Part shown: one piece after another, positions 1 to 64,000 of the stretch
Layout of the letters: each line of letters begins with the position of its first letter
Numbering within the stretch: the first letter of the stretch is position 1
Source of the DNA: a virus
Lineage: Duplodnaviria; Caudoviricetes
IMG/VR virus record: IMGVR_UViG_3300021962_000022
Direction: 5' to 3' (one strand)
Length of the DNA stretch: 64,000 nt
The notes under the pieces: model-generated
Databases searched by the model: none
What the model was told of the DNA's origin: nothing
Seen by the model: only the letters and a program-made list of their open reading frames with translations
Position numbers and translations under genes: made by a program

Positions 1-890
1 GTACCCGTACTTGTTGTAAACGTTTGACCACTTGATGTAGTATAACCTAAAAATTGTTTAGTTGAAACGTGTTTATTTGAAGTAAATCCGGTTATGTTCT
101 CATCTAAACCGTTAACATCAAACCCTATTGGTTTCATCCCCCAAACCACATTCATTGTCCATGAATTCAATTGTTGTGATGGGTCGATTTCCGCTGCTTG
201 ACAATTTGGATTGTATGTAACAGATACGGGATATTCATTTTCACATGAATTACATACTACTTGAGCGGGACCTGTACATCCTGAAAAATTTGGTGTATTT
301 CTATCTAAATAAAGTGTGTTACCAGTAACACCTGTAATTTTATAAACTAAACTATTTGTTTCACCTGTAATTACAGGGTGATTAGGGTCGTTACCACAAA
401 AAGTACCAAAAACTATTGTAATAAATTCACAATCATTAAAACTTGAACCTGTCAATACTGTGACACTATTGTCGCCCGTCATCGCAGATAATGATATTTG
501 TTGTGTTTCACACTCGACAGTGGTTCCTTCACAAACACTACCATCATATTCAATATATTCAGTAACAAATCCAGCGGGACCCATTACGTTTCTTAAAGTG
601 TCTGTTGTTGATGATTGAATTGGAATACCGTAAACAGTAGAACCTGTGTTACTACTATCCAATTTGTATGGATATTTTATACCACCCTCTCTATCAAATG
701 GTGCAAATACCATTTGGAATGGTTGTGAATCTAATCCTGTGAAATTGTCAAAAGGTGATGTGTAATCAAATTCAGAATCCCCAATTTGGAAATAGGCAAT
801 ATTAAAACTACCCTTGGCGATAGAATTTCTACCCTTTTGGGTTATTCTAACCGATAAAAATTCCGAATTGTTATTACTTAAAAAGCTCAT
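1..890 (-). CDS. Virion structural protein, 3'-truncated by the window edge (MSFLSNNNSEFLSVRITQKGRNSIAKGSFNIAYFQIGDSEFDY...)
   Basis: Not in the ORF track. I translated it by hand from ATG at 890 and found no stop before position 1. The N-terminal T-x-KGR...F-x-I-x-Y-F-x-x-GD-x-E-x-DY pattern is typical of large-myovirus structural proteins. A TATTTATA motif lies just upstream. Confidence 0.8.
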   Translation of the reverse strand, partial: MSFLSNNNSEFLSVRITQKGRNSIAKGSFNIAYFQIGDSEFDYTSPFDNFTGLDSQPFQMVFAPFDREGGIKYPYKLDSSNTGSTVYGIPIQSSTTDTLRNVMGPAGFVTEYIEYDGSVCEGTTVECETQQISLSAMTGDNSVTVLTGSSFNDCEFITIVFGTFCGNDPNHPVITGETNSLVYKITGVTGNTLYLDRNTPNFSGCTGPAQVVCNSCENEYPVSVTYNPNCQAAEIDPSQQLNSWTMNVVWGMKPIGFDVNGLDENITGFTSNKHVSTKQFLGYTTSSGQTFTTSTG

Positions 891-899
891 AGTTTATAT

Positions 900-907
900 T
901 ATAAATA
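900..907 (-). promoter_or_regulatory. Putative late promoter motif TATTTATA
   Basis: Exact motif about 10 nt upstream of the ATG at 890; recurs before structural genes. Confidence 0.6.
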
Positions 908-925
908 TTTTATTAACATTTTTTA

Positions 926-3214
926 TTAAGGACAACTACCATAAGTTATTGTGTAATCAGCAATCCCTGGTGGTGGTGTTGATGCGTCCGCCCATTGAAC
1001 CGAGGTTATCGTACCACAAACACACCCACTATTACCTTGTACTATGTTTAAAGTTGTTGGTGAACCATTACAATCCGTATAGAAAACTCTTATAGTTGAA
1101 GAACCATTTGGGTTACCGGATGTAATATTATTTACACCGTTACATTCACACGGTGGAGTTGAACTTGGGGTGGGTGTAACCGTTCTTGTTGGTGTAACAG
1201 AACTTGTTGGTGTAACTGATGAGGTTATAGATGGGGTTACGGAACTTGTTATGGTTACAGTTGGAGTTATAGTTGGGGTTACACTCGGAGATACTCCCAT
1301 TGTTGAAGATGGTGTAACAGAATTAGTAGGTGTGGCTGTAATAGATGGAGTCACCGATGGAGTTGCACCCATTGTTGAAGATGGTGTTAACGAAGGTGTT
1401 CTTGACGGTGTAATTGTAATAGACGGTGTGACAGAAGGAGTTACGCTCGGAGTTGGGGTTGGGCTACCCGGAACACTTTCGCAACATTCATCTAAATTTA
1501 TTCTAAACACTTGTTCACAACATCCCTCACAGACTAATCTCACATACATTTCCATCAATGTCGCCGTTATACCTGTAATTTCACAAACATCACCTGTGGT
1601 CATTCCTGTACATGATGTAACTCCTGTTATGTTGGTAGAAGTCAATCCTGTATAGACCGAACAATTAGTATAATTTGAACCCGAATTAAATGATATTTTG
1701 ATTGCCTTCGGCGTTACCGTATCATTCACACAAGGACTTCCACTTGTTGATGACGGTGTTGGGGTAATTGTAACAGTTGGGGTGATGGATGGGGTGATTG
1801 TAACCGAAGGTGTTACAGAACTAGTGACAGATGGTGTAACACTTGGAGTCGTATTTGATGTTTGTGATGGAGTTGGGGTTAGTGAAGATGTTGGTGTAAC
1901 GCTCGGTGTAACACTTGGGGTTGTGTTTGATGTAACCGAAGGTGTAACAGTTGAAGTGATAGATGGTGTGACTGAATTTGTTGGTGTGACACTTGGGGTA
2001 ACTGATGAACTAACCGAAGGTGTTGTCGAATTTGTTGGTGTAACACTTGGGGTAACTGATGAACTAACCGAAGGTGTTGTCGAATTTGTTGGTGTAACAC
2101 TTGGGGTAGTGGATGGTGTGACTGAATTTGTTGGTGTGACACTTGGGGTAACTGATGAACTAACCGAAGGTGTTGTCGAATTTGTTGGTGTAACACTTGG
2201 GGTAGTGGATGGTGTGACACTTGGAGTTGGACTAGCCGATATTGAATCACAATTTTGATTGTCCGCACATCCACCATTCGCATAAACAAAAATATCTGAT
2301 GGGTCACTGAATGTAATTGTTTGGTTATCAAAACACACACACTGATATACAGTACCCAATGGTGGTATAACACCTGAAGTTTGAAATAGGTTATAACAAT
2401 CGGTGTATGAATATGTAACAGTATTACCGTTTAGACTTACAATTTGTTTACATACACAGTCAGTACACAAAACTTGGGGTGATGGGGTAGGTGTGGGTGT
2501 TTTTGTTGGTGTAACAGAACTTGTAACCGAAGGTGTTACAGAACTAGTGACAGATGGTGTAACACTTGGAGTCGTATTTGATGTTTGTGATGGGGTTGGT
2601 GACGGGGTTGAGGTAACTGACGGTGTGACGGTGGGTGTTGGTGAGACAAACGACGAATCACAACATAGTGTATTTGAAAATACACTACTAGTTGTTACCG
2701 AACTTTGGATACCACCAATTAAAATATATAGGTTGGCACTACCTGTTAAATCCCTATTACAATTGTAACTGCTATAGGTACCGGCTGTGGAAATACTTTC
2801 ATCAAGGAAAGTTCCCGACGGACATCCATAATAAGTTAAATGTACGGCATCATCATCCGAATCATTAATATCTTGTTGACCAATGATTAAATCAAAAAAT
2901 GTACAATTACATTGTGGAGTTGCGGATGGTGTAGGTGTGGGACTTGTTTCTGGAAAACAGTTCTCAGTTGATGTTACTTGACCCGGCGGTGTTCCGTTAA
3001 CAATAAAAACCGTATTTGGATTTCCCGAAACAACTATGAACCAACCGAGATTCACAGGATTGGTACATGAACTATCTGTATAAATTATGTCCCCAACACT
3101 TAAATTACCACTGGCATTAACATCATCATAATAAAAGATATCTTGAGCGGGAGTGGCACAAACGGCGTTTTTACTAACAAAACTATATTTTAAAACTATG
3201 GCGGTACAGGACAT
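926..3214 (-). CDS. 762-aa modular protein: Cys-rich beta modules joined by TPS(V) mucin-like linkers; putative virion appendage protein
   Basis: ORF track; five Cys-rich globular segments alternate with T/P/S/V repeats; no signal peptide. Confidence 0.85.
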   Translation of the reverse strand: MSCTAIVLKYSFVSKNAVCATPAQDIFYYDDVNASGNLSVGDIIYTDSSCTNPVNLGWFIVVSGNPNTVFIVNGTPPGQVTSTENCFPETSPTPTPSATPQCNCTFFDLIIGQQDINDSDDDAVHLTYYGCPSGTFLDESISTAGTYSSYNCNRDLTGSANLYILIGGIQSSVTTSSVFSNTLCCDSSFVSPTPTVTPSVTSTPSPTPSQTSNTTPSVTPSVTSSVTPSVTSSVTPTKTPTPTPSPQVLCTDCVCKQIVSLNGNTVTYSYTDCYNLFQTSGVIPPLGTVYQCVCFDNQTITFSDPSDIFVYANGGCADNQNCDSISASPTPSVTPSTTPSVTPTNSTTPSVSSSVTPSVTPTNSVTPSTTPSVTPTNSTTPSVSSSVTPSVTPTNSTTPSVSSSVTPSVTPTNSVTPSITSTVTPSVTSNTTPSVTPSVTPTSSLTPTPSQTSNTTPSVTPSVTSSVTPSVTITPSITPTVTITPTPSSTSGSPCVNDTVTPKAIKISFNSGSNYTNCSVYTGLTSTNITGVTSCTGMTTGDVCEITGITATLMEMYVRLVCEGCCEQVFRINLDECCESVPGSPTPTPSVTPSVTPSITITPSRTPSLTPSSTMGATPSVTPSITATPTNSVTPSSTMGVSPSVTPTITPTVTITSSVTPSITSSVTPTSSVTPTRTVTPTPSSTPPCECNGVNNITSGNPNGSSTIRVFYTDCNGSPTTLNIVQGNSGCVCGTITSVQWADASTPPPGIADYTITYGSCP
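1974..2217. repeat. Near-perfect coding tandem repeat (54-bp and 42-bp units; TPTNSTTPSVSSSVTPSV)
   Basis: Unit starts gaatttgttggtgt at 1974, 2028, 2082, 2124 and 2178. Confidence 0.9.
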
Positions 3215-3225
3215 ATCTTATATCA

Positions 3226-3576
3226 TTAATTTAATTGTACAACATTAACCCCAAAAGAACATGGATAGTAACAATCACTACATCTCAAATCGACGAGAGC
3301 TAATTGATAACCTCCTTGTAATTTTGTTGCGGGTTGTGGTACTGAGCTTATGTGTCCGTCACAGTGTTCTACAAATACGAACATTTGTGGAATCGTACTT
3401 AATAGATTTATATTAAATGTATATCCTGAGGATAATGAAATTAAACTTATGTTACCATTGAGATATCCAGCATCATCAATATTGTGAGTTAACCCCGTGT
3501 AGATATAGTATCCACTACAAGGAGTTTGACCTGAAAAATTTGATATTGTTATTTGATACTGTTTTAATGATGGCAT
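3226..3576 (-). CDS. 116-aa small Cys-containing beta-rich protein of the appendage cluster
   Basis: ORF track; TATTTAT motif upstream; resembles the YTGLT module of the 762-aa protein. Confidence 0.8.
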   Translation of the reverse strand: MPSLKQYQITISNFSGQTPCSGYYIYTGLTHNIDDAGYLNGNISLISLSSGYTFNINLLSTIPQMFVFVEHCDGHISSVPQPATKLQGGYQLALVDLRCSDCYYPCSFGVNVVQLN

Positions 3577-3580
3577 ATTT

Positions 3581-3588
3581 CATAAATA
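3581..3588 (-). promoter_or_regulatory. Putative late promoter variant TATTTATG
   Basis: A few nt upstream of the ATG at 3576 (position approximate to +/-1). Confidence 0.5.
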
Positions 3589-3618
3589 TAAAAAATCATA
3601 TTTTATAATAAAGTATTT

Positions 3619-4326
3619 TTAACAACCCATTCCCTCAGTGTAAGGATTACCGTCCACTATACCACTCGTAGCGTAGTAAACAGAACCACCATATTTGAAG
3701 TATCCATTATATGGTGTTGTTAAACTTTGGTTAGTATAAATGGCGCCCGAAACTGATGGGAATTCACCAACCGAACAACTAGTGTATACCGTTATTAATC
3801 CACCAGAACATGTTATTACACCCGGACAAGAACATTGTTGTATTGACCAAGAATTAAATAAACATGATGGTGTTGGGGTTGGGGTTAAAGTTCTTGTTGG
3901 TGTTGGGGTTGGGGTTAAAGTTCTTGTTGGTGTTGGGGTTGGTGTTGGTGTTTTTGATGGTGTAGGAGATGGTGGTGGTGGTGTTGCACTCGGTGTAACA
4001 GATGGGGTCACACTTGGTGTCGGACTTGGACTAACACAAACTGTTTGTACATCGAAACACATTGTGTCATAACATGGGAATGCTTTACTATCGTGAGTAT
4101 AGATATTTTTAATAATATATCTTCCCGTAGTTTCATCAGTCATTTTAATCCAATATTGGGTATCAAAAGACAAACCACTAATCGTTATATTATTTACAGT
4201 TAATCCTGTGTTTAATAAAGTGAAAGACGAATCAATAGTTTCAGGATACGGCGATTCACCAGATTTATATCGAATGGAAAAACTACCGTCCGAAACAATG
4301 TTATATATTTTTACATTTAATCCCAT
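3619..4326 (-). CDS. 235-aa protein: Ig/Fn3-like N-terminal domain, PT linker, Cys-rich C-terminal module
   Basis: ORF track; beta-rich N-terminus ([16 protein letters not shown] is Fn3-like); PTPT linker. Confidence 0.8.
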
Positions 4327-4328
4327 TA

Positions 4329-6155
4329 TTATGTCGTTACATCAGAAGTTATATAAATTATTAATGATGTTGTACTGTTAGGTATCAAATATGTATCATT
4401 TATTGAACCTGTACCACAACTTGATTCGGTGTTTGTTTGAACTGTAACTCCGTTTCTAACTATAGAATATCCAACGACGCTACATCCATAACCTAAAGCG
4501 GTACAACCTGAAGTTATACCTAAAGCATCCATACTTAAATCAATTAAATCGCCAACATGTGCTGTTGTTGTACCACTATATGTACTAACAGGGAATGGTG
4601 TGTTCCAAGTATAAAAAGTAGTTCCATTTTTTTGAATATTACCAAAAGTTCTTGAACATGAATTCAATTTTTGATGTTGGTAAATCAAGGATATTGTAAT
4701 TGAACTTGGGGTTGGTGATGGTGTAATAGATATCGATGGTGTTCGTGTGATAGATGGTGTAACAGAAGTAGTTGGTGTAACCGATTGTGTAACGTTTGGT
4801 AAAGATGAACTTGGTGTTGGTGTGATAGATGGTGTTCTTGTGGGTGTTGATGAACGTGTGGGTGTAATTGATGGTGTTATGGTTGGTGTTTTTGTTGGAG
4901 TTGGGGTCTTGGTTACGGTTGGTGTTGGTGTTTTTGATGGTGTAGGAGATGGTGATGGTTGAGGTATCGGAGTTGCAACAAGATATTCAACCGAATTAGT
5001 ACACGAACCAACACTTTGTATCGTTCCGCCTGTTATTGAGTAACAAACCAATGTGGTATAACCTGATATTAATTGAGTATTTGTTACACCAGTTGCAATT
5101 GTAACAATTGTTCCACCTGTTGTGGTTCCCGAAATGTTATATGGTCCCGCTTGATTTAAAAAATAAATTTCTTGTAATGTGAATGTATATTGTGTACATC
5201 CACTTGGTATTGTTGATGGGGACGGGGTTACTGACATTGTTGGAGTCAGTGAAGGTGTAATCGAACTTGTTGGAGTAACACTTGGGGTTACTGAACTTGT
5301 TGGTGTCACAGTTGGTGTAACCGATGGTGTTGAACCCATGGTTGATGAGGGTGTGGGCGTAATTGATGGTGTTATGGTTGGTGTTTTTGTTGGAGTTGGG
5401 GTCTTGGTTACGGTTGGTGTTGGTGTTTTTGATGGTGTAGCCGTAACACTTGGTGTGGATGTCATTGTAGGTGTTACTGTTGGTGTAACACTTGGACACA
5501 CCGGAGAACAAATTTGACCTGAAAAAATCGCAATACCACTATATGGGTATGCTGTATTAACACAGACACCTGATGGGAATAATGAACCACTTTGATATGT
5601 TCCACAACAATCGGTATAATACCAAGATGGACCATCTGTAACACCCGATATACAAACAGGTGTTGGTGTTGGGGTTATAGATGGTGTTGGTGTAGGTGTC
5701 GGACTTGGTCCCGCTTGACAAGTGGGGCAATCAAGATGAAATAACCCGTTATTTTTTAATGTTTGAACGGTAAATGCGGGAATTGTATTTCCCGTACCCG
5801 CGGTATAAACAGGTGTGAATGTGTGACACTCTTCAGAATAGGATATTGTTGCACCTGTGGTATAAAAATATTCATAAATTTCTGAGTTGGGGAAAGAAAA
5901 TTGTTGGTCAGCACCCATCGGGTCACAATTGTCAAAATCCCAAGTATTGTATGTACTATTACATTGACTACATCCTGTATATCCTGAAAAAATAACAATA
6001 CCAGTAGGTCCTGCTCCAACATTACCTGTGGATTCCCAACATTGGTAATCCGCAAAAATGGTGTGTCCCGATAAAACAACACTATCGTTAACTATAAAGT
6101 CTTGATAAGTCGAAGGATTTGAACAAAGTTGGAAGGTTATTATTTGAACAGCCAT
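4329..6155 (-). CDS. 608-aa modular protein: tandem CxxC-ending modules, TP linkers, C-terminal beta domain
   Basis: ORF track; TATTTATA upstream; modules shared with the giant ORF. Confidence 0.85.
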
Positions 6156-6171
6156 TTATTAATTTTCTATC

Positions 6172-6179
6172 TATAAATA
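6172..6179 (-). promoter_or_regulatory. Putative late promoter motif TATTTATA
   Basis: Exact motif 16 nt upstream of the ATG at 6155. Confidence 0.6.
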
Positions 6180-6199
6180 CTTAAACCATTATTTTATTT

Positions 6200-9100
6200 T
6201 TAACAAACTTCTTCACAACCACAACCGTGTGCCCCACCACAACAAGTTACACCATAAGAGAAACCTGACGTACCACCTAAATTAGGTATTGTATACCATA
6301 CACCTCTGTCGAATACCGCTAAGTACATTACTCTACTTATACATCTACTTTCAGTTGTTGCTGTGGTGTATAATCGTTGAAAGAATTGACCATCACAACA
6401 TTGATAATACATATAAACTTGACCATAATCTGTAATGTCTCGGTCAGTAATATTAATCTCCGTACACTTACAATCACACGCACCTATGACCGATACTGAA
6501 CCAGTCCACGGAAATCCGCCGACGTTAGGTGCTCCACAAGCGCATAAAACTAATTCGTGATTTCCACCATTTGCCTCCCAATAAGCGGGGTCAGACAATG
6601 TTTGGGCATTACCCTGACAATCTGTGTAACTAACAAAGTTCCAATTGTTTAATTGAGTTACTAACCATTCACGACAATCACATGGTGGTGTTGATGAAGG
6701 TGTTGGGGTTGGAGTTGGTGATACACCCGCAGCAGCAGGGGAACTTGATGGTGTTACAGAAGGGGTAACAGATGGAGTTAAAGATGGTGTAACCGAAGGT
6801 GTTGGTGTTCTACTTGGTGTAACAGATGGAGTTAAAGATGGTGTAACACTAGCGGTTCTCGATGGTGTAACCGAACTTGTTGGTGTAACGCTCGGGGTTA
6901 CTGATGGTGTAACTGAAGGTGTAACTGATGGAGTTACGCTGGCAGTTCTTGAAGGGGTAACAGATGGTGTTGGTGGTGGGGATGCTCCCGCTGTTCTACT
7001 TGGTGTAACACTAGCGGTTCTTGATGGAGTTAAAGATGGTGTAACCGAAGGTGTTGGTGTAACACTTGGTGTTCTTGACGGTGTAACACTTGGTGTTATC
7101 GATGGTGTAACACTAGCGGTTCTCGATGGTGTAACGGATGGACAATTTTGAAACGTTTCAAGAATACATTCTTCACAACTACCATAACTTGATGTATATA
7201 TCGGGCCGGTATTTGGTCCAAAGTCATCAAATCTTGCACATAATTGGGCTGATTGTATATAAAACACCGTTCCAATTGCCGTACCAATTGGTACTCTACC
7301 TTGATAAATTGTTGTATCACCAGCACAACATGAAGTAAACACCGCACCTATGTACTGTGGACTTGGTGATGGTGTTACAGAAGACGTTGGTGTTAATGAA
7401 GGTGTAATAGATGGTGTTACTGAACTACTTGGTGTAACTGAAGGTGTAACGGAAGGTGTAACGCTCGATGTTGGTGTCACAGAAGGTGTAACGCTCCGTG
7501 TTGGGTCTGGTGTTCTTGATGGTGTAGGAGTAACAGAAGGTGTAACGCTCGATGTTGGTGTCACAGAAGGTGTAACGCTCCGTGTTGGGTCTGGTGTTAC
7601 TGAACTACTTGGTGTAACTGAAGGTGTTGTACTTGGTGTAATTGAAGGTGTTACAGAACTACTTGGAGTTACAGATGGTGTTCTTGAAGGGGTGATAGAT
7701 GGTGTAACAGATGATGTTGCGGTTACTGATGGTGTTGTACTTGGTGTAATTGAAGGTGTTACAGAACTACTTGGAGTTACTGATGGTGTTGTACTTGGTG
7801 TAATTGAAGGTGTTACAGAACTACTTGGAGTTACAGATGGTGTTGTACTTGGTGTGATAGACGCGGTAACACTTGATGTTGGTGTTAACGACGGAGTGAT
7901 AGAAGGTGTTACAGATGGAGTTCTTGAAGGGGTCAAAGAAGGTGTTCTTGACGGAGTTGCAGTTACTGAACTTGTTGGGGTTGGTGATGGTGTTGGACAG
8001 GTAAATACCGCGTTACAACTTGCACAATCAGCGAATTTTGAACTAGCCAATGTATAGAAAGGATATGCACCATTTGCAATTAAAACAAATGATTGATAAC
8101 ATGTCCCTCCAAATGGATAAATTCCAGGGTTACCAGTTATGTAGTTAAAATCACCCTGTGTCATGTTGATGTTGTAAATATTGTTATCACAACAACTCTG
8201 TGTTTGTACCGACACAATTACAGTTGATGGTGTTACTGTAGGTGTAACTGATGGAGTCACAGAACTACTTGGGGTTACCGAAGGTGTTACAGAAGGTGTA
8301 ACGCTCGATGTTGGTGTTACTGTAGGTGTAACTGATGGAGTCACAGAACTTGTAGGGGTTACGGATGATGTAACGGAAGGTGTAATGCTCGATGTTGGTG
8401 TCACAGAAGGTGTAACGCTCCGTGTTGGGTCTGGTGTTCTTGATGGTGTAGGAGTAACAGAAGGTGTAACGCTCGATGTTGGTGTCACAGAAGGTGTCAC
8501 TGATGGTGTTACACTTGGTGTGACAGAACTTGTTGGGGTAACTGATGAGGTAACCGACGGAGTCACTGAGCTTGTTACCGATGGTGTAACTGAAGGTGTT
8601 ACACTTGGAGTTACTGAAGAAGTAACAGATGGTGTAACGGAACTTGTTGGTGTTACTGATGGTGTTACTGAACTTGTAACCGAAGGTGTTACAGAACTAG
8701 TTGGGGTGACTGAAGGTGTTAGTGATGGGGTAACTGATGCGGTTCTACTTGGTGTAACTGATGGTGTAACAGATGATGTTGGTTCTGGTGTTCTTGATGG
8801 TGTAACAGATGATGTTGGAGTTACAGAAGGTGTTGTACTTGGTGTGATAGAAGGTGTTACGGATGATGTTGCTGTCACTGATGGAGTTACAGAAGGTGTC
8901 ACGGATGGTGTAACAGATGATGTTGGAGTTACAGAAGGTGTTGTACTTGGTGTGATAGAAGGTGTTACGGAACTTGATGGTGTAACGGAAGGTGTTAATG
9001 ATGGTGTAACTGACGGTGTAACACTTGAAGTTGCTGTCACTGATGGAGTTACAGAAGGTGTCACCGATGGAGTAACAGATGATGTTGGTGTTACGGATGG

Positions 9101-12100
9101 TGTTCTACTTGGTGTAATTGACGGAGTTACAGAACTACTTGGAGTTACAGAAGGAGTAACCGATGAAGTGATACTCGGAGTTACTGAAGACGATGGTGTT
9201 ATTGAAGGTGTTGTACTTGGTGTGATAGAAGGTGTTACGGAACTTGATGGTGTAACGGAAGGTGTTAATGATGGTGTAACTGACGGTGTAACACTTGAAG
9301 TTGGTGTAATTGACGGGGTTACCGATGGAGTTACCGATGGGGTAACACTTGATGTCGGTGTAACACTTGGTGTCCTACTTGGTGTAACTGATGGTGTCAC
9401 AGATGAAGTTGCAGTTACTGAAGGTGTTGTACTTGGTGTGATAGAAGCCGTCACAGATGGTGTTACAGAACTACTTGGAGTTACAGAAGGTGTTGTACTT
9501 GGTGTTATTGAAGAAGTTACCGACGGAGTTACAGAACTACTTGGGGTAACTGAAGGTGTTCTCGATGAAGTGACAGAAGGTGTTACAGAAGATGTTGGTG
9601 TAACAGAAGGTGTTACAGAAGGAGTCACGGATGGTGTAACCGAACTACTTGGAGTTACTGATGGTGTTGTACTTGGTGTAAGTGATGGGGTAACAGAACT
9701 TGTAGGAGTAACCGAACTAGTAACACTTGGTGTGAGAGATGGTGTAACCGAACTACTTGGTGTAACTGAAGGTGTTGTACTTGGTGTAAGTGATGGAGTA
9801 ACTGAGCTACTTGGGGTTACAGAAGGAGTAACACTTGGTGTAACTGAGCTCGTAACACTTGGAGTAACTGATGGTGTAACACTTGGTGTAACTGAGCTCG
9901 TAACACTTGGAGTAACTGATGGTGTAACGGAACTACTTGGTGTAACCGAAGGAGTAACAGAACTTGTTACAGAAGGAGTAACAGATGATGTTGCAGTTAC
10001 TGAAGGGGTTACTGAAGGTGTAACTGAAGGTGTTACCGAACTTGTTGCAGTTACCGAAGGGGTTCTTGACGGGGTGACACTCGGTGTAACACTAGAAGTA
10101 GGTGTAACAGATGGAGTAACGGATGGTGTTACTGAACTTGTTATGGATGGTGTTACCGAACTAGTAACTGAAGGAGTAACTGATGGAGTCACACTTGGAG
10201 TTACGGATGATGTTGGTGTTACAGATGATGTCACCGAAGGGGTTATACTCGGTGTAACCGAACTAGTAGGTGTAACGGATGGAGTTACTGATGGTGTAAG
10301 TGATGGTGTAACGGAACTAGTAGATGTTACAGAAGGGGTTACTGATGGTGTAAGTGATGGTGTAACGGAACTAGTAGATGTTACAGAGGGGGTTACTGAA
10401 CTTGTAACACTTGGAGTAACTGAAGACGTTGGTGTTACCGAAGGTGTTACCGAAGGTGTAACCGATGGGGTTACTGAAGAAGTTGGTGTTACTGACGGTG
10501 TTACCGAAGGAGTTACAGAACTTGTTACCGAAGGTGTAACGGAAGGTGTTAAAGATGGTGTTATACTTGGTGTTACTGAAGGTGTTACGGAACTACTTGG
10601 TGTAACACTTGGCGTTCTTGAAGGAGTAACACTTGGTGTAACTGAACTTGTTGGCGTAACTGAACTTGTAACTGACGGGGTTATTGAAGAAGTAACACTT
10701 GGAGTTACGGAACTAGTAACAGATGGAGTGACACTTGGTGTTATAGATGGTGTAACAGAACTTGTGGGTGTTACTGATGGTGTAAGTGATGGAGTAACAG
10801 AAGGTGTTACTGACGATGTCGCGGTTACGGATGGGGTAACAGATGGTGTAAGTGATGGTGTTACCGAACTTGTTGGAGTAACAGATGGTGTAACGGATGG
10901 TGTAACAGAACTAGTAACTGATGGAGTAACCGAACTTGTTACTGAAGGAGTTACACTTGGAGTAATCGATGGAGTTACTGAAGATGTTGGAGTTACAGAA
11001 GGTGTTGTACTTGGTGTAATTGATGGGGTTACAGATGACGTTGCGGTTACGGATGGGGTAACAGATGGTGTAAGTGATGGTGTTACACTTGATGTTACTG
11101 ATGGAGTAACACTTGGTGTTCTTGATGGTGTTATAGATGGTGTAACTGAACTTGTCGGTGTAACTGAACTTGTAACAGATGGTGTGACAGATGGTGTTAC
11201 CGAACTAGTTGCAGTAACCGAAGGAGTAACCGAAGGGGTAACCGACGGAGTAACGGAACTTGTTGGAGTTATAGATGGTGTAACGGAACTAGTAACCGAT
11301 GGAGTTACACTTGATGTTACCGATGGGGTTACACTTGGTGTTACAGAACTTGTTACCGATGGTGTTACTGAACTTGTAACCGAAGGTGTAACAGAACTTG
11401 TAACTGACGGAGTAACAGAAGGTGTTACTGAACTAGTAGGTGTCACTGATGGAGTCACACTTGGTGTTACACTTGGAGTAACAGACGAAGTTGGTGTCAC
11501 AGATGGAGTAACCGATGGTGTTACTGAACTAGTAACCGATGGTGTAACAGACGATGTCACTGATGGAGTCACACTTGGTGTTACACTTGGAGTAACAGAC
11601 GAAGTTGGTGTCACAGATGGAGTAACCGATGGGGTTATACTTGGTGTTACCGAACTTGTTGGAGTTATAGATGGTGTAACGGAACTAGTAACCGATGGAG
11701 TTACACTTGATGTTACCGATGGGGTTACACTTGGTGTTCTTGACGGTGTTATAGATGGTGTCACGCTCGAAGTTGGTGTAACAGATGGAGTTACAGAACT
11801 TGTTACCGAAGGTGTTACAGATGATGTTGGTGTTACTGATGGTGTTACGGAACTTGTAACCGATGGAGTTACAGACGAAGTAACGGATGGAGTCACTGAC
11901 GGAGTAACCGATGGTGTAACCGAACTTGTTGCGGTAACACTTGGTGTCACACTTGAAGTAACGGATGGAGTCACTGAACTTGTTGGTGTTACCGATGGTG
12001 TTACTGATGGAGTTACGCTTGATGTCACTGAAGGTGTTACCGATGGGGTAACTGAAGGTGTTCTTGATGGTGTAACTGATGGTGTTACCGAACTTGTTGG

Positions 12101-15100
12101 AGTAACTGATGAGGTAACTGATGGAGTCACTGAAGAAGTGACCGATGGGGTAATGGATGATGTTGGAGTAACAGATGGTGTAACTGATGGTGTTAGTGAT
12201 GGGGTTACTGAAGACGTTGGGGTTACAGATGGTGTAACACTCGGAGTTATGGAACTCGTTACTGACGGAGTCACTGAACTTGTTACCGACGGTGTTATTG
12301 ATGGTGTTGCCGATGGAGTAACAGAACTTGTCGGAGTTACTGAAGGAGTTACTGATGGTGTTACCGAACTTGTTACGGATGGAGTTACCGAACTTGTAAC
12401 AGACGGAGTAACTGACGATGTCACAGATGGCGTAACACTTGATGTTGGAGTTACTGATGGTGTTACCGAACTAGTAACAGATGGTGTAACTGAACTTGTA
12501 ACAGAAGGAGTAACTGAAGGTGTTCTTGACGGTGTTACAGATGGTGTAACTGATGATGTCGGGGTAACTGATGGAGTTACAGAACTAGTAACCGATGGAG
12601 TTACTGAAGATGTTGGAGTAACAGATGGTGTTACACTTGGTGTTACTGACGCGGTTACTGATGGAGTTACAGATGATGTAACTGATGGGGTAACCGAACT
12701 TGTTACCGAGGGTGTTACTGACGAAGTTGGTGTTACTGACGGAGTTACTGATGGTGTTATACTTGGAGTAACAGAACTTGTTGGGGTTACCGAAGCCGTA
12801 ACAGAAGGTGTTACTGAACTTGTTACCGAAGGTGTTACGGATGATGTTACAGATGGCGTTCTACTTGGTGTAATAGATGGTGTTACGGAACTAGTTGGGG
12901 TAACTGAAGGAGTTACGGATGGGGTAACAGAACTTGTCACCGAAGGTGTTACAGATGGTGTTACGGATGGAGTAACCGATGGTGTAACTGATGGTGTAAC
13001 AGACGAAGTTGGTGTCACAGAAGGTGTAACCGATGGAGTGACACTTGACGTTACTGACGGAGTCACTGAACTTGTTACCGACGGTGTTATTGATGGTGTA
13101 ATAGATGGTGTTACTGAACTAGTTGGGGTAACTGAAGGAGTCACGGATGGGGTTACAGAACTAGTGACAGATGGTGTTACTGAAGGGGTTACAGACGGAG
13201 TAACTGACGAGGTTACAGAAGGGGTTACACTTGATGTTGGAGTAACTGAAGCGGTAACTGACGGTGTTACGGATGGGGTAACAGAACTTGTTACCGAAGG
13301 TGTTACAGATGGTGTAACAGAAGGTGTTACAGAAGATGTTGGTGTAACAGATGGTGTTACTGAAGGTGTTACCGACGGTGTTACAGAACTAGTTGGTGTT
13401 ACTGATGGAGTTACTGAAGGTGTAACGGAACTAGTGACAGATGGTGTTACTGAAGGTGTTACTGATGCGGTTACCGATGGAGTAACTGAAGAAGTTGGTG
13501 TAATCGATGGTGTCACAGACGAAGTTACAGAAGGTGTAACAGAACTTGTTGGCGTTACACTCGGAGTTACTGATGGTGTTATCGAAGGTGTTACTGATGA
13601 TGTAACAGATGGAGTTATACTTGGTGTAACTGAACTTGTAACACTTGGAGTCACAGAACTTGTAGGGGTTACGGATGATGTAACGGAAGGTGTAACCGAT
13701 GGGGTAACTGATGATGTCACCGACGGAGTGATAGACGGAGTCACACTTGATGTCACCGATGGTGTAACTGAACTGGTGGGTGTTACTGACGGTGTAATCG
13801 ATGGTGTAACGGAAGGTGTTATAGAACTAGTTACTGAAGGTGTTACAGAAGGTGTTCTACTTGGTGTTACTGATGGAGTAACGGAACTTGTAGGAGTTAC
13901 CGACGAAGTAACAGAAGGAGTTACTGAACTTGTAACTGATGGAGTTACAGAAGGGGTTAAAGATGGTGTTACAGAACTAGTGACTGACGGTGTTACCGAT
14001 GAAGTTGGTGTTACCGAAGGTGTGACAGATGGAGTAACAGATGATGTCACGGATGGCGTAACGCTTGGGGTAACACTAGGTGTGACTGAAGGTGTTACGG
14101 ATGGGGTTACTGAACTTGTTGGTGTTACAGAAGGTGTGACAGATGGAGTAACAGATGGTGTAACCGATGATGTTACCGATGGAGTAACCGATGGAGTGAC
14201 AGAACTAGTGACTGATGGTGTTACACTCGAAGTAGGTGTTACCGATGGAGTAACTGATGGTGTAACTGAACTTGTAACGGAAGGTGTTACTGAAGGTGTA
14301 AGTGATGGGGTGACTGATGACGTAACTGAAGGAGTCACTGATGATGTTGGGGTAACAGATGATGTTACTGAAGGTGTTACAGAAGGAGTTATCGATGATG
14401 TAACCGATGGTGTTACCGAACTAGTAACAGAAGGGGTTACACTTGGTGTTACTGATGATGTCGGTGTAACACTTGGTGTTCTACTTGGGGTAACTGATGG
14501 AGTTACAGAACTTGTAGGTGTTACTGACGGTGTTAATGATGGCGTAACTGAACTTGTAACAGAAGGTGTAACAGATGGTGTTACCGAACTAGTAACTGAT
14601 GGAGTTACACTTGGAGTTACAGATGATGTGGGTGTTACAGAACTTGTAACCGATGGAGTTACAGAACTAGTGACTGACGGAGTAACCGATGGAGTAACGG
14701 ATGGTGTAACTGAACTCGTAACCGAAGGGGTCACTGAAGAAGTTGGGGTAACAGAGGGTGTTCTACTTGGGGTGATGGATGGGGTGATGGATGACGTAAC
14801 TGAGGGAGTGACACTCGGAGTAACCGATGAAGTCACTGAAGGTGTAACACTCGAAGTAGGTGTCACTGATGGTGTAACCGATGGTGTAACTGATGAAGTA
14901 GGTGTCACTGATGGTGTAACCGATGGTGTAACTGATGAAGTAGGTGTCACTGATGGTGTAACCGATGGTGTAACACTCGAAGTAGGTGTCACTGATGGTG
15001 TAACCGATGGTGTAACACTCGAAGTAGGTGTCACTGATGGTGTAACCGATGGTGTAACTGATGAAGTAGGTGTAACCGATGAAGTCACTGAAGGTGTAAC

Positions 15101-18100
15101 ACTCGAAGTAGGTGTCACTGATGGTGTCACTGATGGTGTAACCGATGGTGTAACTGATGAAGTAGGTGTAACCGATGAGGTAACTGACGGTGTAACAGAA
15201 CTAGTGACCGATGGAGTTACAGAACTTGTTACCGAAGGTGTAATCGAAGGAGTTACCGACGGTGTCACAGACGAAGTTGGTGTTACAGACGGAGTTACAC
15301 TTGGTGTTACAGACGGAGTTACAGACGAAGTTGGTGTTACAGACGGAGTTACACTTGGTGTTACAGACGGAGTTACACTCGATGTTACAGATGGAGTAAC
15401 AGATGGAGTGACAGAACTAGTAACTGATGGAGTCACACTCGATGTTGGGGTAACTGAAGGAGTCACGGATGGGGTAACAGAACTTGTTACCGAAGGTGTT
15501 ACTGACGAAGTTGGTGTTACGGATGGAGTTACCGAAGGGGTAACAGAACTTGTTACCGATGGTGTTACAGAACTAGTAACTGAAGGTGTTAATGATGGTG
15601 TTATTGATGGTGTAACTGATGGAGTGACGCTCGAAGTAGGGGTTACTGATGAGGTGACAGAAGGTGTTACCGAACTAGTAACTGATGGTGTAACTGATGG
15701 GGTTACTGAAGGTGTTACAGAACTAGTAACCGATGGTGTCACACTTGATGTTGGAGTTACTGATGGTGTTGTACTTGGTGTAAGTGATGGGGTTACCGAT
15801 GATGTAGGTGTTACTGAAGGTGTTACCGATGGAGTAACACTTGAAGTAACTGACGGTGTAACGGATGGTGTTACACTTGGGGTAACACTCGATGTTACAG
15901 ATGGGGTCACAGAACTAGTTGGTGTAACAGACGATGTAACCGACGGGGTTATAGAAGGTGTAACTGATGGGGTTACAGAACTAGTAACTGATGGGGTTAC
16001 AGAACTTGTTACACTTGGTGTTACTGATGAGGTTGGAGTCACCGACGGAGTAACCGAAGGAGTAATCGAAGGTGTTACTGAACTAGTTGGTGTGACAGAA
16101 GATGTAACTGATGGTGTAACAGAGGGTGTAACTGATGATGTTGGGGTTACTGATGAAGTTACCGATGGGGTAACAGAACTTGTTACTGAAGGAGTAACCG
16201 AAGAAGTTGGTGTTACGGATGGGGTGACCGAACTAGTGACAGAAGGTGTTACCGATGGAGTGACACTTGAAGTAACTGACGGTGTAACTGAACTACTTGG
16301 GGTAACACTTGGGGTTACTGATGAAGTTACCGATGGTGTAACACTCGATGTCGGAGTTACTGATGGAGTAACAGAACTTGTTACTGACGGAGTTACTGAT
16401 GGTGTAACAGAAGGAGTAACACTCGGAGTTACAGATGATGTAACAGATGGTGTTACTGAACTTGTAGGGGTTACTGAAGGTGTTAGTGAAGCGGTTACCG
16501 ATGGGGTAACTGAACTTGTTGGTGTTACCGATGCGGTAACGGAAGGTGTGATAGATGGAGTAACACTTGGTGTCACCGATGAGGTTACGGATGGGGTAAC
16601 TGATGGTGTTCTACTCGGTGTTACTGACGGTGTAACAGATGATGTTGGTGTTACGGATGGTGTTACACTTGGGGTTACAGATGGTGTTACCGAACTAGTT
16701 GCAGTAACCGAAGGAGTAACTGAAGGTGTTACCGAAGGTGTGACAGAACTTGTAGGAGTAACCGATGAGGTAACAGATGGGGTCACTGATGAAGTTACTG
16801 ATGGAGTAACGCTCGATGTTGGTGTTACTGAAGATGTTACACTTGGTGTTAAGGATGGTGTGACTGATGATGTTACTGAAGGAGTTACTGATGGTGTTAT
16901 ACTTGGGGTTACAGATGATGTAACGGAAGGTGTTACTGACGATGTTGGGGTTACGCTCGGAGTTACGGATGCGGTAATAGATGGTGTTACAGAACTAGTG
17001 ACAGATGGTGTAACACTTGGTGTAACCGATGAGGTAACAGATGGGGTAACTGAACTACTTGGTGTAACGCTTGGTGTCCTCGATGGGGTAATTGATGGTG
17101 TAACAGATGAAGTTGGTGTAACTGACGGAGTAATCGAACTTGTTACAGATGGAGTTATTGAACTTGTTACAGATGGAGTTACAGAACTTGTTACCGAAGG
17201 TGTTAATGATGGTGTTACGGAACTAGTTGGTGTTACTGATGGTGTAAGTGATGGTGTGACAGATGGTGTGATAGATGGTGTAACCGAATTAGTGACTGAT
17301 GGTGTAACGGATGGTGTTACGGAACTCGAAACTGAAGGTGTTAATGATGGTGTAACTGAAGGTGTTAATGACGCGGTTACGGACGGTGTTAAACTTGGTG
17401 TTACTGAAGGTGTTGGTGTACTTGTTGGCGTTGGTGATGGTAACATCGTATAATCAATGTCACATGAAGGTGCTGGTGTAGGGGTTACTGATGGTGTTAA
17501 AGACGGAGTAACCGATGGAGTTACAGAACTAGTTGGTGTAACGCTTGGTGTGACAGATGGAGTTACTGATGGGGTGACAGAACTAGTAATAGAAGGTGTT
17601 ACCGATGAGGTTACACTTGGTGTTACTGAACTTGTAGGTGTAATTGATGGTGTAACGGAACTAGTGACCGAAGGTGTAACCGATGGTGTAACGGAACTAG
17701 TTGGGGTGACTGACGGAGTTCTACTTGGTGTTAGTGATGGTGTAATAGAAGGAGTTACACTTGGAGTAACTGAACTTGTTGGAGTAACACTCGGGGTTAC
17801 AGATGATGTAACAGAAGGTGTTACTGAACTTGTGACAGAGGGTGTTACTGATGGGGTAACAGATGGTGTTACACTTGGTGTTACTGAACTTGTAGGGGTT
17901 ACTGATGGTGTTCTAGATGTCGTAACGGAAGGGGTTACGGAACTAGTTGGTGTTACGGAACTAGTAACAGATGGTGTAACCGACGGCGTTACTGAACTAG
18001 TAACTGACGGAGTAACACTTGGGGTTTCACTTGGAGTAACCGAAGGTGTTTCACTTGGTGTTATCGACGGTGTAACCGAACTAGTAGGTGTAACCGAAGG

Positions 18101-21100
18101 TGTTTCACTTGGAGTGATTGACGGTGTTACAGAACTAGTTAGAGTAATGGAAGGTGTTATACTTGGGGTTACCGATGATGTTACTGAGGGAGTTATAGAT
18201 GGGGTTATACTCGGTGTAACCGATGCGGTGACAGATGGTGTAACTGAACTCGTGGGTGTAACTGATGGAGTTACCGATGCGGTGACAGATGGTGTAACTG
18301 AACTAGTAACACTTGGAGTAACGGATGCTGTAACTGAAGGTGTTATACTTGGTGTAACAGAACTAGTTGGGGTTACAGATGGAGTTTCACTTGGTGTTAT
18401 CGACGGTGTTATACTTGGTGTAACAGACGCAGTAACTGATGGAGTTATACTTGGTGTAACAGACGCAGTAACAGATGGTGTTACCGAACTAGTGGGTGTA
18501 ACCGAAGGTGTTTCACTTGGAGTTATACTTGGTGTAACAGAACTAGTGACTGATGGTGTAACACTTGCGGTAACGGAAGGTGTCACTGATGGTGTAACCG
18601 ATGCGGTAACTGATGGTGTTATACTTGGTGTAACGGAACTAGTAACAGATGGTGTCACCGAAGGTGTAACAGATGATGTCGGTGTAACACTTGGTGTTTC
18701 ACTTGGAGTTATACTTGGTGTAACTGATGATGTCGGTGTAACACTTGGTGTTTCACTTGGAGTTATACTTGGTGTAACTGACGGAGTAACACTTGATGTT
18801 GGAGTTACAGATGGGGTTATACTTGGAGTTACCGATGCAGTAACCGACGGTGTAACCGAACTAGTTGGTGTAACAGATGGAGTTTCACTTGGTGTGATAC
18901 TTGGTGTAACGGAACTAGTAACAGATGGGGTTATACTTGGAGTTACCGATGCAGTAACCGACGGTGTTACTGAACTAGTTGGGGTTACAGATGGAGTTTC
19001 ACTTGGTGTTATCGACGGTGTTACGGAACTGGTTGGTGTAACTGAACTAGTAACACTAGGTGTTATACTTGGTGTAACTGAACTAGTAGGTGTAACACTT
19101 GGTGTAACGCTTGGTGTTACGGATGAAGTAACCGAAGGTGTAACTGAACTAGTCGGTGTAACACTTGGTGTTTCACTAGGTGTAACCGATGCGGTAACAG
19201 ATGGTGTTACTGAACTAGTAGGTGTAACACTTGGTGTTTCACTTGGTGTGATTGATGGTGTTATACTTGGTGTAACGGATGATGTTGGGGTTACAGATGG
19301 AGTTTCACTTGGAGTTATACTTGGAGTAACCGACGGTGTAACTGAACTAGTTGGTGTAACAGATGGAGTTTCACTTGGTGTGATACTTGGAGTTATACTT
19401 GGAGTAACTGATGATGTTGGTGTGATAGATGGTGTAACTGAACTAGTAACTGATGGAGTTACAGAACTTGTTGGGGTTATAGACGGAGTTTCACTAGGAG
19501 TGATTGACGGTGTTATACTTGGTGTAACTGATGAAGTAACAGATGGGGTTACTGATGGTGTTACTGAACTAGTGACACTTGGAGTAACTGAACTAGAGGG
19601 TGTAACCGAAGGTGTTGCACTTGGTGTTATACTTGGTGTAACTGATGATGTTGGTGTGACTGATGGAGTTACAGAACTAGTAACTGACGGAGTAACACTT
19701 GATGTTGGTGTAACACTTGGTGTTTCACTTGGAGTGATTGATGGTGTTATACTTGGTGTAACGGAACTAGTAACACTAGGTGTTATACTTGGTGTAACTG
19801 AACTAGTAACAGATGGTGTTACCGATGGTGTTTCACTTGGTGTTATACTTGGTGTAGCAGATGGTGTTACTGAACTAGTAGGTGTAACACTTGGTGTTTC
19901 ACTTGGTGTAACGGAACTAGTAACAGATGGTGTTATTGAAGGAGTTACAGAACTAGTGACTGATGGAGTTACTGAACTTGTCACACTTGGTGTAAGTGAT
20001 GGGGTAACAGAACTTGTTGGAGTTACGGAAGGTGTGATTGATGGTGTAACTGAAGGTGTTCTTGAGGGTGTTAAACTTGGTGTTACAGATGAACTTACAG
20101 ATGGAGTAACCGAACTTGTAACCGAAGGGGTTACGGAACTAGTTGGTGTTACGGAACTAGTAACAGATGGTGTTATTGAAGGAGTTACGGAAGGTGTTAA
20201 TGATGGTGTTACAGATGATGTTACAGAAGGGGTTACCGAAGGTGTTACAGAAGGTGTAACTGATGACGTTGGTGTTACGGAACTAGTAATCGATGGGGTT
20301 ACACTTGAAGTAACAGATGGTGTAACTGAACTAGTAACTGAAGGTGTTAATGATGGTGTTCTTGATGGTGTAACAGAAGGAGTTACGGATGAGGTTGGTG
20401 TAACCGATGAGGTAACCGATGGTGTAACCGAACTAGTAACTGAAGGGGTTACCGAGCTCGTTACTGATGGAGTAACACTTGAAGTTACAGAAGGAGTTAC
20501 GGAAGGTGTTATACTCGAGGTTGGGGTTACTGACGGTGTCAATGATGGTGTAACGGAACTAGTGACCGAAGGTGTAACCGATGGTGTAACTGATGGAGTG
20601 ACACTTGGTGTAATCGATGGGGTAACAGATGATGTTGGGGTGACTGACGGTGTTATACTTGGTGTAATTGATGGGGTTACCGATGATGTAGGTGTTACTG
20701 AAGGTGTTACCGATGGAGTGACACTTGAAGTAACTGACGGTGTAACGGATGGTGTTACACTTGGAGTCAATGAACTTGTAACTGATGGTGTTACAGATGA
20801 TGTCGGAGTTACTGATGGAGTAACAGAGGGTGTAACAGAACTAGTAACTGATGGTGTTACTGATGGTGTTAGTGATGGTGTAACTGAACTTGTAACAGAA
20901 GGTGTTACCGATGGTGTAACTGAACTAGTGACCGAAGGTGTAACCGATGGAGTTACAGACGAAGTTGGGGTTACACTTGGTGTGATTGACGGGGTAACCG
21001 AAGGGGTTACAGAACTAGTAACACTTGGAGTTACGGAACTGGTAACAGATGGTGTTACCGATGGAGTTACAGATGATGTTGGTGTTACTGAAGGGGTTAC

Positions 21101-22195
21101 TGAACTTGTTATCGATGGTGTTAATGATGGGGTTACTGAACTTGTTGGTGTTACAGAGCTTGTAACTGACGGTGTAACACTTGAAGTAATTGATGGTGTA
21201 ACACTCGGAGTTACGGAACTTGTTGGAGTTACAGATGGTGTGACTGATGGTGTGATAGATGGTGTAACCGAACTAGTAGGTGTAACTGATGGAGTTACTG
21301 AAGCGGTTATAGATGGAGTCACTGAACTCGTAACAGATGGTGTAACGGAACTTGTTGGGGTTATAGATGGTGTTAAAGACGGAGTAACCGATGGTGTAAC
21401 TGATGGAGTTACTGAACTTGTTGGTGTAACAGAACTAGTAACAGATGGTGTTACTGAAGAAGTTGGTGTAACAGATGTGGTAACCGATGGTGTTACTGAA
21501 GGTGTAACCGACGAAGTTGGTGTTACAGACGGAGTCTCACTTGGAGTTAACGACGGTGTTAAACTTGGTGTTACTGAAGAAGTTGGTGTAACAGATGTGG
21601 TAACCGATGGTGTGATAGAAGGAGTAACTGATGGTGTAACACTTGGAGTAACTGAACTTGTTGGTGTTACACTTGGAGTCTCTGAAGGTGTAATAGATGG
21701 AGTTACAGAGCTAGTGGGTGTGATTGATGGTGTAATCGAGCTAGTTGGAGTTACAGAAGGTGTAACTGATGGTGTAACATCTGGTGTTCTTGTTGGTGTA
21801 ACCGATGGGGTTGGGGTAATTGAACTCGTTGGAGTAACTGATGGAGTCACTGATGGAGTTGAAGTTACTGATGGGGTTGTTGTGACAGTTGGTGTTACTG
21901 AAGGTGTGGTTGTGACAGTTGGTGTAACAGGAGGTGTACTTTGTGGTGTTGGCGTTAAACTTGGTGTAACAGAAGGTGTAATTGAAGGTGTTGGGGATGG
22001 ACAATTAATTGCCGCGTAACATGTTTTGTCATGCGATGGAAAATAAACTGAATAGGTTCCTAAGTAATAAGTTGTGTCGTAATAATACGGCATCACAACA
22101 GTACCTAAATTAATGGTACCGCCAGTACAGGGATAAAATGTGATAACACCAATTTCACCATCAAAATTACCTGTGTTTATCTTTATTAATGCCAT
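6200..22195 (-). CDS. 5331-aa giant mucin-like (TPSV/TSSV repeat) protein with N-terminal domain and C-terminal Cys-rich modules
   Basis: Uninterrupted 16-kb ORF with plausible non-repetitive N- and C-termini, a dedicated upstream promoter, and synonymous variation concentrated at wobble positions of this frame. Confidence 0.85.
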   Translation of the reverse strand: MALIKINTGNFDGEIGVITFYPCTGGTINLGTVVMPYYYDTTYYLGTYSVYFPSHDKTCYAAINCPSPTPSITPSVTPSLTPTPQSTPPVTPTVTTTPSVTPTVTTTPSVTSTPSVTPSVTPTSSITPTPSVTPTRTPDVTPSVTPSVTPTSSITPSITPTSSVTPSITPSETPSVTPTSSVTPSVTPSVTPSITPSVTTSVTPTSSVTPSLTPSLTPSETPSVTPTSSVTPSVTPSVTTSVTPTSSVTPSVTSSVTPTSSVTPSVTPSVTPSLTPSITPTSSVTPSVTSSVTPSITASVTPSVTPTSSVTPSITPSVTPSVTPTSSVTPSVTPSITSSVTPSVTSSVTPTSSVTPSLTPSITSSVTPSVTPTSSVTPSVTPSVTSSVTPSVTSSVTPSVTPSITPSVTPTSSVTPSVTPSVTSSVTPSVTPSVTSSVTPSLTPSVTPSVTSSVTPSVTPSVTPTSSVTPSVTSSLTPSVTPSVTPSVTSSVTPSVTPSVTPTSSVTPSITPSITPSVTPTSSVTPSITPSVTPSVTPSVTPSVTSSVTPSLTPSVTPTSSITPSVTPSVTSSVTPSVTSSVTPSVTSSVTPSVTSSVTPTSSVTPSVTPSRTPSLTPSVTSSVTPSVTSSVTPSITSSVTPTSSVTPSVTPSVTPSVTSSVTPSLTPSVTPSITPSVTSSVTPTSSVTPSVTSSVTPSVSSSVTPSLTPSRTPSVTPSITPSVTPTSSVTPSLTPSVTSSVTPSVTSSVTPSITPSVTSSVTPSETPSVTPTSSVTPSATPSITPSETPSVTPSVTSSVTPSITPSVTSSVTPSITPSITPSETPSVTPTSSVTPSVTSSVTPSVTPTSSVTPSITPSATPSVTPSSSVTPSVTSSVTPSVTPSVTSSVTPSITPSITPSETPSITPTSSVTPSVTSSVTPSITPTSSVTPSITPSITPSETPSVTPTSSVTPSVTPSITPSETPSVTPTSSVTPSITPSITPSETPSVTPTSSVTPSVTASVTPSETPSVTPTSSVTPSVTSSVTPSVTPSVTPTSSVTPSITPSVTSSVTPTSSVTPSITPSETPSVTPTSSVTPSVTASVTPSITPSVTSSVTPSITPSETPSVTPTSSVTPSVTASVTPSITPSVTPTSSVTPSVTPSITPSETPSVTPTSSVTPSITPSETPSVTPTSSVTPSVTPSVTSSVTPSITPSVTASVTPSVTPSVTASVTPSVTSSVTPSITPSETPSVTPTSSVTPSVTASVTPSITPSVTASVTPSITPSITPSETPSVTPTSSVTPSITPSVTASVTPSVTSSVTPSVTASVTPSVTPTSSVTPSVTASVTPSITPSITPSVTSSVTPSITPSITLTSSVTPSITPSETPSVTPTSSVTPSITPSETPSVTPSETPSVTPSVTSSVTPSVTPSVTSSVTPTSSVTPSVTTSRTPSVTPTSSVTPSVTPSVTPSVTPSVTSSVTPSVTSSVTPSVTPTSSVTPSVTPSITPSLTPSRTPSVTPTSSVTPSVTPSVTSSVTPSITPTSSVTPSVTSSVTPSITSSVTPSVTPSVTPSVTPTSSVTPSVTPSLTPSVTPTPAPSCDIDYTMLPSPTPTSTPTPSVTPSLTPSVTASLTPSVTPSLTPSVSSSVTPSVTPSVTNSVTPSITPSVTPSLTPSVTPTSSVTPSLTPSVTSSVTPSVTSSITPSVTSSITPSVTPTSSVTPSITPSRTPSVTPSSSVTPSVTSSVTPSVTPSVTSSVTPSITASVTPSVTPTSSVTPSVTSSVTPSITPSVTPSVTSSVTPSLTPSVTSSVTPTSSVTPSVTSSVTPSVTSSVTPTSSVTPSVTPSVTPSVTATSSVTPSVTPSVTPSVTPTSSVTPSVTPSRTPSVTPSVTSSVTPSVTPSITPSVTASVTPTSSVTPSVTASLTPSVTPTSSVTPSVTSSVTPSVTPSVTPSVTPSVTSSVTPSVTPTSSVTPSVTSSVTPSVTPSSSVTPSVTSSVTPSVTPSVTSSVTPSVTPTSSVTPSVTSSVTPSVTSSVTPTSSVTPSVTPSVTSSVTPTSSVTPSITPSVTPSVTPTSSVTPSVTSSVTPSVTSSVTPSVTPSITPSVTSSVTPTSSVTPSVTSSVTPSVTPSVTPSVTSSVTPSVTPSVTPTSSVTPSLTPSTTPSVTPTSSVTPSVTSSVTPSVTPSVTPSVTSSVTPSVTSSVTPTSSVTPSVTPSITPSLTPSVTSSVTPSVTSSVTPSVTPSVTPTSSVTPSVTSSVTPSVTPSVTPTSSVTPSVTSSVTPSVTPSVTSSVTPSVTPSVTPSVTPTSSVTPSVTPSVTPSVTPTSSVTPSVTPSITPSVTSSVTPSVTSSVTPSVTSSVTPTSSVTPSVTPSVTPSVTPTSSVTPSVTSSVTPTSSVTPSVTPSVTPTSSVTPSVTPSVTPTSSVTPSVTPSVTPTSSVTPSVTPSVTPTSSVTPSVTPSVTPTSSVTPSVTSSVTPSVTPSVTSSITPSITPSRTPSVTPTSSVTPSVTSSVTPSVTPSVTPSVTSSVTPSVTSSVTPTSSVTPSVTPSVTSSVTPSVTPSVTSSVTPSLTPSVTPTSSVTPSVTPSRTPSVTPTSSVTPSVTPSVTSSVTPSVTSSITPSVTPSVTSSVTPTSSVTPSVTSSVTPSLTPSVTPSVTSSVTPSVTPSVTPTSSVTPSVTSSVTPSVTPSVTSSVTPSVTPSVTPSVTPTSSVTPSVTPSVTPSVTPSVTPSVTSSVTPSVTPSVTPTSSVTPSVTSSVTPSLTPSVTPSVTSSVTPSVTSSVTPTSSVTPSVTPSRTPSVTPSVTSSITPSVTPSITPSVTPTSSVTPSVTSSVTPSITPSVTSSVTPSVTPSVTSSVTPTSSVTPSVTSSVTPSITPSVTSSVTPSITPSVTPSVTPTSSVTPSVTSSVTPSITPTSSVTPSVTASVTPSVTPSVTSSVTPSVTPSVTPTSSVTPSVTPSVTPSVTPTSSVTPSVTPSVTPSVTSSVTPSVTPSVTASVTPTSSVTPSVTSSVTPSVTPSVTPSVTSSVTPSVTPSVTPTSSVTPSITPSITPSVTSSVTPSVTSSVTPSVTPSVTPTSSVTPSVTPSVTPSVTPSVTPSVTSSVTPSVTPSVTPTSSVTPSITPSRTPSVTSSVTPSVTSSVTPSVTASVTPTSSVTPSITPSVTPSVTPTSSVTPSVTSSVTPSVTSSVTPSVTASVTPSVTPSVTPTSSVTPSVTSSVTPSVTPTSSVTPSVTPSRTPSVTPSVTSSVTPSVTSSVTPSVTPTSSVTPSVTSSVTPSVTSSVTPSVTSSVTPSVTPSVTPTSSVTPSATPSITPSVTSSVTPSVTSSITPSVTPSVTPTSSVTPSLTPSVTPSVTPTSSITPSVTSSVTPSVTSSVTPTSSVTPSVTPSRTPSVTPSVTPSVTSSVTPSVTPSVTPTSSVTPSVTSSVTPSVTATSSVTPSVTPSVTPSVTSSVTPSVTSSVTPSVTPTSSVTPSVTSSVTPSVTPTSSVTPSITPSRTPSVTPSVTSSVTPSVTSSVTPSITPTSSVTPSITPSVTPSVTPTSSVTPSVTPSVTPSVTSSVTPSVTSSVTPSVTPSVTPTSSVTPSVTPSVTPSVTPTSSVTPSVTPSVTSSVTPSVTSSVTPSVTSSVTPSVTPSVTSSVTPSVTSSVTPSITPTSSVTPSVTPSVTPSVTATSSVTPSVTPSVTSSVTPTSSVTPSITPSRTPSVTPSVTSSVTPSLTPSVTPSVTATSSVTPSITPSTTPSVTPTSSVTPSITPSVTPSVTSSVTPSVTSSVTPSVTPSVTPTSSVTPSLTPSVTPSVTATSSVTPSVTPSLTPSVTPTSSVTPSITPSVTPSVTSSVTPSVTSSITPSVTSSVTPTSSVTPSVTPSRTPSVTPSSSVTPSVTPSITPSLTPSVTPSVTSSVTPSVTPSVTPTSSVTPSVTPSVTPSVTPTSSVTPSVTSSVTPSVTSTSSVTPSLTPSVTPSVTSTSSVTPSLTPSVTPSVTPTSSVTPSITPSVTSSVTPTSSVTPSVTPSVTPSVTSSVTPSITSSVTPSVTPSVTPTSSVTPSVTPSRTPSVTATSSVTPSVTPSVTPSVTATSSVTPSVTSSVTPSVTPSSSVTPSVTPSVTSSVTPSVTPSVTPSVTSSVTPSVTPSVTPSSSVTPSLTPSTTPSVTPSSSVTPSLTPSVTSSVTPTSSVTPSLTPSTTPSVTPSSSVTPSVTPSVTPSVTPTSSVTPSVTSSRTPSVTPSSSVTPSVTSSITPSTTPSVTPSSSVTPSVTASITPSTTPSVTATSSVTPSVTPSRTPSVTPTSSVTPSVTPSVTPSITPTSSVTPSVTPSLTPSVTPSSSVTPSITPSTTPSITPSSSVTPSITSSVTPSVTPSSSVTPSITPSRTPSVTPTSSVTPSVTPSVTPSVTATSSVTPSVTPSLTPSVTPSSSVTPSITPSTTPSVTPTSSVTPSVTPSVTPSVTATSSVTPSITPSTTPSVTPTSSVTPSRTPEPTSSVTPSVTPSRTASVTPSLTPSVTPTSSVTPSVTSSVTPSVTPTSSVTPSVTSSVTPSVTPSVTPSVTSSVTPSVTSSVTPTSSVTPSVTPSVTPSVTPTSSVTPSVTPTPSRTPDPTRSVTPSVTPTSSITPSVTSSVTPTSSVTPSVTPTVTPTSSVTPSVTPSVTPSSSVTPSVTPTVTPSTVIVSVQTQSCCDNNIYNINMTQGDFNYITGNPGIYPFGGTCYQSFVLIANGAYPFYTLASSKFADCASCNAVFTCPTPSPTPTSSVTATPSRTPSLTPSRTPSVTPSITPSLTPTSSVTASITPSTTPSVTPSSSVTPSITPSTTPSVTPSSSVTPSITPSTTPSVTATSSVTPSITPSRTPSVTPSSSVTPSITPSTTPSVTPSSSVTPDPTRSVTPSVTPTSSVTPSVTPTPSRTPDPTRSVTPSVTPTSSVTPSVTPSVTPSSSVTPSITPSLTPTSSVTPSPSPQYIGAVFTSCCAGDTTIYQGRVPIGTAIGTVFYIQSAQLCARFDDFGPNTGPIYTSSYGSCEECILETFQNCPSVTPSRTASVTPSITPSVTPSRTPSVTPTPSVTPSLTPSRTASVTPSRTAGASPPPTPSVTPSRTASVTPSVTPSVTPSVTPSVTPTSSVTPSRTASVTPSLTPSVTPSRTPTPSVTPSLTPSVTPSVTPSSSPAAAGVSPTPTPTPSSTPPCDCREWLVTQLNNWNFVSYTDCQGNAQTLSDPAYWEANGGNHELVLCACGAPNVGGFPWTGSVSVIGACDCKCTEINITDRDITDYGQVYMYYQCCDGQFFQRLYTTATTESRCISRVMYLAVFDRGVWYTIPNLGGTSGFSYGVTCCGGAHGCGCEEVC
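8220..22000. repeat. About 13.8-kb low-complexity coding repeat (3-5 aa units: TPSV, TSSV, TPSI, TPSE, TPSR, TPST)
   Basis: Direct reading; repetitive at protein level, degenerate at DNA level. Confidence 0.95.
14853..15062. repeat. Five near-identical 42-bp tandem copies ([14 protein letters not shown])
   Basis: gaagtaggtgtcactgatggtgtaaccgatggtgtaac(tgat/actc) at 14853, 14895, 14937, 14979 and 15021. Confidence 0.9.
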
Positions 22196-22235
22196 TTAAA
22201 TCTACAGTCTTATCTATATCTATTTTTATTATAAA

Positions 22236-22264
22236 AATATACTCAATTTTTAGGGGTTTGTCAA
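22236..22264 (-). promoter_or_regulatory. Sigma70-like promoter TTGACA-N17-TATATT upstream of the giant repeat gene
   Basis: -35 at 22264-22259, exact 17-nt spacer, -10 at 22241-22236, 40 nt before the ATG. Confidence 0.7.
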
Positions 22265-22288
22265 CGTCTATTTTTATTGTTTTTATCA

Positions 22289-25200
22289 TTAGCAATCAAA
22301 AATGGAACTACTTAATTCTACATTGGTTGGTTCTGTAGAACAATAATTGGCGTCGATATAATATTGACCGAGATTAAATCCGATGTTTGGATGTTTATTG
22401 TATTTGTGTTTCATTAGGATTTGTTCGTCCGTATTTCCGTTGAAAACGACAACAAATTCATCTGTTAGTGGTGTGTTGTTTAATTCGAAATTTAAATTAA
22501 AGTACAATCCTGATTCACAGTAATTTAAATCTACATCAATAACTTCTATTATGTCACCATATTGGTTTATTAAATAATCTCCATGATTATATAATTCTTT
22601 AGGGTGGTCACAACAAGGTTCTATAAAATCCGTTGGTTTCTTTTGTAATTCTTCAGGGAAACGGTCATCAAAGAAATAGGTACTATTTGTTGGTGTACCA
22701 AAATCTTCAACTATTCTGTTTGTATAGACTCTTAATTGTGTTGTCGGTAAAACTTCAAAAACTTCATAAGTGTTATTTAAAGTCAATCCGGTAATAATAC
22801 TTTTTTTAACTGAAGCCAAACATTCGATATCGGTAATTTCAAGTTTTTGGTAATTAAATGTGAAAGAGTAACCCGAAACAGGTCCGTTTACAATCTGTTG
22901 GTTTGTGTATCCTGAACATGGTTTATATGATGCAGATAAAACGAATTCACCAACATTTAAATCACACACATTTTTCTCTACAATAGAACCATTACCTATG
23001 TATGTTTGAACATTCGCTTCTGTGGTTTGATTATTAATGGTTAATCCACTATTAACCGCTAAAACTATGGAATCACATTTTAAACCGTAATTGAAAATTG
23101 ATTTATATTCAACTTTAGGTTGTATTGTGTAACCCGTGTAGTTATCACAATATGTTGCGCCTGAAATAACAGAAATCGGGTTTGATATTGACCCTTGATA
23201 ACCAACAATATTGAATAATTCTACGTGACTTTTACCATTAGGTGTTGGACATGGGTCGTGTTCTATCTTTCCTTGTAGTCCATCAATTTTAAAGTTAACT
23301 TCCTTATTTGCTGCGTCAACAATATTAAAATTAATTACGTCATTTTCAGATACACCTGTTAGTTTGTACACACAATCACTAACTTTTTCAATGTGTACGT
23401 CCGCATTCTCATTTGTTCCACTTACACAGTTAGCGTAAATGTGGAATGGCCATGTAGAACCTTGTTGTACACCTGTTTTATATCCAATAACCTCGAAAAA
23501 TACGTCACTTACTAATGTACATCCACTAGGTGTGTCACAAAAAGCTTCATTATCGGTGTAAACTTTAACACTGATACCGTTTGTGTTTTTAGTTACGTTA
23601 TAATCGGCTTCAAATCGATAATCAAAATAATCAGTAACGGAACATTCATTTGGACCTAATTTTACAGATGAAAATTTAACCTTTTCAACGTCATTTTCGT
23701 CAATAAATGTTTGGTATTTTATTAAAGGTATTGTCTCAGAAAAATAAGTTTGTCCTGTGGTTCCCGTAAACGCAGAATATGGTACATAACCAGCACTATT
23801 TCTTGTTATAGTGATGTCTGATATTAATTCAGATAATGCGTTTAACCATAAACTTTTGATTTGAGTAACATTAGGTTCAAGATAGGTTTTGTAATCACAA
23901 ATTAGAGATAAATTAACTGTGTCTCCACTTGTTACACCACTTGTACAACCTGTAAATGGTTGTGGGTCGAATAATTTAGCACTGTTAGAGGTGTTACTTG
24001 TTCCACTTAAGATTACATACATTGAAGATGTTAATCCAGTGTAGTCTGCACCGCCGTAAATTGTCCCATCTATTTCAATAATAGGGTAGTAGGTTACTCC
24101 AGTTAAGTTTATTAGCCCTCTAAAATTATTTTCTTCACCTAAAATATTTTCTAAATCCTCTTCAATAATAGTTTCAAAGTCAGGATAAAGTTCTTCAATA
24201 AATTCTAATGGTTGACAATCGTATCTATATTGATATTTTGGTCTACCGAATATATTATTTTCAATTAAATTACCACCTGTCCATAAAGTCGTTGATGGTA
24301 CTAATTGTTCAACTAATTGTGGCCAATAAGGTGATAATTTGTTTACAAATTCAATAACATTTATTTGATTATAAGGGGTAAAACCTGTGGTTTGTGAGAT
24401 ATAATCTTGAAAAACATCTTCTAATTGTATGTAATTCTTTTTGTATCGAATTTTATTTGAATTTGTTACAAGACCATGGATAAATGTGTCTAAAAATTCC
24501 GCAAATGTTTTACCTGTTTGTGGTAATAAAGTATTTGAACCGAAACTTATTAATAATTCCCTACTTTGTCTATAGATATCGTAGTCAATACCTCTTGCTG
24601 GTGATATGTATATACCAATATTTTTTCTATTTAAGATTAATAGATAATCATCCTCAATCGGTTTACCGTTACCATTATCAATATCGGGAACTAACTCATA
24701 TCCTGTATCTAATCCAGGTAGTGTTCGGTACAGATTAAAATAATCTTCACCATATGTGTAACCCTTGTTTTTTGTTTTAATTGATTTTGTTGTTCCCGTT
24801 AATGTTGAATTTTCAGAATCCAAAACAAGGGGAGAACGATGTGATAAAGTGATATCGTACCAACCAGAACCTTTTTCAAAAAATATTCCTTCGGTTGCAT
24901 TAAACGCTCTTCTTGGTAAACCTGTTAATTCATCAACAGGGTAACCATCTCTATCAAAAGTTGTTGACGCGGAGTATGTAACATTGGTATATGTGTAACC
25001 TGTTGTATCAAAAGTTGCGTATGAATACGTTTTGTTACCTTGAATCGCGTCATATATGTCTTGTTGTAAATCAAAACTAGCAGGGATTGATGTTACTTTA
25101 TAAACGTATTCATCAATTCTAATTAAAGGTTCGGGCGCTCCTAAGAATTTTAAAAAGAAATCAATAGAAGACCTAGTACCTTTTGATTTATAAATGTGAG

Positions 25201-26530
25201 CTAAGTTTATTAATAATCTTCTATAAAATTCATATTCGGCTTCAACTAAATTTGTACCTGTAGATACTCCGTTGTAATTTGAATCTAATCTTGAATATAG
25301 AACATCATTCAAACTATTTTCGTCAAATAAATTTAGTGTTGATAATCCTAAATTCTCTGCTAAATTCTTTAAAAGTACATCTGGTAAATTATTGATGCCG
25401 TCATAACTAACATTTCTCATGTAAGCTATGTTGTCAATATATTTTTTTACACTATCAAAACTTTGTCCATATAATTGGAAAACACTTTCGGCTCTTTTGT
25501 CCTCGGTGTCAAATTCAAATAACTGAGGTGCTGCCAAAAATCTAACCATTAAATTAGATTTATAACCATCTATTTCATCCGCAATATCTTTTAAGTGGTT
25601 CACATAGATGTCATAATCAAATCCTGTGATTTGTATATTATAACCATCACTTGAAATCGGCCACGTTAAAACAACATCAACCAAGGACGTTTTTGTATTG
25701 TCTTGGGTGTCTCTTGGAACTTTAAATGTTGAGGTGTAAATTGGATTTGTATCTCTATTTAAAAGAGATTCCTCTAAATCATCTAAACCTTGGAAGAATT
25801 CTTCCACTAAACCGTCATTGGGTCTTATTAAAAGATTACTTGAATAAGTTGAACCCGTGAACGGTTTACCATATACCCTTAATAAAATTTTATTATCCGT
25901 GTTTGGTTCGGTGTATTCTAAAATAGGGTATGGTGTGTTGTCTGTAACAACAACATATTTTGTGTAAGAAGAGTAAAAATTTCTTAATTCATTTTCGGTC
26001 TCTGGTTTAATTACCGAATTCGGTTCAACAAAAACTAATTCAAATGGATTAAAGATTTTACTTCTCTCAATATAAAAAGTTGTGGTATTGGTACTATCGT
26101 TATATGTAATTCCACTCGCACTAAAATTCGATACACCTATTGGACTATCTGCCAATATGGAAATAGCACCGGGGAATTTATTAATAATTTTAGTTAATGA
26201 AACTAAGATTCTACTTCTTAAAGAACCAAATAATGATTTATCAGCATATTTTTTATTTCCCTTAAATCTTACCTCATCCGTTCTTTTTTTTCTTGGAGTT
26301 GGGGATGTTGTTTGTATGCCCTCAACCTCTTTTAAAGTATCTAAAGTTAAAAATTGAGAAAATGGATTAGATGTAAAATTCTTAGAATCTTTGTCAGGAA
26401 TAGACTTGTCGAGCGCAAATACGGTGTTGGTTAGAGCGGACGACCCATCGGTTATCTGTCTACCAACTAAGAAATCACTAAATGTTTCCGCCCCGCTTGA
26501 CGCTTGACTTGGTACTTTCCTTTTTGCCAT
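22289..26530 (-). CDS. 1413-aa baseplate wedge-like structural protein (gp7/P2 gpI-like segment) with Cys-rich C-terminal extension
   Basis: IYKSKGTRSSIDFFLKFLG matches the Y-K-x-KGT pattern of wedge proteins; position in the baseplate operon. Confidence 0.7.
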   Translation of the reverse strand: MAKRKVPSQASSGAETFSDFLVGRQITDGSSALTNTVFALDKSIPDKDSKNFTSNPFSQFLTLDTLKEVEGIQTTSPTPRKKRTDEVRFKGNKKYADKSLFGSLRSRILVSLTKIINKFPGAISILADSPIGVSNFSASGITYNDSTNTTTFYIERSKIFNPFELVFVEPNSVIKPETENELRNFYSSYTKYVVVTDNTPYPILEYTEPNTDNKILLRVYGKPFTGSTYSSNLLIRPNDGLVEEFFQGLDDLEESLLNRDTNPIYTSTFKVPRDTQDNTKTSLVDVVLTWPISSDGYNIQITGFDYDIYVNHLKDIADEIDGYKSNLMVRFLAAPQLFEFDTEDKRAESVFQLYGQSFDSVKKYIDNIAYMRNVSYDGINNLPDVLLKNLAENLGLSTLNLFDENSLNDVLYSRLDSNYNGVSTGTNLVEAEYEFYRRLLINLAHIYKSKGTRSSIDFFLKFLGAPEPLIRIDEYVYKVTSIPASFDLQQDIYDAIQGNKTYSYATFDTTGYTYTNVTYSASTTFDRDGYPVDELTGLPRRAFNATEGIFFEKGSGWYDITLSHRSPLVLDSENSTLTGTTKSIKTKNKGYTYGEDYFNLYRTLPGLDTGYELVPDIDNGNGKPIEDDYLLILNRKNIGIYISPARGIDYDIYRQSRELLISFGSNTLLPQTGKTFAEFLDTFIHGLVTNSNKIRYKKNYIQLEDVFQDYISQTTGFTPYNQINVIEFVNKLSPYWPQLVEQLVPSTTLWTGGNLIENNIFGRPKYQYRYDCQPLEFIEELYPDFETIIEEDLENILGEENNFRGLINLTGVTYYPIIEIDGTIYGGADYTGLTSSMYVILSGTSNTSNSAKLFDPQPFTGCTSGVTSGDTVNLSLICDYKTYLEPNVTQIKSLWLNALSELISDITITRNSAGYVPYSAFTGTTGQTYFSETIPLIKYQTFIDENDVEKVKFSSVKLGPNECSVTDYFDYRFEADYNVTKNTNGISVKVYTDNEAFCDTPSGCTLVSDVFFEVIGYKTGVQQGSTWPFHIYANCVSGTNENADVHIEKVSDCVYKLTGVSENDVINFNIVDAANKEVNFKIDGLQGKIEHDPCPTPNGKSHVELFNIVGYQGSISNPISVISGATYCDNYTGYTIQPKVEYKSIFNYGLKCDSIVLAVNSGLTINNQTTEANVQTYIGNGSIVEKNVCDLNVGEFVLSASYKPCSGYTNQQIVNGPVSGYSFTFNYQKLEITDIECLASVKKSIITGLTLNNTYEVFEVLPTTQLRVYTNRIVEDFGTPTNSTYFFDDRFPEELQKKPTDFIEPCCDHPKELYNHGDYLINQYGDIIEVIDVDLNYCESGLYFNLNFELNNTPLTDEFVVVFNGNTDEQILMKHKYNKHPNIGFNLGQYYIDANYCSTEPTNVELSSSIFDC

Positions 26531-27447
26531 TATTCTGTTATAGTATCAAAGTTTAAGGTTTCATCTACATCATTTCTTTCTTCACGAATCTCATATAATG
26601 TCTCATTAAATTCGTCTTTAACTTCGTAAAGATTGTATTGTCTATAGATATTATTGTTGTTGTCATAAATGGTATAGATACCTTGTGAAACCGCCTTACT
26701 TTGATTACCATACAGAGCGTGTGCCAGTGTTGAAGCGTCGTGTTCAACCATTTCAATCTCTATCGTGGTTGGATTTAAATATGTGTTTGTTAAAATGATT
26801 TTTTGTGATGGTACACCAATAAATGGTACTGTATTTGGCTTGTTAGTGGGGGCTGAAGATGGTGTTACCGTTAGGAACATTAAATTCGTTGCTTGTTCAC
26901 TATATTGATATCTAATCGCTTTTTGTGACGTACTTGTTAAATTTGAAACGATTGGTGTACAGTAGAAAGATGATGTAACAATTCTATAAAAATTTGGTAT
27001 TTTTTTATTGTCAGAAGAATTGATGTATTCTATTCTATATCCGACTAATCCTTGTGGTGTAAATTTGTTTCTATCGTCAGCAGGGACGTTTGATAAATCG
27101 ATAACCAAACCTCTAACTGAGGGTAATGATGCTAAAATTCCACAATCAGTAATACTTGTTCTTATCTGTTTTGGTCGAATGTGTAAAGTATAAACACCTA
27201 AATCAGCAAAATCATCTGCGGTTAGTTTTAAATTATACAACCCACCTAAAATTTCGACATTTGGTGCTGAGGTGTCTTCCGTAGTATCTGAATTATGATA
27301 CACGGGTGTTAATACCTCAACTGAACTTAATTTTTTAAGTGTAACAGTTGACGTGCTATTTCTATCCGAAACATAGTGAAAATAAATTTCAACATCTTCC
27401 GGCGATACATCTGATGGTCTAATTATACCGTAACTACCTACTGCCAT
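26530..27447 (-). CDS. 305-aa conserved phage structural protein (baseplate-associated)
   Basis: ORF track; stop overlaps the next start (TAATG); TATTTATT upstream. Confidence 0.8.
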   Translation of the reverse strand: MAVGSYGIIRPSDVSPEDVEIYFHYVSDRNSTSTVTLKKLSSVEVLTPVYHNSDTTEDTSAPNVEILGGLYNLKLTADDFADLGVYTLHIRPKQIRTSITDCGILASLPSVRGLVIDLSNVPADDRNKFTPQGLVGYRIEYINSSDNKKIPNFYRIVTSSFYCTPIVSNLTSTSQKAIRYQYSEQATNLMFLTVTPSSAPTNKPNTVPFIGVPSQKIILTNTYLNPTTIEIEMVEHDASTLAHALYGNQSKAVSQGIYTIYDNNNNIYRQYNLYEVKDEFNETLYEIREERNDVDETLNFDTITE

Positions 27448-27457
27448 GTTTTTTAAT

Positions 27458-27465
27458 AATAAATA
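27458..27465 (-). promoter_or_regulatory. Putative late promoter variant TATTTATT
   Basis: 10 nt upstream of the ATG at 27447. Confidence 0.5.
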
Positions 27466-27471
27466 TAAAAT

Positions 27472-28638
27472 TTATTGTTTTCTAATATTAAAATATCCAT
27501 TTCCGTAAATTGATAATTCTCCTGTGTTATCAATTTCGGATAATCGTAATGTTTTTTCCATAACTCCTTGTTTACCTCTCTCTACGAAAATATCCGAATA
27601 AATTACCGGTTCGTCAATGAATCCTAAGAAATGTTCGTTCCTTGTAATAACTTTATTTATCACCTCTTCTTTAGTGAAACCTGAAGTTGTACCTGTAATT
27701 GTTGTAATTCCATCCGCAAAATCTTGATAATATAAATTGTCAATGGTGTAGGCACTGTACGAAACACCGTTTGTGACACCAGTGGTGACACCTGAGTAGG
27801 TGTTTGTACCATATAATTTTAATTCACTGATTTTACTCTTACCTATAGCAGCATATGTAAATGTGGTGTAACCTGTATTCAAACCTGAGTAATCCAAATC
27901 ATTTAGATAATTTTGTGTTTGACCTGTAATATTTGTATAAGGTATTGTGAATCCTGAGAAAGTTCCAAGTGGATTACTTACAGTGGTGTTGGATGGTACT
28001 TGTACCTTTTTCTTTGTTTCAAACTGACTCCAAGGAGTGTTGATTGATATTGATATCGTCGTCTCACCTGTTGATGAGTAAGTTTTTGACGCGGTGATAC
28101 CTGTTGTTGATAAAATACTTGTTGTGCCATCACCCCAATCCACAGTAAAGTCAATAAAGTGTATTTCGGAAACTTTAGTTGTGTCCACGGTATTGTAAAC
28201 TTGAACTGTGTTACCTGTTTGTGTATAAGAAAAATTACATATCTGTTCAACTTGTTCTAAGTTACCGTCAAATCCAACCATAACACCCATTTCATCAATG
28301 TGAGTTTCCAAGAATATTGGTAACATATGTTCACCATATGCCTCACCTTTGGTGATGTTTTCCCAAGCGTACAATTCAAGGCTTAAATCACATCCCTCAT
28401 CACCGTAAGAAGTTGTTGCAATACTATTACCTGTCCAAACATAGTACCCCGAAGAGACTGTTCCGCCGGTTACGTTATAAACAACAAATCCATCTAATGG
28501 GTCTAAATACTGTGATTCTGACCATGATATTAAACTACCCAAACTATTGTACCAATACGGTCCATCGTTTGAATACAATTTAACATTAGGAATATTCTTC
28601 CTAAGTATCTCGTATTTTGTGGGTGATTTAATATCCAT
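27472..28638 (-). CDS. 388-aa structural protein with PKD-like Ig domain
   Basis: FTVDWGDGT is the PKD-domain WxFGDG-type signature; beta-rich. Confidence 0.75.
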   Translation of the reverse strand: MDIKSPTKYEILRKNIPNVKLYSNDGPYWYNSLGSLISWSESQYLDPLDGFVVYNVTGGTVSSGYYVWTGNSIATTSYGDEGCDLSLELYAWENITKGEAYGEHMLPIFLETHIDEMGVMVGFDGNLEQVEQICNFSYTQTGNTVQVYNTVDTTKVSEIHFIDFTVDWGDGTTSILSTTGITASKTYSSTGETTISISINTPWSQFETKKKVQVPSNTTVSNPLGTFSGFTIPYTNITGQTQNYLNDLDYSGLNTGYTTFTYAAIGKSKISELKLYGTNTYSGVTTGVTNGVSYSAYTIDNLYYQDFADGITTITGTTSGFTKEEVINKVITRNEHFLGFIDEPVIYSDIFVERGKQGVMEKTLRLSEIDNTGELSIYGNGYFNIRKQ

Positions 28639-29468
28639 TATTGTTTTCTCTCATAAAAATTTATTGGTGCGGATGTGGTTCCTTTTCTCGTACCTAATGA
28701 ACCATTATATGCGTAAACGATATAAGAATAATCCGTCCTATCTATAATTACTTTATAATAAACATCTTCTTCTTCAACGTAAGGTGTCGTCGCGTTTACC
28801 GTTTTTGATTTATTAACAAAATCTATAACACTACCGTCTTTCGCATTGTAATATTTGGCGGTCATATAGAATGTGTTACCTGTGATATTGGTTTCACTAA
28901 ATGGTGAATCATCAGCAAACCAAAAAAAGTACATATTTTCTGTATTTCTATAATTTGAACCAGTAAAAACTGGTACGTAGATAAAATCATTTAATGGTAG
29001 TGTTGCACCTGATGGAGTACCTGTATAATATATTCTTTCACCTAAGGGTAGTGATAAATTTTTCGCAAAAACTAACCTTCTGTTTGTTTGGTTTGGTGAT
29101 TGGTCATTGTTTGTTTTATAAAATTCTAATCTGAAAAAACTTTCTGTTGATTGTTTTAACATTTTTGAATTTTCTTCCATGGTAATTGATACATCTTCAT
29201 AATTTTGAGAGTAGTTACCAAGACTGTTTAAAAAATAAAAGTTATACCATATATCAGTTTGTTGATATGGAGTACCATAGGGTGGCATTTGTTCATACGA
29301 GGAATGTATATATCTTACGGTCTCGTAATTTTCTGTTGGGTTGATTATTTCATAAAGAATTTCTTGCTCCATTTCTTGGGCATTATCTGTCCATCCTAAA
29401 TCAGTTTTAAACATCTGATTTGAAGAAATTAAAATGGATTGGTCGTTATTTTTAGCAAGAATTTTCAT
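28638..29468 (-). CDS. 276-aa phage structural protein
   Basis: ORF track; translationally coupled (TAATG overlap at 28638). Confidence 0.8.
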   Translation of the reverse strand: MKILAKNNDQSILISSNQMFKTDLGWTDNAQEMEQEILYEIINPTENYETVRYIHSSYEQMPPYGTPYQQTDIWYNFYFLNSLGNYSQNYEDVSITMEENSKMLKQSTESFFRLEFYKTNNDQSPNQTNRRLVFAKNLSLPLGERIYYTGTPSGATLPLNDFIYVPVFTGSNYRNTENMYFFWFADDSPFSETNITGNTFYMTAKYYNAKDGSVIDFVNKSKTVNATTPYVEEEDVYYKVIIDRTDYSYIVYAYNGSLGTRKGTTSAPINFYERKQ

Positions 29469-29469
29469 A

Positions 29470-31230
29470 TTAACATTTAAACTTATTTACATTTTTAACC
29501 GCGTCTTGTTTATTTGTGTAAATGTTTTCATTTCGTAAATAGAAATTGATGTCACTTTTTACATAATGAATATTGTTTATGAATGGATAGTTTGTCCCAA
29601 AACCCTCTGGGTCTATAAATCCATGGTCATATAAATCTCTCCATTTCCAAAGAGCTTCGTCTTCCATATATTTCGCATTCTGTGGTAATCCATAAACTTG
29701 GTTTGTTTTGGATGTTTCTATATAAGGGGAAAGTTGTCTTAATTTTACTCTGTGGTGTGGTTGATAAAACAACCCATACATGTTTGTAATTGAACCACCC
29801 GAAAAAGTACTTGTTGTACCTGTTTGTCCATAATCAAAAACAAAAAGTGGGTTTGAAAATCTATGATATGCCTCACTTATTATTCTCTCTTGTAATTCTG
29901 TACGATTATACTCAACAAACGCCCCGTGTAAAACAGTGTTCAATGGTAAGTCTGTTCCTGATACAAAATTGTATGTTGTGGCACTAATTGTTCTACTAAA
30001 TCCACTAGTTGTTATGGATGTTTCAGTTGAACCCGTTCCATTAAAATGTTTATCAACCCAAGTATTGTGAAAATTAAATTTCCACCCAACTTTTGGTGGG
30101 TATTGAAAATATCCATTTCTGTTAGCTAATATGACTGTTACATACAAATCTGTTGGTAGGTAACCTAAATTGTTTGTTAATCCTGTTAAAATAAATGGTT
30201 CTTTAAAATCATAAATTAAAGATTCCATCATGTTCCTCTCAACTAAAACGTCTGAAACTCCGGCACTATTTTCTAACAATAATTTTCTTTCGTTTTCCCA
30301 AATTGATGATTCAAATCCAATCTTATCTAAGATATAATCTTCTCTTTCTGTAAGTGTTTTATGTTTATGAACGTAGTAACTCGATGTTGAACCTGTGATG
30401 TTATTCCTATCAAGACATCTTTTACCAAAAACAACAGTCGATAGTGTTGTTCCCGATGGTAATTCGGATTTTGATATTTCTAAAACATATTTTTCAGAAT
30501 CATATATTGAATCCCCAACACTTATAATACTAAATGTTCTACCTGTAACATTTACGGTATTGTTGAAACTTCCACCACTAAGTGTAATGAATTCACCTGA
30601 TGACATTCCATGTTCAACGGGACTAGTAAATTTATAAGAATTAGGTAAACTTTCGACTCTAAATGGTATACCGTCACCAGCAGTAAAACTAAATGAAGTC
30701 CCACCACTTAAAGTATATTTCATTGGATAGGTACTGTCCTGACCATACACATAGGATAAATAAACATTCCAATTGTGGTAAGGAGCATCTATACTTGTTA
30801 TCGTGACATGTTCAGTTTCACCAGAATAAGTTATAACGGGTGTGTATGTTGTTAAAGATGATACCGTTTGTATGGTGTTCACTTGTCTGAATACATCTTT
30901 TCTTAGGAACGCAAATTCTTGATAAGGTAAAAACCCATCAAAATTATTATTACTACCATCTCCAACTAAATAAAGTCTCTTTAAAAGTGGGTTATATTCA
31001 GATGACCCACTATAAAGATTCCTAAAGACCATTTTTAATTTACCATGTATCTTATAATTGGTGCTCTCGTTCCTTTCTTTATTGAATAATTCGGCATTAT
31101 TTAAGATTATCGTTCTATCACCTTCTCTTAAAAGATTTTCGGTTTCCTCTAATCCAACTCGAATCGTTTGGTCTTCATTAATTGAGCCAAAAAACTTTTT
31201 AGATGGTAATATGATTCTTTTTTTATCCAT
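29470..31230 (-). CDS. 586-aa phage structural protein (contains an HGxxxG small beta-barrel module)
   Basis: ORF track; coupled to its neighbours; VEHGMSSGEFITLSG motif. Confidence 0.8.
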   Translation of the reverse strand: MDKKRIILPSKKFFGSINEDQTIRVGLEETENLLREGDRTIILNNAELFNKERNESTNYKIHGKLKMVFRNLYSGSSEYNPLLKRLYLVGDGSNNNFDGFLPYQEFAFLRKDVFRQVNTIQTVSSLTTYTPVITYSGETEHVTITSIDAPYHNWNVYLSYVYGQDSTYPMKYTLSGGTSFSFTAGDGIPFRVESLPNSYKFTSPVEHGMSSGEFITLSGGSFNNTVNVTGRTFSIISVGDSIYDSEKYVLEISKSELPSGTTLSTVVFGKRCLDRNNITGSTSSYYVHKHKTLTEREDYILDKIGFESSIWENERKLLLENSAGVSDVLVERNMMESLIYDFKEPFILTGLTNNLGYLPTDLYVTVILANRNGYFQYPPKVGWKFNFHNTWVDKHFNGTGSTETSITTSGFSRTISATTYNFVSGTDLPLNTVLHGAFVEYNRTELQERIISEAYHRFSNPLFVFDYGQTGTTSTFSGGSITNMYGLFYQPHHRVKLRQLSPYIETSKTNQVYGLPQNAKYMEDEALWKWRDLYDHGFIDPEGFGTNYPFINNIHYVKSDINFYLRNENIYTNKQDAVKNVNKFKC

Positions 31231-34200
31231 TATTCTTGAGTCGGGAATGCACCTTTCGGTCCAAATAATTTTATGAATTTATCAATAGCAGTTGCTCCCG
31301 GTCTTAATCCAAAATAGAATAAGAATGGTGTGGAAAGAATTTGTTTAGTACCTGTATAGTTTACGTCTGTTGGTTTTAATATAAAATCAACATCGAAATT
31401 CCAAGGTTTTGATTCCCAACCACCTAATTCACCTACTCTAATCCATAAAGTACCACCTAATGGAGTCGCGGTGGTTCCTGATGTAATATGTAAAACGGTA
31501 AAACCTTCTTCTTGATTATTATAGTTCAAGTGAACGTCCGTGGTATCTTCTACATCAAATGAACCATCATTAACATCCGCACCTGCAATTGTAAATGTGT
31601 TACCCGAATAATCTTTAGTCATTGGGAACAACAAGTAATTATAAGTGGTATCACCAGTGAATGCATAGTTATATGTCATCCCTTGTAATCTTTGAGAAAC
31701 CACTGTTGAGTAATCCCATGATTGACCATATCCTTCACCAAATCCTTGACCTTTTTTGTCCCAATAAAAGAATGGAACTATTTGAGAAGATTCTGTTAAT
31801 CTACCTGGTTCATTTAAACAAACTCTTACTCTATAACCTTCATCATCAAAAACAAAATTTATCGGCATCGGTCCATTTGCAGAACCTGATTGTGATTTGA
31901 ATAGTTGTTGATAATCATCGGGGTCTAATATTGTTGGACTGTATTGACCGTAATATCTATTTTGTAAATCAAATTCTTCAATACCAACTTCGTTATTAAT
32001 TGAAATAAGTTGTGTCACATCACCGTTTAAAATCTGTTTGTATGTGTTAAACGGATATGTAGACGTATACCCCGTATTTGAAAAGAAATCTTTATACCCA
32101 AACTCCGCATTTGTGTCGAGTCTATAATTGATATACAATCCCAACATTTCTTTAAAGTTTTGATATGAAGTTGGTCCTATATTTCTTACAACAGAACAAT
32201 TAGGGTCTAGAGTTGGGTCAACACATATTTCTTTTATAAACTCATCTCTCGGACCTAAATCCATAATTGTTGTTGGGTGTCTTAAAGTACTAAACTGCGA
32301 ACCTGATGATGTTTTTTGAAAAATCGAACCATTCCATTTTGTGGACCTGTAGTAAAATCTTTTTACCGGTTCATTGGATGTTTTTTCTTTTACTTTATAG
32401 TAAACTAAGTTTTCACAATAATTTGTTCCTCTTACATTCAAATCTAAATTTTCTTCATCATCCCATCTCACTCTCGCTTTAAATGGGAACATATACAACG
32501 AACCCGCTAACCAATTATCAAAAAATGAATAATTTGCAATACCCTCACAGAATACTTTATTGACTAATTTTCTTCTAGCATATTCTCTAATTAATTTGAA
32601 TTGCACGGGTCTATTGTCACCATGTGCAGCGGGTATTACTGTATAAACACCAAATCTAAATTCGGAAAATCCACTTCTAGTATCACATGGTGGATTTTTA
32701 CAAGGATTTTTAGATAGGTTATTTGCTGCAACTTGACCAACAATCATTAAATTTAAACTGTTACAATTAGTTCCGGGATTTGCGATAACTTGGGAAGTAT
32801 TATTATAATCCGCGGTCACTCCTGACGCACAATAGGTTAATGGTACTATACCACTATCATCATAGATTGTATTTTGAGATAAACACCCTTCTGGTAATGC
32901 ACTACTATCAAATGAACTGATTGATGAGCCCGTGAAAGGATAGTAGTTATCGTATATTTCATATGTAAAACCTGTCCAAACATAATCTTTTGGTATCGAT
33001 TGGTTTCTCCAACTTAAATACGAACCAGTATCTTGAGCAACATAACCCGTGGTTGAACCAGATACATATGTTGATAGATTTAACTCAAAGGTTGTACCGG
33101 TGGTTAATGTCCCCAATGTTGTTATGTCTGAACTTTGTGCGTAAGGGTTGGCGATATAGTACAATAACTTAACATAATAAGTTCTACCTGTGGCACTACC
33201 TGAGAGGTAATTGTTGTATATAGTTGTTAATGACTGACCATAGGTGTATCCCGTGTAATTGTATTGGGTCAAACCTGAAGATGGTAATTCACTTAATATA
33301 TATTCATCAATATTACTAATTGGGTCTGCAATGTAAACATCAGTAACCGTACTATCGCAAGTTCCAACTACTGACGGAACAGCATCACCACCCGAATAAG
33401 CCATTGAACCATCTCTAGCACAGATTCCACTTGTTGGGGAACCACTAAATGGTATTGAAACACTTTGTGGTGTGTTTGTTGTACAATCAATCCAATTATA
33501 TGTTGTTGTACCTGTTGTTGGTACATTTAAATTATATGTTGTACAGTTTACTAAAAATCTTAATTTATCCCTAACCGCTCTACCCGAACCAACTTTTTGA
33601 TAAATTAAAGACGGGTCACTTTCGGTTGGTGGGTTTTCATTAAAAACTTGTATTTCATCACACGATTCACACTCGGGATAAACTACAGTACTAAGATGAA
33701 CGGTACCCAAAGCTTGTAAAGGTTCAATGACCACACTATCGAAAAAATTAAATGGTCTCCAATTTATAATTGTAGCACCTAATGCTCGTATGTAAATACG
33801 AAAATCATACAGGAATTGAAATGGTATAATTATGATTTGTATTGCACCAACAAAAGCGGTGTATATTACCCTTTCAAATACATTAATTATAATTGCCAAT
33901 AAAATAGCAAAACTAAACTTTCTCCACGCGTAATTAATTGGTGGTGTAACTACACTTGATTCACAATCCTCTTCGGCTTTTGGTGCAATATCTTTAATAC
34001 CTAAGAAATTATCTTTTTCACCTATAAAAAAGTGACCACTTCTATAAGAAGTCACCGAATATACCTTATTGTATGAGAATCTATAGAAATAATCTTCAGG
34101 GAAATAACTTCCATAAGTTTGGTTAAAAATAACCGAAGAACTTGTTGCCGAAGTTGGATAGTCATCCCAATCTAATGAGAAGGCGTATGAACCATCAACA

Positions 34201-35363
34201 TCAGAATTGTATTCTCGTATATTTGGGAGTAAATAACTAGCAACATATCTAACTCTACCTAAAGTTTGGTTTTTACCTGATATTCTAAATCGATAACACG
34301 CGGAAGTTGGGATTCCTTTGTTTGGGTCGTTTGTGATTTCGTTTTCACCAAATTCGTTTGTGAATATAAAATCCATATTCATAGGTAATGGAACCACGAA
34401 TGAACCATCTTCCTCTATGTCTTCTTGAATTTCATATCTTTCTAATATAGGTCTACCCTTTGTATCTTTATTTGGTGTGAATCTTATTATTTCAATTGTT
34501 GCATCAAATGTTGTTAAATCACATTTTCGACCCATTTCACCCCGAGGTCTACAATTTTTATTGAGTGTATTTTTACCTTTGTCTGAATAAATCGAACCTA
34601 ATAGATATGCTTTAGGTTCAACCTTAACACCCTTACTTGATAAATCAAAGTCGGTTCTGGTTAATCCAATCTCACATAAATCTTCGTTACCCCAAAAAGG
34701 ATAAACCTCTACTGTTTGATTGAATGAAACAATTTGAGGTAAAGTATCTAAATCGTTTGATGATTTGTAAGAATATGTATTTTTGAATTTGTCAACCCCA
34801 AGTCCTTGTCTAATAAAATCATCAGGTCTTAATGAAAAACAACCAATATCTGATAAATCAACATCAACATGTATTGTTTGTATACCAACAGGTACACCCC
34901 AAATCATGAAGTCACCAGCATCGTTTGTTTTAACGGTGTACTTGTAATATTTTTCATACACTTCAAGTACTTCTTCTCTTGTTAAAATATCTTTTTGGTC
35001 AGGAAACGTACCGGTTGGTTCATGTCCTCCGTGTTGTTTTCTACTCGGTAATAAATTATAACGATAACCATTCTCATTCCTATCGTCAACTGTTGTAAAC
35101 GGATAAAGAGCCGATATTACAGGGTCGTTAGAGTCCTCTTCGGATATTGGAATAAAAATCGAGACTCTGGCGTTTGGTACACCAAAACCGTTATTTACAA
35201 AAATTCGACCGCAGACAACACCGTAATCCGCACACATTGACGAATACGCTTCGGTTTGTGTAAACTTAAGAGATAAAATCTCCAATAAATCGAAGTCGTT
35301 TTTAAGTTCGACTACGACTTTTTGGTCTTTACCTATATTTGTGGAAATTCTATGTTTCTGCAT
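31230..35363 (-). CDS. 1377-aa structural protein with N-terminal carboxypeptidase-regulatory/prealbumin-like domain, a hydrophobic segment and Cys modules
   Basis: GRIFVNNGFGVPNARVSI and KTNDAGDFMIWGVPVG motifs; TATTTATA upstream. Confidence 0.75.
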   Translation of the reverse strand: MQKHRISTNIGKDQKVVVELKNDFDLLEILSLKFTQTEAYSSMCADYGVVCGRIFVNNGFGVPNARVSIFIPISEEDSNDPVISALYPFTTVDDRNENGYRYNLLPSRKQHGGHEPTGTFPDQKDILTREEVLEVYEKYYKYTVKTNDAGDFMIWGVPVGIQTIHVDVDLSDIGCFSLRPDDFIRQGLGVDKFKNTYSYKSSNDLDTLPQIVSFNQTVEVYPFWGNEDLCEIGLTRTDFDLSSKGVKVEPKAYLLGSIYSDKGKNTLNKNCRPRGEMGRKCDLTTFDATIEIIRFTPNKDTKGRPILERYEIQEDIEEDGSFVVPLPMNMDFIFTNEFGENEITNDPNKGIPTSACYRFRISGKNQTLGRVRYVASYLLPNIREYNSDVDGSYAFSLDWDDYPTSATSSSVIFNQTYGSYFPEDYFYRFSYNKVYSVTSYRSGHFFIGEKDNFLGIKDIAPKAEEDCESSVVTPPINYAWRKFSFAILLAIIINVFERVIYTAFVGAIQIIIIPFQFLYDFRIYIRALGATIINWRPFNFFDSVVIEPLQALGTVHLSTVVYPECESCDEIQVFNENPPTESDPSLIYQKVGSGRAVRDKLRFLVNCTTYNLNVPTTGTTTYNWIDCTTNTPQSVSIPFSGSPTSGICARDGSMAYSGGDAVPSVVGTCDSTVTDVYIADPISNIDEYILSELPSSGLTQYNYTGYTYGQSLTTIYNNYLSGSATGRTYYVKLLYYIANPYAQSSDITTLGTLTTGTTFELNLSTYVSGSTTGYVAQDTGSYLSWRNQSIPKDYVWTGFTYEIYDNYYPFTGSSISSFDSSALPEGCLSQNTIYDDSGIVPLTYCASGVTADYNNTSQVIANPGTNCNSLNLMIVGQVAANNLSKNPCKNPPCDTRSGFSEFRFGVYTVIPAAHGDNRPVQFKLIREYARRKLVNKVFCEGIANYSFFDNWLAGSLYMFPFKARVRWDDEENLDLNVRGTNYCENLVYYKVKEKTSNEPVKRFYYRSTKWNGSIFQKTSSGSQFSTLRHPTTIMDLGPRDEFIKEICVDPTLDPNCSVVRNIGPTSYQNFKEMLGLYINYRLDTNAEFGYKDFFSNTGYTSTYPFNTYKQILNGDVTQLISINNEVGIEEFDLQNRYYGQYSPTILDPDDYQQLFKSQSGSANGPMPINFVFDDEGYRVRVCLNEPGRLTESSQIVPFFYWDKKGQGFGEGYGQSWDYSTVVSQRLQGMTYNYAFTGDTTYNYLLFPMTKDYSGNTFTIAGADVNDGSFDVEDTTDVHLNYNNQEEGFTVLHITSGTTATPLGGTLWIRVGELGGWESKPWNFDVDFILKPTDVNYTGTKQILSTPFLFYFGLRPGATAIDKFIKLFGPKGAFPTQE

Positions 35364-35370
35364 TCTTCTA

Positions 35371-35378
35371 TATAAATA
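35371..35378 (-). promoter_or_regulatory. Putative late promoter motif TATTTATA
   Basis: Exact motif 7 nt upstream of the ATG at 35363. Confidence 0.6.
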
Positions 35379-35417
35379 GAAAATTATGGATTTCCAGAAA
35401 AATAAATAAAAATTAAA

Positions 35418-37250
35418 TTAGAATGTAGTCGTTCCTAAGGTTTTTACTCTAACTTTTATATCTTTCTGTGGAAATCTTATTTGATATATTTGGTTAGATT
35501 TCATGTATATGGTCATATCTGATTGTGAAATTTCTTTTGTGTTAGCATCAACATAAGCTTGGGCAACTTCAGAAGATGAATATTCACCACCGATATTATT
35601 GAAAACCCTAATATCAACAGCGTTTACAACACCATTTACTTCACCTATTGTTTTGTATAAATCACCAACGAATAATGGGTCTCCCATTTTTCTTTTTTCT
35701 ATTGAAAAATAACTCACTGTATCCTCGATAATTGTTTTAACAATTTCTGTTTGGTTTCCGTTTTTATCGATTACAACATCAATTTCTAATGTGAAATCAA
35801 CAACTTCACCACTCTCAACGTCTAAGAAGTCATTGACCATTCTATATTCAGCCAAATATGTAAGTATATTATTTTTTAGTGTGTTGGAAACAGTATCAAT
35901 TAAATTACCATTTTCATCATAAGACAGTAATTTAATTTTAATCTTATTGTCTTCTTCCATCACATTAACTTTAGCTGGTGCACCATAAGTAGATGGCATT
36001 GTTTCAATTAAAGACTTATAGTCATTAAGTGTAACCGCTCTGTTTTGTGCTGAGAAGTTATATGCAATCATGTTTCTAACTTCTTCAATACTTGGTTGGT
36101 CAGCTCCACCCACTGCGGGAGTTACGTTGGTAACGGTTAAAGAATTCTGTACTTGTGTATTTGTATTTGAATTTGGTCCACCTACAACAAATTCTACGTT
36201 ATCAACACTCGTAATAACATCAATACCAATGTTACTATCTTTTCCACCACCTATTCTATATTTTACGAATAAAGTGGTGTTTGATTTTGGTAATGCCCCA
36301 AGTGATAGGTTGTTAAGGTAAGTACCAAGACTTACTCTTAAACTACCTTGATTGTAGTTATCTAAATTATCCAAAGGATTCACATTGCCAGAACCGAATG
36401 TTACCGAAAAATAATTTTCAGGTGTGTATTCTGTGATAAATTTATTTGTTACAGGTACATAAGTTCCTGATATAAAATTATCACTATCTGAAGCCGATGT
36501 TGGGTCAGGGATAAAAACTTTATCTTGTATTAAAGTTTTTACTTCATACCATTTGTTTTCTGAACTTAAAAATTCAGAATTAGTAGGGTTATTTACGAAG
36601 TTTGTACCTTCTTTATGGATGACACCACTAACACCTAAAATATTTTGTTCGGGTAAATAAATTTTTAAAAAGGGTTTTTGGTCTACTTCTGTAATAACTT
36701 TTCTAAAGATTCTCGTAACCCCATTAACAACCGCTTCTCTCTTTACAATCGAATATGAAATTAATCTATTATTACCATCAAAATTAGGAATTTTTAATCT
36801 GTTAGGTTCCCCTCTTTTGTTGAATGGGTTTGAGAAGTCAATGTCCTCTATGGTTTCAAAAACTTGTCCTCCACCAGAAACTTGTGCCCCCGATTTAATT
36901 GTACCTAAATAACGTTCATCTTCCTTATCACCTCTAACAGGTACTTGTATTGTAAAATCACACAAAGCAACTGATGGTCGGTTTCCTGGTATTCTCATAC
37001 CGTATGTCTTAGCAATATGATATAAGGATTGTCTTTGTTGTGCAAAATCCAACATGGTTTCTTGCCAAACCCTATCAATATGAAAGTGTAAGTTATCTGT
37101 TACAGCGGCGTTTAAATCCAATAATACAGAATATATTGACGCGTCATTTGTGTTTTTAATTAAATCAGGATAATATTCCCTTGTAAGATTGACTAATTCC
37201 TGTCTTAAACTAGCAAAGTCTCTTACGGCATATGATATTTTTTTAGCCAT
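35418..37250 (-). CDS. Baseplate wedge subunit (T4 gp6 / P2 gpJ-like), 610 aa
   Basis: RDFASLRQEL, GGADQPSIEEVR and QNRAVTLNDY motifs; follows the gp25-like gene. Confidence 0.88.
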   Translation of the reverse strand: MAKKISYAVRDFASLRQELVNLTREYYPDLIKNTNDASIYSVLLDLNAAVTDNLHFHIDRVWQETMLDFAQQRQSLYHIAKTYGMRIPGNRPSVALCDFTIQVPVRGDKEDERYLGTIKSGAQVSGGGQVFETIEDIDFSNPFNKRGEPNRLKIPNFDGNNRLISYSIVKREAVVNGVTRIFRKVITEVDQKPFLKIYLPEQNILGVSGVIHKEGTNFVNNPTNSEFLSSENKWYEVKTLIQDKVFIPDPTSASDSDNFISGTYVPVTNKFITEYTPENYFSVTFGSGNVNPLDNLDNYNQGSLRVSLGTYLNNLSLGALPKSNTTLFVKYRIGGGKDSNIGIDVITSVDNVEFVVGGPNSNTNTQVQNSLTVTNVTPAVGGADQPSIEEVRNMIAYNFSAQNRAVTLNDYKSLIETMPSTYGAPAKVNVMEEDNKIKIKLLSYDENGNLIDTVSNTLKNNILTYLAEYRMVNDFLDVESGEVVDFTLEIDVVIDKNGNQTEIVKTIIEDTVSYFSIEKRKMGDPLFVGDLYKTIGEVNGVVNAVDIRVFNNIGGEYSSSEVAQAYVDANTKEISQSDMTIYMKSNQIYQIRFPQKDIKVRVKTLGTTTF

Positions 37251-37251
37251 G

Positions 37252-37704
37252 TTATATGTTAATAATTATAAAATCAGACGAAACAAAAGGTTCGTTATTT
37301 ATGTCATAGTCAATCCTAACTTTAGCGGTATATGGTTTTGTAGAATAATCCGAAACTCTAAATAATCTTGAATCTTCATCTTCTTGAGGACTTGTTGGTT
37401 CCTCAGGGTCTTGGTCTGCCGCAGTTACTCTAATTGATTTAATTTCCAAATTGGGTATGTAAGTTTTTACTGAAGTTCTAATCTCATCTTCAATCTGTCC
37501 CCACGTAACCGCGTCGTTTGGTTCAAAAATAAATTCATATAATCTAGTACCAAAATCAGGCAAATAATATCTTGAACCTTTTCTTGTTAATAATAAATGA
37601 ATTAGGTTCGCACGAATCTCTCTTTCAGGTGTTTCGGTCATCACCAAAAAATCACCTTTGGGACTAATTCTAAATGGAAAATCTATACCATACGTTATCG
37701 CCAT
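37252..37704 (-). CDS. Baseplate wedge protein gp25/GPW-like, 150 aa (start corrected to MAITYGIDFP)
   Basis: GIDFPF and LLTRKGSRYYLPDFGTRLYEFIFEP motifs; the upstream ORF extension runs through a terminator and a promoter. Confidence 0.9.
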   Translation of the reverse strand: MAITYGIDFPFRISPKGDFLVMTETPEREIRANLIHLLLTRKGSRYYLPDFGTRLYEFIFEPNDAVTWGQIEDEIRTSVKTYIPNLEIKSIRVTAADQDPEEPTSPQEDEDSRLFRVSDYSTKPYTAKVRIDYDINNEPFVSSDFIIINI

Positions 37705-37734
37705 ACTAATAAATATAACTAAAGAAGAAATACT

Positions 37735-37742
37735 TATAAATA
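37735..37742 (-). promoter_or_regulatory. Putative late promoter motif TATTTATA (second copy TATTTATT at 37708-37715)
   Basis: Directly after the nrdA terminator, ahead of the baseplate operon. Confidence 0.6.
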
Positions 37743-37767
37743 AAAAATCCCAACCGAAGTTGGGATT
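37741..37767 (-). terminator. Rho-independent terminator after nrdA
   Basis: 9-bp stem AATCCCAAC/GTTGGGATT, C(UUCG)G tetraloop, U-tract. Confidence 0.9.
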
Positions 37768-37858
37768 GTGTATATTGTTTGATTTTTTTGCTCCTTTTAT
37801 AATCAAACAAAGTAGATGTTTGCGGTAGGTCGCGAACTATTATTGGAGCCATCTACAG

Positions 37859-40291
37859 TTACGAGCCACAACCTTCACATTCAAAAGGAGAATCTGTTGG
37901 TCTTGATGGTAACGCCATCTCAACAACTTCCTCTTCTTGTTGTTTATTTTGGTTGTATGAAGTGTTTTGTACTTCGTTGGCTTCAACTGTAGGTTTCGCT
38001 GTTGAGGTATCAATACCTAAACCCTTGATTGGGTCAACAGCCGCTCTAGTTCTGAGATAGTACATCCCAGTTTTCAAACCAAGTTTCCATCCATAAAGAT
38101 GTGCTGCTAAAACTTTGGTTTTGTTCGCGTTGTCAATAAATAAATTTAATGATTGTGATTGGTCAATATAAATCGACCTATTCGCAGCCATGGTCAAAAT
38201 TCTTTTTTGAGACATTTCCCAAACTGTCTTGTATACCTCTTTTACTTCAACAGGTATTTCGGGAATGTTCTGTACGGAACCATTTTCCATGATTAGTTTT
38301 TTCTTCAAATCATCTGACCATAAACCTCTTTCAAGTAATTCATTTACGAGGTGTTTATTGATAACAATAAATTCACCACCTAAAGTTCTTCTTGAATATA
38401 AATTAGATGTAAACGGTTCAAACGCTTCGTTATTACCAAGGATTTGTGCAGTAGACGCTGTTGGCATCGGAGCAACTAACAAAGAATTTCTTACACCGTG
38501 TTTTACGATTTCTTTTCTTAAAGTCTTCCAATCCCATCTTCCGCTTGTGTCTTTATCGGTTTTACCCCACAATTCATATTGAAGTATACCTTTAGATAAT
38601 GGAGAACCTTCAAATGTTGAATAATGACCGTGTTCAATTGCCAAATCTTTAGACGATGTTAATGCCGCAAAATAAATTGTTTCAAAAATTTCAACTTGTA
38701 GTTTGTCGGCATTTTCACTTTCAAAAGGTAATCTTAACACACAAAAAACATCTGCCAATCCTTGTACACCTAAACCAACTGGTCTGTGTTTCATATTTGA
38801 AAGTTTTGTTTCCTCTGTAGGATAAAAATTCAAATCAATAACGTTGTTTAGGTTTTTTACCACTTGGTACACATATTCATAAAGTAATTCGTGGTTGAAT
38901 TCTTTATTAATAATGTATTTTGGTAATGCAATTGATGCTAAATTACAAACCGCCTGTTCTTCAGGACTTGAATACTCGATAATCTCAGTACACAAATTTG
39001 AGGATTTAATCGTGCCCAAGTTTTTTTGATTTGATTTATAATTTGCAGCGTCTTTATATAACATGTAAGGTGTGCCGGTCTCGATTTGTGCGGTCAAAAT
39101 TGCATCCATCAATTTTCTCGCCTTCACAACTTTTCTGGCTCTACCTTCTTTTTCATATCTTTCATAAAGTTCGGTGAATTCTTGCGTAAATGAAAATGGG
39201 TCATCATATGCATCAGATAAACCCGGTGCTTCATCAGGTGAAAATAATGACCAATCACCATCTTCCTCAACTCTCTTCATGAAAAGATTTGGGGTCCACA
39301 TTGCCAAGAATAAATCACGAGCTCTCATTTCTTCTTTACCGTGGTTTTTTCTTAAATCAATAAACTCAAACACATCTGAATGCCATGGTTCAAGATAGAT
39401 AGCAAAAGAACCTTTTCTTTTACCACCTTGATTAATCCAACGAGCAACTTCGTTGTATGTTTTCATCATTGGTAGTAATCCATCCGATTCACCGCCTGTC
39501 CCTTTAATGTACGACCCTTTACCTCTAACGTCGTGAACATGTAGTCCAATACCACCAGCCCATTTAGAAATCTTTGCAACGTCTTTAATGGTGTCAAATA
39601 GACCATCAATATCATCTCCCTTGTTACCAATTAAGAAACAAGATGACATTTGTGGACGACGAGTTCCCGCATTAAATAATGTTGGTGTGGCATGAGTGTA
39701 AAAATGTTGTGATAGGTCGTCGTAGATTCTTAAAGCAGTCTCTAAATCACCATTACAAATACCAACCGCAACTCTCATGTACATGTATTGGGGTCTCTCA
39801 ACAATTCGTTTACCGATTCTTAATAAGTAAGAACGTTCAAGTGTTTTAAAACCAAAGTAATCAAAATCAAAATCTCTTTCTTGTGCAACAGCACCATCCA
39901 ATGATTCTCTATTTTGAATTACGAATTGATAAACCTCGTCAGATATCAATGAAGATTCTTTACCTGTTTTAGGTTCATTAAAAGAATATAATTCTTTAAT
40001 ACACTGTGAAAACTTTTTTGGTGTTGTTTTATGTAGGTTAGAAACCGCTAGTCTACCCGCCAATTTAGCATAATCAGAATGTGTTGTAACCATTGAAGCC
40101 GCGGTCTCCGCCGCTAATGTGTCTAATTCTGTTGTTGATATACCATCATAGATTCCCTGCGTAACTTTAAGGGTAACCAATGTAGGGTCAACGTATTCTA
40201 AATTTAAATCATCACAAAAAAATTGTATTCTTCGTGTAATTTTGTCATATCTCATTTCTTCCAATGAGCCGTCTCTCTTTTTTACTTTCAT
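37859..40291 (-). CDS. nrdA: Ribonucleoside-diphosphate reductase class Ia alpha subunit (N-terminal ATP cone)
   Basis: KRDG ATP cone, TPTLFNAG, SSCFL, SNLCTEI, CNLAS, APMPTASTAQILG, C-terminal CEGC. Confidence 0.98.
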   Translation of the reverse strand: MKVKKRDGSLEEMRYDKITRRIQFFCDDLNLEYVDPTLVTLKVTQGIYDGISTTELDTLAAETAASMVTTHSDYAKLAGRLAVSNLHKTTPKKFSQCIKELYSFNEPKTGKESSLISDEVYQFVIQNRESLDGAVAQERDFDFDYFGFKTLERSYLLRIGKRIVERPQYMYMRVAVGICNGDLETALRIYDDLSQHFYTHATPTLFNAGTRRPQMSSCFLIGNKGDDIDGLFDTIKDVAKISKWAGGIGLHVHDVRGKGSYIKGTGGESDGLLPMMKTYNEVARWINQGGKRKGSFAIYLEPWHSDVFEFIDLRKNHGKEEMRARDLFLAMWTPNLFMKRVEEDGDWSLFSPDEAPGLSDAYDDPFSFTQEFTELYERYEKEGRARKVVKARKLMDAILTAQIETGTPYMLYKDAANYKSNQKNLGTIKSSNLCTEIIEYSSPEEQAVCNLASIALPKYIINKEFNHELLYEYVYQVVKNLNNVIDLNFYPTEETKLSNMKHRPVGLGVQGLADVFCVLRLPFESENADKLQVEIFETIYFAALTSSKDLAIEHGHYSTFEGSPLSKGILQYELWGKTDKDTSGRWDWKTLRKEIVKHGVRNSLLVAPMPTASTAQILGNNEAFEPFTSNLYSRRTLGGEFIVINKHLVNELLERGLWSDDLKKKLIMENGSVQNIPEIPVEVKEVYKTVWEMSQKRILTMAANRSIYIDQSQSLNLFIDNANKTKVLAAHLYGWKLGLKTGMYYLRTRAAVDPIKGLGIDTSTAKPTVEANEVQNTSYNQNKQQEEEVVEMALPSRPTDSPFECEGCGS

Positions 40292-40297
40292 AATATT

Positions 40298-41275
40298 TTA
40301 AAAATCTATATCGTCAAATGATGTATCCATATCTTCGATGGATACGTTATTATTAACACCCGCTTTTTGGTATTCTGCCACTCTTTTTTCAAAGAAATTG
40401 GTTTTACCCTGTAATGCAATGTTTTGCATAAAGTCAAACGGATTTTCTGAATTATAGACCTTAGAACAATTTAAAGACACTAACAATCTATCTGTTACGA
40501 ATTCCAAATATTGTGACATCAAATCAGAATTCATACCAATTAATTTTACAGGTAGGGCCTCTAAAATAAATTCCTTTTCAATCTCTAAAGCCCCACAGAT
40601 TATCTCTTTAATCTTTTTCTCACTTATTTTATTTTCAATGTGATTATTGAATAAGTGACAAGCAAAGTCACAGTGCATTCCTTCGTCTCTTGAAATGAGC
40701 TCATTTGAGAAGGTTAATCCTGGCATTAAACCACGTTTTTTGAGCCAGAAAATGGAACAGAATGAGCCAGAAAAGAAAATACCCTCAACAGCAGCAAACG
40801 CCAACAACCTTTCCACAAAAGATTTTGAATTAATCCATTTGATTGCCCATTCCGCTTTTTTCTTAATTGCAGGTACGGTTTCAATTGCATTAAACAATTT
40901 GTTTTGTTCTTGTTTGTCTTTGATGTAGGTATCAATCAAAAGTGAATAGGTTTCACTATGAATATTTTCCATCATGATTTGAAAACCGTAAAACATTTTC
41001 ACCTCAGTGTACTGAACTTCATTGACAAAGTTCATTGCCAAGTTTTCATTCACAATACCGTCTGAAGCTGCGAAAAACGCTAAAACGTGTTTAACGAAAT
41101 GTTGTTCATCCTCGTTCAATTTGTTTTCCCAATCATAGATGTCTTGTGCCAAATCAATTTCTTCGGCGGTCCAAAAACACGCCTCTTGTTGTTTGTAAAG
41201 TCTCCAAATGTCGTGGTGTTCGATTGGAAAAAGGACAAATCGTCCGGGATTTTCTTTTAAAATCTTTTCTGTCAT
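40298..41275 (-). CDS. nrdB: Ribonucleoside-diphosphate reductase class Ia beta subunit
   Basis: [61 protein letters not shown]. Confidence 0.98.
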
Positions 41276-41286
41276 GGTGTTTATTA

Positions 41287-42663
41287 TTAATTTCTATTTA
41301 ATGTTTCTTGTCTTTTCATAAACGCATCCTTAATTCTTTCGGAATTGTTTTTTTGTTTTTCTTCCTTGTGACCAAGTAGTGTAGTTTGTGACTCGGTATC
41401 AATAACCAAAAGTCGGTTGTCAAATTTACAATTTTGCCATATGATACCATCTCTACCAATTCTTGATTTAAGTAATGTCATGGTTGCTAAATTGTGTTCT
41501 TTTTGTTCAATAGTTTTACCTATTGATAGAATAACGTGTGCAATTTGAGCTTTCTTAATTGAACCACCCATTTGGTCGCTATTAACAACTTCGGATGAAA
41601 TTGATTCTCTGTTACCTTGTGTTGCCGTCCAAATAACGATTCCAAATTCACTTGTCATCGCTTCTAAACTTCTCATTACTGAACCTTCACCTTTCCATTC
41701 TTCACCGAATTGTGATTTGTCAGGACTGATACAGTCAACGTAGTCGATAACAAGTAGGTCAATTTTTTTACCCTCTGAATTTCTTTTTCTTAATCTCGAT
41801 TTGATTTCAGAGATTGTAACAGAATCACTTGGTAATTTCAAAATGTCCAAAGTTCCTTTACTTTGTGTTTGAACTTCGTTGATTTTTTCTTTTACGAAAT
41901 CTTTATTTTCAGGTTGTTCATCGGGGGCAATTCCTGACCAAATTGTATAGTGTTTCTTTTTAATGTTATCCGGATTGTCCTCAAAGAATATTTGAAGGAC
42001 GTTGTAATCGTGTAAGTAAGCGGTATTCGCAAATAAAGATAATATTGTAGTTTTACCCGTTCCTGTTGGAGCCAAAACAACACCAAGTTCTCCAGTCCCT
42101 AAACCACCCTTCAAAGCTGAATCAAGACCTTCAATTCCCGTTGGAATCGGTTGTCTATTATCCTTCTCTAAAGCCTCATCGATATTGTGGAAAACATCCA
42201 TACACTCTTCAGGTGGTAACCCAACCTGTAGGGCCTTTTGTATAATACCCTCAATTTTATGGTACTCTTGGAATTTACCATTTTCAATAATGGTAGTAAC
42301 CATTTTGAGTTCCTTCTTCAAATTTTGTTGTTTACAAAAATTTAAAGCTTCTTCTCTAACCATTGGGTCATCCACGGTATTTTCTTTAATATCGTGGATA
42401 GTGTCCAAGTGTATTCTTGCGGTCTCTTGAGAACCTAATTCAAGAATTATGGTTTGACATAGACTTTGATAATCAGGTATCTTACCATATTTCTGATAGT
42501 ATTCTTTAATGTGAGCAGTAATGAATCTAAAAGAACTATTATCAAAATATTTGCTCTCGATTACATCAATAATCTGTTCACCGTACTTTTTATCCTCTAC
42601 TATTGATTTAATTAATGTTTGTTGGAATGATGCTCCGAGAAATCCAAAATTTTTTTCTGACAT
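41287..42663 (-). CDS. DnaB-like replicative helicase (T4 gp41-like)
   Basis: Walker A APTGTGKT, Walker [24 protein letters not shown] arginine finger. Confidence 0.92.
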
Positions 42664-42677
42664 AGTTTTTTTAGTTT

Positions 42678-43121
42678 TTATAATTTGTAATTTAAATACG
42701 TTGTTTCCAAATCTTTAGATGATAAGATGTCAGTTAAGTCTGACAAATACCTCTTCAAATATGGGCGAATATCTACCGTATATCTTACCTTAGGGTGGTA
42801 GACATTAGCGGAAAACATCCTTTGAATAAATACATCGTCACCCATCTTAATCTCGAGTAAGAAATACTCTTTTTCATTTTGTTCATCAGTTTCTGCAACC
42901 TCTAAACCGTAAAAATAATCACGATTTTCGTGTAGATAATCCAATGTTTTTGTTTTTAAATCATCACTAATATCGCTACAAATATTTTTAACGTAGTAGT
43001 GTAAATCCATTGAACGTCTAGATTTGGAGTTATGCTCTCTAACGTTAAAGAATCGTTGGCAGATAATGTTTCCTTCTAAGGTCAAAAGGAACTCGAACTT
43101 TGTTACATCTTGATTACTCAT
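42678..43121 (-). CDS. 147-aa hypothetical protein in the replication module
   Basis: ORF track; overlaps the exonuclease stop; fits the operon. Confidence 0.8.
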   Translation of the reverse strand: MSNQDVTKFEFLLTLEGNIICQRFFNVREHNSKSRRSMDLHYYVKNICSDISDDLKTKTLDYLHENRDYFYGLEVAETDEQNEKEYFLLEIKMGDDVFIQRMFSANVYHPKVRYTVDIRPYLKRYLSDLTDILSSKDLETTYLNYKL

Positions 43122-44136
43122 TGTCTCTAATTTTAATTAATTTTTTATTTTTTTCTTTTCTTGTTAATCTTAAAAAAGGATTTAGGAAGTTTATCCACGC
43201 GTCATCTGATTTTGGTAGAAGTAAGAATATACCATCTTCCATCATCATCTTCATCGTGTTTTTATATGAACGACCCTCAGGGTCAATCAAATCGTTTATA
43301 AGTGAATTAATAGATTCTTTTGCATCATCTGTTAAAAAGGGATTTTCAAGACTTACTATTCGACTATTCACATCAAAGAATTCTTCACCAAGTATTCCAT
43401 ATTTTGTTACACCTGTCAATAAATTTTTAACAATGTTATTGTCATTGTCTTGTTCAAAAAGATTGTTGAATCTTTCCAATACAAATTCTATAGAAATTTC
43501 CTCGGTTTTAACTTCAGGTACCATTGAGACTAATCGTCTAACACCTAAGTTTTTAATACCCGCAATATTATCAGACGGGTCACCACAAATCATTTTGACA
43601 ATTTTAATGTTTTGTATTAAAATCTGTTCATGGTCATATACGAACATATCATTAGGTTGATATATTTTACTGTGTGAGGGATTGTATAATCGAGTGTTTT
43701 CTGATACTAATTGTGTTAAATCACCATCCGAAGAAAAGATAATTTTATCTTCTTTTGGTGAATTTTGACTGTAGTATGCAATTGCGTCGTCAGTCTCACA
43801 AAATTCGTATTCTCCTTGTCTAACAAAAAGTTCTTCGAGATATTGTTTGACTCTGTTTCTCTGTTTTCCATACGAATGAATCTCTTCTTCACTGCGTATT
43901 CTAGATTTACGATTCTCTTTGTATTGATGATAGAATCTTTTTCTTGTTAAAGAACCATCTTGACCGTCCCAAAAAACGACAATTTTATCTAAACGATGTA
44001 TCTCAATTGTCCTTCTTAAAGTATTGATAAAATGGTAAATTCCACCAATATGTTCTCCCTTATAAAAGTGATTTTTTAATCCAAAAAAACCAATAGTAAG
44101 TAAATTGTCTCCATCTACTAATAATACATTAGGCAT
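43114..44136 (-). CDS. 5'-3' exonuclease / RNase H (FEN-like, PolI N-terminal or T4 Rnh type)
   Basis: LLVDGDNL, FWDG, ETDDAIA, SSDGDLTQL, GDPSDNIAGIKNLG (H3TH motif). Confidence 0.93.
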   Translation of the reverse strand: MPNVLLVDGDNLLTIGFFGLKNHFYKGEHIGGIYHFINTLRRTIEIHRLDKIVVFWDGQDGSLTRKRFYHQYKENRKSRIRSEEEIHSYGKQRNRVKQYLEELFVRQGEYEFCETDDAIAYYSQNSPKEDKIIFSSDGDLTQLVSENTRLYNPSHSKIYQPNDMFVYDHEQILIQNIKIVKMICGDPSDNIAGIKNLGVRRLVSMVPEVKTEEISIEFVLERFNNLFEQDNDNNIVKNLLTGVTKYGILGEEFFDVNSRIVSLENPFLTDDAKESINSLINDLIDPEGRSYKNTMKMMMEDGIFLLLPKSDDAWINFLNPFLRLTRKEKNKKLIKIRDNE

Positions 44137-44167
44137 TAATCATCACTCTTATAGGGTTAAACAAATA

Positions 44168-45166
44168 TTAATCTTCTTCTTCGTAATCAAAAGTTGTTGA
44201 TTCGGCTAAATCAAAATCCGTAGACCCTAATTTATCTCTCCAAAAACTTGAGTATTCTTTTTTGTATCCTTCCAACGCCTCTTTGGTGTCAGCGATATAT
44301 CCATTGTGAACAACGATAACTTTACCGTCTTTGTATCCTAAACCATTGACGTGATTCTTGAGGATAGAGATTTTAGTTCTTACAGCGTAAACAACTTTTC
44401 TACCATCTTTAGTTGCATCAATGTGGTTGATACCTGATTTCTTTTGGTTACCGAACAAAAAGATTAATGACGACGCCAATTTTAACGCTTCACCACCTTT
44501 TGGTTTGATTTCAGGTTGACCCATAGGATTATCGGGTAATTCTACCCATGGTTGGTTTACAACAACCATTGTTAGGTAATATGATGAATCTTTAGATGGG
44601 TAGTCTTCTTTTTTGGATTTGGTAATTCTTGAGTGAATACCCATACCAATTTTGTCAGATAAAACACTTGCGTTGTGTTGTTTACCACCTTTACCATCAA
44701 AGGTCATCTTACATGGTATTGAACCGATAGAGTCCCAACAGAACAAAATGTGTCTTGGGATTTCACCTTTCTCATGTGCGTTGATAATATCGTTTATGAA
44801 ATCGGTTGCTTGTTCAATATAGTCAAAGGAATCATTGAAGATAAAATCTCCCGTCCATTCACCATTTGAATCTTTTTCAGCTTGAAATCCTAATTCAATT
44901 GCGTGTTCCCATTTCCATTTTCTCTCCGTAATAAGTAGTACAGGTAGATGCCCTTTCTTTTGTGCATCAACCGCCGCTAAAATCATTGCGGTAGTTTTTG
45001 AAGAGTTAGTATGTCCTAAAAACATATTAATCCCACCCATTACAGGTCCGGGTAATCCACACGCATTGTTAAATGCCTCACCACAATAATAGAAGTTTTC
45101 GTCCTTGTATTTTGTTTTAGATGAGAATTTGGATATATAATCAAATTCTTTTTTCTTGATTGCCAT
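44168..45166 (-). CDS. RecA/UvsX-like recombinase
   Basis: P-loop-like GHTNSSKTT, ILFCWDSIGS Walker B, VVVNQ, KPKGGEAL; adjacent to SSB. Confidence 0.85.
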   Translation of the reverse strand: MAIKKKEFDYISKFSSKTKYKDENFYYCGEAFNNACGLPGPVMGGINMFLGHTNSSKTTAMILAAVDAQKKGHLPVLLITERKWKWEHAIELGFQAEKDSNGEWTGDFIFNDSFDYIEQATDFINDIINAHEKGEIPRHILFCWDSIGSIPCKMTFDGKGGKQHNASVLSDKIGMGIHSRITKSKKEDYPSKDSSYYLTMVVVNQPWVELPDNPMGQPEIKPKGGEALKLASSLIFLFGNQKKSGINHIDATKDGRKVVYAVRTKISILKNHVNGLGYKDGKVIVVHNGYIADTKEALEGYKKEYSSFWRDKLGSTDFDLAESTTFDYEEED

Positions 45167-45188
45167 TGTATATTTTATAATTTTTTTG

Positions 45189-45232
45189 AAAAAAAGAGCA
45201 TGGACATCATGTTAATTCACGTGTCCATGCTC
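45189..45232 (-). terminator. Rho-independent terminator after the SSB gene
   Basis: 11-bp stem GAGCATGGACA/TGTCCATGCTC followed by U7. Confidence 0.85.
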
Positions 45233-45239
45233 GTATTGA

Positions 45240-46097
45240 TTAAAATGGTAAATCGTCGTCTCCTTCAGCGTCTTCTTGTGGGTCAAACTCAGGAGCTGGT
45301 GATTTCTTAACGGGTGTTGATGGTTTCGCAATCTCAAACTCTTCTGTAGAATTTGATACGTATTTACCAGTTGTAGTATCCCATCTTGGAACTTCACCTC
45401 TTGCAACCATTTCCAAATATTCTTCAGGTTTTTTAGAATATACATCAGACCAAGTCAATTCATCTTTTAACCAAGTTGACGCAACATCTGAATCTGTGTG
45501 TAATGGAGATTGGTCTTCAGGGATGATAGATGTGATTGTAGTATATTCTCTACCATTACCAGCTTTGGTAAGGTTAAGGTTGATGATTAAATCTCTACCT
45601 TTTTGTGGGTCGGTGATATCACCTTTGTTTTTGAAAAGAGGGTAGATTTTATCCAACACACCTTCATTTTTGGTGTTGTGTTTAAATCTCCAAAATTTAA
45701 CTCCATCTTGTTCTCTTTCTCGGTCGATAACTTTCACAATGTAAAATTTACGTGAACGATACTGACGAGCCAAAACCTTGTCTTGTTCATCACCCGTCAT
45801 AATCAAACCTTCATAAACCTCATTTAAAGGTGAACGTTTTCCGTCTTTGCTCGGGTCGTAAAGTTTTACCCAATTACCATCTATTTGTACTTCATGGAAG
45901 TAAGCTTCTTTAAATGGTGAACCACCATCGTCAGATGGAAGGATTCTAATTCTTCTTTCACCACTTCTCTCACCCTTAGGTAAAACGGTGGTAAAATACT
46001 TTTTCATTCTATCCTCTTGGGATACCTTGTTTGCACTGCCGCCTGCGGCTTGTTTGTTCTTTTCGTACTGTGCCAGTACTGATTCTACTGTTGACAT
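45240..46097 (-). CDS. Single-stranded DNA-binding protein (T4 gp32-like)
   Basis: RIRILP, FHEV, FYIVKVIDR, DITDPQKGRDLII; acidic C-terminal tail ending DDDLPF. Confidence 0.88.
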   Translation of the reverse strand: MSTVESVLAQYEKNKQAAGGSANKVSQEDRMKKYFTTVLPKGERSGERRIRILPSDDGGSPFKEAYFHEVQIDGNWVKLYDPSKDGKRSPLNEVYEGLIMTGDEQDKVLARQYRSRKFYIVKVIDREREQDGVKFWRFKHNTKNEGVLDKIYPLFKNKGDITDPQKGRDLIINLNLTKAGNGREYTTITSIIPEDQSPLHTDSDVASTWLKDELTWSDVYSKKPEEYLEMVARGEVPRWDTTTGKYVSNSTEEFEIAKPSTPVKKSPAPEFDPQEDAEGDDDLPF

Positions 46098-46137
46098 ATT
46101 ATTTGTTTTTAAATGTTAGAAATGTATTTCTATGTAA

Positions 46138-46165
46138 AGTATAGACAAAAAAAGTCAGATTACAA
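46138..46165 (-). promoter_or_regulatory. Sigma70-like promoter TTGTAA-N16-TATACT upstream of SSB
   Basis: -35 overlaps the loop of the upstream terminator; 40 nt before the ATG. Confidence 0.5.
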
Positions 46166-46185
46166 AATCTGACTCTCTTTTTTTT
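46147..46185 (-). terminator. Rho-independent (possibly bidirectional) terminator after the Dps-like gene
   Basis: 9-bp stem AGTCAGATT/AATCTGACT, 4-nt loop, A-tract left and T-tract right. Confidence 0.8.
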
Positions 46186-46204
46186 AAAAAATGTTTTTAG
46201 GGGG

Positions 46205-46579
46205 TTACTCTAAAGTTAGAAGATACAATAATTTATTCAATAAACCAAGTATCTCGTCTCTTAAATTTAATAAGTCGGTATCAACCCTGTCGTCCAAGTC
46301 TTCAGAAAACTCTATTAAGGCTTCAGTACAAACTTTAATCATATCGGAAGGATTTACATCCGAAAGATTAACCATTTCAATTTTTTTGGTTTCCTCGTCT
46401 AATACGAATCTACCATATTTACCCATTGATATTTCAACAAACTCATCAATAAGACCTGTTAAATCATCATAGGTTTTACCAAAAGCTTCGTGTCTAGCAA
46501 TACCTTTTGTTTGCCAATGGTTTATTTTCATTTGTATTTGTAAACCCAATAAAAAGTTTACCTTAGAACTTAAATTCAT
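46205..46579 (-). CDS. Dps/ferritin-like four-helix protein, 124 aa
   Basis: HWQT...HEAFGKTYDDL...IDEFVE...RDEIL...LYLLTL pattern of phage Dps-like proteins. Confidence 0.75.
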   Translation of the reverse strand: MNLSSKVNFLLGLQIQMKINHWQTKGIARHEAFGKTYDDLTGLIDEFVEISMGKYGRFVLDEETKKIEMVNLSDVNPSDMIKVCTEALIEFSEDLDDRVDTDLLNLRDEILGLLNKLLYLLTLE

Positions 46580-47192
46580 CTTCTTCTGTTTCTGGATTAA
46601 ATGTGTCTCTTATTGTATCTCTTGAGTAATCTTCAATATCTTGTTTAGTTAAAACGTACTCGTTTTTACCACTTTGTTGCATTTCACCTTGTTTTTGTGC
46701 AAAGAACTGTTGTGGGTTCATATTAAATGGATATGAGTCTAAAGAACGTAACTCCAATTTCTCTTGTGGGGTTTTTTCTTTCATTGACTCAACTTTGTTT
46801 CCAAGTTCGTCAATTTTATTCATGACTGAGTCCATCTGTGATAACTTTTGTTCCAAATCGTTCAGTTTACTAAAGACTGTCTCCATCTTATCAACAACAG
46901 CGGTGTTGTCAGATTTATTATCATCCAAATCTTTTTTAATTGATTTGGTCATGTTAACTAAATCAGTGATGTCAATTTCTTCAGTATCTGTTGCTGCGGG
47001 TACATCACCCGTTGGTGGTGGAACATCCGCAGGTGGTGGAACATCTGTTGGTGGTACAGCAGGTTCAATTGGCGGTGCATCCATAGGTGGTGGAGGTGGA
47101 ACCTCACCTTGTTCCATCAAAGTTTTTGCATATTTATTAATCGCATTGTATCTTGCGAGTTCTTCCATTAATGATTTTTCTAGTTTTTTCAT
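46563..47192 (-). CDS. 209-aa hypothetical protein (Pro/acidic linker plus coiled coil)
   Basis: ORF track; heptad-rich centre; 17-nt overlap with the downstream gene. Confidence 0.8.
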   Translation of the reverse strand: MKKLEKSLMEELARYNAINKYAKTLMEQGEVPPPPPMDAPPIEPAVPPTDVPPPADVPPPTGDVPAATDTEEIDITDLVNMTKSIKKDLDDNKSDNTAVVDKMETVFSKLNDLEQKLSQMDSVMNKIDELGNKVESMKEKTPQEKLELRSLDSYPFNMNPQQFFAQKQGEMQQSGKNEYVLTKQDIEDYSRDTIRDTFNPETEEDEFKF

Positions 47193-47194
47193 AG

Positions 47195-47401
47195 TTAGTC
47201 TTGTAAAAGTTGTCTACCGTCTTCGGTTATAAATTTTTTGTTTATTCTTTCAACTATACCATCTTTAGACCTGATTACATAACATTCACCAGTTTGAAGG
47301 TCACATTCTTCTCTTTCCATCCCATCATTTGAAACGGACTTAACGTGTTTTGGATTTTCCATATAGTTATCCAATGTTTTATTTAATTTTTCGTTGTTCA
47401 T
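47195..47401 (-). CDS. 68-aa hypothetical protein (ECDLQTGEC motif)
   Basis: ORF track; TATTTATT at 47414-47421 upstream. Confidence 0.75.
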   Translation of the reverse strand: MNNEKLNKTLDNYMENPKHVKSVSNDGMEREECDLQTGECYVIRSKDGIVERINKKFITEDGRQLLQD

Positions 47402-47446
47402 GGTACTTTCTTTAATAAATATCTAAAAAACTTAAAAACTTATATT

Positions 47447-50400
47447 TTAATCCATTTTAAAATAAACCACATCCCCATCGTATAATCCTAATTCGGACAT
47501 TAACTTTGGTGACATACCCATACCTATAGTTGTAGACGAAGGCCCAACACTAATAGGTCCCTCAACTACAATCTGTCCAACGTTCTTATCTAATTGATAA
47601 CTCGGGTTCAATGTAAGAGTTTTACTGTTTTTAGGATTCTTAAAAGTTGTTTTAGCAGTTTTAATCACATCAACGGTGATACTTTTTGATAACTGAAAAT
47701 AAACATTGTAAAACTTATAGTCTGTCGATTTAATATCTGACCATTTTATACCGTTAGCAATGTTAAATCCTTGGTCATCGTCTATTGCATATTTTTCACC
47801 ACCCATTTTGTATACAACTGTTCGTAACCATTCCTCGTTACCATTCTTTACCTTTTGTATTAATCGAGTCTCGTTGTATCCATTGTATGGAACGCCGAAT
47901 CTATTTATACCAACGTCTTGAACTATAGTTTCACCTTGTACGTTCTTACCTTGTCTATCTGTTATGTAAGGTATTTTTTGATAAATAACCGTGTCTTGAG
48001 TATCGGTACGATTAGATTCTCTTTGTTTGATTTTAGCAATCGCTTTCGATTGAATCTTATCAAATAAGATTCTGTAACTAGCAACAAACGAATCTTTTGG
48101 GTCAGGTAATGATGTATATGGTATCCTTGTTCCTGAGAAATTTGTTGAAATAACGTTACCTCTAATTTGATGGGAAACCTCTGTAATCCAATAAGAACCT
48201 CTGAACATCGGTATGTTTTTTAAATAGAAAAACATTGTAGGTTGAATCATTACATTACCCATAGCACTAACTCCACATTTATATGAAGCTTGTTTATAGT
48301 AATCAAACAAACTAACGTCAACATTATGAACACCAGCACCTGAAGCTGACCTTGATAGGTCTTCCAATACTTGGAAAGATTCAGAAGTATTTTTAAGTGA
48401 GGTTTGGTCAAGTGTTACACCTTTGAATATTCCTTGGTTTTGGTCACCAAAGCTAACCTCAAAAGCAACAACCCTATTGGACTTTGACAAATCGTTTTGT
48501 GAAAAACTATCTAAAGAAGTAATCAGTAGGGGATTAGGTGTTTGACCTCCAATATAGAAACTGTCATCGTTAAATTTATATGCTTTACTGTTTGACATGT
48601 CAACCCTCTTTGATGTTTGACCAACTAATTGAATAATAACTTTTGGTGTTGCTTCTTGATAATCAACTTCTAAAAAGGTTCCGAATAAAGTAGATGCCAC
48701 TTTTTTAGATGGTGTAATCTTATTTCTATTTGTTAAATTGTTTCCATAAAAATTAATATAAGCTGGAAGAGCCCTCATGTCTAATCCAGTACCTTGAATT
48801 ATCATAGATATTGCACTATACAAAGAAAGTTTGGAATTTCTACTATCGAGTAGTGGAGTAAATTTATCTATGTTAAGATAAAATTTATCACCAATGTCTC
48901 TGTTTGCTTTATCCAAGAATAAAAATTCTTCAAGTAATAATCTTTGACCAATTGAGTTACCGGCAGTCCATTTATCATTAAATGATTTGAATGTGTTGTA
49001 AAGTTCTAATTTAGTTTGTGTTGAGTTATAACCCCTGAACATATCAATACTTGCCGCAGGATTTGCGTTGGTATTACTACTTAGTTTTGAAAATTGTGGT
49101 AATAATGTATTTAAAAATAATGCAAGTCTTGCCTCTGCACCATTTCCAACAATCTTACCATCGTTATTTTTTATTAAAATAGAATTTTGTAAATAGGTTA
49201 TAAACGCGGACTTGGTGTTTGTTCCACCCGCTTTTCTATAACCACCATATATGTGTGCTAAAGGTCTATGTCTTTTTATGTTGTCTTCTGTCAATTTAAT
49301 ATCCATTAAACTAAAGAAATTAACATAGTAACTATCTATATCTTCACCTATATATAGTTTTATTAAATTTAAATTTGTTGATGTTAAATCAACAGCACTA
49401 AATGGTTGTGGACCATATGTTGTGAAACTTCCATATGGCTCTATTTTTGTAAGTCCATATAGTGAATACGCATCAATTTCTTTTGGGTTAGCTAATGTGA
49501 ATTTTATTAAATTACTTGAACTTAAGATATCATTGGTAATTGTTTCAGCGTTCTTTTTTTGTCTCTCTTTTAATGTTGTCTGAATTAACAAATCAATATC
49601 ATTACTATCGTCGTCTTTCTTTTCAACAACGGACAATTTCTTTAATAAATCTTGGAATTTAGGGTAACTAACGTTTCTAAAGATTCTATATGGTATTTCT
49701 TCGTTTATTTTTTCACTGGCAAAATCAAGGAAGAAACTTTCCATGTATTCAAGTATTTGAGGACTAAAAGTACCAATAAGGTCTAACGCCTTTTTGTAGT
49801 TTGAAGATACTGAATATGTGTTTCCTGTTGTTCTAAAATAATCATATGAACTTGGGAATGTTTGTCCACTAAAACTTGTTGACAGGGTATCATCCAAATA
49901 CCAAATTGATTTAAAACTTAATTCTTCAGCCAAATTAAATGAATTACCATCTGAGATAGAATTGGTTTGGTGTCCACCTACTGATGGTAATAATGTATAG
50001 TTTTTATCAGAACTTATGTATTTGGAATTATCCATAACAACATCCCAATAATTCATTCCACTTTTAGTTCTAACTCTATGAAGGATTTTACCTGATTGAC
50101 TTGTTGATGAATATGATGTGTTACCCAAACTTATGTCATAAGTGGAGTAATCATTAACTATTTGACTGTAAACCGCCTGATAGAATGGTTTAATACCAGC
50201 ATGTGTATATCCTGTATAAGTAACTCCCGTAGTTGTACCAGATGTTGTGGATATTCTTGGAATAACATCAAAAGTCACGTATTCATCATAAACCGCAAAA
50301 ATGGTCGCCCCCGTTAATCCTGTTAATGGTGATTGAGAAATCGTGAATCCTGTAGTACTTGTAACGTTTGTTATAAAAGTATTTGGTGCGGTTTGTCCTG

Positions 50401-53400
50401 TTCCCGCAATAACGGTAACTGTCATTCCCGATTGTAATCCAACTGTACTTGGTACATTGATGGTTGTTCCACTACTTGACGCGTTGGTTGCGGTATAAGT
50501 AATTAAAGCACCATTGTTGTCAAACAATGTTTTTCCTGTTAAAGGTCTGGTTATATAACTTGGGTTTATACAACCATCTAATATATCATAACCATCAATT
50601 AAATGTGTTTTATATCTATGATAGATTGACCCCCATTTTAATAATAAATGATATGGTATAAAGTGAGTTGCAGATACTTCTCTAAATAATGATGATGTTA
50701 GAATTGATTTCCCGTCGAAAGTGATTTGGTCGTCTAAATCAATAAATGGTAAAGAATTTAATAACAAGTAAGAAGAACCAACATACTTACCTTTTAATGT
50801 TGATTTATTAAAATCTGAAAATAATTGATTGTGGAAATATGGGGTGTTAAGTATTGATGTGGTGTTCCCTGATACTTTAACAGTATTTGTAAAAAAATCA
50901 GTAGTACTTGATGATGGTTTTACCCAAGATTTTGAATTGATTGGTGAACAAATAAAACCTTGTGAGCTATTAACTTTTAAGATTCCGTTGAATTTAAAGT
51001 TATCTCGACTAAATGATGTTTTACCTAAATAATTTAAATACGTGGTAGAATTGAAGGGGTAGATATCTGTTCTATATGTTTCAGGTTCGTAATCAATTAG
51101 AATCTTATTAAGATTATCTTCTTCTAAATCACCTGTTGGGTTTGTTGACGCTTCATCATATTTGTCAAATTTGAATGGTTCATCAATTACATCACTTATA
51201 TAATTAGTTGTTGGTAAATGGTCTTTGTAATAGTTAAACCTTTCATATGGTGATAATCCGGGTAAATAACCACCGTATGTTGTTGCAATTTTTGGGGTAC
51301 CATCAGTGTTTTTCTGAATAACACCATTCTCTTTTAATTCTGTGGTTGACACAGGTGCAATCAATGCGTTTTTATTTGTAATTTTTTTGGCTAATTCAAT
51401 TATGTCAGTATCTTCTTTTATTGATTCTTGTATGTTTTTAAATTCTTCATTAGCCAATTGTATAATCATTTTGTCATTAAATGAATCAAACAATGTCATA
51501 TAAAGAGCTCTCTCATAAAGTTCATAAACAAAGCCAGCATAACTTTTATCAACAAATGGTATTGATTCGTTTATAACATCAATACCTGAAATATCTTCGA
51601 TTTTTTGATTTTCTGTGTTTGAATCAAAAACGTAATTAACGTCATTCCTTGTTGGTTCATTATTAACATTTGTCTCAACCCTGTTTGTTGCAATTTTAAT
51701 ATACTCTTCAACAAAATCAACTTCAGGCCATAAGGTCTTATCATATGATTTTAATTTATGTACCAATTCTTCATCACCGGGATATGAAACAACATTTTGT
51801 TTACCACCTGTTTGTGGTTTTTTTACTTCAGGCCATGGATATATGTTTTCACCTTTTGACTCTTTTGATAAATTAGTTAAAACTTTTTTTCTGTTATTAG
51901 CAGCATCGAACGCCTTGTTGTGAACATCTTTCATTAATCTGATGTAAACCTCAGCATTGGCCAATAATACCGCAAACATGTTTCTGATTGTCGGTTCAAA
52001 ACCAAAACCATATTCTTTACTTTTGATGACCTCATTCATTTTTGTCTCAACGTCATCCTCAACTTTTTTTCTTTGTTCTTCAAAAGATTTTCTTATTTGG
52101 AATATGTCTTCAAATAATCCATCAATGTATACCGCAACCTTTTTATCATTCAGTATTTTATAATATGATTGGACATCTTTAACATTCCTAATTGAAATTC
52201 TCTTAAAGTCGCCGCCAGTCTCGTTTAATAAATTTTGAGTCAATAGTTTGGATTTATTCATCGCACCGTTAAATCCTTTTAATAAAAGTTCAAGAGCCCC
52301 CGGTCCGTTACCAAGAATATGTTTTGTTTCGGTCTTATCTTTTGCGCTCAAATAAAACCATAAATCACTAACAGTTTCGTCGGTTGTTGCGGTTCGATTA
52401 AAAGATGTGTATTCTTGTGATAGATATTGTTTTCCCCAAGCTTTTATTGAATTTTCAAAATCATTTATTATACTATCAATTTCTTTTATACCTGAAAAAA
52501 CATCCATGCTCACTTTACTGAATACTTGTTGTTCAAGTATTTTATCAAGACTTTCGGCTATATAACCAACTTCTTTTAGTGTACGAACAGGGAAACCTTT
52601 CGGTATTAAACCCTTTTGTTCATATTGTCTATATATTGATTTTAAGATTGTGTATCCTCTTGAAGACTGTTTGAGTGTCTTTTCGTATAAACCTGTTTTT
52701 TCATTAAACTTGGAATTTTTAGATTCTTCAACTAAAAACATGTAAGGACAATTTATAATTGCCGATAATGGAATGTCATTTAACCAAGCAAATGTGGAAC
52801 CAACAAATTTTGTTGTTATTTCAAAATTACCATTAGAATCATTAAATCTTGATTTAAAATCAGTCATGTGCAATCTGTATCTGATTGCTTTACCGTAATA
52901 ACCTTTTACTGTTAGATAAAAAATGGGCCACGGTAAATGAAAAAACGCTCGGTATGGTGAATTTTCTGAAGATTCAAAAAGTGTCTTTCCCCTAACATCA
53001 ACAAAATTGATTGAAACTTGGGGAACAAAGTTCGCACCTTTAACGTCAATTGTTATTGAATCAATACCGAATGATTGACCTGTTGGGTCTTTAAATTGGT
53101 CTTCACCAAACGTTACGTCATAACCATCTTTGTAGGTTGATTCTTGACCCTGTATTGGTTTGGGTACAAACGCATCGGTCCAAGTAGCGTCAAAGTTTCC
53201 ATCGCCACTGGCGTTTCTTAAGAAATTTAAATTTCCTTTTGCAATTTGTGTTAATGTGTTTCCAACGTTATCATCGGCAATAAGAGTTGTCCTCGGAATC
53301 AAATCTGCTTCCAAGTTAACATACATTACTAAGTTTTCCTGTTTATGTCCTCTTGGTTGTACTTCTCCATTTGAATCAACAACACTATTTGGGTCAACAT

Positions 53401-53470
53401 AAATTAAATTGTTTTGGTCAACTTTTACAAGTATGTTCTCATTATTTGGGTAATCATTATTGCTCGCCAT
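47447..53470 (-). CDS. 2007-aa baseplate hub-like protein (gp27/gpD-like ends, large insertions)
   Basis: N-terminal FGIDSITI...PQVSINFVDVRG; C-terminal MGNVMIQPTMFFYLKNIPMFRGSYWITEVSHQI; follows the LysM-like gene. Confidence 0.7.
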   Translation of the reverse strand: MASNNDYPNNENILVKVDQNNLIYVDPNSVVDSNGEVQPRGHKQENLVMYVNLEADLIPRTTLIADDNVGNTLTQIAKGNLNFLRNASGDGNFDATWTDAFVPKPIQGQESTYKDGYDVTFGEDQFKDPTGQSFGIDSITIDVKGANFVPQVSINFVDVRGKTLFESSENSPYRAFFHLPWPIFYLTVKGYYGKAIRYRLHMTDFKSRFNDSNGNFEITTKFVGSTFAWLNDIPLSAIINCPYMFLVEESKNSKFNEKTGLYEKTLKQSSRGYTILKSIYRQYEQKGLIPKGFPVRTLKEVGYIAESLDKILEQQVFSKVSMDVFSGIKEIDSIINDFENSIKAWGKQYLSQEYTSFNRTATTDETVSDLWFYLSAKDKTETKHILGNGPGALELLLKGFNGAMNKSKLLTQNLLNETGGDFKRISIRNVKDVQSYYKILNDKKVAVYIDGLFEDIFQIRKSFEEQRKKVEDDVETKMNEVIKSKEYGFGFEPTIRNMFAVLLANAEVYIRLMKDVHNKAFDAANNRKKVLTNLSKESKGENIYPWPEVKKPQTGGKQNVVSYPGDEELVHKLKSYDKTLWPEVDFVEEYIKIATNRVETNVNNEPTRNDVNYVFDSNTENQKIEDISGIDVINESIPFVDKSYAGFVYELYERALYMTLFDSFNDKMIIQLANEEFKNIQESIKEDTDIIELAKKITNKNALIAPVSTTELKENGVIQKNTDGTPKIATTYGGYLPGLSPYERFNYYKDHLPTTNYISDVIDEPFKFDKYDEASTNPTGDLEEDNLNKILIDYEPETYRTDIYPFNSTTYLNYLGKTSFSRDNFKFNGILKVNSSQGFICSPINSKSWVKPSSSTTDFFTNTVKVSGNTTSILNTPYFHNQLFSDFNKSTLKGKYVGSSYLLLNSLPFIDLDDQITFDGKSILTSSLFREVSATHFIPYHLLLKWGSIYHRYKTHLIDGYDILDGCINPSYITRPLTGKTLFDNNGALITYTATNASSSGTTINVPSTVGLQSGMTVTVIAGTGQTAPNTFITNVTSTTGFTISQSPLTGLTGATIFAVYDEYVTFDVIPRISTTSGTTTGVTYTGYTHAGIKPFYQAVYSQIVNDYSTYDISLGNTSYSSTSQSGKILHRVRTKSGMNYWDVVMDNSKYISSDKNYTLLPSVGGHQTNSISDGNSFNLAEELSFKSIWYLDDTLSTSFSGQTFPSSYDYFRTTGNTYSVSSNYKKALDLIGTFSPQILEYMESFFLDFASEKINEEIPYRIFRNVSYPKFQDLLKKLSVVEKKDDDSNDIDLLIQTTLKERQKKNAETITNDILSSSNLIKFTLANPKEIDAYSLYGLTKIEPYGSFTTYGPQPFSAVDLTSTNLNLIKLYIGEDIDSYYVNFFSLMDIKLTEDNIKRHRPLAHIYGGYRKAGGTNTKSAFITYLQNSILIKNNDGKIVGNGAEARLALFLNTLLPQFSKLSSNTNANPAASIDMFRGYNSTQTKLELYNTFKSFNDKWTAGNSIGQRLLLEEFLFLDKANRDIGDKFYLNIDKFTPLLDSRNSKLSLYSAISMIIQGTGLDMRALPAYINFYGNNLTNRNKITPSKKVASTLFGTFLEVDYQEATPKVIIQLVGQTSKRVDMSNSKAYKFNDDSFYIGGQTPNPLLITSLDSFSQNDLSKSNRVVAFEVSFGDQNQGIFKGVTLDQTSLKNTSESFQVLEDLSRSASGAGVHNVDVSLFDYYKQASYKCGVSAMGNVMIQPTMFFYLKNIPMFRGSYWITEVSHQIRGNVISTNFSGTRIPYTSLPDPKDSFVASYRILFDKIQSKAIAKIKQRESNRTDTQDTVIYQKIPYITDRQGKNVQGETIVQDVGINRFGVPYNGYNETRLIQKVKNGNEEWLRTVVYKMGGEKYAIDDDQGFNIANGIKWSDIKSTDYKFYNVYFQLSKSITVDVIKTAKTTFKNPKNSKTLTLNPSYQLDKNVGQIVVEGPISVGPSSTTIGMGMSPKLMSELGLYDGDVVYFKMD

Positions 53471-53783
53471 AATATAGGTTATACAATTCTACACTTCTTT
53501 TATAATCTTGTAAAGACGTTACTAATGGAAATGGAATCCTAATAACAAAATTATCGGGTATTTCAAATTCAACACTTCCCGCTGTTGGGTTGGCTTGTAA
53601 TATTAACCAACCAAAAACTGGTGAACCATAATAATCTTGAGATAGTTTATCTAATCTATCTTTACCTCTTTTATAGAACATATATCTATCAGATGGTTTT
53701 ATTGGTATCTCAATTCCGGGTACAATTCTAAATTTACCATCTTCCACAAAAAACTGATATCTATCAAAATATTGTCTACTCAT
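53457..53783 (-). CDS. LysM-like baseplate protein (P2 gpX / T4 gp53-like), 108 aa
   Basis: DRLDKLSQDYYGSPVFGWLILQANP...IRIP. Confidence 0.85.
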   Translation of the reverse strand: MSRQYFDRYQFFVEDGKFRIVPGIEIPIKPSDRYMFYKRGKDRLDKLSQDYYGSPVFGWLILQANPTAGSVEFEIPDNFVIRIPFPLVTSLQDYKRSVELYNLYYGEQ

Positions 53784-53786
53784 TTG

Positions 53787-56700
53787 TTATTCTGCTCTAT
53801 AAAAATTTAATTTATCATCAACACTATTTGATGTTGAAAATGTTTGATTTGCTTCACTAATTATGGTTGAGTTTGTTTCATCCACTGTGGATGCAATACC
53901 AAATTTTATGTCTTTACCACTTTTTCTACTTTTGAATTTTGATAATTTAAAATTCTTTTCTTTTGGTTTTTCAACAAATTTTTCTAATCTCTTTTTTAAT
54001 TGGTTCTTTAATCCGTTTGAATATAACGTAGTATCTTTAAATTCAGACATTAAACTATCTACACTATCTGATAATAATTCTTTCATTAAAAAGTCAAAAT
54101 CTGCAGATTGTATAGTTGGATTTAAGAAGGTAATGTTTGTTGATAAACCCTCAAATAATTTTGATGTGTTTGTATCAATATAACTAATACATGTCTCATA
54201 CTCATTATATAATAAATCAGACGTAAAACCACTCATAGTTACGGATTTAACAACACCATCTGAAACTGTTGAGTCCTTACCATTTTTAATTACGAAGTTT
54301 ACTTTATCTAAAGATGTAATTAATTGATTTCTTGACTTTTCTAAATCTGATAAAAGAGCGGTAGAATCTGTTAATTCATTTATTTTGTTTTCTATAATTT
54401 TTTCAGTAATGAATTTTTTTAATATTTTTTCATTTGTGTCCGTAAGAAGTGAACCTGTCATTTCTTTATTAAATGACAACATATCTACTAAGTACGTTGA
54501 AGAAGAGTTATTTACGAATGTCGCTAAAGCTGTTTTTAGACCGGCAGTATAGACGTTTAATTCTTGTGTCTTTTTGTGTAGTCCAAACAGTGTCAATGTT
54601 TTACCTGGTGTGGGTGATGTCGATGTATACACATCGTACTTGTTTATAGGTCTGTAATCACCTTTTAATAACATGGTGGTTATGTCTTTACCATATTTGG
54701 TGTAAACTTTATTGTATGTGGTTGTAAATTTGGTAAAATAATCCTCGGTTGATTTAAAAACAGAATCAATTAATTTTGTATAATTCATTGTGTTTCCGTT
54801 TTCTAACTCACCCATGTAAACCCCATTCTTAACATTATTGGTATTCTGAGTTTGTGAATTTTTATTTATCGAATTATTGTAGGTTTTATTCAAGTCTTCT
54901 AAAAATTCTCTCGTAAATTCTTCGGCCTTTTTACCACCAATAGTTTCGTTTGTTGCAATAGACCTTTCATCGTACATTTCAGTGTTAGCAAAGAAATTAG
55001 ATGAAAGTGCATTTTGCAGTCTTTCTACTGGTTTTGACAAACCTTGACCACCAATAAAGTTTATTGATAACGATACAGATGCAATCATAGGTTGTACACC
55101 AATTCCTTCAGGATTTAAATCCCATAATATTTGACCACCATCATCGAAAGAAATGTTAACATCTCTTATGACAATTTTTGAGTGATAAAAGTCCCCAACT
55201 CTCAATACACAAACAGGAGGTGGTCCAAATGATGTGTTTCGAGCTCTAACGTCTGAATCTTCAGATATTCCTTTTATTGGAATAGTGTCACCCGGTCTAA
55301 TACATTGTTGTAAGAAAGTTAATCGAGCATTCAATCCTTCAGGTGTTGTCGAGTGGAAACCAGGGTGAAAATATTTTAATTTTTCTTTTAAAGACGAGAA
55401 AACTATTGGGTCGGTTTCTTCCAACTTTTTAAAGTAAAAACATTCTGATAATGTTTTTGCAATAATTCTTTTTAAAGGGTCAATAGCCGGTCTACGTGTT
55501 GGTGGGTTAACAACAACTTCACCGTTTTCTTCAATTTTTGTAACAGGTTGAGGAGGTGGTGGTGTAGTTGGTTTTGGTTTTTCCGATTTTTTATTGTACT
55601 TCAAAGAAAACGCGGTTTGTCTACAATAAAAAGCAATTGGTGAGTACACTTTTAAATCAGGTATTTTAACAAAATCTTTATTTAAACAATCAACATCAGG
55701 ATTTGTTCCTGTTAATGATTCACCATAGTTTACTGATTCAATTACTATTTTAGTGTCATGTTCAAAACCAAAATCTTTGGTACTATATTCTTTAACAACT
55801 ACGATAGGTTGTCCCCTTTGTATAACTTCCTTATCATTTTCGGAATTATTTTTATTTACTAAATTTAAACTAGTTGGCCATTTAATTTGCCATTCTTTTT
55901 TTCCACCACTAGCGGTCAATCTATCAAAAATATCTTGGATAACTGAGTGACTTCTTCTTAACGCCAATCTTTCATTGTAATCAGTTGTGGCAACTGAGGA
56001 ACAAGAAGATAGAATCTGAAATTTAATAGTGTCAGCGGTTTTACCCGAAATATCTGTAATTAAATTATTTAGTGTAGTTTCATATGTGTTGAATGAAGTC
56101 TGAGCGTCGTCAAAATATTGACCAATTTTCGTAACTTGGAAGTTAATATCATCTTGAGTTACGGCTTTGTTTTCATCACCAAAAATAAATGATTTTTCTT
56201 TCTTTACTTGTGGGTCCGTTTGTGTTAAACCTGTTAAAGTATTTAAAGCAGAACCCAATTTTGTAATATAATCTTGTTTTCTAACTTTATATGTGTTGTA
56301 AAGTTCTGTGTAGTTTTTGGTCGTATCAAGGTCTAAACTTGGCCCCGGTCTATTGTTTTCGTATTTTAATTTAATTACAACCTCATCAACAGGTTTTGAA
56401 TCGGCGTCATTACCTTGAGGTGTTGTATTTGTTGGTGTTGATTCTACAGGATACTCTGTGGTAACTTTATATTGTTTTATAATCTCAGGATTTTGTCCTT
56501 TATTTAAAAACGATTGAATCAACTTAATGTCGTTTGTATCTAATTGTGCATATCTTCTAATTAATGAATAGAAATCTAATTCTTCACATCCCGCAAAAAA
56601 TGCATTAATGTAGTTTTCAGATTCTTCATCTGACATTCCTTTGAAGTATTCTCTAACTAATAGGTTTAAAATACTTGGGTGGTCGACAACCACTTTAAAT

Positions 56701-58628
56701 GAAAGTTGTCCACTTCTTGATGTATCCTGATATGTGTATATCGGTTCGGGTCTACCTAAGAAAGTATTGTCTTGCCATCTGGCTTGGTTGTTTTCACTAA
56801 CTTTTAAATCATATGGTGGGAACCACATAACTCTACCACCATTAGGGCCTCTTTCACAGAATGGTAAATCATTGTATGTAAAACCAGGTGTGTTTGATGT
56901 TCTCCAAGCTAAGTTTTCAATTGAGAACATATATTTTTTAGCGTAAAATCCGTCACCCGTTGGTGATTCAAATATGTTTGTTGAGTTTTTAGCACCGAAT
57001 GAATTTTTGAAACTATTTTTTGCATCATAGTTTCCACTTGACATCGGAGCAATATTGATGTTCCAAGGTCTACTGTCACCACCTAATATACTATCATCAA
57101 ATTTTCTGATGTTAGCAGTTCTTTTCATGGTGTCAGAATAATTCATATATGACCTATCTTTTGTCCAAACACGACAATATTCAGCACCCGTTTCTTGTTT
57201 GTATTTATCGACAAATTTAATCGCTGAACCTCTTGATAACATTGATTCACCCTCTTTGAAAATTCTACTTGTTTGGTCAATAACGTTACCCACGTGAGTT
57301 CTGGTTGCTTGACCATCCTTAGGCATTGAATCCAATATTTCTTGGGTCTTACCTAAAATTGAATCTTCTCTAAATCCATATTTTGTTGAAATTGAACTAT
57401 TATACGCATCACTTTCTCTTGATTGAAACTCTTGGTTCCATAATCCAATTTTGTTTTGTGAATTTTTACTAATCCAAGTTAACTTTCCACTTATTGGTCC
57501 ACCTTGAGATATATTTCTTTGTCTTTCAAATAAAGTGGCTTGTGCGGGGTCAAACATTAGACTCAAGAAATAACTACTCTTAACCATGTTGTCGTTAAAG
57601 TCAGACATGGTATATTTTACGTCTTCACTTCTATCGTCTCCAATATATGCAACACCTTTTGGTGCTTCTAAACCTAAAACGTTTTTGATTCCACCCGCAA
57701 CACTATTTACAAAGTTGAAGATTTTGGATGACTGTTGAGACCTTGCAACTGTTGTATAGTTTGGTGCATATGTTGAATAGGTTAATTGGTCAAATAAAAT
57801 TTGTTTTTGACCTTCACCCATATATTCAATCATTAAATCAGAAGGTTTTCTTCCTAATTTTGGTCTTCTTTGTATTCCGACTAAACTACCTAAAACACCT
57901 GTAACATCTTGTAATATTGCACCGGCTTCAGTTTTAGGTGATGGTCTATTAATAATTGGGTTTTTAGGGTCACTTAAATAATCACCCGGTATCTCACTAA
58001 AAGGTGATTCAATACCCGCAACTGTTTGAATAAAATCAACACCCTTTCCTAATAAACTTTTAGCGACGGTAATTTTGTAATTTTTTTCAACTAAAGGTTC
58101 TCTACCTGTTACAATATTGATTGCGGTGGCAAGATTACCACCTAAAGCATCAAGAGCTCTAACTCTACCTAATGTAGCGGATTCAAGATTTTGTTGTAAT
58201 CTAGCAAATACCGGTCCTTGTTTATTCTCTCTAATATTAGTTGTTGCGAATTTCATTAACCTCGAATCATTATCGAAGTTTTGGCCTCCCATAATACTAA
58301 CTAAATTAGTTGTCTGTGGTTCAAATGAATTAAAATATCCGTCATATAAAATACCACCATTTAACAACGCTAAATTTGGTAGTGACGTATCAGTGTATTC
58401 TTCAATCGTACTGTTTGGTGGTAAATATAAATTGATAAAATTTTGACCAAAGTAAACCGCCCAGTTTGTTTTAACATCACCCGGGTCAACGTTTGCAAAA
58501 TTATTTAGGTTTTGAACAGCATAATTTGCATCAGTGAACGTCTGTGGTCCATTGGGTCTATTTAGAGTTTTTGATATTAAAAAATCTCTAAAAGTTTTCG
58601 TACTGTTAAAATCTAAATATGTTGGCAT
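53787..58628 (-). CDS. 1613-aa tail tube initiator/baseplate protein (gp48/gp54-like fold) with inserted OmpA-like domain
   Basis: WFPPYDLKVSENNQARW...GRPEPIYTY...SFKVVVD and PPVCVLRVGDFYHSKIVIRDVNISF; lies between the tape-measure and LysM genes. Confidence 0.72.
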   Translation of the reverse strand: MPTYLDFNSTKTFRDFLISKTLNRPNGPQTFTDANYAVQNLNNFANVDPGDVKTNWAVYFGQNFINLYLPPNSTIEEYTDTSLPNLALLNGGILYDGYFNSFEPQTTNLVSIMGGQNFDNDSRLMKFATTNIRENKQGPVFARLQQNLESATLGRVRALDALGGNLATAINIVTGREPLVEKNYKITVAKSLLGKGVDFIQTVAGIESPFSEIPGDYLSDPKNPIINRPSPKTEAGAILQDVTGVLGSLVGIQRRPKLGRKPSDLMIEYMGEGQKQILFDQLTYSTYAPNYTTVARSQQSSKIFNFVNSVAGGIKNVLGLEAPKGVAYIGDDRSEDVKYTMSDFNDNMVKSSYFLSLMFDPAQATLFERQRNISQGGPISGKLTWISKNSQNKIGLWNQEFQSRESDAYNSSISTKYGFREDSILGKTQEILDSMPKDGQATRTHVGNVIDQTSRIFKEGESMLSRGSAIKFVDKYKQETGAEYCRVWTKDRSYMNYSDTMKRTANIRKFDDSILGGDSRPWNINIAPMSSGNYDAKNSFKNSFGAKNSTNIFESPTGDGFYAKKYMFSIENLAWRTSNTPGFTYNDLPFCERGPNGGRVMWFPPYDLKVSENNQARWQDNTFLGRPEPIYTYQDTSRSGQLSFKVVVDHPSILNLLVREYFKGMSDEESENYINAFFAGCEELDFYSLIRRYAQLDTNDIKLIQSFLNKGQNPEIIKQYKVTTEYPVESTPTNTTPQGNDADSKPVDEVVIKLKYENNRPGPSLDLDTTKNYTELYNTYKVRKQDYITKLGSALNTLTGLTQTDPQVKKEKSFIFGDENKAVTQDDINFQVTKIGQYFDDAQTSFNTYETTLNNLITDISGKTADTIKFQILSSCSSVATTDYNERLALRRSHSVIQDIFDRLTASGGKKEWQIKWPTSLNLVNKNNSENDKEVIQRGQPIVVVKEYSTKDFGFEHDTKIVIESVNYGESLTGTNPDVDCLNKDFVKIPDLKVYSPIAFYCRQTAFSLKYNKKSEKPKPTTPPPPQPVTKIEENGEVVVNPPTRRPAIDPLKRIIAKTLSECFYFKKLEETDPIVFSSLKEKLKYFHPGFHSTTPEGLNARLTFLQQCIRPGDTIPIKGISEDSDVRARNTSFGPPPVCVLRVGDFYHSKIVIRDVNISFDDGGQILWDLNPEGIGVQPMIASVSLSINFIGGQGLSKPVERLQNALSSNFFANTEMYDERSIATNETIGGKKAEEFTREFLEDLNKTYNNSINKNSQTQNTNNVKNGVYMGELENGNTMNYTKLIDSVFKSTEDYFTKFTTTYNKVYTKYGKDITTMLLKGDYRPINKYDVYTSTSPTPGKTLTLFGLHKKTQELNVYTAGLKTALATFVNNSSSTYLVDMLSFNKEMTGSLLTDTNEKILKKFITEKIIENKINELTDSTALLSDLEKSRNQLITSLDKVNFVIKNGKDSTVSDGVVKSVTMSGFTSDLLYNEYETCISYIDTNTSKLFEGLSTNITFLNPTIQSADFDFLMKELLSDSVDSLMSEFKDTTLYSNGLKNQLKKRLEKFVEKPKEKNFKLSKFKSRKSGKDIKFGIASTVDETNSTIISEANQTFSTSNSVDDKLNFYRAE

Positions 58629-58634
58629 TTATAT

Positions 58635-58642
58635 TATAAATA
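58635..58642 (-). promoter_or_regulatory. Putative late promoter motif TATTTATA
   Basis: Exact motif 6 nt upstream of the ATG at 58628. Confidence 0.6.
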
Positions 58643-58656
58643 GAAACTTTTTATTT

Positions 58657-60603
58657 TTAATAGAATTTTGTTGGTAATGTAGTTGAGGTGTAATCAAGTT
58701 CACTCGGTAAAACAGTATTTGCAATATCATTAGCAATTGATGGGTTATTAACTATTGCACGTGTTGTCGCGTCAACGACCGCATCGTTTGATTTAATATT
58801 TAGGTTAATGTTTTTTGTGGTAACTTGTTGTTCACCTGACCCAATACTTTTTACACCCTTTAATGCCTCTTCACTAATTATACCACTTTTCTGTAATTCT
58901 TCAAAAGATTTTAACATGGGTGTCTTCGTGTTTAGACCAACCTCTTTCCAAAATGCGCCAAGTTCTTCATTTCCTTGTAGTTCGGCTGTTGTTGTCTTTT
59001 TTAAATCTTTTCCAAGTTTTTCTTCTAAGTATTTATCAACTTGAGATAAGGGTTCTCTTAGTCCACCAGCAACTCTAACCTTTGCTAAAGTCAATAATGC
59101 ACTAACATCTTTTTGTATATTTTGTGTGGTTGTATACTGGTCTCTTGCAATATCCTCAACACTCATTTTTTCAAACGCCTGTTGATTTTCTATTAATCCT
59201 TTAGCTATAGCGGGACTCAATTCATCAAGTGCAACTTTTGTATCCTCTAAACCTAACTCTTTTGCCAAAGATTTTGGTACGTCAATTACCATTTGTCCAC
59301 CTTCCATTTTAGAAATGTTGGTAAGGAACTCTTTTTCTTTTTCGTCGATTTGTAAACCTGATGATAGAAGAGCGGTAGCCGCTGAAGACCTTTCTGATGC
59401 CTTTATTGCGGTATTGGCCAATTCATCATAGTTCATACCAAGTTCACTGGCCAACGCTTTGGCTTTTCTTAAATTAGCACCCGATATTTCAAATTTCCCT
59501 AACTCACTATTATATGTTGTTAATGAACCCGCAACACCAATTAACGCGTCTTGTAATCCGCCGGCATCATTTGTTGCCATATACATCAATTTGAGTGGGT
59601 CATTAAAATCTCCAATTGCACCACCTATTGCTTGTAATTCGGCGGACAACGCAATCGCTTTATCAGGGTCCATGGCGTCATCTGCAAGTTTTAATACTGT
59701 AGACATATTCAAGTTAAATTCAATGGATTTTTGAACCATTCTTGTTAAACCTTCCACACCATTTTTAAATCCATATGAATTTAATTTAGACATATTTTGG
59801 TCTAACTCAGATACGACTTTTCTTGCATTTAAACCTAAAGCCAATGAACTTTTACCCGCTTTATCAATTTCTTTAATTGCATCCTTAGCTCCAATACCGA
59901 CTTTTTCAAATCCATCGATAGCACCCGCCAATTTATCCAAATCACCATAAAAAGCTCTCGCTGTTTTTTGGGATTCCTGTAAAACATCGGCACCAAATGT
60001 GGTCATTTTACCTGTATTTTGTACTAATGAAACGGCGTAATCACTAACGTCCTCAAAACCAAATGCCATTGCGGTTGCCGCTGGTAAGGTTTCTAATATA
60101 TTGTTTCGAGCTTCTCTTGATAGCTCACCTGTTAAACCAAGTTGAGAATTTATTTTATTTCGTAATTCAACCTCTTGTTTTAAAACTTGTTGTACACCCT
60201 CCATCAATTTTCCGATACCCGCACCAGCTAAATTCATAACCACATCGCCAACATTTTTTGATTGGTTCATTACATCAAATAAACCTTTAGAAACATCACT
60301 TAATTGAAATATGGTATCTTGAGTACTTTCCAATGATGAATACTGATATCCAGCACCTAACCTACTAATGTCTTGAGTGCCAAGTAACCCTGTAACTGTT
60401 GATTGTGTGGTGGATGTAAGTTTATTAGTACTTCCGGTATTTGAAGTTGTAGTTGTAGCGGTTGAACTATAGGCGGTCCAATAGTTATCGATTTGACCTA
60501 ATAGACTGGGATTATTCTTTACCTCATCACAATCCATAAACTCTTTCTTAAAATTACTGTAAGAAAGTCCTTGTTTAATATCACTAATTCTTGGTGCTGC
60601 CAT
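58657..60603 (-). CDS. Tape-measure-like protein, 648 aa
   Basis: Helical Ala/Leu/Gly/Lys-rich; canonical position after the tube and chaperone genes. Confidence 0.75.
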   Translation of the reverse strand: MAAPRISDIKQGLSYSNFKKEFMDCDEVKNNPSLLGQIDNYWTAYSSTATTTTSNTGSTNKLTSTTQSTVTGLLGTQDISRLGAGYQYSSLESTQDTIFQLSDVSKGLFDVMNQSKNVGDVVMNLAGAGIGKLMEGVQQVLKQEVELRNKINSQLGLTGELSREARNNILETLPAATAMAFGFEDVSDYAVSLVQNTGKMTTFGADVLQESQKTARAFYGDLDKLAGAIDGFEKVGIGAKDAIKEIDKAGKSSLALGLNARKVVSELDQNMSKLNSYGFKNGVEGLTRMVQKSIEFNLNMSTVLKLADDAMDPDKAIALSAELQAIGGAIGDFNDPLKLMYMATNDAGGLQDALIGVAGSLTTYNSELGKFEISGANLRKAKALASELGMNYDELANTAIKASERSSAATALLSSGLQIDEKEKEFLTNISKMEGGQMVIDVPKSLAKELGLEDTKVALDELSPAIAKGLIENQQAFEKMSVEDIARDQYTTTQNIQKDVSALLTLAKVRVAGGLREPLSQVDKYLEEKLGKDLKKTTTAELQGNEELGAFWKEVGLNTKTPMLKSFEELQKSGIISEEALKGVKSIGSGEQQVTTKNINLNIKSNDAVVDATTRAIVNNPSIANDIANTVLPSELDYTSTTLPTKFY

Positions 60604-60606
60604 ACC

Positions 60607-60614
60607 TATAAATA
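60607..60614 (-). promoter_or_regulatory. Putative late promoter motif TATTTATA
   Basis: Exact motif 3 nt upstream of the ATG at 60603. Confidence 0.55.
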
Positions 60615-60758
60615 CTATTTAGGACTATTTTCTAATTCAAGAATATATTCCACATAATATCTACGTATAAAAATTGGCATCGTCAAAATATCACCATAAC
60701 TAAAACCTTTTTTGATTAAAAATAAAATTTCATCTAATTGACCTTTCTTATAATCCAT
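60615..60758 (-). CDS. 47-aa tail assembly chaperone C-terminal part (MDYKKGQLDE...TMPIFIRR); may be expressed by frameshift fusion
   Basis: ATG overlaps the end of the upstream gene; the Y-x-x-I-x-x-MP-x-x-x-R pattern resembles small chaperone ORFs found before tape measures; the only TAG stop seen. Confidence 0.7.
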   Translation of the reverse strand: MDYKKGQLDEILFLIKKGFSYGDILTMPIFIRRYYVEYILELENSPK

Positions 60759-61497
60759 AGAAAGGACGAAAAAACTCCACCCCGAAGCCGATTTCAACAT
60801 CGACATCTTCTCCTGACGGGGTTTTTACTTTTTTTACTAAATCTAATCCTGGTTTATTTTCTTTAACAAATTTTTTGAAATCTTGTGAATCTTTGATTGG
60901 GAGTCTTTCTACAAAGTTGTGAATGTTCATCATATCTCTATTACCCTCAACAGATTTAATCATAATTTCTAATTGTTTAGTGACAATAGGTGCAACACCT
61001 TGTCCATTCCAACTTCGTTTTAAATCCTCTAAATCTTTTTCTTGTTTTGGTGTTAAAAACTTGAAAGTAATATGAACTTTAGATTTTTCCATAAAATATG
61101 GGTATTCACCATTTGTATCCGATTCTAAATTAAAATCTTTAAATTTTAATTCACTCATATCAACACTTGCCGTGTATTCCTTTTCTGTTTTTGGGTCTTG
61201 TAGATATAATTTATATTCAGGACCAAAAGCGGTATTTCTTAGGAAAATTAATATCGCTTGTCTATCTTCCTCTACAATATCTTCAACTTGAATGTCCCTA
61301 TCTAAAACTTTTCTTTTTAATAGTTCCTCAATCACTCCATTGGTGGCAATTAAATTCTGAGCTGATAAAATATTCTCATCCGCTGCTGTTAGATATGCAA
61401 CCTTTAATGATTTCTTTTTATTTTGATAGTGTATACCTCTTGAAGGTAATTCAACAACATCATACGCAATTGTTGGGTCTACTCTAAATTCATCCAT
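60748..61497 (-). CDS. Tail assembly chaperone / baseplate hub assembly protein (T4 gp26-like), 249 aa
   Basis: VELPSRG, YLTAADENIL, LIFLRNTAFG motifs; lies between tube and tape measure. Confidence 0.8.
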   Translation of the reverse strand: MDEFRVDPTIAYDVVELPSRGIHYQNKKKSLKVAYLTAADENILSAQNLIATNGVIEELLKRKVLDRDIQVEDIVEEDRQAILIFLRNTAFGPEYKLYLQDPKTEKEYTASVDMSELKFKDFNLESDTNGEYPYFMEKSKVHITFKFLTPKQEKDLEDLKRSWNGQGVAPIVTKQLEIMIKSVEGNRDMMNIHNFVERLPIKDSQDFKKFVKENKPGLDLVKKVKTPSGEDVDVEIGFGVEFFRPFYGL

Positions 61498-61540
61498 ATT
61501 TTTTTATTTTATAACTATTATAATTTACAAAAACTTATAA

Positions 61541-61572
61541 AAAAAGTAAAGGTCTCCTTTTGAGAGACCTTT
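61541..61572 (-). terminator. Rho-independent terminator after the tail tube gene
   Basis: Stem AAAGGTCTC/GAGACCTTT followed by ACTTTTTTT. Confidence 0.8.
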
Positions 61573-61597
61573 TATTGACAGATTTTTTATTATTTGA

Positions 61598-62086
61598 TTA
61601 GTAAACTAATATACATCTATCCATTCTCAATGAACAAGTGATAGATGCAATATCATCTCTTGAATAGTCTAGTTCATTAAAGTTTAAGTCGGTGATAAAA
61701 GTACCTTGAAGTATCCATTTTTCAACCACAACCCCCGTTGGGTCTAACATTTCTAATTCAATGTCTTTTTTATAACCAGCAGCATAACCCATACGACCTG
61801 TAACTGATTCTGCGTGTAAACGGAACCACTCCATTAATGCCTGAGCGGCTGAAGGTCCAATTGGGTCTTTGAAGGTTACTCTTATTTCGTTCCATTCAAA
61901 TCTACCAGCAACATATGTTGATGTGTTGATAAACGGAATCGCAACTGAATTAATTTTTGCACTTGGTCTAGCACTTGAGGTTACATACCATTCGTTGATA
62001 CCCAATGATGAGGGAAATCTTAATATGAATCGGTTAACTCTCTTCGGTTCGTAAGGAACCGGCATTTTCATTAATAAATCTGCCAT
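61598..62086 (-). CDS. Tail tube protein (T4 gp19-like), 162 aa
   Basis: EPKRVNRF, YVAGRFEWNEIRVTFKDPI, YKKDIELEMLDPTGVVVEKWILQG. Confidence 0.93.
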   Translation of the reverse strand: MADLLMKMPVPYEPKRVNRFILRFPSSLGINEWYVTSSARPSAKINSVAIPFINTSTYVAGRFEWNEIRVTFKDPIGPSAAQALMEWFRLHAESVTGRMGYAAGYKKDIELEMLDPTGVVVEKWILQGTFITDLNFNELDYSRDDIASITCSLRMDRCILVY

Positions 62087-62127
62087 GTCAATATTTGTTT
62101 TTTATTTTTTTTATTGTTAATCTTTCT

Positions 62128-62135
62128 TATAAATA
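62128..62135 (-). promoter_or_regulatory. Putative late promoter motif TATTTATA
   Basis: Exact motif 41 nt upstream of the tube gene ATG. Confidence 0.6.
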
Positions 62136-62208
62136 TCCTGTATCTGAAAAAACAAAAAAATCTTGTTCATCCCTTGATTATGTCAAAATAATTTCGTATT
62201 TTTTCCAT

Positions 62209-62286
62209 ACTAGTACTAGATGCTAGTAAATATAGAACTAGATTAAATAAACTAGAATAACTAGAATCAAATAAACTAGAACTAGA
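62209..62286. repeat. Non-coding array of eight CTAG-centred motifs (mostly ACTAGA)
   Basis: CTAG at 62210, 62216, 62223, 62238, 62252, 62261, 62276 and 62282. Confidence 0.85.
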
Positions 62287-62366
62287 ATACTGGTGCATAT
62301 ACTGGGTAATTTATAATTTTATTTTTTTTATATTTTAATATTTTTCTGTGGAACAAATAATATCAA

Positions 62367-62382
62367 CGTTTCACGTGGAACA
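62367..62382 (-). promoter_or_regulatory. parS-like centromere site TGTTCCACGTGAAACG
   Basis: 15/16 match to the bacterial chromosomal parS consensus TGTTNCACGTGAAACA; extra half-site TGTGGAACA at 62347-62355. Confidence 0.75.
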
Positions 62383-62407
62383 TAAAATAGGGAGGGTTTC
62401 CCCTCCC
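62383..62407 (-). terminator. Rho-independent terminator after the tail sheath gene
   Basis: GGGAGGG-GAAA-CCCTCCC (GNRA loop) followed by TATTTTA. Confidence 0.88.
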
Positions 62408-62414
62408 CTTTTTA

Positions 62415-64000
62415 TTAGATATTGTCAAATGATGCTCCTGTTGGTGTGATTATGAACTCAACATCGATGAATTCAAGAGCTCTTGTTGGTTTAATATAAA
62501 TTTTACCTCTCAAAGTATTAGCGTCAATGTCCTCAGGGTCGTTTGAAACCGTTACACGGAATTCATATAAACCTCTTTCTCTCTTGATTGCGTCTAATAT
62601 TGGGTTTACCAATCTCAAGAACTCGTTACGAACTTGTTCATCGTTTTGTTCAAATAGTAATCTAACTGCCACCGCTGAAATCAATTTTCTTGCTCTCAAC
62701 AACAATCTTCTTACGTTAATTCTATCCAATGCTGATTCACGAACTTGAAGAGTTTTATTACCCCAAATTATCGTTCCTGTATCTGCGAATGTTGCGATAG
62801 GGTTAATTCGAGCTTTGTATAGGTCATCTCTTTCATCCAAAGTTAATTTCTTGAAAGCTTTGATAGAGTTAACCAAACCTCTTGAGTAACCCGCTACTGC
62901 GAACCAAGGGAAGGATACGTTATCTGTTAATGCGATATTTCTTAATACTTCACCTGTTGGTGGAAGATATAGTTGTACCGCGTTATCCACGTCTCTAACT
63001 TGAATCCAAGGCCAATATGTTGCTGAATAGTTACTATCAATTGCAACTCCGTCCAATGCGTCTATAATTTCGTCAGAAGTACCATAGTTTGGTGGTGATA
63101 TCACATAAAGTGAATCTGCTCTGTCTTCTTCAATCATATCAATTGCGTATGATGTTAAAGAACTATGGTCGTAGAAGTTAATACCCGGTGTTGAGAATAT
63201 ATTGATGTCAACCGCCTCAGGGTTTGCAAAAGTGTCAATACCTTGAGTATATGCGTAGTAGTCAGAGTTTCCTGATACCGTACTAAACACCCCTCCGTTT
63301 GTGGTATTACCACTTGTGTAGGTAGTTTTACCAAAGATATAACCATCACCGTAAGTTCTTACGTTTCTGTAGATATCCCATCCATCAAATCCACCACCTG
63401 CGGCGAATGTGAATTTACGGTAGTTGATGTTTGTTAAAACGTTGTTTGCTCCACCTGTTTGACCTTCTAAATCATATGATGTAGTTAAGAAGGTAGTACC
63501 TGTGATAGTAGATGCGTTTGTTGATAAGTGGAAACCTTTAGTTGTTCCCGCAGCTCCCGTTCCTTTGAATTTAAATAAATCCCTATCGTATGTTGATTTA
63601 TTAACTGGACTTGATAAACCAAAGTAAACCTTTCTCACTTTATCTCCTGAAGATAAAATAGGTGTTCCGTCCGCTTCGTATCCTGTTGTATCACCCGCGT
63701 CATAGAATTCTGTTTTATACATTACTGAACCTAAAGTTTTAGTTCCAAATGATGTGTTGTTCACAAATCCTTTGAAACCGCCAGGGTATGCATCAATCGG
63801 GTGGTCATTGGCCATCGATAACATAATGTATCTTGAACGTAATTCGTATTCACCATCAGATGTACCAACTTTTTTAGCCACATAACCAGGTAGGTCAGGA
63901 TTCATATTACATCTTGAATATTTTTCAAGAACCACAATATTGTCGTCAGTATCATTGAAGTCACGAACAATTAAGTCGAAGTCACCAGTGTTTACATCTA
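62415..64000 (-). CDS. Contractile tail sheath protein (T4 gp18-like), 5'-truncated by the window edge
   Basis: SNYSATYWPW, PWFAVAGYSRG, RDDLYKARINPI, IWGNKTLQ, ALDRINVRRLL, LFEQND; the frame stays open to the window end (DVNTGDFDLIVRDFND...). Confidence 0.96.
   Translation of the reverse strand, partial: DVNTGDFDLIVRDFNDTDDNIVVLEKYSRCNMNPDLPGYVAKKVGTSDGEYELRSRYIMLSMANDHPIDAYPGGFKGFVNNTSFGTKTLGSVMYKTEFYDAGDTTGYEADGTPILSSGDKVRKVYFGLSSPVNKSTYDRDLFKFKGTGAAGTTKGFHLSTNASTITGTTFLTTSYDLEGQTGGANNVLTNINYRKFTFAAGGGFDGWDIYRNVRTYGDGYIFGKTTYTSGNTTNGGVFSTVSGNSDYYAYTQGIDTFANPEAVDINIFSTPGINFYDHSSLTSYAIDMIEEDRADSLYVISPPNYGTSDEIIDALDGVAIDSNYSATYWPWIQVRDVDNAVQLYLPPTGEVLRNIALTDNVSFPWFAVAGYSRGLVNSIKAFKKLTLDERDDLYKARINPIATFADTGTIIWGNKTLQVRESALDRINVRRLLLRARKLISAVAVRLLFEQNDEQVRNEFLRLVNPILDAIKRERGLYEFRVTVSNDPEDIDANTLRGKIYIKPTRALEFIDVEFIITPTGASFDNI

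Follow-up and report, generated by a model that had tools for sequence, protein, structure and literature searches.

A 5,331-residue mucin-like protein encoded by an uncultivated phage: a possible glycosylated virion tether derived from a short linker protein

In dilute waters, phage infection is limited by how often phage and host meet. Long phage appendages such as the fibritin whiskers of T4, the head filament of phiCbK and tail fibres, which combine an N-terminal virion anchor with a distal sensor or binding end, aid initial reversible adsorption. In bacteria, the serine-rich-repeat (SRR) adhesins (Fap1, GspB, SraP) carry [S]-X stalks of thousands of residues, which present a binding region and to which dedicated cytoplasmic transferases attach O-GlcNAc. 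Mucin-type O-glycans are also found in protists, whose mucin domains are initiated on Thr by GT60 enzymes, the pp-alpha-GlcNAc-transferases (PMC8724618, PMC9472816, PMC3769586). Phages, too, can modify their own particles: by the account given in PMC12619734 (citing Freeman et al. 2023, PMC10527164), glycosyltransferase (GT)/methyltransferase operons of mycobacteriophages decorate virion proteins, with short glycans attached C-terminally to capsid and tail-tube proteins.

Here we describe a giant gene found in a stretch of 64,000 nucleotides (the window) that belongs to a large freshwater/estuarine, uncultivated, distantly T4-like contractile-tailed phage; the near-complete genome of a close relative is 288 kb long. 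The gene is a single frame of 5,331 codons that is open throughout 16 kb (Table 1), as the initial annotation had it, and the translation bears out the parts that were described there, namely a 65-aa N-domain, a PTS array and, at the C-terminal end, four Cys-rich modules (aa 4664-4733, 4947-5018, 5172-5244 and 5244-5331), with PTS linkers of 213 and 153 aa between modules. Residues 66-4663 form the run of about 4,600 residues that had been noted (4,598 aa, 94.9% T/P/S/V), broken only by a 15-aa motif, and the protein as a whole contains 1524 S, 1368 T, 963 P and 921 V, i.e. 2,892 Ser/Thr. The 4,598-aa run has just 24 Arg and lacks Lys altogether, which leaves trypsin next to nothing to cleave. 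A signal peptide or transmembrane (TM) segment is indeed absent, the highest 19-residue Kyte-Doolittle mean being only 1.17, within the N-domain. Codon usage, array 2 included, is like that of other genes of the same phage.

Table 1. Positions in the window of the giant gene, its parts and its neighbours.
Feature	Position	Strand	Remarks
Giant gene	6200..22195	(-)	5,331 codons + stop; 518.6 kDa unmodified; pI 5.45
N-domain (aa 1-65)	22001..22195	(-)	Ig-like beta-sandwich; proposed anchor
PTS array 1 (aa 66-1573)	17477..22000	(-)	[S/T]-X phase occupancy 0.996; lag-2 autocorrelation 0.71
Mini-motif PAPSCDIDYTMLPSP (aa 1574-1588)	17432..17476	(-)	sole array break; conserved
PTS array 2 (aa 1589-4663)	8207..17431	(-)	[S/T]-X phase occupancy 0.999
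Cys-rich module A1 (aa 4664-4733)	7997..8206	(-)	no tblastn counterpart in orthologues
Cys-rich module A2 (aa 4947-5018)	7142..7357	(-)	49-57% identity in G001, G005, L018
Terminal modules B+C (aa 5172-5331)	6203..6682	(-)	pair of beta domains, proposed as distal binding tip; 35-44% identity in orthologues
Sigma70-type promoter-like site TTGACA-N17-TATATT	22236..22264	(-)	~40 nt upstream of ATG; 11/12 match
1,413-aa structural-module protein, upstream neighbour	22289..26530	(-)	synteny marker; 215 IMG/VR relatives
ORFs of 608, 235, 116, 762 aa	926..6155	(-)	downstream of giant gene

Within the array, [S/T] and X alternate in a strict phase, whose occupancy is 0.996-0.999 across 4,565 residues, and the repeat signal is far above chance. 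In every orthologue [S/T] fills one phase at 99-100%, while the X residues vary (V/P; N/P/V; I/P/V; N/L/P); a hydroxyl at every second position is thus the sole invariant feature of the array. The mini-motif PAPSCDIDYTMLPSP lies between aa 330 and 1574 in orthologues, other than G005, from which it is missing. A small number of further N-domain proteins have CDFDVD-like forms of it.

The N-domain is modelled with confidence as an Ig-like beta-sandwich of six strands (AF2 pLDDT 88.7), for which fold searches returned generic Ig-like matches only (Z<=6). Against RemA-CTD, a C-terminal sorting domain of type IX secretion, it scored Z 6.0 (rmsd 2.7 Å, 62 residues aligned), and against several Por_Secre_tail clusters it reached TM 0.58-0.68 without a sequence match, the domain being N-terminal here and C-terminal there. 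A PDB sequence search with the N-domain profile gave no match. Neither Pfam (E<=1) nor PHROGs matched the N-domain or modules A1, A2 and B+C, and searches of Pfam and PHROGs with the mid-array region were likewise negative. A profile search with the N-domain gave 474 clusters at E<=1e-3, of which 241 reached <=1e-10; in almost every case the match covers residues 1-67. The family is defined by a 65-aa domain at residue 1 with the motif N..G....ITFYP..GGT.NLG....PY.Y...Y.GTY..YF. Judged by this profile, the N-domain heads a large, unnamed, mostly phage-associated family of at least 474 clusters. A PT stretch of at least 20 aa was present in 115 of the 150 representatives taken from the best 150 of the 474 clusters, and partner domains include LRR+PKD, Laminin_G_3, Fib_succ_major, peptidases and a ConA-like lectin. 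The family layout is therefore an Ig-like N-domain, then a Pro/Thr linker, then interchangeable binding or enzymatic modules, and the giant protein has the same order. Of the earlier suggestion of an N-terminal anchor with variable tips, what stands is this layout, since hundreds of modular proteins begin with the N-domain and differ in their C-terminal parts.

Syntenic orthologues in other assemblies are similarly large, spanning 2,737-5,472 aa (5,472 aa in three assemblies, 4,989, at least 4,673, 2,940 and 2,737 aa), and their N-domains are 70-98% identical, compared with 35-45% for modules B+C. A distant relative (L074) instead has a pair of N-domain proteins at this locus (325 and 329 aa), whose PT linkers measure 30-60 aa. 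The giant protein is thus a linker expansion and looks like an ordinary short phage linker protein lengthened roughly 100-fold; by this comparison the linker in its lineage, once tens of residues long, has grown to 2,700-5,500.

The C-terminal tip is more difficult to place. Modules B+C are modelled with AF2 pLDDT 84.7 and pTM 0.79, and their best PDB match (Z 4.0) points to no convincing known fold; AFDB clusters gave no convincing match either. No match to the tip was obtained by tblastn against 50,697 phage records or by a related-locus search with the tip alone, the homologue search with it found none among giant-length proteins and, for the tip alone, three short fragments, and Protein Atlas returned low-scoring viral hypotheticals only. 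As regards known fibre families or folds, the parts searched had no PHROG or Pfam match, and fold scores stayed at Z<=4.0 for the tip and <=6 for the N-domain.

The initial annotation had proposed a search for glycosyltransferases. Glycosyltransferase genes were examined in the related genomes G001, G005 and G006 rather than in the window's own genome, and they are plentiful in the close relative, GT60-type enzymes included. G001 has two tandem PF11397 (GT60-type) genes (244.4 and 165 bits, cut-off 21); there are two more in G005 and one in G006, and none in the control genomes (0/14). Searching IMG/VR gave 193 relatives of the GT60-type proteins. A GT60 gene of G001 is located at L097:1318-2574. 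One of the G001 GT60-type proteins was read and lacks an N-terminal TM segment, so that glycosylation would take place in the cytoplasm, like that of Skp1. A 12-kb operon of G001 contains 4-5 GT2-type genes, two FkbM methyltransferases and two epimerases, and a search of G001 for GtfA/GtfB-type enzymes yielded, besides GT2-type genes, a sub-threshold GT-D-like match (21.9 bits, cut-off 27). A PDB sequence search with the GT60-type protein found no match. GT60 loci adjoined N-domain genes in 0/80 cases and PT-rich genes in 8/80, and in G001 the GT60 genes lie 141 kb away. Many of the phage's proteins contain PT linkers, so the giant protein need not be the specific acceptor.

We propose that the N-domain would dock the giant protein on the particle, at a low-copy site that gene order suggests to be the tail or baseplate, and that the [S/T]-X array would be a non-globular thread, which cytoplasmic GT60-type GlcNAc-transferases of the phage, together with the GT/methyltransferase operon, probably turn into a stiffened bottle-brush. 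The thread would hold the Cys-rich beta modules far off the particle, where a host surface or polymer matrix may first be touched, reversibly, by these modules, and such distal contact would enlarge the capture radius. A protein of 5,331 aa is costly, and there could therefore only be few copies at most. The 1.1-1.4 µm initially quoted for the filament is correct as a fully extended contour length, not as a reach, since an unmodified random coil of this length has a computed rms end-to-end distance of ~70 nm. We infer virion attachment, glycosylation, a ligand and a function in capture, the attachment being argued from gene order and domain logic, and we would put the chances that the protein is a virion-anchored, O-glycosylated tether with distal binding modules at about even. 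More tentative, and somewhat doubtful in its entirety, is a broader proposal, namely that the lineage carries out mucin-type O-glycosylation by itself in the cytoplasm, GT60 enzymes acting as initiators and the GT/methyltransferase operon serving elongation, with the [S/T]-X thread of 2,700-5,500 residues as the main substrate, and that the result is a micron-scale bottle-brush 'tentacle', anchored on the virion via the Ig-like N-domain and tuned in length by repeat expansion.

One may also consider an array that carries no glycans and serves as an entropic or structural spacer, or as a regular beta/PPII assembly, while the GTs act on the host envelope, DNA or other proteins. This would fit GT genes that are unlinked to the giant gene, the failure to find a prolyl hydroxylase-type (PF13640) gene in G001 or G005, and the alternating hydroxyl/hydrophobic S/T-V/I/P pattern, which is also that of amphipathic beta strands. 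However, regular beta sheets are disfavoured by a Pro that recurs roughly every four residues, the one invariant of the array, its hydroxyl at every second position, is what an O-glycosyltransferase would need, and GT60 is a polypeptide-acting family; we consider an unglycosylated array unlikely.

The genomic neighbourhood bears on where the protein ends up. The tail/baseplate gene block has the giant gene as its distal member, on the same strand as the structural genes, although not directly after the baseplate operon as had been stated, since six ORFs without assignment (1377, 586, 276, 388, 305 and 1413 aa) separate it from the gp25-like and gp6-like wedge genes at 35418-37806. The 648-aa protein that had been taken for a tape measure matched no family, so the tail length of ~100 nm derived from it is conjectural. 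A giant or N-domain gene directly follows the 1,413-aa gene. Upstream of a different N-domain gene (L093), the neighbouring protein (2,320 aa) has no homology to the 1,413-aa protein, which means that synteny indicates no universal partner of the N-domain, and PHROGs searches with neighbours of other N-domain genes gave nothing informative. Downstream of the giant gene, the 608-, 235- and 762-aa proteins consist of PT linkers and Cys-rich modules without an N-domain, and their sole match is phrog_15511, of unknown function. No match was found by tblastn with the 1,413-aa neighbour, the 608-aa paralogue and a 702-aa downstream homologue against the 50,697 phage records, by megablast with 9.7 kb of the window, or by PDB sequence searches with the 1377-, 586-, 1413- and 388-aa neighbours. 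No published account of such a protein came up, and the report on 'moraphages' (PMC12619734) makes no mention of such a giant gene. Neighbouring structural genes are preceded by the motif TATTTATA; the giant gene has the sigma70-type promoter-like site instead, by sequence prediction the best-scoring one within 20 kb, with both hexamers kept in G001 and G005 (TTGATT in L018). This difference could reflect non-late expression of the giant gene. Among RNA data sets none was listed as containing the gene, and the RNA runs with matches contained small shares only.

Such a promoter-like site is one reason to think of a protein that is made in the infected cell and either acts there or is released at lysis, as a glycoprotein gel or decoy to trap competing phages or grazers, or to aggregate debris and progeny. 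The lack of a signal peptide and a size that is extreme among assembly components would also agree with this. Nevertheless, a conserved N-terminal domain followed by swappable distal modules is the layout of a virion-attached fibre, the gene resides among structural genes and on their strand, and family members of ~325 aa resemble ordinary fibre or decoration proteins, making a non-virion role distinctly unlikely in our view.

If the protein is on the particle, it may still be on the head rather than the tail: the Ig-like N-domain could dock Hoc-style on the capsid or neck, with glycosylated threads as 'hair', a coat that would protect the virion or make it adhere to mucus, EPS or particles. 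Small Ig-like sandwiches are the usual fold class of phage decoration proteins, the lineage encodes many glycosyltransferases, and virion glycan shields are known from mycobacteriophages, as reported in PMC12619734 (citing Freeman 2023). Yet the giant gene sits in the tail/baseplate block away from the head genes, high-copy decoration of a capsid by a 519-kDa protein would presumably outcost the capsid itself, and the variability of the binding modules at the distal end speaks for a specific ligand, not a passive coat. We regard this arrangement as quite improbable.

Obviously, all of this presupposes that the array is real. Its long-range order and the exact length of 5,331 aa come from one assembly. 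The array DNA is a degenerate repeat, with self-identity of ~66%, and in contigs from four public runs 29-30 of 30 bins of the gene were covered with zero indels. None of the Logan contigs bridges the array, and 'joints' on the short side are as expected from repeats. Since orthologues are similarly long as well, assembly inflation is unlikely, and the doubt raised initially about inflation or frameshifts is answered to the extent that the frame is intact and near-identical repeats are absent. That the array was misassembled or inflated, or that the gene is decaying and not translated end to end, is very improbable: it is true that IMG/VR contigs of 100% identity end at the start of the giant gene and that one orthologue assembly (G002, 97% identity) is frameshifted (net -253 nt), but the array lacks near-identical repeats that could have been inflated (identity over >=150 bp does not exceed 77%, and no exact repeat is longer than 111 bp), five other assemblies have intact frames of 2,737-5,472 aa, and the frame joins two ends, N-domain and C-terminal modules, that each have homologues.

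Should the protein prove to be part of the virion, no appendage protein known from a tailed phage would come near it in length, and no mucin-like or SRR-like glycoprotein thread would have been described from such a phage before. Adsorption models would have to change for a tether that multiplies the capture radius, by a several-fold rise if the tentacle reading is true, in which case it would also be a new class of phage appendage. The N-domain family provides a large unannotated group of proposed anchors (at least 474 clusters) and a natural series of linker lengths from ~30 to ~5,000 residues on one scaffold, and combined with the GT60-type genes these make phage-encoded protein O-glycosylation directly testable.

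Among known systems, fibritin whiskers, head filaments and tail fibres are folded structures 50-300 nm long, built as trimeric coiled coils or beta-helices, whereas here we see a low-complexity thread with no sign of a trimerisation motif. In mycobacteriophages the glycans are placed on structural subunits, whereas the candidate acceptor here is a dedicated protein with its thousands of Ser/Thr. The PT linkers of cellulases and CBM proteins are similar in their Pro/Thr composition and in joining small modules, and are often O-glycosylated, but they are 20-100 aa long, ~40-100 times shorter. Animal gel-forming and tethered mucins share the architecture of PTS regions flanked by Cys-rich modules, and to this extent the original comparison with them holds; in contrast, the phage protein has no signal peptide, its phase is a strict two-residue one, the candidate initiating enzyme is of a different family, and mucin hallmarks (vWF-D/C8/TIL, SEA, cystine knot) had no Pfam match in its N-domain or Cys-rich modules at E<=1. 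Protist mucins (T. cruzi, Dictyostelium) resemble it in their Thr-rich PTS, and relatives of the phage encode PF11397 proteins, yet the protist enzymes that glycosylate mucins are Golgi membrane proteins with secreted substrates, unlike the phage GT60 that was read. The SRR adhesins have a comparably long dipeptide repeat. They have dedicated GtfA/GtfB enzymes and an accessory SecA2/SecY2 system, and they differ in their KxYKxGKxW extended signal peptide and LPxTG anchor, neither of which has a counterpart in the giant protein, itself devoid of any hydrophobic segment, and in that their binding modules lie between two SRRs, whereas those of the phage-encoded protein are C-terminal and its candidate initiator is GT60, not GtfA/B. 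Nonetheless, in its strict dipeptide phase the giant protein is closer to the bacterial serine-rich-repeat adhesins than to animal mucins.

The gene occupies one uninterrupted frame of 5,331 codons, in which 4,776 residues are Ser, Thr, Pro or Val, the four accounting for 94.9% of positions 66-4663. This frame and composition bear out the initial annotation of a 16-kb ORF with an N-terminal domain (N-domain), a T/P/S/V array and four Cys-rich C-terminal modules, and the finding is both real and unusual. PTS linkers of 213 and 153 residues lie between modules. No hydrophobic segment was found in the protein (the top 19-residue Kyte-Doolittle mean, 1.17, lies within the N-domain), nor was an LPxTG motif. 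The minus-strand frame is the true one, since homologues exist for both its ends; the two long plus-strand ORFs were rejected as genes, being shadows of the repeat composition that should not be annotated.

Features of the window and of a related genome assembly (G001)
Feature	Position	Strand	Details
Giant gene	6200-22195	minus	
N-domain	22001-22195		65 residues, ahead of array
Mini-motif PAPSCDIDYTMLPSP	17432-17476 (aa 1574-1588)	minus	15 residues; array's sole interruption and sole Cys
Cys-rich modules (four)	aa 4664-4733, 4947-5018, 5172-5244, 5244-5331		C-terminal to array
Antisense ORF	8181-17453	plus	3,090 aa; GVTDGVTE... repeats
Antisense ORF	17457-22019	plus	1,520 aa; GVTDGVTE... repeats
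1,413-aa neighbour	22289-26530	minus	upstream of giant gene
Four downstream ORFs		minus	608, 235, 116, 762 aa
gp6-like wedge protein	35418-37250	minus	
gp25-like wedge protein	37252-37806	minus	
Replication/nucleotide island	37859-46097	minus	RNR large and small subunits, DnaB-like helicase, exonuclease, UvsX-like recombinase, SSB
Baseplate/hub protein	60748-61497	minus	T4-type
Tail tube	61598-62086	minus	
Tail sheath	62415-63935	minus	
TATAAATA (TATTTATA on coding strand)	900-907, 6172-6179, 35371-35378, 58635-58642, 60607-60614, 62128-62135	plus	
Two tandem PF11397 genes, 'Glycosyltransferase (GlcNAc)'	G001 (locus L097), 265.4-267.5 kb		244 and 165 bits

That the length is an assembly artefact is the least likely explanation. 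Repeats in the gene have periods of 12, 18, 24, 54 nt and higher, with units 60-88% alike (Tandem Repeats Finder); exact repeats reach 111 bp at most, and no 120-mer occurs twice. Self-BLAST matches of at least 150 bp within the array reach at most 77% identity (median 66%), so recent large duplications are absent and an assembler has no near-identical sequence to inflate. Codon usage in the array is that of the window's other genes, with serine encoded by both TCN and AGT, arguing for long-term selection at the protein level. Logan contigs from four public runs, belonging to four studies, covered 29-30 of 30 bins of positions 5500-23000 without indels, two runs (X1 and X3) being practically identical to the window and two (X9 and X11) representing a strain at 95-99%. 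These contigs are short and none bridges the array, and IMG/VR contigs 100% identical to the window end at the gene's 5' end, so the exact 5,331 aa rests on one assembly. The lengths of orthologues support the scale independently.

A comparison with related phages agrees with the long frame originally called. IMG/VR contains 215 relatives of the 1,413-aa neighbour, and in every long-enough relative at 67% identity or more an N-domain-headed, PTS-rich ORF directly follows it. Long frames recur, at 2,737-5,472 aa: 5,472 aa in three separate assemblies (G001, G003 and G004), 4,989 aa in G007, at least 4,673 aa in G008 (where the frame leaves the contig end), 2,940 aa in G005 and 2,737 aa at locus L018. 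In G002 (L090), which is 97% identical to G001 (L089) over 14 kb with a net difference of -253 nt, the frame is broken into 4,267-aa and 1,144-aa pieces, reflecting either strain variation (an array indel variant) or assembly error. Between the window and G001, DNA alignment is confined to the N-domain and mini-motif regions, despite 89% protein identity of the neighbouring gene. In the more distant relative L074, where the neighbour is 51% identical, the giant's position is taken by two proteins of 325 and 329 aa, both built of N-domain, a 30-60-aa PT linker, module, PT linker and module. The giant is thus an enlarged form of a short modular protein of an ordinary kind.

One phase of the dipeptide repeat is a hydroxyl residue at 99-100% in every orthologue, over thousands of residues, and the other position varies by lineage (V/P in the window, N/P/V in G001, I/P/V in L037, N/L/P in L043); the constraint therefore falls on having [S/T] in alternate positions and Pro often, not on any one sequence. 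A chain of this kind cannot be globular. The array's computed contour length is 1.15-1.56 µm, set by the rise per residue, so that the 1.1-1.4 µm originally proposed holds as a contour scale but is an upper bound, against a computed rms end-to-end distance of about 73 nm for the chain as an unmodified coil, and would be approached only under heavy glycosylation or tension. The mini-motif PAPSCDIDYTMLPSP occurs in most orthologues, splitting the array anywhere from aa 330 to 1574, and is absent from G005; a few other N-domain proteins carry CDFDVD-like versions in their linkers. This island could be a disulfide, strand-addition or processing site.

Orthologues share 70-98% identity in the N-domain. 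Among 1.84 billion representatives, a profile search returned 474 clusters at E<=1e-3 (241 at <=1e-10), with the domain almost always at residues 1-67. The proteins listed span 69-1,727 aa (median 340), and 115 of the top 150 have a PT stretch of at least 20 aa, mostly directly after the domain; C-terminal partners include LRR+PKD, ConA-like Laminin_G_3, Fib_succ_major and peptidase domains. Their sole source annotation is 'hypothetical protein', and the gene contexts examined were large contigs with very large adjacent ORFs. An AlphaFold2 model from 121 sequences confidently predicts a six-strand all-beta domain (pLDDT 88.7), for which fold searches gave only generic Ig-like, FN3 and MG sandwiches (Z<=6). 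Among structural matches were the type IX secretion C-terminal domain of RemA (Z 6.0, rmsd 2.7 A, 62 residues) and several Por_Secre_tail clusters (TM 0.58-0.68), a likeness to Bacteroidota sorting domains that is no better than that to other Ig-like sandwiches and for which no sequence-level support was found; if real, it would bear on host phylum or receptor mimicry.

At the other end, orthologues share module A2 and the terminal B+C unit at 35-57% identity, and some carry extra modules. B+C is confidently modelled as two beta domains (pLDDT 84.7, pTM 0.79), with no convincing match among solved or predicted structures (C2 domains and a fucose lectin came closest, at Z 4.0). The tip has a faster rate of evolution than the anchor, which is usual for receptor-binding ends. 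Virion-anchored fibres and decoration proteins pair a conserved N-terminal domain with interchangeable distal modules, a layout that the giant's would match. The likeliest reading is that the giant serves as a virion-anchored, O-glycosylated tether and keeps its binding modules well away from the particle. A rival reading is a capsid hair coat.

Every gene of the giant's block lies on the minus strand; the replication island separates two blocks of tail genes, all on the same strand. Six ORFs between the gp6-like gene and the giant, including the 1,413-aa neighbour, had no PHROGs or Pfam matches, and a PDB sequence search with four of them (1377, 586, 388 and 1413 aa) gave none; the 648-aa ORF initially called a tape measure likewise matched nothing in family searches. 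The closest cultured sheath homologue is 42% identical, and the phage collection held no DNA-level match to the window. Downstream of the giant, the 608-, 235- and 762-aa proteins have PT linkers and small Cys-rich modules, without an N-domain.

No sigma70-type site in 20 kb matches better than TTGACA-N17-TATATT, which lies about 40 nt upstream of the giant's ATG and is conserved in G001 and G005. The word TATTTATA, the T4 late-promoter word in reverse complement, stands in intergenic gaps 4-40 nt before six minus-strand structural genes, including the one directly after the giant; TATAAATA occurs 8 times in all, no more than chance, but its placement is striking. It is a candidate late-promoter or leader element. 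No exact copy of TATTTATA precedes the giant gene. Together with the sigma70-type site, this may mean that the 16-kb gene is transcribed earlier than its neighbours, or may equally hint that its product is not a late virion component, which would favour the rival reading of a non-virion, released glycoprotein. No Shine-Dalgarno sequence was found before the giant (22150-22200) or the next gene (6150-6200), compatible with weak-SD hosts such as Bacteroidota or cyanobacteria.

The proposed O-glycosylation of the tether would draw on glycosyltransferase genes, a class that the initial annotation suggested searching for and that was examined in close relatives, where G001 has many. In G001 (288 kb; CheckV completeness 92%) a compact 12-kb operon, its 15 genes tightly packed, lies about 31 kb beyond the giant gene. 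It encodes four or five GT2-type transferases, two FkbM methyltransferases, a UDP-GlcNAc 2-epimerase, an NAD-dependent epimerase/dehydratase and a sub-threshold GT-D-like protein. PF11397, which corresponds to the polypeptide GlcNAc-transferases of CAZy family GT60, is represented by the two tandem genes in G001, by two genes in G005 and one in the distant G006, and in 0 of 14 control prokaryote genomes; the G001 protein with a full reading has its catalytic domain from the start and no N-terminal TM segment, which would place its activity in the cytoplasm. IMG/VR contains many GT60 homologues (193 relatives), but these adjoin N-domain genes at 0 of 80 loci and PT-rich genes at 8 of 80. On L095, an 84.6-kb ENA contig, 6.5 kb separates a PF11397 gene and an RXYLT1_C-type transferase from a 1,727-aa N-domain protein, which adjoins a subtilisin-like 935-aa protein. 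In T. cruzi and Dictyostelium, GT60 enzymes attach alpha-GlcNAc to Thr within mucin-type domains (PMC8724618, PMC9472816, PMC3769586). A search of G001 and G005 for a prolyl-hydroxylase-type gene (PF13640) found none, which favours direct Ser/Thr modification over a hydroxyproline route. Co-occurrence and chemical fit are what would tie these enzymes to the giant protein, and the rival to a glycosylated array is an unglycosylated spacer.

Our literature search found no description of such a phage protein, nor of phage GT60 enzymes; for the large aquatic 'moraphages', core glycosyltransferases are reported and a gene of the giant's type is not (PMC12619734). The two closest analogues are the bacterial serine-rich-repeat adhesins and the GT60-initiated mucins of protists, and the giant belongs to neither, because it lacks the signal peptide and anchor features of both.

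Follow-up and report, generated by a model that had tools for sequence, protein, structure and literature searches.

The viral DNA stretch analysed here (64 kb, hereafter the window) carries a giant gene, and our favoured reading of its product, at roughly even odds, is a virion-associated, O-glycosylated flexible tether of a freshwater jumbo myophage that bears binding modules at its distal end. We infer virion attachment, glycosylation and ligand binding from the genes described below. A tether of this kind is probably a phage appendage without earlier description; our literature searches found no previous account of a phage protein that is giant and Thr/Ser/Pro-rich, or mucin-like.

The gene lies on the minus strand (6200..22195, 16 kb) and encodes 5,331 residues plus the stop codon. 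In agreement with the preliminary description, it is one unbroken frame as assembled, with no internal stop codon and no N bases. Ser (1524), Thr (1368), Pro (963) and Val (921) make up 89.6% of the protein. Two long open reading frames on the plus strand (8181-17453 and 17457-22019) are mirror images of the repeat and not genes. Inflation of the array during assembly had been named as the outcome that would overturn the case. Simple inflation is not borne out: exact DNA repeats within the ORF reach 111 bp at most, 125 different 12-mers spell the 690 SVTP units, and third-position codon use is that of the adjoining genes. Judged from sequence, the gene is real and under selection, as it is open over 16 kb, shows synonymous diversity and host-like codon use, and has conserved orthologues. 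The earlier claim that the protein lacks a transmembrane segment and a signal peptide also stands. Kyte-Doolittle hydropathy peaks at 1.17 over all 19-mers, and on inspection the N-terminus looks unlike a signal and has no hydrophobic leader.

About 86% of the protein is a (Ser/Thr-X)n tract (8207..22000, minus strand; residues 66-4663, 4,598 aa), which connects the N-terminal domain to two Cys-rich modules, A and B, and a C-terminal block. The tract is a strict dipeptide repeat in a single register throughout, with Ser or Thr at 99.5% of 2,299 alternate positions and perfect uninterrupted runs at residues 141-1574 and 1587-4470. It contains 2,642 Ser and Thr residues, and the X positions hold Pro (862), Val (854), Ser (340) and Ile (107). 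Tryptic cleavage sites are missing from the tract. The reported array of about 4,600 Thr, Pro, Ser and Val residues was thus recovered as almost only Ser, Thr, Pro, Val and Ile, except for one island of about 17 residues, TPAPSCDIDYTMLPSPTP (17426..17479, minus strand; residues 1573-1590). This island recurs in six relatives (L018, L020, L023, L043, L061 and L093), where its distance from the N-terminus varies. In four diverged phages Ser or Thr occupies 99.3–100% of the alternate positions. The X composition is Pro/Val/Ser/Ile in the window and in L011, and Pro/Asn/Val/Leu/Lys in L089. Since the Ser/Thr register is kept across relatives while X changes, the hydroxyls, about 2,300 regularly spaced conserved positions along the tract, are the constrained feature.

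We propose that the tract is an extended, non-globular spacer. Ordinary fibres have a trimeric beta shaft, which a chain of Pro, Val, Ser and Thr is unable to form; the structure previously called a filament is therefore better described as a flexible tether. The 1.1–1.4 µm given for it is a contour length only: a worm-like chain of this contour, with a persistence length of 1.5–15 nm, has a root-mean-square end-to-end distance of about 60–215 nm. The comparison of this length with a tail measured by a 648-residue ‘tape measure’ is also dropped, since that ORF (58657-60603) matched neither PHROG nor Pfam and its assignment was a guess.

The 65-residue N-terminal domain (22001..22195, minus strand; residues 1-65) and the four Cys-rich C-terminal modules previously noted were both recovered. 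Module A (7997..8206, minus strand; residues 4664-4733) has the pattern CC..C..CxxC..C. Module B (7142..7357, minus strand; residues 4947-5018) has the same Cys spacing, with orthologues in three relatives (L011, L018 and L089). The C-terminal domain (6203..6688, minus strand; residues 5170-5331) consists of two Cys-rich beta-sandwich subdomains. Structure prediction of the terminal domains, suggested earlier as a check, gave confident AF2 models, a six-stranded beta-sandwich for the N-terminal domain (pLDDT 88.7) and the double sandwich for the C-terminal domain (pLDDT 87, pTM 0.80), and no convincing fold match. Pfam revealed no family at E ≤ 0.1 in the N-terminal domain or in any of the three C-terminal blocks, and Foldseek with both models against the PDB gave nothing at E ≤ 0.001 (best E 0.1 or worse). 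The best Z in a wide VIA-align search was only 3.9 (C2-like and lectin sandwiches, for the C-terminal domain), and a search of the ESM Atlas returned viral hypothetical proteins only, with scores up to 0.85. A profile search with the C-terminal domain in 1.84 billion representative proteins found only 48 matches; several are composition artefacts, and the clear relatives also bear the domain C-terminally. No match was obtained by tblastn of residues 4655-5331 against 50,697 GenBank phage records, and exact peptide words from the C-terminal domain picked out no relative among viral contigs. The N-terminal domain is a proposed virion-docking adaptor and the C-terminal domain a proposed distal binding tip; as fold relatives are not recognizable, binding by the terminal modules is suggested by analogy only.

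Relatives of the giant gene were reached by searching with the gene upstream of it (22289..26530, minus strand; 1,413 aa), which in the relatives always directly precedes the gene carrying the N-terminal domain and whose protein is highly conserved over its N-terminal 900 residues or so. Many related phages from metagenomes have kept the giant gene. A 5,472-residue orthologue is identical base for base in three separate metagenome assemblies, other complete orthologues have 2,737 and 2,940 residues, and a further one, ending at a contig edge, has at least 4,673. A comparison of lengths, also suggested previously, showed that the slot after the 1,413-residue gene holds proteins from 224 up to 5,472 residues: one of 224 residues with no tract, two of about 325 residues with tracts of 30–45 residues, and versions of 2.7, 2.9, 5.3 or 5.5 thousand residues. 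The N-terminal domain is common to every version, short or giant. Its identity is 69–91% among the giant-gene relatives and 40–51% in the more distant proteins of 214, 325 and 329 residues; proteins of 224, 325 and 329 residues that begin with it occupy the same slot. Towards the closest clade, identity is 91% in the N-terminal domain and 39% in the C-terminal domain, with 89% in the flanking upstream gene. The Cys-rich modules are shuffled, gained and lost among relatives, and C-terminal modules are kept at the end of every complete version. At the level of sequence, the contrast of 91% and 39% is the pattern of a receptor-binding cassette. The earlier proposal of an N-terminal anchor with C-terminal tips is supported by this contrast, by the module shuffling and by the shared slot, all consistent with a conserved adaptor and variable tips. 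We propose that the giant gene represents an ordinary receptor-binding cassette that has been expanded to an extreme.

The genome harbouring the giant gene is that of a sheath/tube myophage, and genes for gp25-like and gp6-like baseplate proteins lie upstream on the same strand (35418-37806). The preliminary description placed the giant gene directly after the baseplate operon. It is indeed co-oriented with and downstream of these two genes, but six ORFs without a PHROG or Pfam family match intervene. Sequence searches of the PDB with the neighbouring proteins of 1,413 and 1,377 residues gave no matches, and a complex prediction for the N-terminal domain with residues 800-1413 of the upstream protein scored 0.00, which is uninformative either way. 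Downstream of the giant gene, three genes (926..6155, minus strand; 608, 235 and 762 aa) encode small Cys-containing modules on (Ser/Thr-X)n linkers of 20–106 residues; such tracts occur in the window in these genes and the giant gene only. A sigma-70-like promoter candidate (22236..22264, minus strand; TTGACA-17 nt-TATATT) is located about 40 nt upstream of the ATG. Its hexamers are preserved in close relatives with a varying spacer. The call is weak, since in this AT-rich DNA such sites are no more frequent than chance predicts. The T4 late-promoter motif TATAAATA was not enriched and is absent upstream of the giant gene on the coding strand.

The idea that the tract carries glycans has gained circumstantial support from related phages, which encode two large glycan-synthesis clusters and two GT60-like polypeptide GlcNAc-transferases. 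These enzymes are known from relatives alone, whose copies of the neighbouring gene are 89%, 88% and 51% identical, the window being a sequence of 64 kb. The search for glycosyltransferases advised in the preliminary description was run on the related genomes. Genome G001 (288 kb, 92% complete) has two genes of family PF11397 (E 3e-72 and 7e-48; DxH motif), which we take to be CAZy family GT60. It further encodes four GT2 enzymes, a GT-D-like protein, a UDP-GlcNAc 2-epimerase, an epimerase/dehydratase, nucleotidyltransferases and several methyltransferases. PF11397 was also found in G002, G006 and G007, and in none of 14 control bacterial genomes. To our knowledge, polypeptide GlcNAc-transferases of GT60 type are otherwise known from protists. 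Those of Dictyostelium and Trypanosoma cruzi are polypeptide alpha-GlcNAc-transferases (PMC8724618, PMC3769586). GT60 enzymes initiate mucin-type O-glycosylation on Thr-rich acceptors, and a soluble cytosolic form exists (PMC8724618, PMC3769586, PMC7185993); the known acceptors are Thr runs (PMC3769586). With its 2,642 Ser and Thr residues, the tract has the Thr/Ser-rich character of such substrates. A PDB sequence search with the GT60-like protein gave no match. Glycosylation of hydroxyproline is not favoured, since a search of G001 for the prolyl-4-hydroxylase-type family PF13640 gave no hit.

GT60-like enzymes are rare among GenBank phages (four of 50,697). The pattern (Thr-X)8, scanned in three of these four, occurs 122, 64 and 3 times, and not once in five large myophages without the enzyme; the association of enzyme and tract represents two phage lineages, not eleven independent cases. 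In one of the bearers, the Xanthomonas jumbo phage XacN1, (Thr-X)n tracts are carried by large ORFs that adjoin the tail sheath genes, and at least two glycoproteins in its virions take the Schiff stain (PMC5852040). The ‘moraphage’ paper (PMC12619734) reports core glycosyltransferases in freshwater jumbo phages. The GT60-like genes are not specific to the giant gene and may have other targets, since G007 has them and its slot tracts are short.

Several known systems resemble the giant protein in part. PT-box linkers, which in bacterial glycoside hydrolases (e.g. CenA and Cex of Cellulomonas fimi) connect the catalytic module to the carbohydrate-binding one, comprise 20–100 residues and are O-glycosylated in their native hosts. 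Like the tract, they are alternating Thr/Ser and Pro, extended and non-globular, and connect small folded modules. The giant protein does have an alternating hydroxy-amino-acid and Pro-rich segment (99.5% Ser/Thr) between folded modules, and the three downstream genes are exactly in this style. However, the tract has 4,598 residues, its X is often Val, Ser or Asn, and it is phage-encoded and accompanied by no catalytic domain. Animal gel-forming mucins have VWD/C8/TIL and C-terminal cystine-knot domains, a signal peptide and a densely O-glycosylated PTS domain. They share with the giant protein a very long Pro/Thr/Ser domain between Cys-rich domains, but their tandem repeats are longer, in contrast to the strict dipeptide register. 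The animal-mucin architecture assumed earlier did not hold up: VWD, C8, TIL and cystine-knot domains were not detected in the terminal domains (Pfam, E ≤ 0.1), nor was a secretion signal. The giant protein is a mucin analogue, not a member of the mucin family. Protist mucin-type O-GlcNAc glycoproteins have Thr-rich tracts in common with it, and the GT60 family (PF11397, DxH) occurs in related phages; the protist proteins are eukaryotic secretory or GPI-anchored.

The likeness to phage tail fibres and receptor-binding proteins concerns the conserved N-terminus, the divergent, shuffled C-terminus and the position near baseplate genes. The giant gene has the conserved proximal and variable distal ends and is an exchangeable cassette at a fixed locus on the baseplate side. 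Homology to a fibre family was not found (Pfam on the terminal domains, tblastn of residues 4655-5331, PHROGs on neighbouring genes), and the low-complexity shaft is unfit for the usual trimeric beta or coiled-coil rod. XacN1 offers a parallel in a GT60-like protein, ORF334, of 48% identity, together with many (Thr-X)n tracts and Schiff-positive virion bands (PMC5852040). Its tracts, however, measure tens of residues as opposed to thousands. No homologue of the N- or C-terminal domains turned up in GenBank phages. Virion O-glycosylation by phage-encoded glycosyltransferases is known in mycobacteriophages (Freeman et al., 2023, as cited in PMC12619734); there, other enzyme families act on short extensions at the C-termini of capsid and tail-tube subunits.

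In the mechanism that we propose, the conserved N-terminal beta-sandwich would dock the protein at the tail or baseplate periphery, with the 4,598-residue tract serving as an extended spacer. Its roughly 2,300 hydroxyls would be O-glycosylated in the cytoplasm of the infected cell by the soluble GT60-like GlcNAc-transferases of the phage, and the glycans might then be elaborated by its glycan clusters, judging by the relatives. Distally, the four variable modules, which are Cys-rich beta-sandwiches, may bind a ligand on a host or particle surface. The outcome would be a hydrated bottle-brush leash with a typical reach of about 0.1–0.2 µm and a maximal one of about 1.1–1.5 µm, which would enlarge the encounter radius and permit a reversible first contact in dilute water. 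Many Cys residues of the protein would be reduced in the cytoplasm, which counts against this reading. That a new class of appendage is at hand, a single-chain mucin-like leash glycosylated by GT60 enzymes in the bacterial cytoplasm and presenting exchangeable modules up to 1 µm away, is a more tentative suggestion, which we consider somewhat doubtful.

The protein might instead sit on the virion as a glycan brush or shield, the glycosylated tract being the working part and the C-terminal modules minor or structural; protease resistance, less unproductive sticking, or adhesion to exopolymer or algal mucilage would be its roles. The share of the tract in the protein, its conserved hydroxyl positions and the large glycan and methyl-sugar gene sets of the relatives agree with a brush, as does a precedent cited in PMC12619734, in which the virion glycans of mycobacteriophages act as a shield. 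Yet the C-terminal modules persist in all complete versions and diversify like specificity determinants, and a tract-less protein of 224 residues also serves the slot, so the tract seems an add-on to a binding cassette and not its core function. We regard the brush as unlikely. Less probable still is a protein that is no part of the virion but is produced during infection and either set free at lysis or active within the cell, as a decoy for released progeny, a progeny-holding matrix or a sink for host sugar nucleotides. Incorporation into the virion is indeed an inference, and the gene has a promoter candidate of its own, conserved in close relatives, so that its regulation may be separate from that of the baseplate genes. 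By hydropathy, however, the product has neither a signal peptide nor a transmembrane segment. Moreover, the gene lies within and co-oriented with the tail/baseplate block, and a cassette of conserved N- and variable C-terminus, shared with the short slot proteins, is what virion fibres typically show.

Finally, mis-assembly of repeats could account for the length of the array or for the open frame, or the gene could be decaying. Many related contigs terminate at or just inside the array, including some that are 100% identical in the upstream gene, and the length in the window is that of the assembly. In one relative, G002, a 253-nt difference breaks the frame of the giant gene, so such arrays can be mis-assembled or truly variable. 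An artefact is nevertheless highly improbable in view of the short longest repeat (111 bp), a 16-kb frame that continues into conserved C-terminal domains, an orthologue of similar size that is identical in three assemblies, and complete versions of 2.7–5.5 thousand residues in several lineages.

As a natural polymer design, a strict (Ser/Thr-X)n repeat kept up for thousands of residues is striking, and the lineage provides a natural series of tether lengths (0, 30, 2,000 and 4,600 residues). The pairing of enzyme and (Thr-X)n tract in cultured Xanthomonas and Stenotrophomonas jumbo phages would make the proposed leash directly testable. If it is correct, the frequent assembly breaks at the giant-gene locus of a widespread freshwater phage lineage would be explained, and a function would be at hand for the rare GT60-like genes that XacN1 and other jumbo phages carry. 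If the tract is glycosylated and borne by the virion, bacteriophages build mucin-like glycoproteins with their own enzymes; a modification system regarded as eukaryotic would then run in the bacterial cytoplasm, and phages would have evolved mucin-type protein glycosylation independently. Host finding would in this case depend on a long flexible leash and on polymer physics, not on a rigid trimeric fibre, and the adsorption kinetics of large aquatic phages would need to be modelled differently.

The giant gene (6200-22195, minus strand) is one ORF of 5,331 codons without stops or ambiguous bases, and Ser, Thr, Pro and Val account for 4,776 of its 5,331 residues. Only five places have non-repetitive sequence: the N-terminal residues (aa 1-65), an island of 17-18 aa within the tract (aa 1573-1590, window 17426-17479), two Cys-rich modules of about 70 residues with a common Cys spacing of CC..C..CxxC..C (aa 4664-4733 and 4947-5018), and a Cys-rich C-terminal block of 162 residues (aa 5170-5331). 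Hydropathy analysis of the whole protein revealed no segment hydrophobic enough for a membrane span, and no signal-like N-terminus was found by sequence inspection. This agrees with the preliminary description of a single 16-kb ORF with a Cys-rich C-terminal end and with neither signal peptide nor transmembrane segment. The G+C content of the ORF (0.42-0.46 versus about 0.32 upstream) is raised because of the codons for these four amino acids. Its third-position codon preferences are those of the neighbouring genes; it is therefore not foreign. Two ORFs on the plus strand, 8181-17453 (3,090 aa) and 17457-22019 (1,520 aa), were rejected as mirror by-products of the stop-free repeat and should not be annotated as genes. 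A candidate promoter of near-consensus sigma-70 type (22236-22264, minus strand; TTGACA-17-TATATT) lies just upstream of the giant gene. Its hexamers are kept in the related metagenomic records L089 and L011, with a different spacer. Were it functional, it would point to a host with classical sigma-70 rather than one with Bacteroidota-type promoters.

The tract is more regular than the term 'PTS-rich' conveys. Between aa 66 and 4663, Ser or Thr occupies 2,287 of the 2,299 positions of one alternating phase (99.5%), and the register never slips. Perfect (Ser/Thr-X) runs extend over aa 141-1574 and 1587-4470, and prolines are spaced by 4, 6, 8 or 10 residues with only three exceptions. The X positions hold Pro (862), Val (854), Ser (340) and Ile (107). 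Alternation is equally strict in L089 (5,472-aa protein; 99.3%; X being Pro, Asn, Val, Leu or Lys), L011 (100%; Pro, Val, Ser or Ile) and L018 (99.4%; Pro, Val, Ile or Thr). At the DNA level, the giant genes of the window and L089 show detectable similarity in their first 177 nt only. X thus changes over time and the hydroxyl positions stay the same; what selection acts on is the regularly spaced Ser/Thr. At least six other records preserve the island embedded in the tract (TPAPSCDIDYT(M/R/K)(L/I)PSPTP), about 300 to 1,580 residues from the N-terminus depending on the record. The window's version, TPAPSCDIDYTMLPSPTP, is kept nearly letter for letter in six of them and might serve for cleavage, docking or cross-linking.

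Structure prediction for the terminal domains, proposed in the preliminary description, gave two confident AlphaFold models, made with alignments of relatives. The N-domain is modelled as a six-stranded beta-sandwich (pLDDT 88.7) and the C-terminal block as two beta-sandwich subdomains (pLDDT 87, pTM 0.80). Neither model had a convincing structural relative (Foldseek E 0.1 or worse); the best match, with Z 3.9, was to C2-like and lectin sandwiches. Out of 1.84 billion representatives, a profile search with the C-terminal block retrieved only 48 proteins, most of them contig-end fragments and several of them composition artefacts; the clear relatives carry the domain at their own C-terminus. 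The block belongs to a small, lineage-restricted family.

The slot directly after the upstream 1,413-aa gene (22289-26530, minus strand) is a cassette site. One syntenic contig has a 224-aa protein there, with the same N-domain and without the tract. Relatives of about 51% identity have two tandem genes (325 and 329 aa), each composed of N-domain, a tract of about 30 aa, Cys module, a tract of about 45 aa and C-terminal domain. The giant gene thus follows this plan with a first linker about 150-fold longer. Divergence increases along the cassette: the N-domains of the window and L089 are 91% identical, their C-terminal domains 39%, and identity is 89% for the upstream gene but 57% for the downstream one. 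L018 and L089 also have extra modules missing from the window's giant gene. Three genes 3' of it (608, 235 and 762 aa) are built likewise, with modules resembling the giant protein's C-terminal subdomains, and within the window these three and the giant gene are the only ones with (Ser/Thr-X) tracts. In the 404-nt AT-rich gap between the 762-aa and 235-aa genes (3215-3618), neither strand has an ORF that reaches 150 aa.

An array of this size might be an assembly artefact. The longest exact repeat within the ORF is 111 bp, Tandem Repeats Finder detected only imperfect arrays (60-97% matches), and the 690 SVTP units are written by 125 different 12-mers, all of which speaks against it. The strongest argument against array inflation comes from the length comparison with related phages, also proposed earlier. 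The 1,413-aa gene has 215 relatives in IMG/VR, and a long Ser/Thr/Pro-rich ORF follows it in every relative with more than about 65% identity and enough downstream sequence. Complete versions are 2,737 aa (L018), 2,940 aa (L011) and 5,472 aa (the 89%-identity clade), and another of at least 4,673 aa reaches a contig end. The 16,419 nt of the 5,472-aa ORF are identical across records from three different samples. On the other side, many related contigs end at the array, some of them 100% identical to the window in the 1,413-aa gene. Furthermore, L092 (G002:C1:53766-70220) matches the 5,472-aa version except for a deletion of about 253 nt near nt 12,740-12,993, which breaks the giant frame into frames of 4,267 and 1,144 aa; either the assembly collapsed here or the length or frame varies naturally. 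The gene is therefore real; its exact length in the window is that of the assembly and is provisional.

The window belongs to a myophage, with tail sheath, tube and hub genes at 60748-63935 and gp25-like and gp6-like baseplate wedge genes at 35418-37806. Between them lies a replication and nucleotide block (37859-46097, minus strand) encoding SSB, a UvsX-like recombinase, an exonuclease, a DnaB-like helicase and both subunits, large and small, of a class I RNR. RNR genes likewise adjoin the tail module in XacN1, a cultured Xanthomonas jumbo phage. Two large minus-strand ORFs between the tube/hub genes and the replication module, 47447-53470 (2,007 aa) and 53787-58628 (1,613 aa), showed no PHROG or Pfam match and no (Ser/Thr-X) tract. 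The six ORFs between the gp6-like gene and the giant gene had no PHROG or Pfam family match either. The sheath protein is only 36-42% identical to those of the nearest cultured phages. The relatives reach 288 kb (92% estimated completeness), and the lineage is therefore one of jumbo phages.

Glycosyltransferases were searched for in the related genome G001. The search suggested in the preliminary description thus yielded two operon-like glycan clusters, in a relative rather than in the window's own genome. Of the nine GT2-type candidates in G001, six exceed the Pfam cut-off. One cluster (about 153.7-165.8 kb) encodes an epimerase/dehydratase, a UDP-GlcNAc 2-epimerase, two FkbM methyltransferases, four GT2-type proteins and a weak GT-D-like domain match below the Pfam cut-off. 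The first two genes of the other (about 265.4-281.7 kb) encode PF11397 'GlcNAc' glycosyltransferases (E 3e-72 and 7e-48); after them come a HAD/nucleotidyltransferase fusion, a second nucleotidyltransferase, TylF-type O-methyltransferases and a fusion of methyltransferase, HtrL and GT2 parts (790 aa). Between the nucleotidyltransferase and the methyltransferases of this glycan/methyl-sugar cluster sits a gene for a 409-aa RuBisCO large-chain-like protein (L105:8968-10197, G001 about 272.97-274.2 kb; PF00016, E 1.1e-31), which is unusual within a phage sugar pathway.

PF11397 presumably corresponds to CAZy family GT60. In Dictyostelium and T. cruzi, GT60 enzymes act as polypeptide alpha-GlcNAc-transferases and initiate the mucin-type O-glycosylation of Thr-rich proteins; the family includes a soluble cytosolic enzyme (PMC8724618, PMC3769586). 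GT60 enzymes share a DxH motif and the polypeptide Ser/Thr glycosylation mode with the animal mucin-initiating GT27 (PMC7185993). Both G001 proteins contain LDSHHRF and lack a leader, and therefore could act in the cytoplasm. PF11397 also occurs in G002, G006 (whose giant gene is the 2,940-aa one) and G007 (whose slot genes are the short ones), and in none of 14 control bacterial genomes. Bracketed by these relatives, the window's phage very probably has such a gene as well.

Among 50,697 GenBank phage records, tblastn detected the GT60-like protein in only four, each of them a jumbo myophage: Xanthomonas XacN1 and Xoo-sp13, and Stenotrophomonas CM1 and RAS14. Tracts were scanned for by a DNA pattern for Thr at eight alternate codons, with the reversed pattern as control. 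Carriers of the GT60-like gene gave 122 (XacN1), 64 (Xoo-sp13), 3 (CM1), 2,062 (G001), 45 (G007) and 16 (G006) matches, against 0, 0, 0, 3, 0 and 1 in the control. Phages without it (Mel-JY01, Flavobacterium immuto, Ochrobactrum OC, Bacillus SP-15 and LR756508) gave none (control 0-2). The XacN1 (Thr-X)n tracts (AP018399.1, 235607-261711 and 272200-280671) are in ORF350, ORF369, ORF370 and ORF372, large hypothetical proteins encoded next to the tail sheath and completion genes, and in the 2,823-aa ORF384. Purified XacN1 virions are reported to have at least two Schiff-positive glycoprotein bands. The authors, who saw no classical tail fibres, ascribe these bands to two glycosyltransferases of the phage (PMC5852040). 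One of these two enzymes, ORF334, is the homologue of the GT60-like protein; its gene adjoins a carbamoyltransferase gene. Since just two lineages are involved, the association of enzyme and tract is suggestive, not statistical. The cultured phages offer a system in which to test it.

We propose that the giant protein would be a virion-anchored, O-glycosylated leash of three parts: the N-domain as adaptor, a (Ser/Thr-X)n spacer decorated by GT60-like enzymes and extended by other transferases, and variable C-terminal modules as ligand binders. Rival readings, besides the assembly artefact considered above, are that the tract itself would be the functional part, as a glycan brush, or that the protein is a non-virion product. 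The comparison with mucins holds for a long tract with Cys-rich modules and fails for membership of the mucin family, whose defining flanking domains and secretion signal were tested for and are absent. The protein also falls outside all catalogued fibre families. Its gene behaves like a receptor-binding cassette, and the architecture of the protein is that of an extreme PT-box linker protein. We found no prior description of such a giant phage protein in the literature. There is a substantial, though less than even, chance that the protein is a genuinely new kind of viral appendage, coupled to mucin-type glycosylation encoded by the phage.

Persistence lengths were set at 1.5 nm for a bare and 10-15 nm for a mucin-like glycosylated chain. 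Treated as a worm-like chain, the tract has a contour length of 1.15-1.56 um and an rms end-to-end distance of about 60-70 nm when bare and about 150-215 nm when glycosylated. The micrometre length claimed previously therefore describes the maximum rather than the typical reach. Even so, a particle of about 0.2 um that carried the proposed leash would have its encounter radius multiplied, and in dilute lake water, where encounters limit adsorption, this is plausibly of importance.

Follow-up and report, generated by a model that had tools for sequence, protein, structure and literature searches.

What does a tailed phage (Duplodnaviria; Caudoviricetes) do with a 16-kb gene whose product consists over most of its length of almost only four amino acids? 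The question is raised by the IMG/VR record IMGVR_UViG_3300021962_000022, of which a stretch of 64,000 nucleotides, called the window throughout, was analysed. An initial annotation had proposed a mucin-like filament attached to the virion. The gene belongs to an uncultured freshwater/estuarine T4-like jumbo myovirus with a genome of roughly 300 kb and 33% GC. The features of the locus are summarized in Table 1.

Table 1. Features of the giant open reading frame and of its surroundings in the window.
Feature	Position	Strand	Basis or remark
Downstream fibre-cluster gene, 762 aa	926..3214	(-)	aa 102-170 matches the profile of the giant protein's C-terminal subdomain
Downstream fibre-cluster gene, 235 aa, same bead-and-linker style as the 608-aa gene	3619..4326	(-)	sequence reading
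Downstream fibre-cluster gene, 608 aa, Cys modules and PT/ST linkers	4329..6155	(-)	phrog_15511 match
Giant ORF P0001	6200..22195	(-)	5,331 aa plus stop, ATG start; unmodified mass 519 kDa, pI 5.5
C-terminal domain, aa 5164-5331, 16 Cys, all-beta, proposed distal binding tip	6203..6706	(-)	AF2 pLDDT 89.8
Alternating linker, aa 5028-5163	6707..7114	(-)	dipeptide-position analysis
Cys-rich module M2, aa 4942-5027, 6 Cys	7115..7372	(-)	recognisable counterparts in G001 and G005
Alternating (Thr/Ser-X) linker, aa 4739-4941	7373..7981	(-)	98% Thr/Ser at every second residue
Cys-rich module M1, aa 4657-4738, 6 Cys	7982..8227	(-)	no Pfam or PHROG match
Array run 2, aa 1593-4656, (Thr/Ser-X)n	8228..17419	(-)	99.8% T/S over 1,528 alternate positions
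Island, aa 1570-1592, contains APSCDIDYTMLPSP, one Cys	17420..17488	(-)	only site of a dipeptide phase break
Array run 1, aa 67-1569, (Thr/Ser-X)n	17489..21997	(-)	T 53.9% and S 45.7% at alternate positions, measured over aa 72-1574
N-domain, aa 1-66, small Ig-like beta sandwich, proposed virion-docking adaptor	21998..22195	(-)	AF2 pLDDT 87.2
Candidate sigma-70-like promoter, TTGACA, 17 nt, TATATT, in the 93-nt gap 5' of the ATG	22236..22264	(-)	consensus match 11/12
Upstream 1,413-aa gene, conserved left neighbour of the slot	22289..26530	(-)	about 89% aa identity in relatives
gp6-like baseplate wedge gene, 610 aa	35418-37250	(-)	phrog_6, E 3e-22
gp25-like baseplate wedge gene, 184 aa, heads the co-oriented block with the gp6-like gene	37252-37806	(-)	phrog_261, E 2.5e-18

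Extent and Coding Strand of the Giant ORF

The complete protein is composed of 28.6% Ser, 25.7% Thr, 18.1% Pro and 17.3% Val. Between residues 67 and 4656 (4,590 aa, 86% of the protein's length) Thr, Pro, Ser and Val reach 94.9%, and a 23-aa island at residues 1570-1592 is the sole break. The single ORF with a stretch of about 4,600 such residues described in the initial annotation was thus recovered. The same holds for the reported absence of a signal peptide and of membrane segments, as the N-terminus forms a beta strand of a folded domain and the highest 19-residue Kyte-Doolittle mean was 1.17. We are aware that the length of an ORF by itself is no proof of coding here, since the antisense frame is nearly open as well (8181 to 22019, with one stop only); opposite-strand genes of 2,231 and 1,147 aa were called in this region by JGI and ENA. 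The minus-strand sense frame was identified as the coding one because it occupies the space between the neighbouring genes exactly, carries conserved terminal domains with confident folds, and encodes serine at the alternating positions by both codon families (TCN, 603; AGY, 114). Moreover, the relative G001 keeps the sense frame intact over 5,472 codons, and none of its other long frames yields a piece of more than 703 aa. We conclude that the giant ORF is a genuine gene. Standard gene callers place such arrays on the wrong strand, and for this reason the proteins are mostly absent from protein databases.

A 16-kb array might also be an inflated or mis-joined repeat assembly, or an annotation artefact that is not translated as one protein. 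Short-read assemblies frequently break within the array, none of the reads or contigs examined crosses the full 16 kb, only short Logan pieces represent the 5' half of the array in this strain, and about half of the placed Logan contigs fit two positions inside it. In the assembly of the relative G002 a frameshift divides the ORF into 4,267 and 1,144 aa, and the opposite-strand gene calls point in the same direction. However, the longest exact repeat measures 111 nt, every 127-mer is unique and just ten repeats reach 60 nt. Furthermore, 8.1 and 5.4 kb of the array recur at >99% in two other assemblies, JGI contig L180 (99.35%, colinear with window positions 14326..1995) and ENA contig L181 (99.16%, colinear with 11623..2091), and an assembly artefact is therefore unlikely. 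Logan contigs from four runs covered 30 of 30 bins without indels, with a depth of about half to twice that of the flanks in two near-identical runs; as such contigs are unable to span the array, their holes and breaks carry no evidence. For a relative, 12 IMG/VR contigs were base-for-base identical over the first 9.9 kb of the ORF, and three shared the identical 5,472-aa frame. Together with the conserved, confidently folded termini and the mixed serine codons at constrained positions, these data render an artefact of either kind far-fetched.

Giant versions were found syntenic in at least 25 loci. Comparing lengths in related phages, syntenic ORFs of 5,472, 2,940 and 2,737 aa were observed. 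The phage stretch adjoining and including the ORF start was detected in 20 runs from 11 studies, covering lakes and an estuary.

The Array Is a Strict Dipeptide Polymer

Thr or Ser occupies 99.6-99.8% of the alternate positions of the array, which is a strict (Thr/Ser-X)n polymer with a single phase break; the phase is intact over 1,503 and 3,057 residues. In run 1 the X residues were P (38%), V (33%), S (13%) and I (7%), measured over aa 72-1574. Within run 2 an exceptionless run extends over 2,884 residues, and the corresponding strict run in G001 over 3,440 aa. The array is an uncharged spacer; its 4,590 aa include 4 Asp, 20 Glu and 24 Arg, and Lys is missing altogether. The same Thr/Ser rule was observed in relatives at 100% (1,258/1,258) of the alternate positions in G005 and at 99.6% in G001, with different X residues (P, N or V in G001 versus P, V or S in the window) and with not one array 30-mer common to the window and G001. 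The island motif APSCDIDYTMLPSP is kept in G001 (aa 758-780) and in L100, and missing from G005. Strict alternating runs of at least 24 aa were found in only six ORFs of the 288-kb G001 genome, four of them in this fibre cluster.

Repeat units of even length would keep the dipeptide phase without selection, if they are gained and lost as whole units.

The N-Domain Defines a Family of Phage Proteins

The N-terminal domain of about 65 aa noted initially corresponds to residues 1-66, for which AF2 predicted a six-stranded Ig-like sandwich at a pLDDT of 87.2. Fold searches returned generic Ig/FN3-like matches alone (Z at most 6.3). Prediction of an N-domain homotrimer (3 copies, alignment A2) gave a score of 0.00, which is uninformative on the oligomeric state either way.

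Using profile A3 (alignments A2 and A3), at least 188 uncharacterised phage proteins were found to carry the N-domain at their start, and this profile defines here an unnamed phage N-domain adhesin/fibre family. Invariant residues are I18, P22, G25-G26-T27, N29, G31, P36-Y37, Y39, Y43, G46, Y48, F52 and C59. Among the 120 matches listed, the motif begins at residue 22-24 in 115, and an alternating linker with a median of 48 aa (family range 0 to 320 aa) is present in 108. The median protein length in the family is 302 aa, and the spacer of 4,590 aa exceeds the median linker about 100-fold. The tips are diverse and comprise PA14 plus GLEYA (about 41 of the 120 listed), discoidin (F5/8-C), LamG_3 and the phage tail Collar domain (PF07484). 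Pelagibacter phage HTVC112P has a putative tail protein that one PA14-type tip resembles, and a second N-domain paralogue in G001 has a discoidin-like tip that also matches a PHROG tail protein family. In L187 the same slot is taken by P0022, a linker-less N-domain protein of 224 aa which follows the same series of six genes (for 1373, 592, 274, 422, 306 and 1413 aa) as the giant ORF. The giant protein shares with this family the N-domain, the order of an alternating linker followed by an exchangeable tip, and the slot.

The C-Terminal Modules Diverge Fast

The two halves of the C-terminal domain (about residues 1-78 and 79-168) aligned separately in the fold search and were therefore read as two beta subdomains; together with M1 and M2 this makes the four Cys-rich modules counted initially a fair number. 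In a search of 1.84 billion proteins only about 15 true relatives of the C-terminal domain were found, and the matches P0006, P0008, P0015, P0016 and P0019 of the exhaustive search were dismissed as unrelated repeat proteins. Fold matches were weak and generic (Foldseek against PDB, E >0.1; VIA Z at most 3.9), with C2-type, lectin and jelly-roll folds. A phage cluster in the ESM Atlas resembles the domain at TM 0.52, whereas the feature-based Atlas search scored below a useful level. The BFVD search with the C-terminal model gave no match at E 0.001 or below, all terminal modules stayed without a Pfam family when the threshold was relaxed to E 1, and the peptide patterns used to scan IMG/VR for the C-terminal domain were too specific to find a match. 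For both terminal domains, searches of Pfam, PHROGs, INPHARED (tblastn), PDB and BFVD gave no characterised tail-fibre family and no solved structure that matched. With fold matches this generic and weak, no function can be read from either domain.

Compared with G001, identity is 91% for the N-domain and about 89% for the upstream neighbour, but only 37% for the C-terminal tip (37-41% in close relatives), which is the pattern of a receptor-binding protein. The window, G001 and G005 carry different sets of modules. Pairwise BLASTP of every module in the cluster gave no significant pairs. A motif 'Y-x-D-C-x-G', judged by eye to be shared, was borne out for one module of the 762-aa protein only; this module (aa 102-170) matched the C-terminal subdomain profile at E 8e-8 and 22 bits (set of 17 modules).

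The Gene Lies in the Tail Fibre and Baseplate Block

The placement of the gene by baseplate genes was confirmed, as the gp25-like, gp6-like, tail sheath, tail tube and baseplate hub genes all lie on its strand. The latter three are located at 60.7-63.9 kb, and every gene is on the minus strand. Besides the gp25-like and gp6-like genes, six unannotated ORFs lie upstream of the giant ORF. The 1,413-aa neighbour gave no family match and no PDB sequence match; the same phmmer search against PDB sequences found no match for the 1,377-aa neighbour. No obvious Shine-Dalgarno motif precedes the ATG of the giant ORF. The phrog_15511 family matches on linker where this could be checked (probably so for the 608-aa protein) and is thus silent on function. 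In the 762-aa gene the linker length varies across near-identical strains (712, 762 and 763 aa).

A tail of about 100 nm had been deduced from a 648-aa 'tape measure'; this protein has no PHROG or Pfam match, and the tail estimate is therefore not supported. In the isolated phages of INPHARED nothing was found by megablast with 25 kb of the window or by tblastn with the C-terminal domain, the N-domain, the 1,413-aa and 608-aa neighbours and P0168. The sheath alone gave matches, the best with Microcystis phage Mel-JY01 (42%). The freshwater 'Moraphage' jumbo phages (PMC12619734) resemble the phage by traits only, namely the freshwater habitat, genomes of 200-307 kb, a gp6/sheath core, four core glycosyltransferase groups and the lack of a recognisable tape measure.

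Comparison With Known Systems

Animal mucins share with the giant protein a Pro/Thr/Ser-rich centre flanked by Cys-rich domains, and dense O-glycans are plausible for both. To our knowledge, mucin PTS domains show no strict two-residue period. The giant protein displays strict (Thr/Ser-X)n alternation instead, and it has neither the VWD, C8, TIL, CK and SEA domains (Pfam) nor the signal peptide of mucins, so the label 'mucin-like' was abandoned. Judged by sequence, the array is closer to the serine-rich-repeat and Ser-Asp stalks of Gram-positive bacteria and to the alternating Thr-X linkers of environmental surface proteins.

In serine-rich-repeat domains Ser alternates mostly with Ala, Val or Thr, and dedicated glycosyltransferases glycosylate them before secretion (PMC6973325). 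Fap1, GspB, PsrP and the proteins of Limosilactobacillus reuteri resemble the giant protein in their very long alternating hydroxy-residue domain, variable repeat number and attached binding region. Unlike them, the giant protein lacks an aSec signal peptide, an AST domain and an LPXTG anchor, and it ends in CGCEEVC; its domains follow the opposite order, with C-terminal binding modules, X is mostly Pro or Val, it is encoded by a virus, and GtfA/GtfB-type priming enzymes were not found in its relatives. In the staphylococcal Ser-Asp repeats nearly each Ser is glycosylated by dedicated enzymes, which shields the repeat from protease (PMC3794999). These proteins (ClfA, SdrC/D/E; enzymes SdgA/SdgB) likewise place a strict dipeptide repeat beside a ligand-binding domain, whereas the phage spacer is uncharged, offers many more repeat positions and is accompanied by family-2 glycosyltransferases. 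Giant secreted proteins of environmental bacteria also have Thr/Ser at every second residue with variable X, for instance P0025 (666 aa), P0030 (632 aa) and P0035 (382 aa) with alternating linkers and signal-peptide-like N-termini. In contrast to the array, their linkers of up to about 670 aa lie between large folded domains of cellular proteins.

Among phage fibres and receptor-binding proteins (T4 gp12, gp37, tail-collar fibres), similarities concern the position in the block, the conserved N-terminus, the fast-evolving, swappable C-terminus, and the Collar domains or lectin-like tips of N-domain relatives. The shaft, however, is a low-complexity spacer rather than a folded trimeric rod, and the giant protein has no sequence or fold match to characterised fibre families. 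Within the limited literature set searched, no description of such a phage protein was found.

A Phage Glycan Cluster May Modify the Array

The search for glycosyltransferases beyond the window was positive. Walking along a contig that matches the strain of the window at 99.35%, a phage cluster of 16 glycan genes was reached about 29 kb downstream. It encodes several family-2 glycosyltransferases, a UDP-GlcNAc 2-epimerase, an NAD epimerase/dehydratase and two FkbM methyltransferases, and is also present in relatives including G001. For the relatives G001, G003 and G005, PF09318 (Glyco_trans_A_1/DUF1975), which would indicate priming enzymes of the GtfA/GtfB type, was absent and matches to family-1 glycosyltransferases (PF00534) stayed under the cut-off. 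Neither GT-D nor a prolyl-4-hydroxylase-type oxygenase (PF13640), searched by analogy to extensins and arabinogalactan proteins, was found in relatives. The simplest explanation for Thr/Ser recurring invariably at every second position is a dense array of O-glycosylation sites, and by analogy to the bacterial systems these residues may be modified by the phage glycan cluster. We are also aware that glycosyltransferase clusters of jumbo phages have been read as systems for capsular polysaccharide modification (PMC7824862) or DNA modification (PMC12619734), which makes the link to the giant protein circumstantial. A precedent for glycans on virion proteins is provided by mycobacteriophages, which, as cited in PMC12619734 (Freeman et al. 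2023), are glycosylated on short C-terminal extensions of capsid or tail-tube subunits and, in that account, not on a fibre spacer of several thousand residues.

Proposed Function and Alternative Explanations

The position in the tail and baseplate block and the conserved N-terminus with a divergent, swapped C-terminus agree with a phage fibre or receptor-binding protein. In our judgement the protein is probably an adhesin of the tail-fibre kind, with a spacer that has lengthened about 100-fold to become a flexible tether; its virion attachment, glycosylation, ligand and mechanics are inferred. The Ig-like N-domain would dock the protein on the tail or baseplate. The spacer, expanded in this lineage from the family median, would act as a long, uncharged, flexible tether with Thr/Ser at every second residue, and the distal tip would be swappable, lectin-like in most relatives and made of Cys-rich modules here. 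The initially proposed order of an N-terminal anchor, a long spacer and distal tips agrees with the conserved N-domain, the divergent tips and the 224-aa protein in the same slot. Its length of 1.1-1.4 um stands as a contour length but not as reach, for which a worm-like-chain estimate gave an r.m.s. value of 40-180 nm for a flexible chain. The fast-evolving modules would thus be held tens to hundreds of nm off the virion, and at about 1.1-1.6 um if the chain were taut. Such a tether might enlarge the capture zone, or let the tip pass a thick capsule or slime layer to the first reversible contact. The glycan cluster would modify the array in the cytoplasm of the infected cell, as cytosolic glycosyltransferases do with serine-rich-repeat adhesins before export. 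The more far-reaching version, a 'fishing line' on the virion whose roughly 2,300 Thr/Ser sites form a glycosylation code for the phage's own cytoplasmic glycan cluster, is conceivable, though we lean against it.

Phage fibres are usually trimers, and the array might instead form an ordered filament, extended and beta-like or multi-chain, with a Thr/Ser face and a Pro/Val face, semi-rigid and truly micron-long. The unbroken dipeptide phase would suit such a structure, and with X mostly Pro, Val or Ile in this strain an extended chain would be two-faced. However, one third of the X positions in G001 are Asn, so conservation does not extend to a hydrophobic face; with Pro taking 37-44% of the X positions, the hydrogen bonding of a regular sheet should be disfavoured, and the linkers of the family vary freely in length, as spacers rather than shafts would. 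We consider an ordered filament unlikely.

Improbable as well is that the protein serves environmental adhesion to particles, exopolymer or colony slime, as proposed for the adherence of phages to mucus, or forms a glycosylated protective coat. The very large, uncharged, hydroxyl-rich spacer, the frequent lectin-like tips in the N-domain family and the wide occurrence of the phage in lakes and an estuary would fit this role. But the gene lies within a tail-fibre block, and its tip diverges far faster than the neighbours (37% versus about 89%) with modules swapped among relatives, the usual signature of an arms race over host receptors.

The protein might also be non-structural, expressed late and set free by lysis or kept in the cell, and could be a soluble decoy or glue masking receptors on debris or neighbours. 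The gene's own promoter-like site and the cost per particle of a chain of 519 kDa would suit this reading. The gene is, however, co-stranded within the fibre and baseplate block, and 115 of the 120 listed proteins, members with a Collar domain among them, have the N-domain right at their start, as fits a docking adaptor better; we regard a non-structural protein as quite improbable.

Implications

The probable tail-fibre-like adhesin described here belongs to a large, unannotated family of phage adhesins, with at least 188 members, built of an adaptor, a (Thr/Ser-X)n spacer and a lectin-like tip. It offers a concrete candidate substrate for the recurrent glycosyltransferase clusters of jumbo phages, whose targets are debated. 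Adsorption would proceed by a half-megadalton polymer tether with exchangeable tips rather than by a folded rod tens of nm long, which would widen the range of known forms of phage adsorption organelles. If the 'fishing line' were true, it would be a viral counterpart of the bacterial serine-rich-repeat adhesins and, measured against the size of the particle, possibly among the longest appendages of any virion. The length of the spacer, which spans 0 to about 4,800 aa in relatives, would then be evolvable, tuning the reach to the thickness of capsule or slime. The grammar of adaptor, spacer and tip could help to predict receptor-binding proteins in uncultured aquatic phages.

Architecture of the Giant Protein and the Alternation Rule of Its Spacer

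All genes of the window are located on the minus strand. The giant ORF has an ATG start 93 nt past the stop of an upstream 1,413-aa gene, and its stop lies 44 nt ahead of the start of the next gene. Shorter array-type stretches separate the C-terminal domain and the Cys modules. AlphaFold modeled the N-domain with a pLDDT of 87.2 and the C-terminal domain with 89.8. A hydrophobic segment was not found in the giant protein (maximum 19-residue Kyte-Doolittle mean of 1.17), which bears out the initial annotation in its statement that a transmembrane segment is missing. GC content was 0.42–0.46 over the giant ORF versus 0.31–0.35 elsewhere in the window, with a strong GC skew, both because of the amino acid composition. 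In the N-domain alignment A2, C59 was invariant and C23 and C65 were both absent from two distant homologues (L154). This joint loss suggests disulfide pairing of the two residues in the subgroup that has them.

Features of the window in window coordinates, or in residues (aa) of the giant protein.
Feature	Position	Strand	Remarks
Giant ORF	6200..22195	-	5,331 codons
N-domain	aa 1-66	-	globular
Array	aa 67-4656	-	4,590 residues, Thr/Pro/Ser/Val 94.9%
Island within array	aa 1570-1592 (17420-17488)	-	23 aa
M1	aa 4657-4738	-	6-Cys module
M2	aa 4942-5027	-	6-Cys module
C-terminal domain	aa 5164-5331	-	16 Cys
Antisense frame	8181-22019	+	open for about 4,600 codons
Most regular array stretch	14841-15147		42-nt period, 7.3 copies, 87% matches
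608-, 235- and 762-aa genes, downstream of giant	926-3214 (762-aa gene)	-	Cys-rich beads on PT/ST linkers, like giant
gp25-like and gp6-like baseplate wedge	35.4-37.8 kb	-	PHROG
Replication/nucleotide block	37859-47192	-	splits the two tail/baseplate blocks
2,007-aa ORF	47447-53470	-	
1,613-aa ORF	53787-58628	-	
648-aa ORF	58657-60603	-	
Tail sheath, tail tube, baseplate hub	60.7-63.9 kb	-	PHROG

The array had been called mucin-like for its Pro/Thr/Ser composition. Its defining trait is instead a hydroxyl at every second residue. Thr and Ser occupied the alternate positions to 99.6% in run 1 (751 positions) and to 99.8% in run 2 (1,528 positions), and the longest exception-free alternating run comprised 2,884 residues. 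At the X positions Pro (37–38%), Val (33–39%) and Ser (13–16%) were found besides some Ile, Leu, Ala, Glu, and Arg. Successive V/I/L/A/M residues lay an even number of positions apart in 1,032 of 1,036 cases, at distances from 2 up to 14 residues and most often of 4, 6, or 8. The spacer carries nearly no charge (4 Asp, 20 Glu, 24 Arg, and no Lys). Relatives followed the same rule with different X residues. Thr/Ser filled 1,258 of 1,258 alternate positions in G005; in the related contig G001 Thr accounted for 97.5% and Ser for 2.1%, with Pro (42%), Asn (33%), and Val (17.5%) at X. Window and G001 arrays had no 30-mer in common; the upstream neighbors of the giant gene showed approximately 89% protein identity. 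As the rule was kept while X changed, the conserved trait is the hydroxyl side chain at every second residue. The common units VTPS, VTSS, and VTPTSS are all of even length, so gain or loss of whole units would keep the phase without selection. Against such a selection-free phase stands the fact that the array DNA is heavily diverged, yet no single-codon indel survived anywhere. The strict dipeptide polymer is the main new observation on the array.

The dipeptide phase shifts solely at the island APSCDIDYTMLPSP, which contains one Cys. The island was conserved in the giant ORF of G001 (L166, aa 758–780) and in a further relative (L100), at very different distances to the N-terminus, and absent from a 2,940-aa homologue. 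It might serve as a hinge, cleavage site or docking site, or provide an interchain disulfide.

With its dipeptide repeats the giant protein resembles bacterial stalk adhesins. It does not belong to the SRRP, Sdr, or mucin families, whose defining features (export signals, anchors, flanking domains, or priming enzymes) are missing here. Among environmental bacteria, giant secreted proteins also contain alternating Thr/Ser-X linkers, of up to approximately 670 aa in the sample examined. Thus, the linker type is not new; scale and viral setting are. A limited literature search found no prior description of such a phage protein.

Coding Strand, Frame and Assembly of the Giant ORF

In low-complexity DNA long open frames come cheap. 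The antisense frame of the array is interrupted by a single stop (17454–17456); hence the length of the giant ORF alone is little proof of coding. On two contigs of near-identical strains the JGI and ENA gene callers placed antisense “genes” of 2,231, 1,147, and 235 aa (L180 1–6977; L181 3–4274), and on the true strand no more than a 380-aa C-terminal stub. Due to such wrong-strand calls giant-type proteins are likely under-represented in protein databases. Strand and reading frame are settled by four lines of evidence. For both terminal domains AlphaFold gave confident models, and both are conserved in relatives. Serine at the constrained alternate positions was encoded by 603 TCN and 114 AGY codons, and the use of both codon families indicates that the amino acid, rather than the DNA, is what selection acts on. 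In G001 the sense frame was unbroken over 5,472 codons, with other long frames in pieces of at most 703 aa. Finally, the giant ORF exactly fills the gap between its neighboring genes.

Assembly inflation of the array is unlikely. The array DNA is degenerate, with a longest exact direct repeat of 111 nt, just ten repeats reaching 60 nt, and all 127-mers unique. The JGI contig (L180) was colinear with window 14326..1995 at 99.35% and the ENA contig (L181) with 11623..2091 at 99.16%. Logan contigs from four runs covered 30 of 30 bins without indels, and in two near-identical runs depth was about half to twice that of the flanks. The first 9.9 kb of a relative’s ORF were identical in twelve IMG/VR contigs, and the 5,472-aa frame was the same in three. 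As a caution, no single read or contig spans the whole 16 kb of the window strain. In the assembly of one relative, G002, a frameshift splits the giant ORF into 4,267 and 1,144 aa (L168 216–13016 and 12947–16378), which may reflect faulty assembly or genuine variation. By coordinate arithmetic the JGI contig ends at approximately 14,870 in the window, inside the most regular array stretch, the likeliest place of assembly trouble.

The Phage and Its Tail Genes

PHROG matches indicated a contractile-tail phage. The replication/nucleotide block encodes the large and small subunits of ribonucleotide reductase, a DnaB-like helicase, an exonuclease, a UvsX-like recombinase, SSB, and a starvation-inducible regulator-like protein. 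The nearest isolates for the sheath were Microcystis phage Mel-JY01 (42%) and Flavobacterium phage immuto (41%); beyond the sheath no isolated phage matched the window in the sequences searched. IMG/VR contains hundreds of related freshwater contigs, the longest of which, G001, comprises 288 kb (estimated 92% complete, 33.5% GC). A stretch beside and including the giant ORF start was found in 20 sequencing runs of 11 studies from lakes and an estuary. The “moraphages” described in 2025, for which 25 genomes are published, are freshwater jumbo phages of 200–307 kb that are predicted to infect Bacteroidota, share a gp6/sheath core and four core glycosyltransferase groups, and lack a recognizable tape measure; a giant-type protein is not mentioned in that paper (PMC12619734). 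The window phage may be a candidate member of this lineage, in which case freshwater Bacteroidota would be candidate hosts.

Two more very large ORFs of the tail module, of 2,007 and 1,613 aa, flank a gp25-like gene. Neither had a PHROG match, and Pfam gave nothing significant for the 2,007-aa ORF. The 648-aa ORF, named tape measure in the initial annotation, had no PHROG or Pfam match. Located after the tube and hub genes, it could fill that role; the tail length derived from it is an estimate of that annotation only.

A Family of Putative Adhesins Sharing the N-Domain

The N-domain was 91% identical in G001. Identity of the C-terminal domain was 37% in G001 and 41% in G005, and module sets were unequal between relatives. 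A profile search with the N-domain yielded at least 188 proteins of 120–2,000 aa, all metagenomic and all annotated “hypothetical protein.” Among the 120 matches listed, with a median length of 302 aa, the motif started at residue 22–24 in 115, and in 108 a Thr/Ser-X linker (median 48 aa, maximum 320 aa) followed straight after the N-domain. Pfam tips of the listed matches were PA14+GLEYA (about 41 of 120), F5/8 type C, Laminin_G_3, phage tail Collar, and DUF4832/DUF4874. PA14+GLEYA, F5/8 type C and Laminin_G_3 are carbohydrate-binding or lectin-like folds. One PA14-type tip resembled a “putative tail protein” of Pelagibacter phage HTVC112P (30% identity, E 3e-5).

The slot of the giant gene is conserved. 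In another phage the linker-less P0022 (224 aa) directly follows the same series of 1373/592/274/422/306/1413-aa genes as the giant gene does, and more distant relatives carry 325- and 329-aa versions. The length comparison in related phages that had been proposed earlier thus spans 224 to 5,472 aa at syntenic or nearby loci (224, 325/329, 2,737, 2,940, 5,331, and 5,472 aa). The giant protein is the extreme member of a large family of putative phage adhesins. A second N-domain paralogue of G001, P0058 (308 aa), combines a 68-aa linker with a discoidin-like tip that falls just under the Pfam threshold, and also matches a PHROG “tail protein” family.

Strict alternating runs of at least 24 aa occurred in six ORFs only of G001, namely the giant, the three genes just downstream, P0058, and a beta-propeller protein. 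In the window one bead of the 762-aa protein matched the profile of the giant’s C-terminal subdomain. This protein measured 762, 712, and 763 aa among the window and near-identical strains (>99% DNA identity; L180, L181 and a further contig), showing that PT/ST linker length is polymorphic within populations.

A Phage-Encoded Glycan Cluster

The search for glycosyltransferases recommended in the initial annotation returned matches in the relatives and a cluster on a contig of the window strain. Relatives had five to seven glycosyltransferase family 2 matches each (E ≤0.001). The G001 operon (153,713–165,822) comprises about 15 co-oriented genes, including an NAD-dependent epimerase/dehydratase, two FkbM methyltransferases, at least four family-2 glycosyltransferases, and a UDP-GlcNAc 2-epimerase. 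In the window strain the same cluster, here of 16 genes, was reached by a walk along the JGI contig that matches the window at 99.35%. It lies approximately 29 kb downstream of the giant’s stop (L186 1–12747; L185 17035–20693), directly adjoined by thioredoxin and glutaredoxin genes. A sigma-70-type factor and a ClpP-like protease are encoded between the fiber genes and the cluster. G001 carries a further glycosyltransferase at 46,108–47,328 (phrog_7162). The case for the cluster as modifier of the giant protein is circumstantial. Glycosyltransferase clusters of jumbo phages have been read as capsular polysaccharide modification systems (PMC7824862) and as DNA modification (PMC12619734), and no priming enzymes of the kind that characterizes serine-rich-repeat systems turned up in the relatives.

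G001 also carries a cluster of 23 tRNA genes (573–5473; L189), including Thr-UGU, Ser-UGA, Pro-UGG, and Val-UAC. The four are expected to read ACA, TCA, CCA, and GTA, the top or near-top codons for the four main residues of the window array (for Val, GTA is almost level with GTT). As tRNAs for most amino acids are present, the set is not specific to the giant gene.

Proposed Function

Adaptor-spacer-tip modularity, the location in the tail-fiber block, a conserved adaptor with a rapidly diverging tip, and a phage-encoded glycan cluster were established. We read the giant protein as working in the manner of a tail fiber or receptor-binding protein. The N-domain would dock it onto the tail, the baseplate or the neck. 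The chain of uncharged (Thr/Ser-X)n would serve as a flexible tether, and the Cys-rich tips would bind a host surface glycan in a first, reversible contact. Given their even Cys counts (6, 6, and 16), the tips are plausibly disulfide-bonded once outside the cell. Thr/Ser of the array may be O-glycosylated in the cytoplasm of the infected cell, which would stiffen the chain and shield it from proteases, by analogy to Ser-Asp repeats (PMC3794999) and serine-rich-repeat adhesins (PMC6973325).

At 0.25–0.36 nm per residue the computed contour length was 1.15–1.65 μm. Using a worm-like chain, polymer theory estimates an r.m.s. end-to-end distance of approximately 40–80 nm at a persistence length of 0.5–2 nm, and of 125–180 nm at 5–10 nm, which a densely glycosylated chain might reach. 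The micron length proposed initially is a contour length, against an estimated typical reach of 40–180 nm. On this estimate the appendage would resemble a cloud-forming thread more than a micron-long rod, and could still be pulled out to a micron.

Follow-up and report, generated by a model that had tools for sequence, protein, structure and literature searches.

Why would a tailed phage commit 16 kb to a protein made largely of Thr, Pro, Ser and Val? We addressed this question for an ORF at 6200..22195 on the minus strand of the window, by which we mean the whole 64,000-nt stretch analysed from virus record IMGVR_UViG_3300021962_000022. The ORF encodes 5,331 aa (~519 kDa unglycosylated, with 2,892 Ser and Thr residues) and had been read in an initial annotation as a mucin-like, virion-attached filament. 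Its translation is uninterrupted, with a single terminal stop, no internal stops and no N bases. The longest exact DNA repeat within it is 111 nt and none reaches 127 nt, and one 8-residue unit present in 231 copies has 201 distinct DNA encodings, which argues against both chance and assembly inflation. Full-length orthologues of 2,737, 2,940, 4,989 and 5,472 aa occupy the same locus in related phages, a roughly twofold spread, and the frame is open in 10 of 10 close strains, where it takes up ~5% of a 300-kb genome; one orthologue carries a frameshift at 255 aa, and all other distinct orthologues are open. Contigs of one ENA metagenome assembly, possibly the window's own source sample, reproduce ~70% of it at ≥99%. 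In-frame indels distinguish near-identical assemblies, so the true length could differ from 5,331 aa by a few in-frame units. On sequence evidence, the gene is nonetheless real and conserved, with an N-domain, an [S/T]-X tract and Cys modules in that order.

Two observations could suggest instead that the array is an assembly artefact or that antisense ORFs are the true genes: many contigs break within the Pro/Thr array, and gene callers annotated antisense ORFs, and not the sense giant, in 10 of 10 close assemblies. In the window, these ORFs are 3,090 aa (8181..17453, plus strand) and 1,520 aa (17457..22019, plus strand) long. We regard both as shadows and not genes, since synonymous re-draws of the sense ORF recreate an antisense ORF of ~3,085 aa, the second antisense ORF ranges erratically from 310 to 1,590 aa in other strains, and the sense frame specifies domains that are both conserved and foldable. 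With the short exact repeats and full-length orthologues built from different units, these data make an artefact or antisense coding extremely improbable. They also expose an annotation blind spot: without exception, callers favoured the antisense frame in the close assemblies examined, and a search of 5.8 billion predicted proteins turned up no 2.9–9.3 k-aa protein with the giant's N-domain.

Residues 66–4650 are 94.9% Pro, Thr, Ser or Val, matching the ~4,600 near-pure residues first described. We found strict [S/T]-X alternation in this array: the longest unbroken dyad run spans 2,884 residues, strict runs of this kind account for 4,886 of the 5,331 residues, and Pro falls almost only at even spacing. 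The overall composition (54% Ser+Thr, 18% Pro) falls within the definition of the Pro/Thr/Ser-rich (PTS) domain of animal gel-forming mucins, although animal PTS domains are far less strict in their dyad. A first tract (aa 67–1573; 17477..21997, minus strand) and a second (aa 1587–4658; 8222..17437, minus strand), which holds the 2,884-residue run, flank a conserved internal Cys strand motif (aa 1574–1586; 17438..17476, minus strand) that the earlier description had overlooked. This motif is a member of C-[DNE]-[FI]-D-[IVY], of which Pro/Thr proteins of other phages hold as many as 15 copies, and in near-identical strains it sits anywhere from aa 364 to aa 1644. Units of 4, 6 and 8 residues are irregularly mixed, and the unit itself turns over (SVTP, TNTP, TITP, TNTLTP) while the strict dyad stays.

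Such variability invites the reading that an ordinary Pro/Thr linker has undergone runaway, near-neutral expansion and that its length is functionless. Short forms of the linker are common in these phages, length varies ~twofold between phages and the position of the internal motif more than fourfold between strains, and the N-domain giant is absent from several clade members. We consider this quite improbable, given that so large a share of the genome stays open in every close strain and, with one exception, in the distinct orthologues, that repeat copies have diverged synonymously, and that the dyad rule persists at lengths of 2.7–5.5 k aa even where the repeat unit has been replaced entirely.

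The strict two-residue periodicity and even-only Pro spacing, and the many repeats of the internal strand motif in other phages, could also point to an ordered, stiff, multi-chain fibre of ~1 µm, registered by the N-domain, the internal motif and the tips; this is the reading nearest to the initial annotation. We judge it very improbable. Pro makes up 17–21% of residues, Pro-rich sequence fits poorly into a beta-solenoid or coiled coil, and the mixture of units is irregular; an ice-binding beta-solenoid was ruled out by the same Pro content. Mucin glycodomains, moreover, have persistence lengths of only 7–18 nm (PMC6874590). Applied to a contour of 1.1–1.6 µm, these values predict a free chain spanning ~130–240 nm, such that the 1.1–1.4 µm originally proposed holds as a contour length but not as an extent. 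With one sugar per dyad site, the stalk mass would be ~1 MDa.

The ends of the protein are folded in prediction. The N-terminal cap, first delimited as 65 aa, is a 66-aa domain (aa 1–66; 21998..22195, minus strand) that AlphaFold2 models as a six-stranded beta-sandwich (pLDDT 75.5) and that we infer to be an anchor. A fold search returned generic Ig/FN3-like matches (best Z 6.0); a resemblance to a T9SS-CTD (Z 5.3–5.4) was dropped for lack of specificity and because it lies at the wrong end of the protein. As first reported, the protein has no signal peptide or transmembrane segment: its most hydrophobic 19-mer reaches only 1.17 (Kyte–Doolittle), and the signal peptide of animal gel-forming mucins is absent, with no hydrophobic h-region and a folded beta domain at the N-terminus. 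The long signal peptide, AST domain and C-terminal LPXTG anchor of serine-rich-repeat proteins (SRRPs) are likewise absent from the terminal sequences. The N-domain also heads phage proteins of 224–728 aa, many of which combine short Pro/Thr linkers with PA14/GLEYA, F5/8 or LamG domains, and one paralogue sits among late-motif genes in the relative G001.

At the other end, the four Cys-rich modules first noted lie at approximately aa 4659–4734, 4947–5019, 5172–5241 and 5242–5331. Alignment defines a type A module (CC..C..CxxC..CP; 7994..8221, minus strand) and a homologous type B (7139..7357, minus strand), and an AlphaFold2 model of the last two together (pLDDT 87.6) gives small beta-sandwiches for module C (6473..6682, minus strand) and the C-terminal module D (6203..6472, minus strand). 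No match to animal mucin domains was seen for these modules: Pfam returned no family at E ≤ 1, including VWD/C8/TIL, CysD and cystine-knot, and a PDB fold search with the C+D model gave no clear match (best Z 3.8). PHROG and Pfam also gave no match to tail-fibre or spike families, or to any other. ESM Atlas searches in this study yielded only unnamed clusters with scores under 0.9. Modules B–D contain seven non-repeat tryptic peptides. A type A search found 38 matches among 1.84 billion representatives, mostly similar Cys-module proteins with a few spurious repeats. Between strains, the modules are reshuffled and their sequences drift apart, and a C-terminal query in an IMG/VR pattern scan returned no matches because they diverge too fast.

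The giant is flanked by phage genes and closes a gene block headed by baseplate wedge genes (gp6/J-like and gp25-like; 35418..37806, minus strand). It does not directly follow the baseplate operon, as had been stated, because six co-oriented genes, none with a Pfam or PHROG match, lie between. A 648-aa protein taken as the tape measure fits by position, which is the sole basis of that assignment. The last gene of the post-baseplate operon (22289..26530, minus strand) encodes a 1,413-aa protein without Pfam, PHROG or PDB matches, which we propose as a docking partner. In the relative G040, its homologue is fused to a stalk and the same Cys modules (module E-values 4e-8 to 6e-5) and the fusion has no N-domain. 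As a covalent fusion here takes the place of the N-domain, it suggests that this domain normally binds the 1,413-aa protein, and it supports both virion attachment and an anchor role. Downstream, the same strand carries a cassette of Pro/Thr-linker and Cys-module proteins of 608 aa (4329..6155; TATTTAT upstream), 235 aa (3619..4326) and 762 aa (926..3214; 712 aa in another assembly through an in-frame repeat indel), together with a 116-aa Cys-containing protein (3226..3576; late motif upstream). Matches to phrog_15511 in neighbouring genes reflect the repeat only.

The promoter of the giant complicates this placement. Three genes of the downstream cassette have the late motif TATTTAT upstream, whereas the giant, unlike structural genes, lacks it and carries a Sigma70-like promoter, TTGACA-17-TATATT (11/12; 22236..22264, minus strand), kept in the closest orthologues. 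This speaks against the giant being simply a late virion protein. The TTGACA type is common to the giant, one GT60 glycosyltransferase gene and one GT4-like gene, and together with the missing export signal it could indicate that the giant acts inside the cell, as a glycosylated assembly scaffold or condensate or as a nucleotide-sugar sink or decoy, and is not packaged. Several points weigh against this role, which we consider improbable: the G040 fusion joins the stalk to a tail-operon protein, the giant lies within a late-motif cassette with no predicted terminator upstream of it, enrichment of the promoter motif is weak (10/335 versus 0.8%), and the conserved Cys patterns would suit an oxidising, post-lysis setting.

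Among near-complete genomes, the nearest relative belongs to a bS21-type Bacteroidetes huge myovirus (33.5% GC, many sugar genes). In the syntenic G001, bS21 lies antisense between portal and prohead protease, within the TerL–portal–protease–MCP block, which for the phage studied here falls outside the window; bS21 is also present in G004 and G006. A glycosyltransferase search, which the initial annotation had proposed for the rest of the genome, uncovered GT60 and many other glycosyltransferases in the genomes of close relatives. G001 encodes two PF11397 (GT60) proteins (E 3e-72 and 7e-48; scores of 244 and 164 bits, with 21 as the cut-off) that keep DSH, GEE and a distal His (WH), corresponding to the functional motifs of GT60 enzymes (DxH, GEE, distal His). 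PF11397 was found in none of 14 control genomes, and a search for GT1/GT4 (gtfA/B) in the relatives gave a sub-threshold match only. For the phage studied here, whose window does not include the gene, GT60 is predicted from a relative with core proteins mostly 80–99% identical. Across phages, Thr-Pro tracts occurred in 20 of 22 GT60-positive and 0 of 15 GT60-negative phages, a pairing that spans lineages with terminases ≤33% identical or undetectable; three near-complete tract-positive phages are without GT60.

GT60 enzymes are polypeptide alpha-GlcNAc transferases; in T. cruzi they start the O-glycans of mucins by forming GlcNAc-alpha-O-Thr (PMC9472816), and they are active in the cytosol as well (PMC6939170). 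The Xanthomonas jumbo phage XacN1 has a GT60 homologue 48% identical and over twelve proteins with tracts, some of them encoded in tail clusters, with short runs of ≤96 residues; its virions contain PAS-positive proteins, with at least two glycoproteins, and its micrographs showed no tail fibres (PMC5852040). Other glycosylation routes fared worse. The host Bacteroidetes O-glycosylation route was set aside, with only 0–3 D-(S/T)-x sequons per giant and no export signal, and a Skp1-type hydroxyproline route is disfavoured: the prolyl-hydroxylase-like protein of G001 has the first Fe-binding His of HxD replaced, is missing from 16 of 17 other genomes, and is sub-threshold in a genome-level PF13640 search that was otherwise blank.

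Sugars on the virion need not serve capture. The GT60–tract pairing and the G040 fusion also fit a shielding glycan brush that hydrates the virion, blocks proteases, decoy vesicles or particle sticking, or slows decay, with the Cys modules as caps or cross-links. In keeping with this, the tip modules match no lectin (Pfam; C+D fold search), and glycans on mycobacteriophage capsids and tail tubes are described as a shield in work cited in PMC12619734. By contrast, sister N-domain proteins terminate in sugar-binding domains (PA14, F5/8 or LamG), and the shuffling and divergence of the tip modules between strains are adhesin-like, leaving shielding an unlikely primary role.

Several known systems share parts of this design. 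The (T/S)-X-T-P linkers of bacterial cellulases and cellulosome scaffoldins also join small beta domains and are O-glycosylated in several species, but they measure tens of residues in secreted enzymes, whereas the giant's array is viral and approximately hundredfold longer. SRRPs (PsrP, GspB, Fap1) likewise combine a very long alternating Ser/Thr-X repeat of strain-variable length with a binding region on a stalk and cytoplasmic O-glycosylation by dedicated enzymes (PMC6973325), the last being predicted here. Unlike these Gram-positive adhesins, the giant is phage-encoded, has Pro at every 4th–8th position, lacks the long signal peptide and LPXTG anchor, has phage genes and no accessory Sec system seen in its flanks, has GT60 in place of GtfA/B as candidate initiator, and would be anchored N-terminally with C-terminal tips. 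T. cruzi mucins with TcOGNT (PMC9472816), and animal PTS domains, resemble it in their Thr/Ser/Pro-rich domain and in the GT60 that phage relatives encode, but the giant has no secretory pathway, signal peptide or GPI anchor, and its terminal modules have no VWD, CysD or CTCK match (Pfam; C+D fold search). XacN1 and the Stenotrophomonas phage RAS14 encode GT60 homologues 45–48% identical and approximately a dozen or more TP(S/T)xTP proteins, although with short linkers instead of a ~4,600-residue tract and with no N-domain homologue; the XacN1 paper (PMC5852040) draws no link between the glycosyltransferase and these tracts. Mycobacteriophages (Freeman et al. 2023, cited in PMC12619734) and chloroviruses also modify virion proteins with virus-encoded glycosyltransferases, on capsid or tail-tube subunits; here the proposed substrate is the giant, with ~2,400 dyad sites and GT60 as initiator. 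The nearest relative's bS21 placement, GC content and sugar genes match the freshwater Bacteroidetes huge phages of Chen et al. 2022 (PMC9723584), a paper that reads sugar genes as LPS remodelling, leaves the giant gene undiscussed and has 'mucin' only as an automatic annotation in its supplement.

Weighing these readings, we lean towards the giant being an accessory, flexible, self-O-glycosylated mucin-type virion stalk or tether of a bS21-type Bacteroidetes myovirus. The anchor–stalk–tip scheme first proposed gains from the GT60 co-occurrence, the XacN1 glycoproteins, the G040 fusion and the lectin-bearing N-domain proteins, and loses from the non-late promoter, the lack of annotation for the docking partner, the tract-positive phages without GT60, the clade members without the giant, the frameshifted orthologue, and the short tracts and fibre-free micrographs of XacN1. 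Synthesis would take place in the host cytoplasm, perhaps before the late genes are expressed, given that the giant has the same promoter type as one GT60 gene. We think it likely that the phage GT60 adds alpha-GlcNAc to every second residue (Thr/Ser) and that GT2/GT4-type enzymes and sugar-nucleotide genes extend these into a protease-resistant bottle-brush, and reasonably likely that the 1,413-aa tail/baseplate-operon protein is the docking site of the N-domain. Once the cell has lysed, the Cys modules would become disulfide-stabilised beta-sandwich tips on a ~130–240-nm coil that could stretch toward 1.1–1.6 µm under flow or load. Such a stalk would widen the capture radius and hold the virion to host capsule, EPS or lake particles; how far it reaches would vary between strains.

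On this evidence, the phage and its relatives probably make a mucus-like tether for the particle and coat it with sugars themselves. About a broader proposal we are almost evenly divided, inclining slightly to doubt: that unrelated large-phage lineages build their own mucin-type glycocalyx through cytoplasmic GT60 O-GlcNAc on (S/T)-X-T-P virion tracts, one substrate in this clade having grown to a 0.5-MDa strain-tuned stalk, with sugar clusters that serve the virion and not LPS, all masked by antisense calls. In the literature searched, mostly outside subscription journals, we found no description of the giant protein, of a phage GT60–tract pairing or of such a tether in phages. The enzyme–substrate link can be tested in the cultured phages XacN1 and RAS14 and against the deposited XacN1 proteome. 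The proposed system offers an alternative account of the many glycosyltransferases of freshwater huge phages, so far read as LPS remodelling; if it is true, phages would own a eukaryote-style mucin coat, built by their own enzymes.

The mucin-like gene on the minus strand (6200..22195), hereafter the giant, translates into 5,331 aa with zero internal stops, and Pro, Thr, Ser and Val make up 94.9% of residues 66–4650, as expected from the initial annotation of a single ORF dominated by these residues. That annotation captured the composition of the array but understated its order: strict [S/T]-X runs hold 4,886 residues (longest run, 2,884), and prolines are spaced by 4, 6 or 8 residues almost exclusively. 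The non-repeat islands comprise a 66-aa N-terminal domain (N-domain), a previously overlooked Cys motif at aa 1574–1586 and four C-terminal Cys modules (A–D). No hydrophobic segment was found in the protein, in keeping with the proposed lack of a transmembrane segment.

Assembly inflation had been raised as a concern, yet the longest exact DNA repeat in the gene is 111 nt, with none of ≥127 nt, and one 8-residue unit present in 231 copies has 201 distinct DNA encodings. About 11 of its 16 kb are matched at ≥99% by two contigs of one ENA assembly, possibly the window’s own sample. Ten near-identical assemblies have the neighbouring 305-aa protein in identical form; in all of them the sense frame stays open through every visible codon (1,494–1,888), and the internal Cys motif shifts position from aa 364 to 1,644, indicating that the array turns over fast, always in frame. 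An IMG/VR search returned 28 loci, and the length comparison among related phages yielded full-length orthologues of 2,737, 2,940, 4,989 and 5,472 aa with differing repeat units. Given this repeat maximum, synonymous diversity, in-frame variation and set of orthologues, an artefact is scarcely credible. One further orthologue (L006:10001-10924) is frameshifted after 255 aa, with its internal motif in a different frame, and is either a pseudogene or an assembly error. Long plus-strand ORFs are shadows of the gene, as synonymous re-draws of the sense ORF recreate an antisense frame of ~3,085 aa. Gene callers picked antisense frames in 10 of 10 assemblies, which probably explains why no N-domain-bearing giant was found in the predicted-protein database. 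These Val/Thr/Glu/Gly-rich shadows lie at 8181–17453 and 17457–22019 (plus strand) in the window and also at loci L055 and L300–L309, and spurious antisense proteins of giant-type genes are probably present in public databases. The giant is thus a real, conserved and systematically mis-annotated gene.

The N-domain was modelled as a six-stranded beta-sandwich (pLDDT 75.5) whose fold matches are all generic Ig/FN3-like ones (best Z 6.0). It also heads many phage proteins of 224–728 aa, in which a PA14/GLEYA, F5/8 or LamG domain often comes next after a short Pro/Thr linker, and the giant is the extreme version of this layout; that it represents neutral expansion of a linker is quite improbable. 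Homology between modules A and B shows in their shared CC, C, CxxC and CP positions, and C and D form two small beta-sandwiches in a confident model (pLDDT 87.6). A PDB fold search with the C+D model gave no clear match, and Pfam and PHROG searches gave zero matches for the terminal modules. In other phage proteins (L187, L234 and L266), the Cys strand motif recurs in up to 15 copies at ~25–35-aa spacing, separated by short Pro/Thr linkers, and is a possible self-pairing fibre motif.

The window carries sheath, tube, hub and wedge genes and is syntenic with G001, a 288-kb contig (92% complete) whose core proteins are mostly 80–99% identical. G001 encodes bS21 antisense between portal and protease, a hallmark of freshwater Bacteroidetes myoviruses (Chen et al. 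2022, PMC9723584), and from this arrangement and the synteny we infer the host and clade of the window phage. A replication block (37859–46097, minus strand) lies between tail hub and baseplate wedge genes and contains, by eye, ribonucleotide reductase alpha/beta, helicase, RNase H-like, RecA-like and SSB genes. Contrary to the initial annotation, the giant does not directly follow recognisable baseplate genes: six unannotated genes intervene after the wedge genes; the Pro/Thr-linker and Cys-module layout recurs in three of the four genes downstream of it. An N-domain giant is absent from several clade members, marking the gene as accessory. The complete 321-kb genome G030 (L392–L394) encodes three separate N-domain proteins (1,097–1,765 aa) that contain tracts and numerous modules, and G034 an open-ended N-domain protein of at least 3,491 aa.

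A link to the virion comes from G040, a relative whose terminase is 88% identical to that of G001 and which lacks a separate giant at the corresponding locus. Its homologue (67% identical) of the 1,413-aa gene that ends the post-baseplate operon (22289..26530, minus strand) is extended to 2,703 aa by two internal strand motifs, ~830 tract residues, two A/B modules and a C/D pair (module matches, E 4e-8 to 6e-5), with no N-domain. The fusion connects the stalk with the final protein of the post-baseplate block, putatively structural judging by gene context, and its missing N-domain suggests that the N-domain docks on the 1,413-aa protein when the two are separate. The proposed virion filament thereby gains a candidate tail-operon partner, and its N-terminal anchor a putative docking site.

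TATTTAT lies upstream of 61 of 335 G001 genes, against a rate of 1.5% in random windows, and is a clear candidate for the clade’s late promoter; the genes so preceded include those for terminase, portal, sheath and tube and the three that follow the giant. It occurs at 6173–6179 (minus strand) in the window; many unannotated genes at 236–259 kb of G001 also have it upstream and may encode virion proteins. Unlike the structural genes, the giant carries TTGACA-17-TATATT, as do one gene of the polypeptide alpha-GlcNAc transferase family GT60 (PF11397) and one GT4-like gene; the phage encodes a sigma70 factor, and no terminator was predicted between the 1,413-aa gene and the giant. Such a promoter would suit a protein acting inside the infected cell, a role that the G040 fusion argues against and that we consider improbable; it would also permit a protein that is slow to make and extensively modified to be produced early.

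The glycosyltransferase search suggested for the rest of the genome gave, in the relative G001, two sugar clusters, seven GT2 hits and two tandem GT60 genes (E 3e-72 and 7e-48) whose products retain the DSH, GEE and distal His motifs. GT60 genes also occur in the relatives G004 and G009, and in 0 of 14 control genomes. GT60 enzymes produce GlcNAc-alpha-O-Thr on T. cruzi mucins (PMC9472816) and are also cytosolic, acting on Skp1 hydroxyproline (PMC6939170). Hydroxyproline is an unlikely acceptor here, as the prolyl 4-hydroxylase-like protein of G001 (L045:16667-17536; G001 196667-197539) has its first Fe-binding His substituted; this protein is probably inactive and might bind Pro-rich chains. 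A thioredoxin gene identified by Pfam and one that by eye resembles glutaredoxin (L043:13103-13703, G001 153103-153703) stand at the end of one sugar cluster, a pair that could serve the Cys-rich modules. A RuBisCO-like protein (L049:12967-14193, G001 272967-274196; PF00016, E 1e-31) is encoded within a sugar cluster, where its neighbours are HAD, nucleotidyltransferase and TylF methyltransferase genes; it may belong to an unusual sugar pathway.

Only 4 of 50,697 GenBank phage records matched the G001-type GT60. Two of these were examined: in both XacN1 and RAS14, matching Pro/Thr tracts are found in roughly a dozen proteins or more, and in XacN1 several of these are encoded next to genes for baseplate, neck and sheath. 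At least two glycoproteins of XacN1 virions are PAS-positive (PMC5852040). Tracts occur in the G001 neck/tail cluster too, where the gene immediately upstream of sheath (L038:1770-4301; G001 61770-64304) combines one with a DUF5122 beta-propeller. A DNA pattern for TP[ST]xTP[ST]xTP was present in 2 of 2 cultured and 17 of 19 IMG/VR GT60-positive genomes (9 of 9 at ≥90% completeness) versus 0 of 8 GT60-negative large phages, and among eight contigs chosen by sheath similarity alone, the sole tract-positive contig was the sole GT60-positive one. Pooled counts were 20 of 22 GT60-positive versus 0 of 15 GT60-negative, six of the latter being incomplete contigs (Fisher p 1.5e-8, kinship ignored), and GT60-positive phages come from lineages whose terminases share ≤33% identity or escape detection. 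In the reverse test, GT60 was present in 12 of 16 contigs chosen by tract and in just 3 of 6 near-complete ones, so tracts are not strictly GT60-dependent.

The computed contour length is 1.15–1.6 µm; the 1.1–1.4 µm of the initial annotation, over ten times the tail, is likewise a contour length and not the span of the molecule at rest. Measured mucin persistence lengths of 7–18 nm (PMC6874590) give a computed rms span of ~130–240 nm, the simulated TIM-4 value of 41.5 nm (PMC10550946) ~300–360 nm, and an assumed 1 nm for the bare chain ~50 nm. Resting reach would thus be 1–3 times the inferred ~100-nm tail, becoming micron-scale only when stretched; a rigid fibre is highly improbable. With somewhat better than even confidence, we favour a self-O-glycosylated, flexible, accessory virion tether: the phage’s own enzymes would O-glycosylate the giant, and the virion-attached stalk with its folded Cys-module tips would widen the range of capture or adhesion. 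A pure glycan shield is unlikely.

The giant resembles SRRP adhesins in alternating repeat (PMC6973325) and way of working, and trypanosome mucins in way of working. It belongs neither to the SRRPs nor to the animal mucins, whose architecture had been invoked for it, differing from both in export signal, in anchor and, by sequence, in domain content. Mycobacteriophages (cited in PMC12619734) and XacN1 (PMC5852040) are already known to glycosylate virion proteins; a literature search, mostly outside subscription journals, turned up neither a dedicated giant substrate nor the GT60–tract pairing. The chance that the giant is the sign of a mucin-type glycosylation system not yet described in phages is roughly even.
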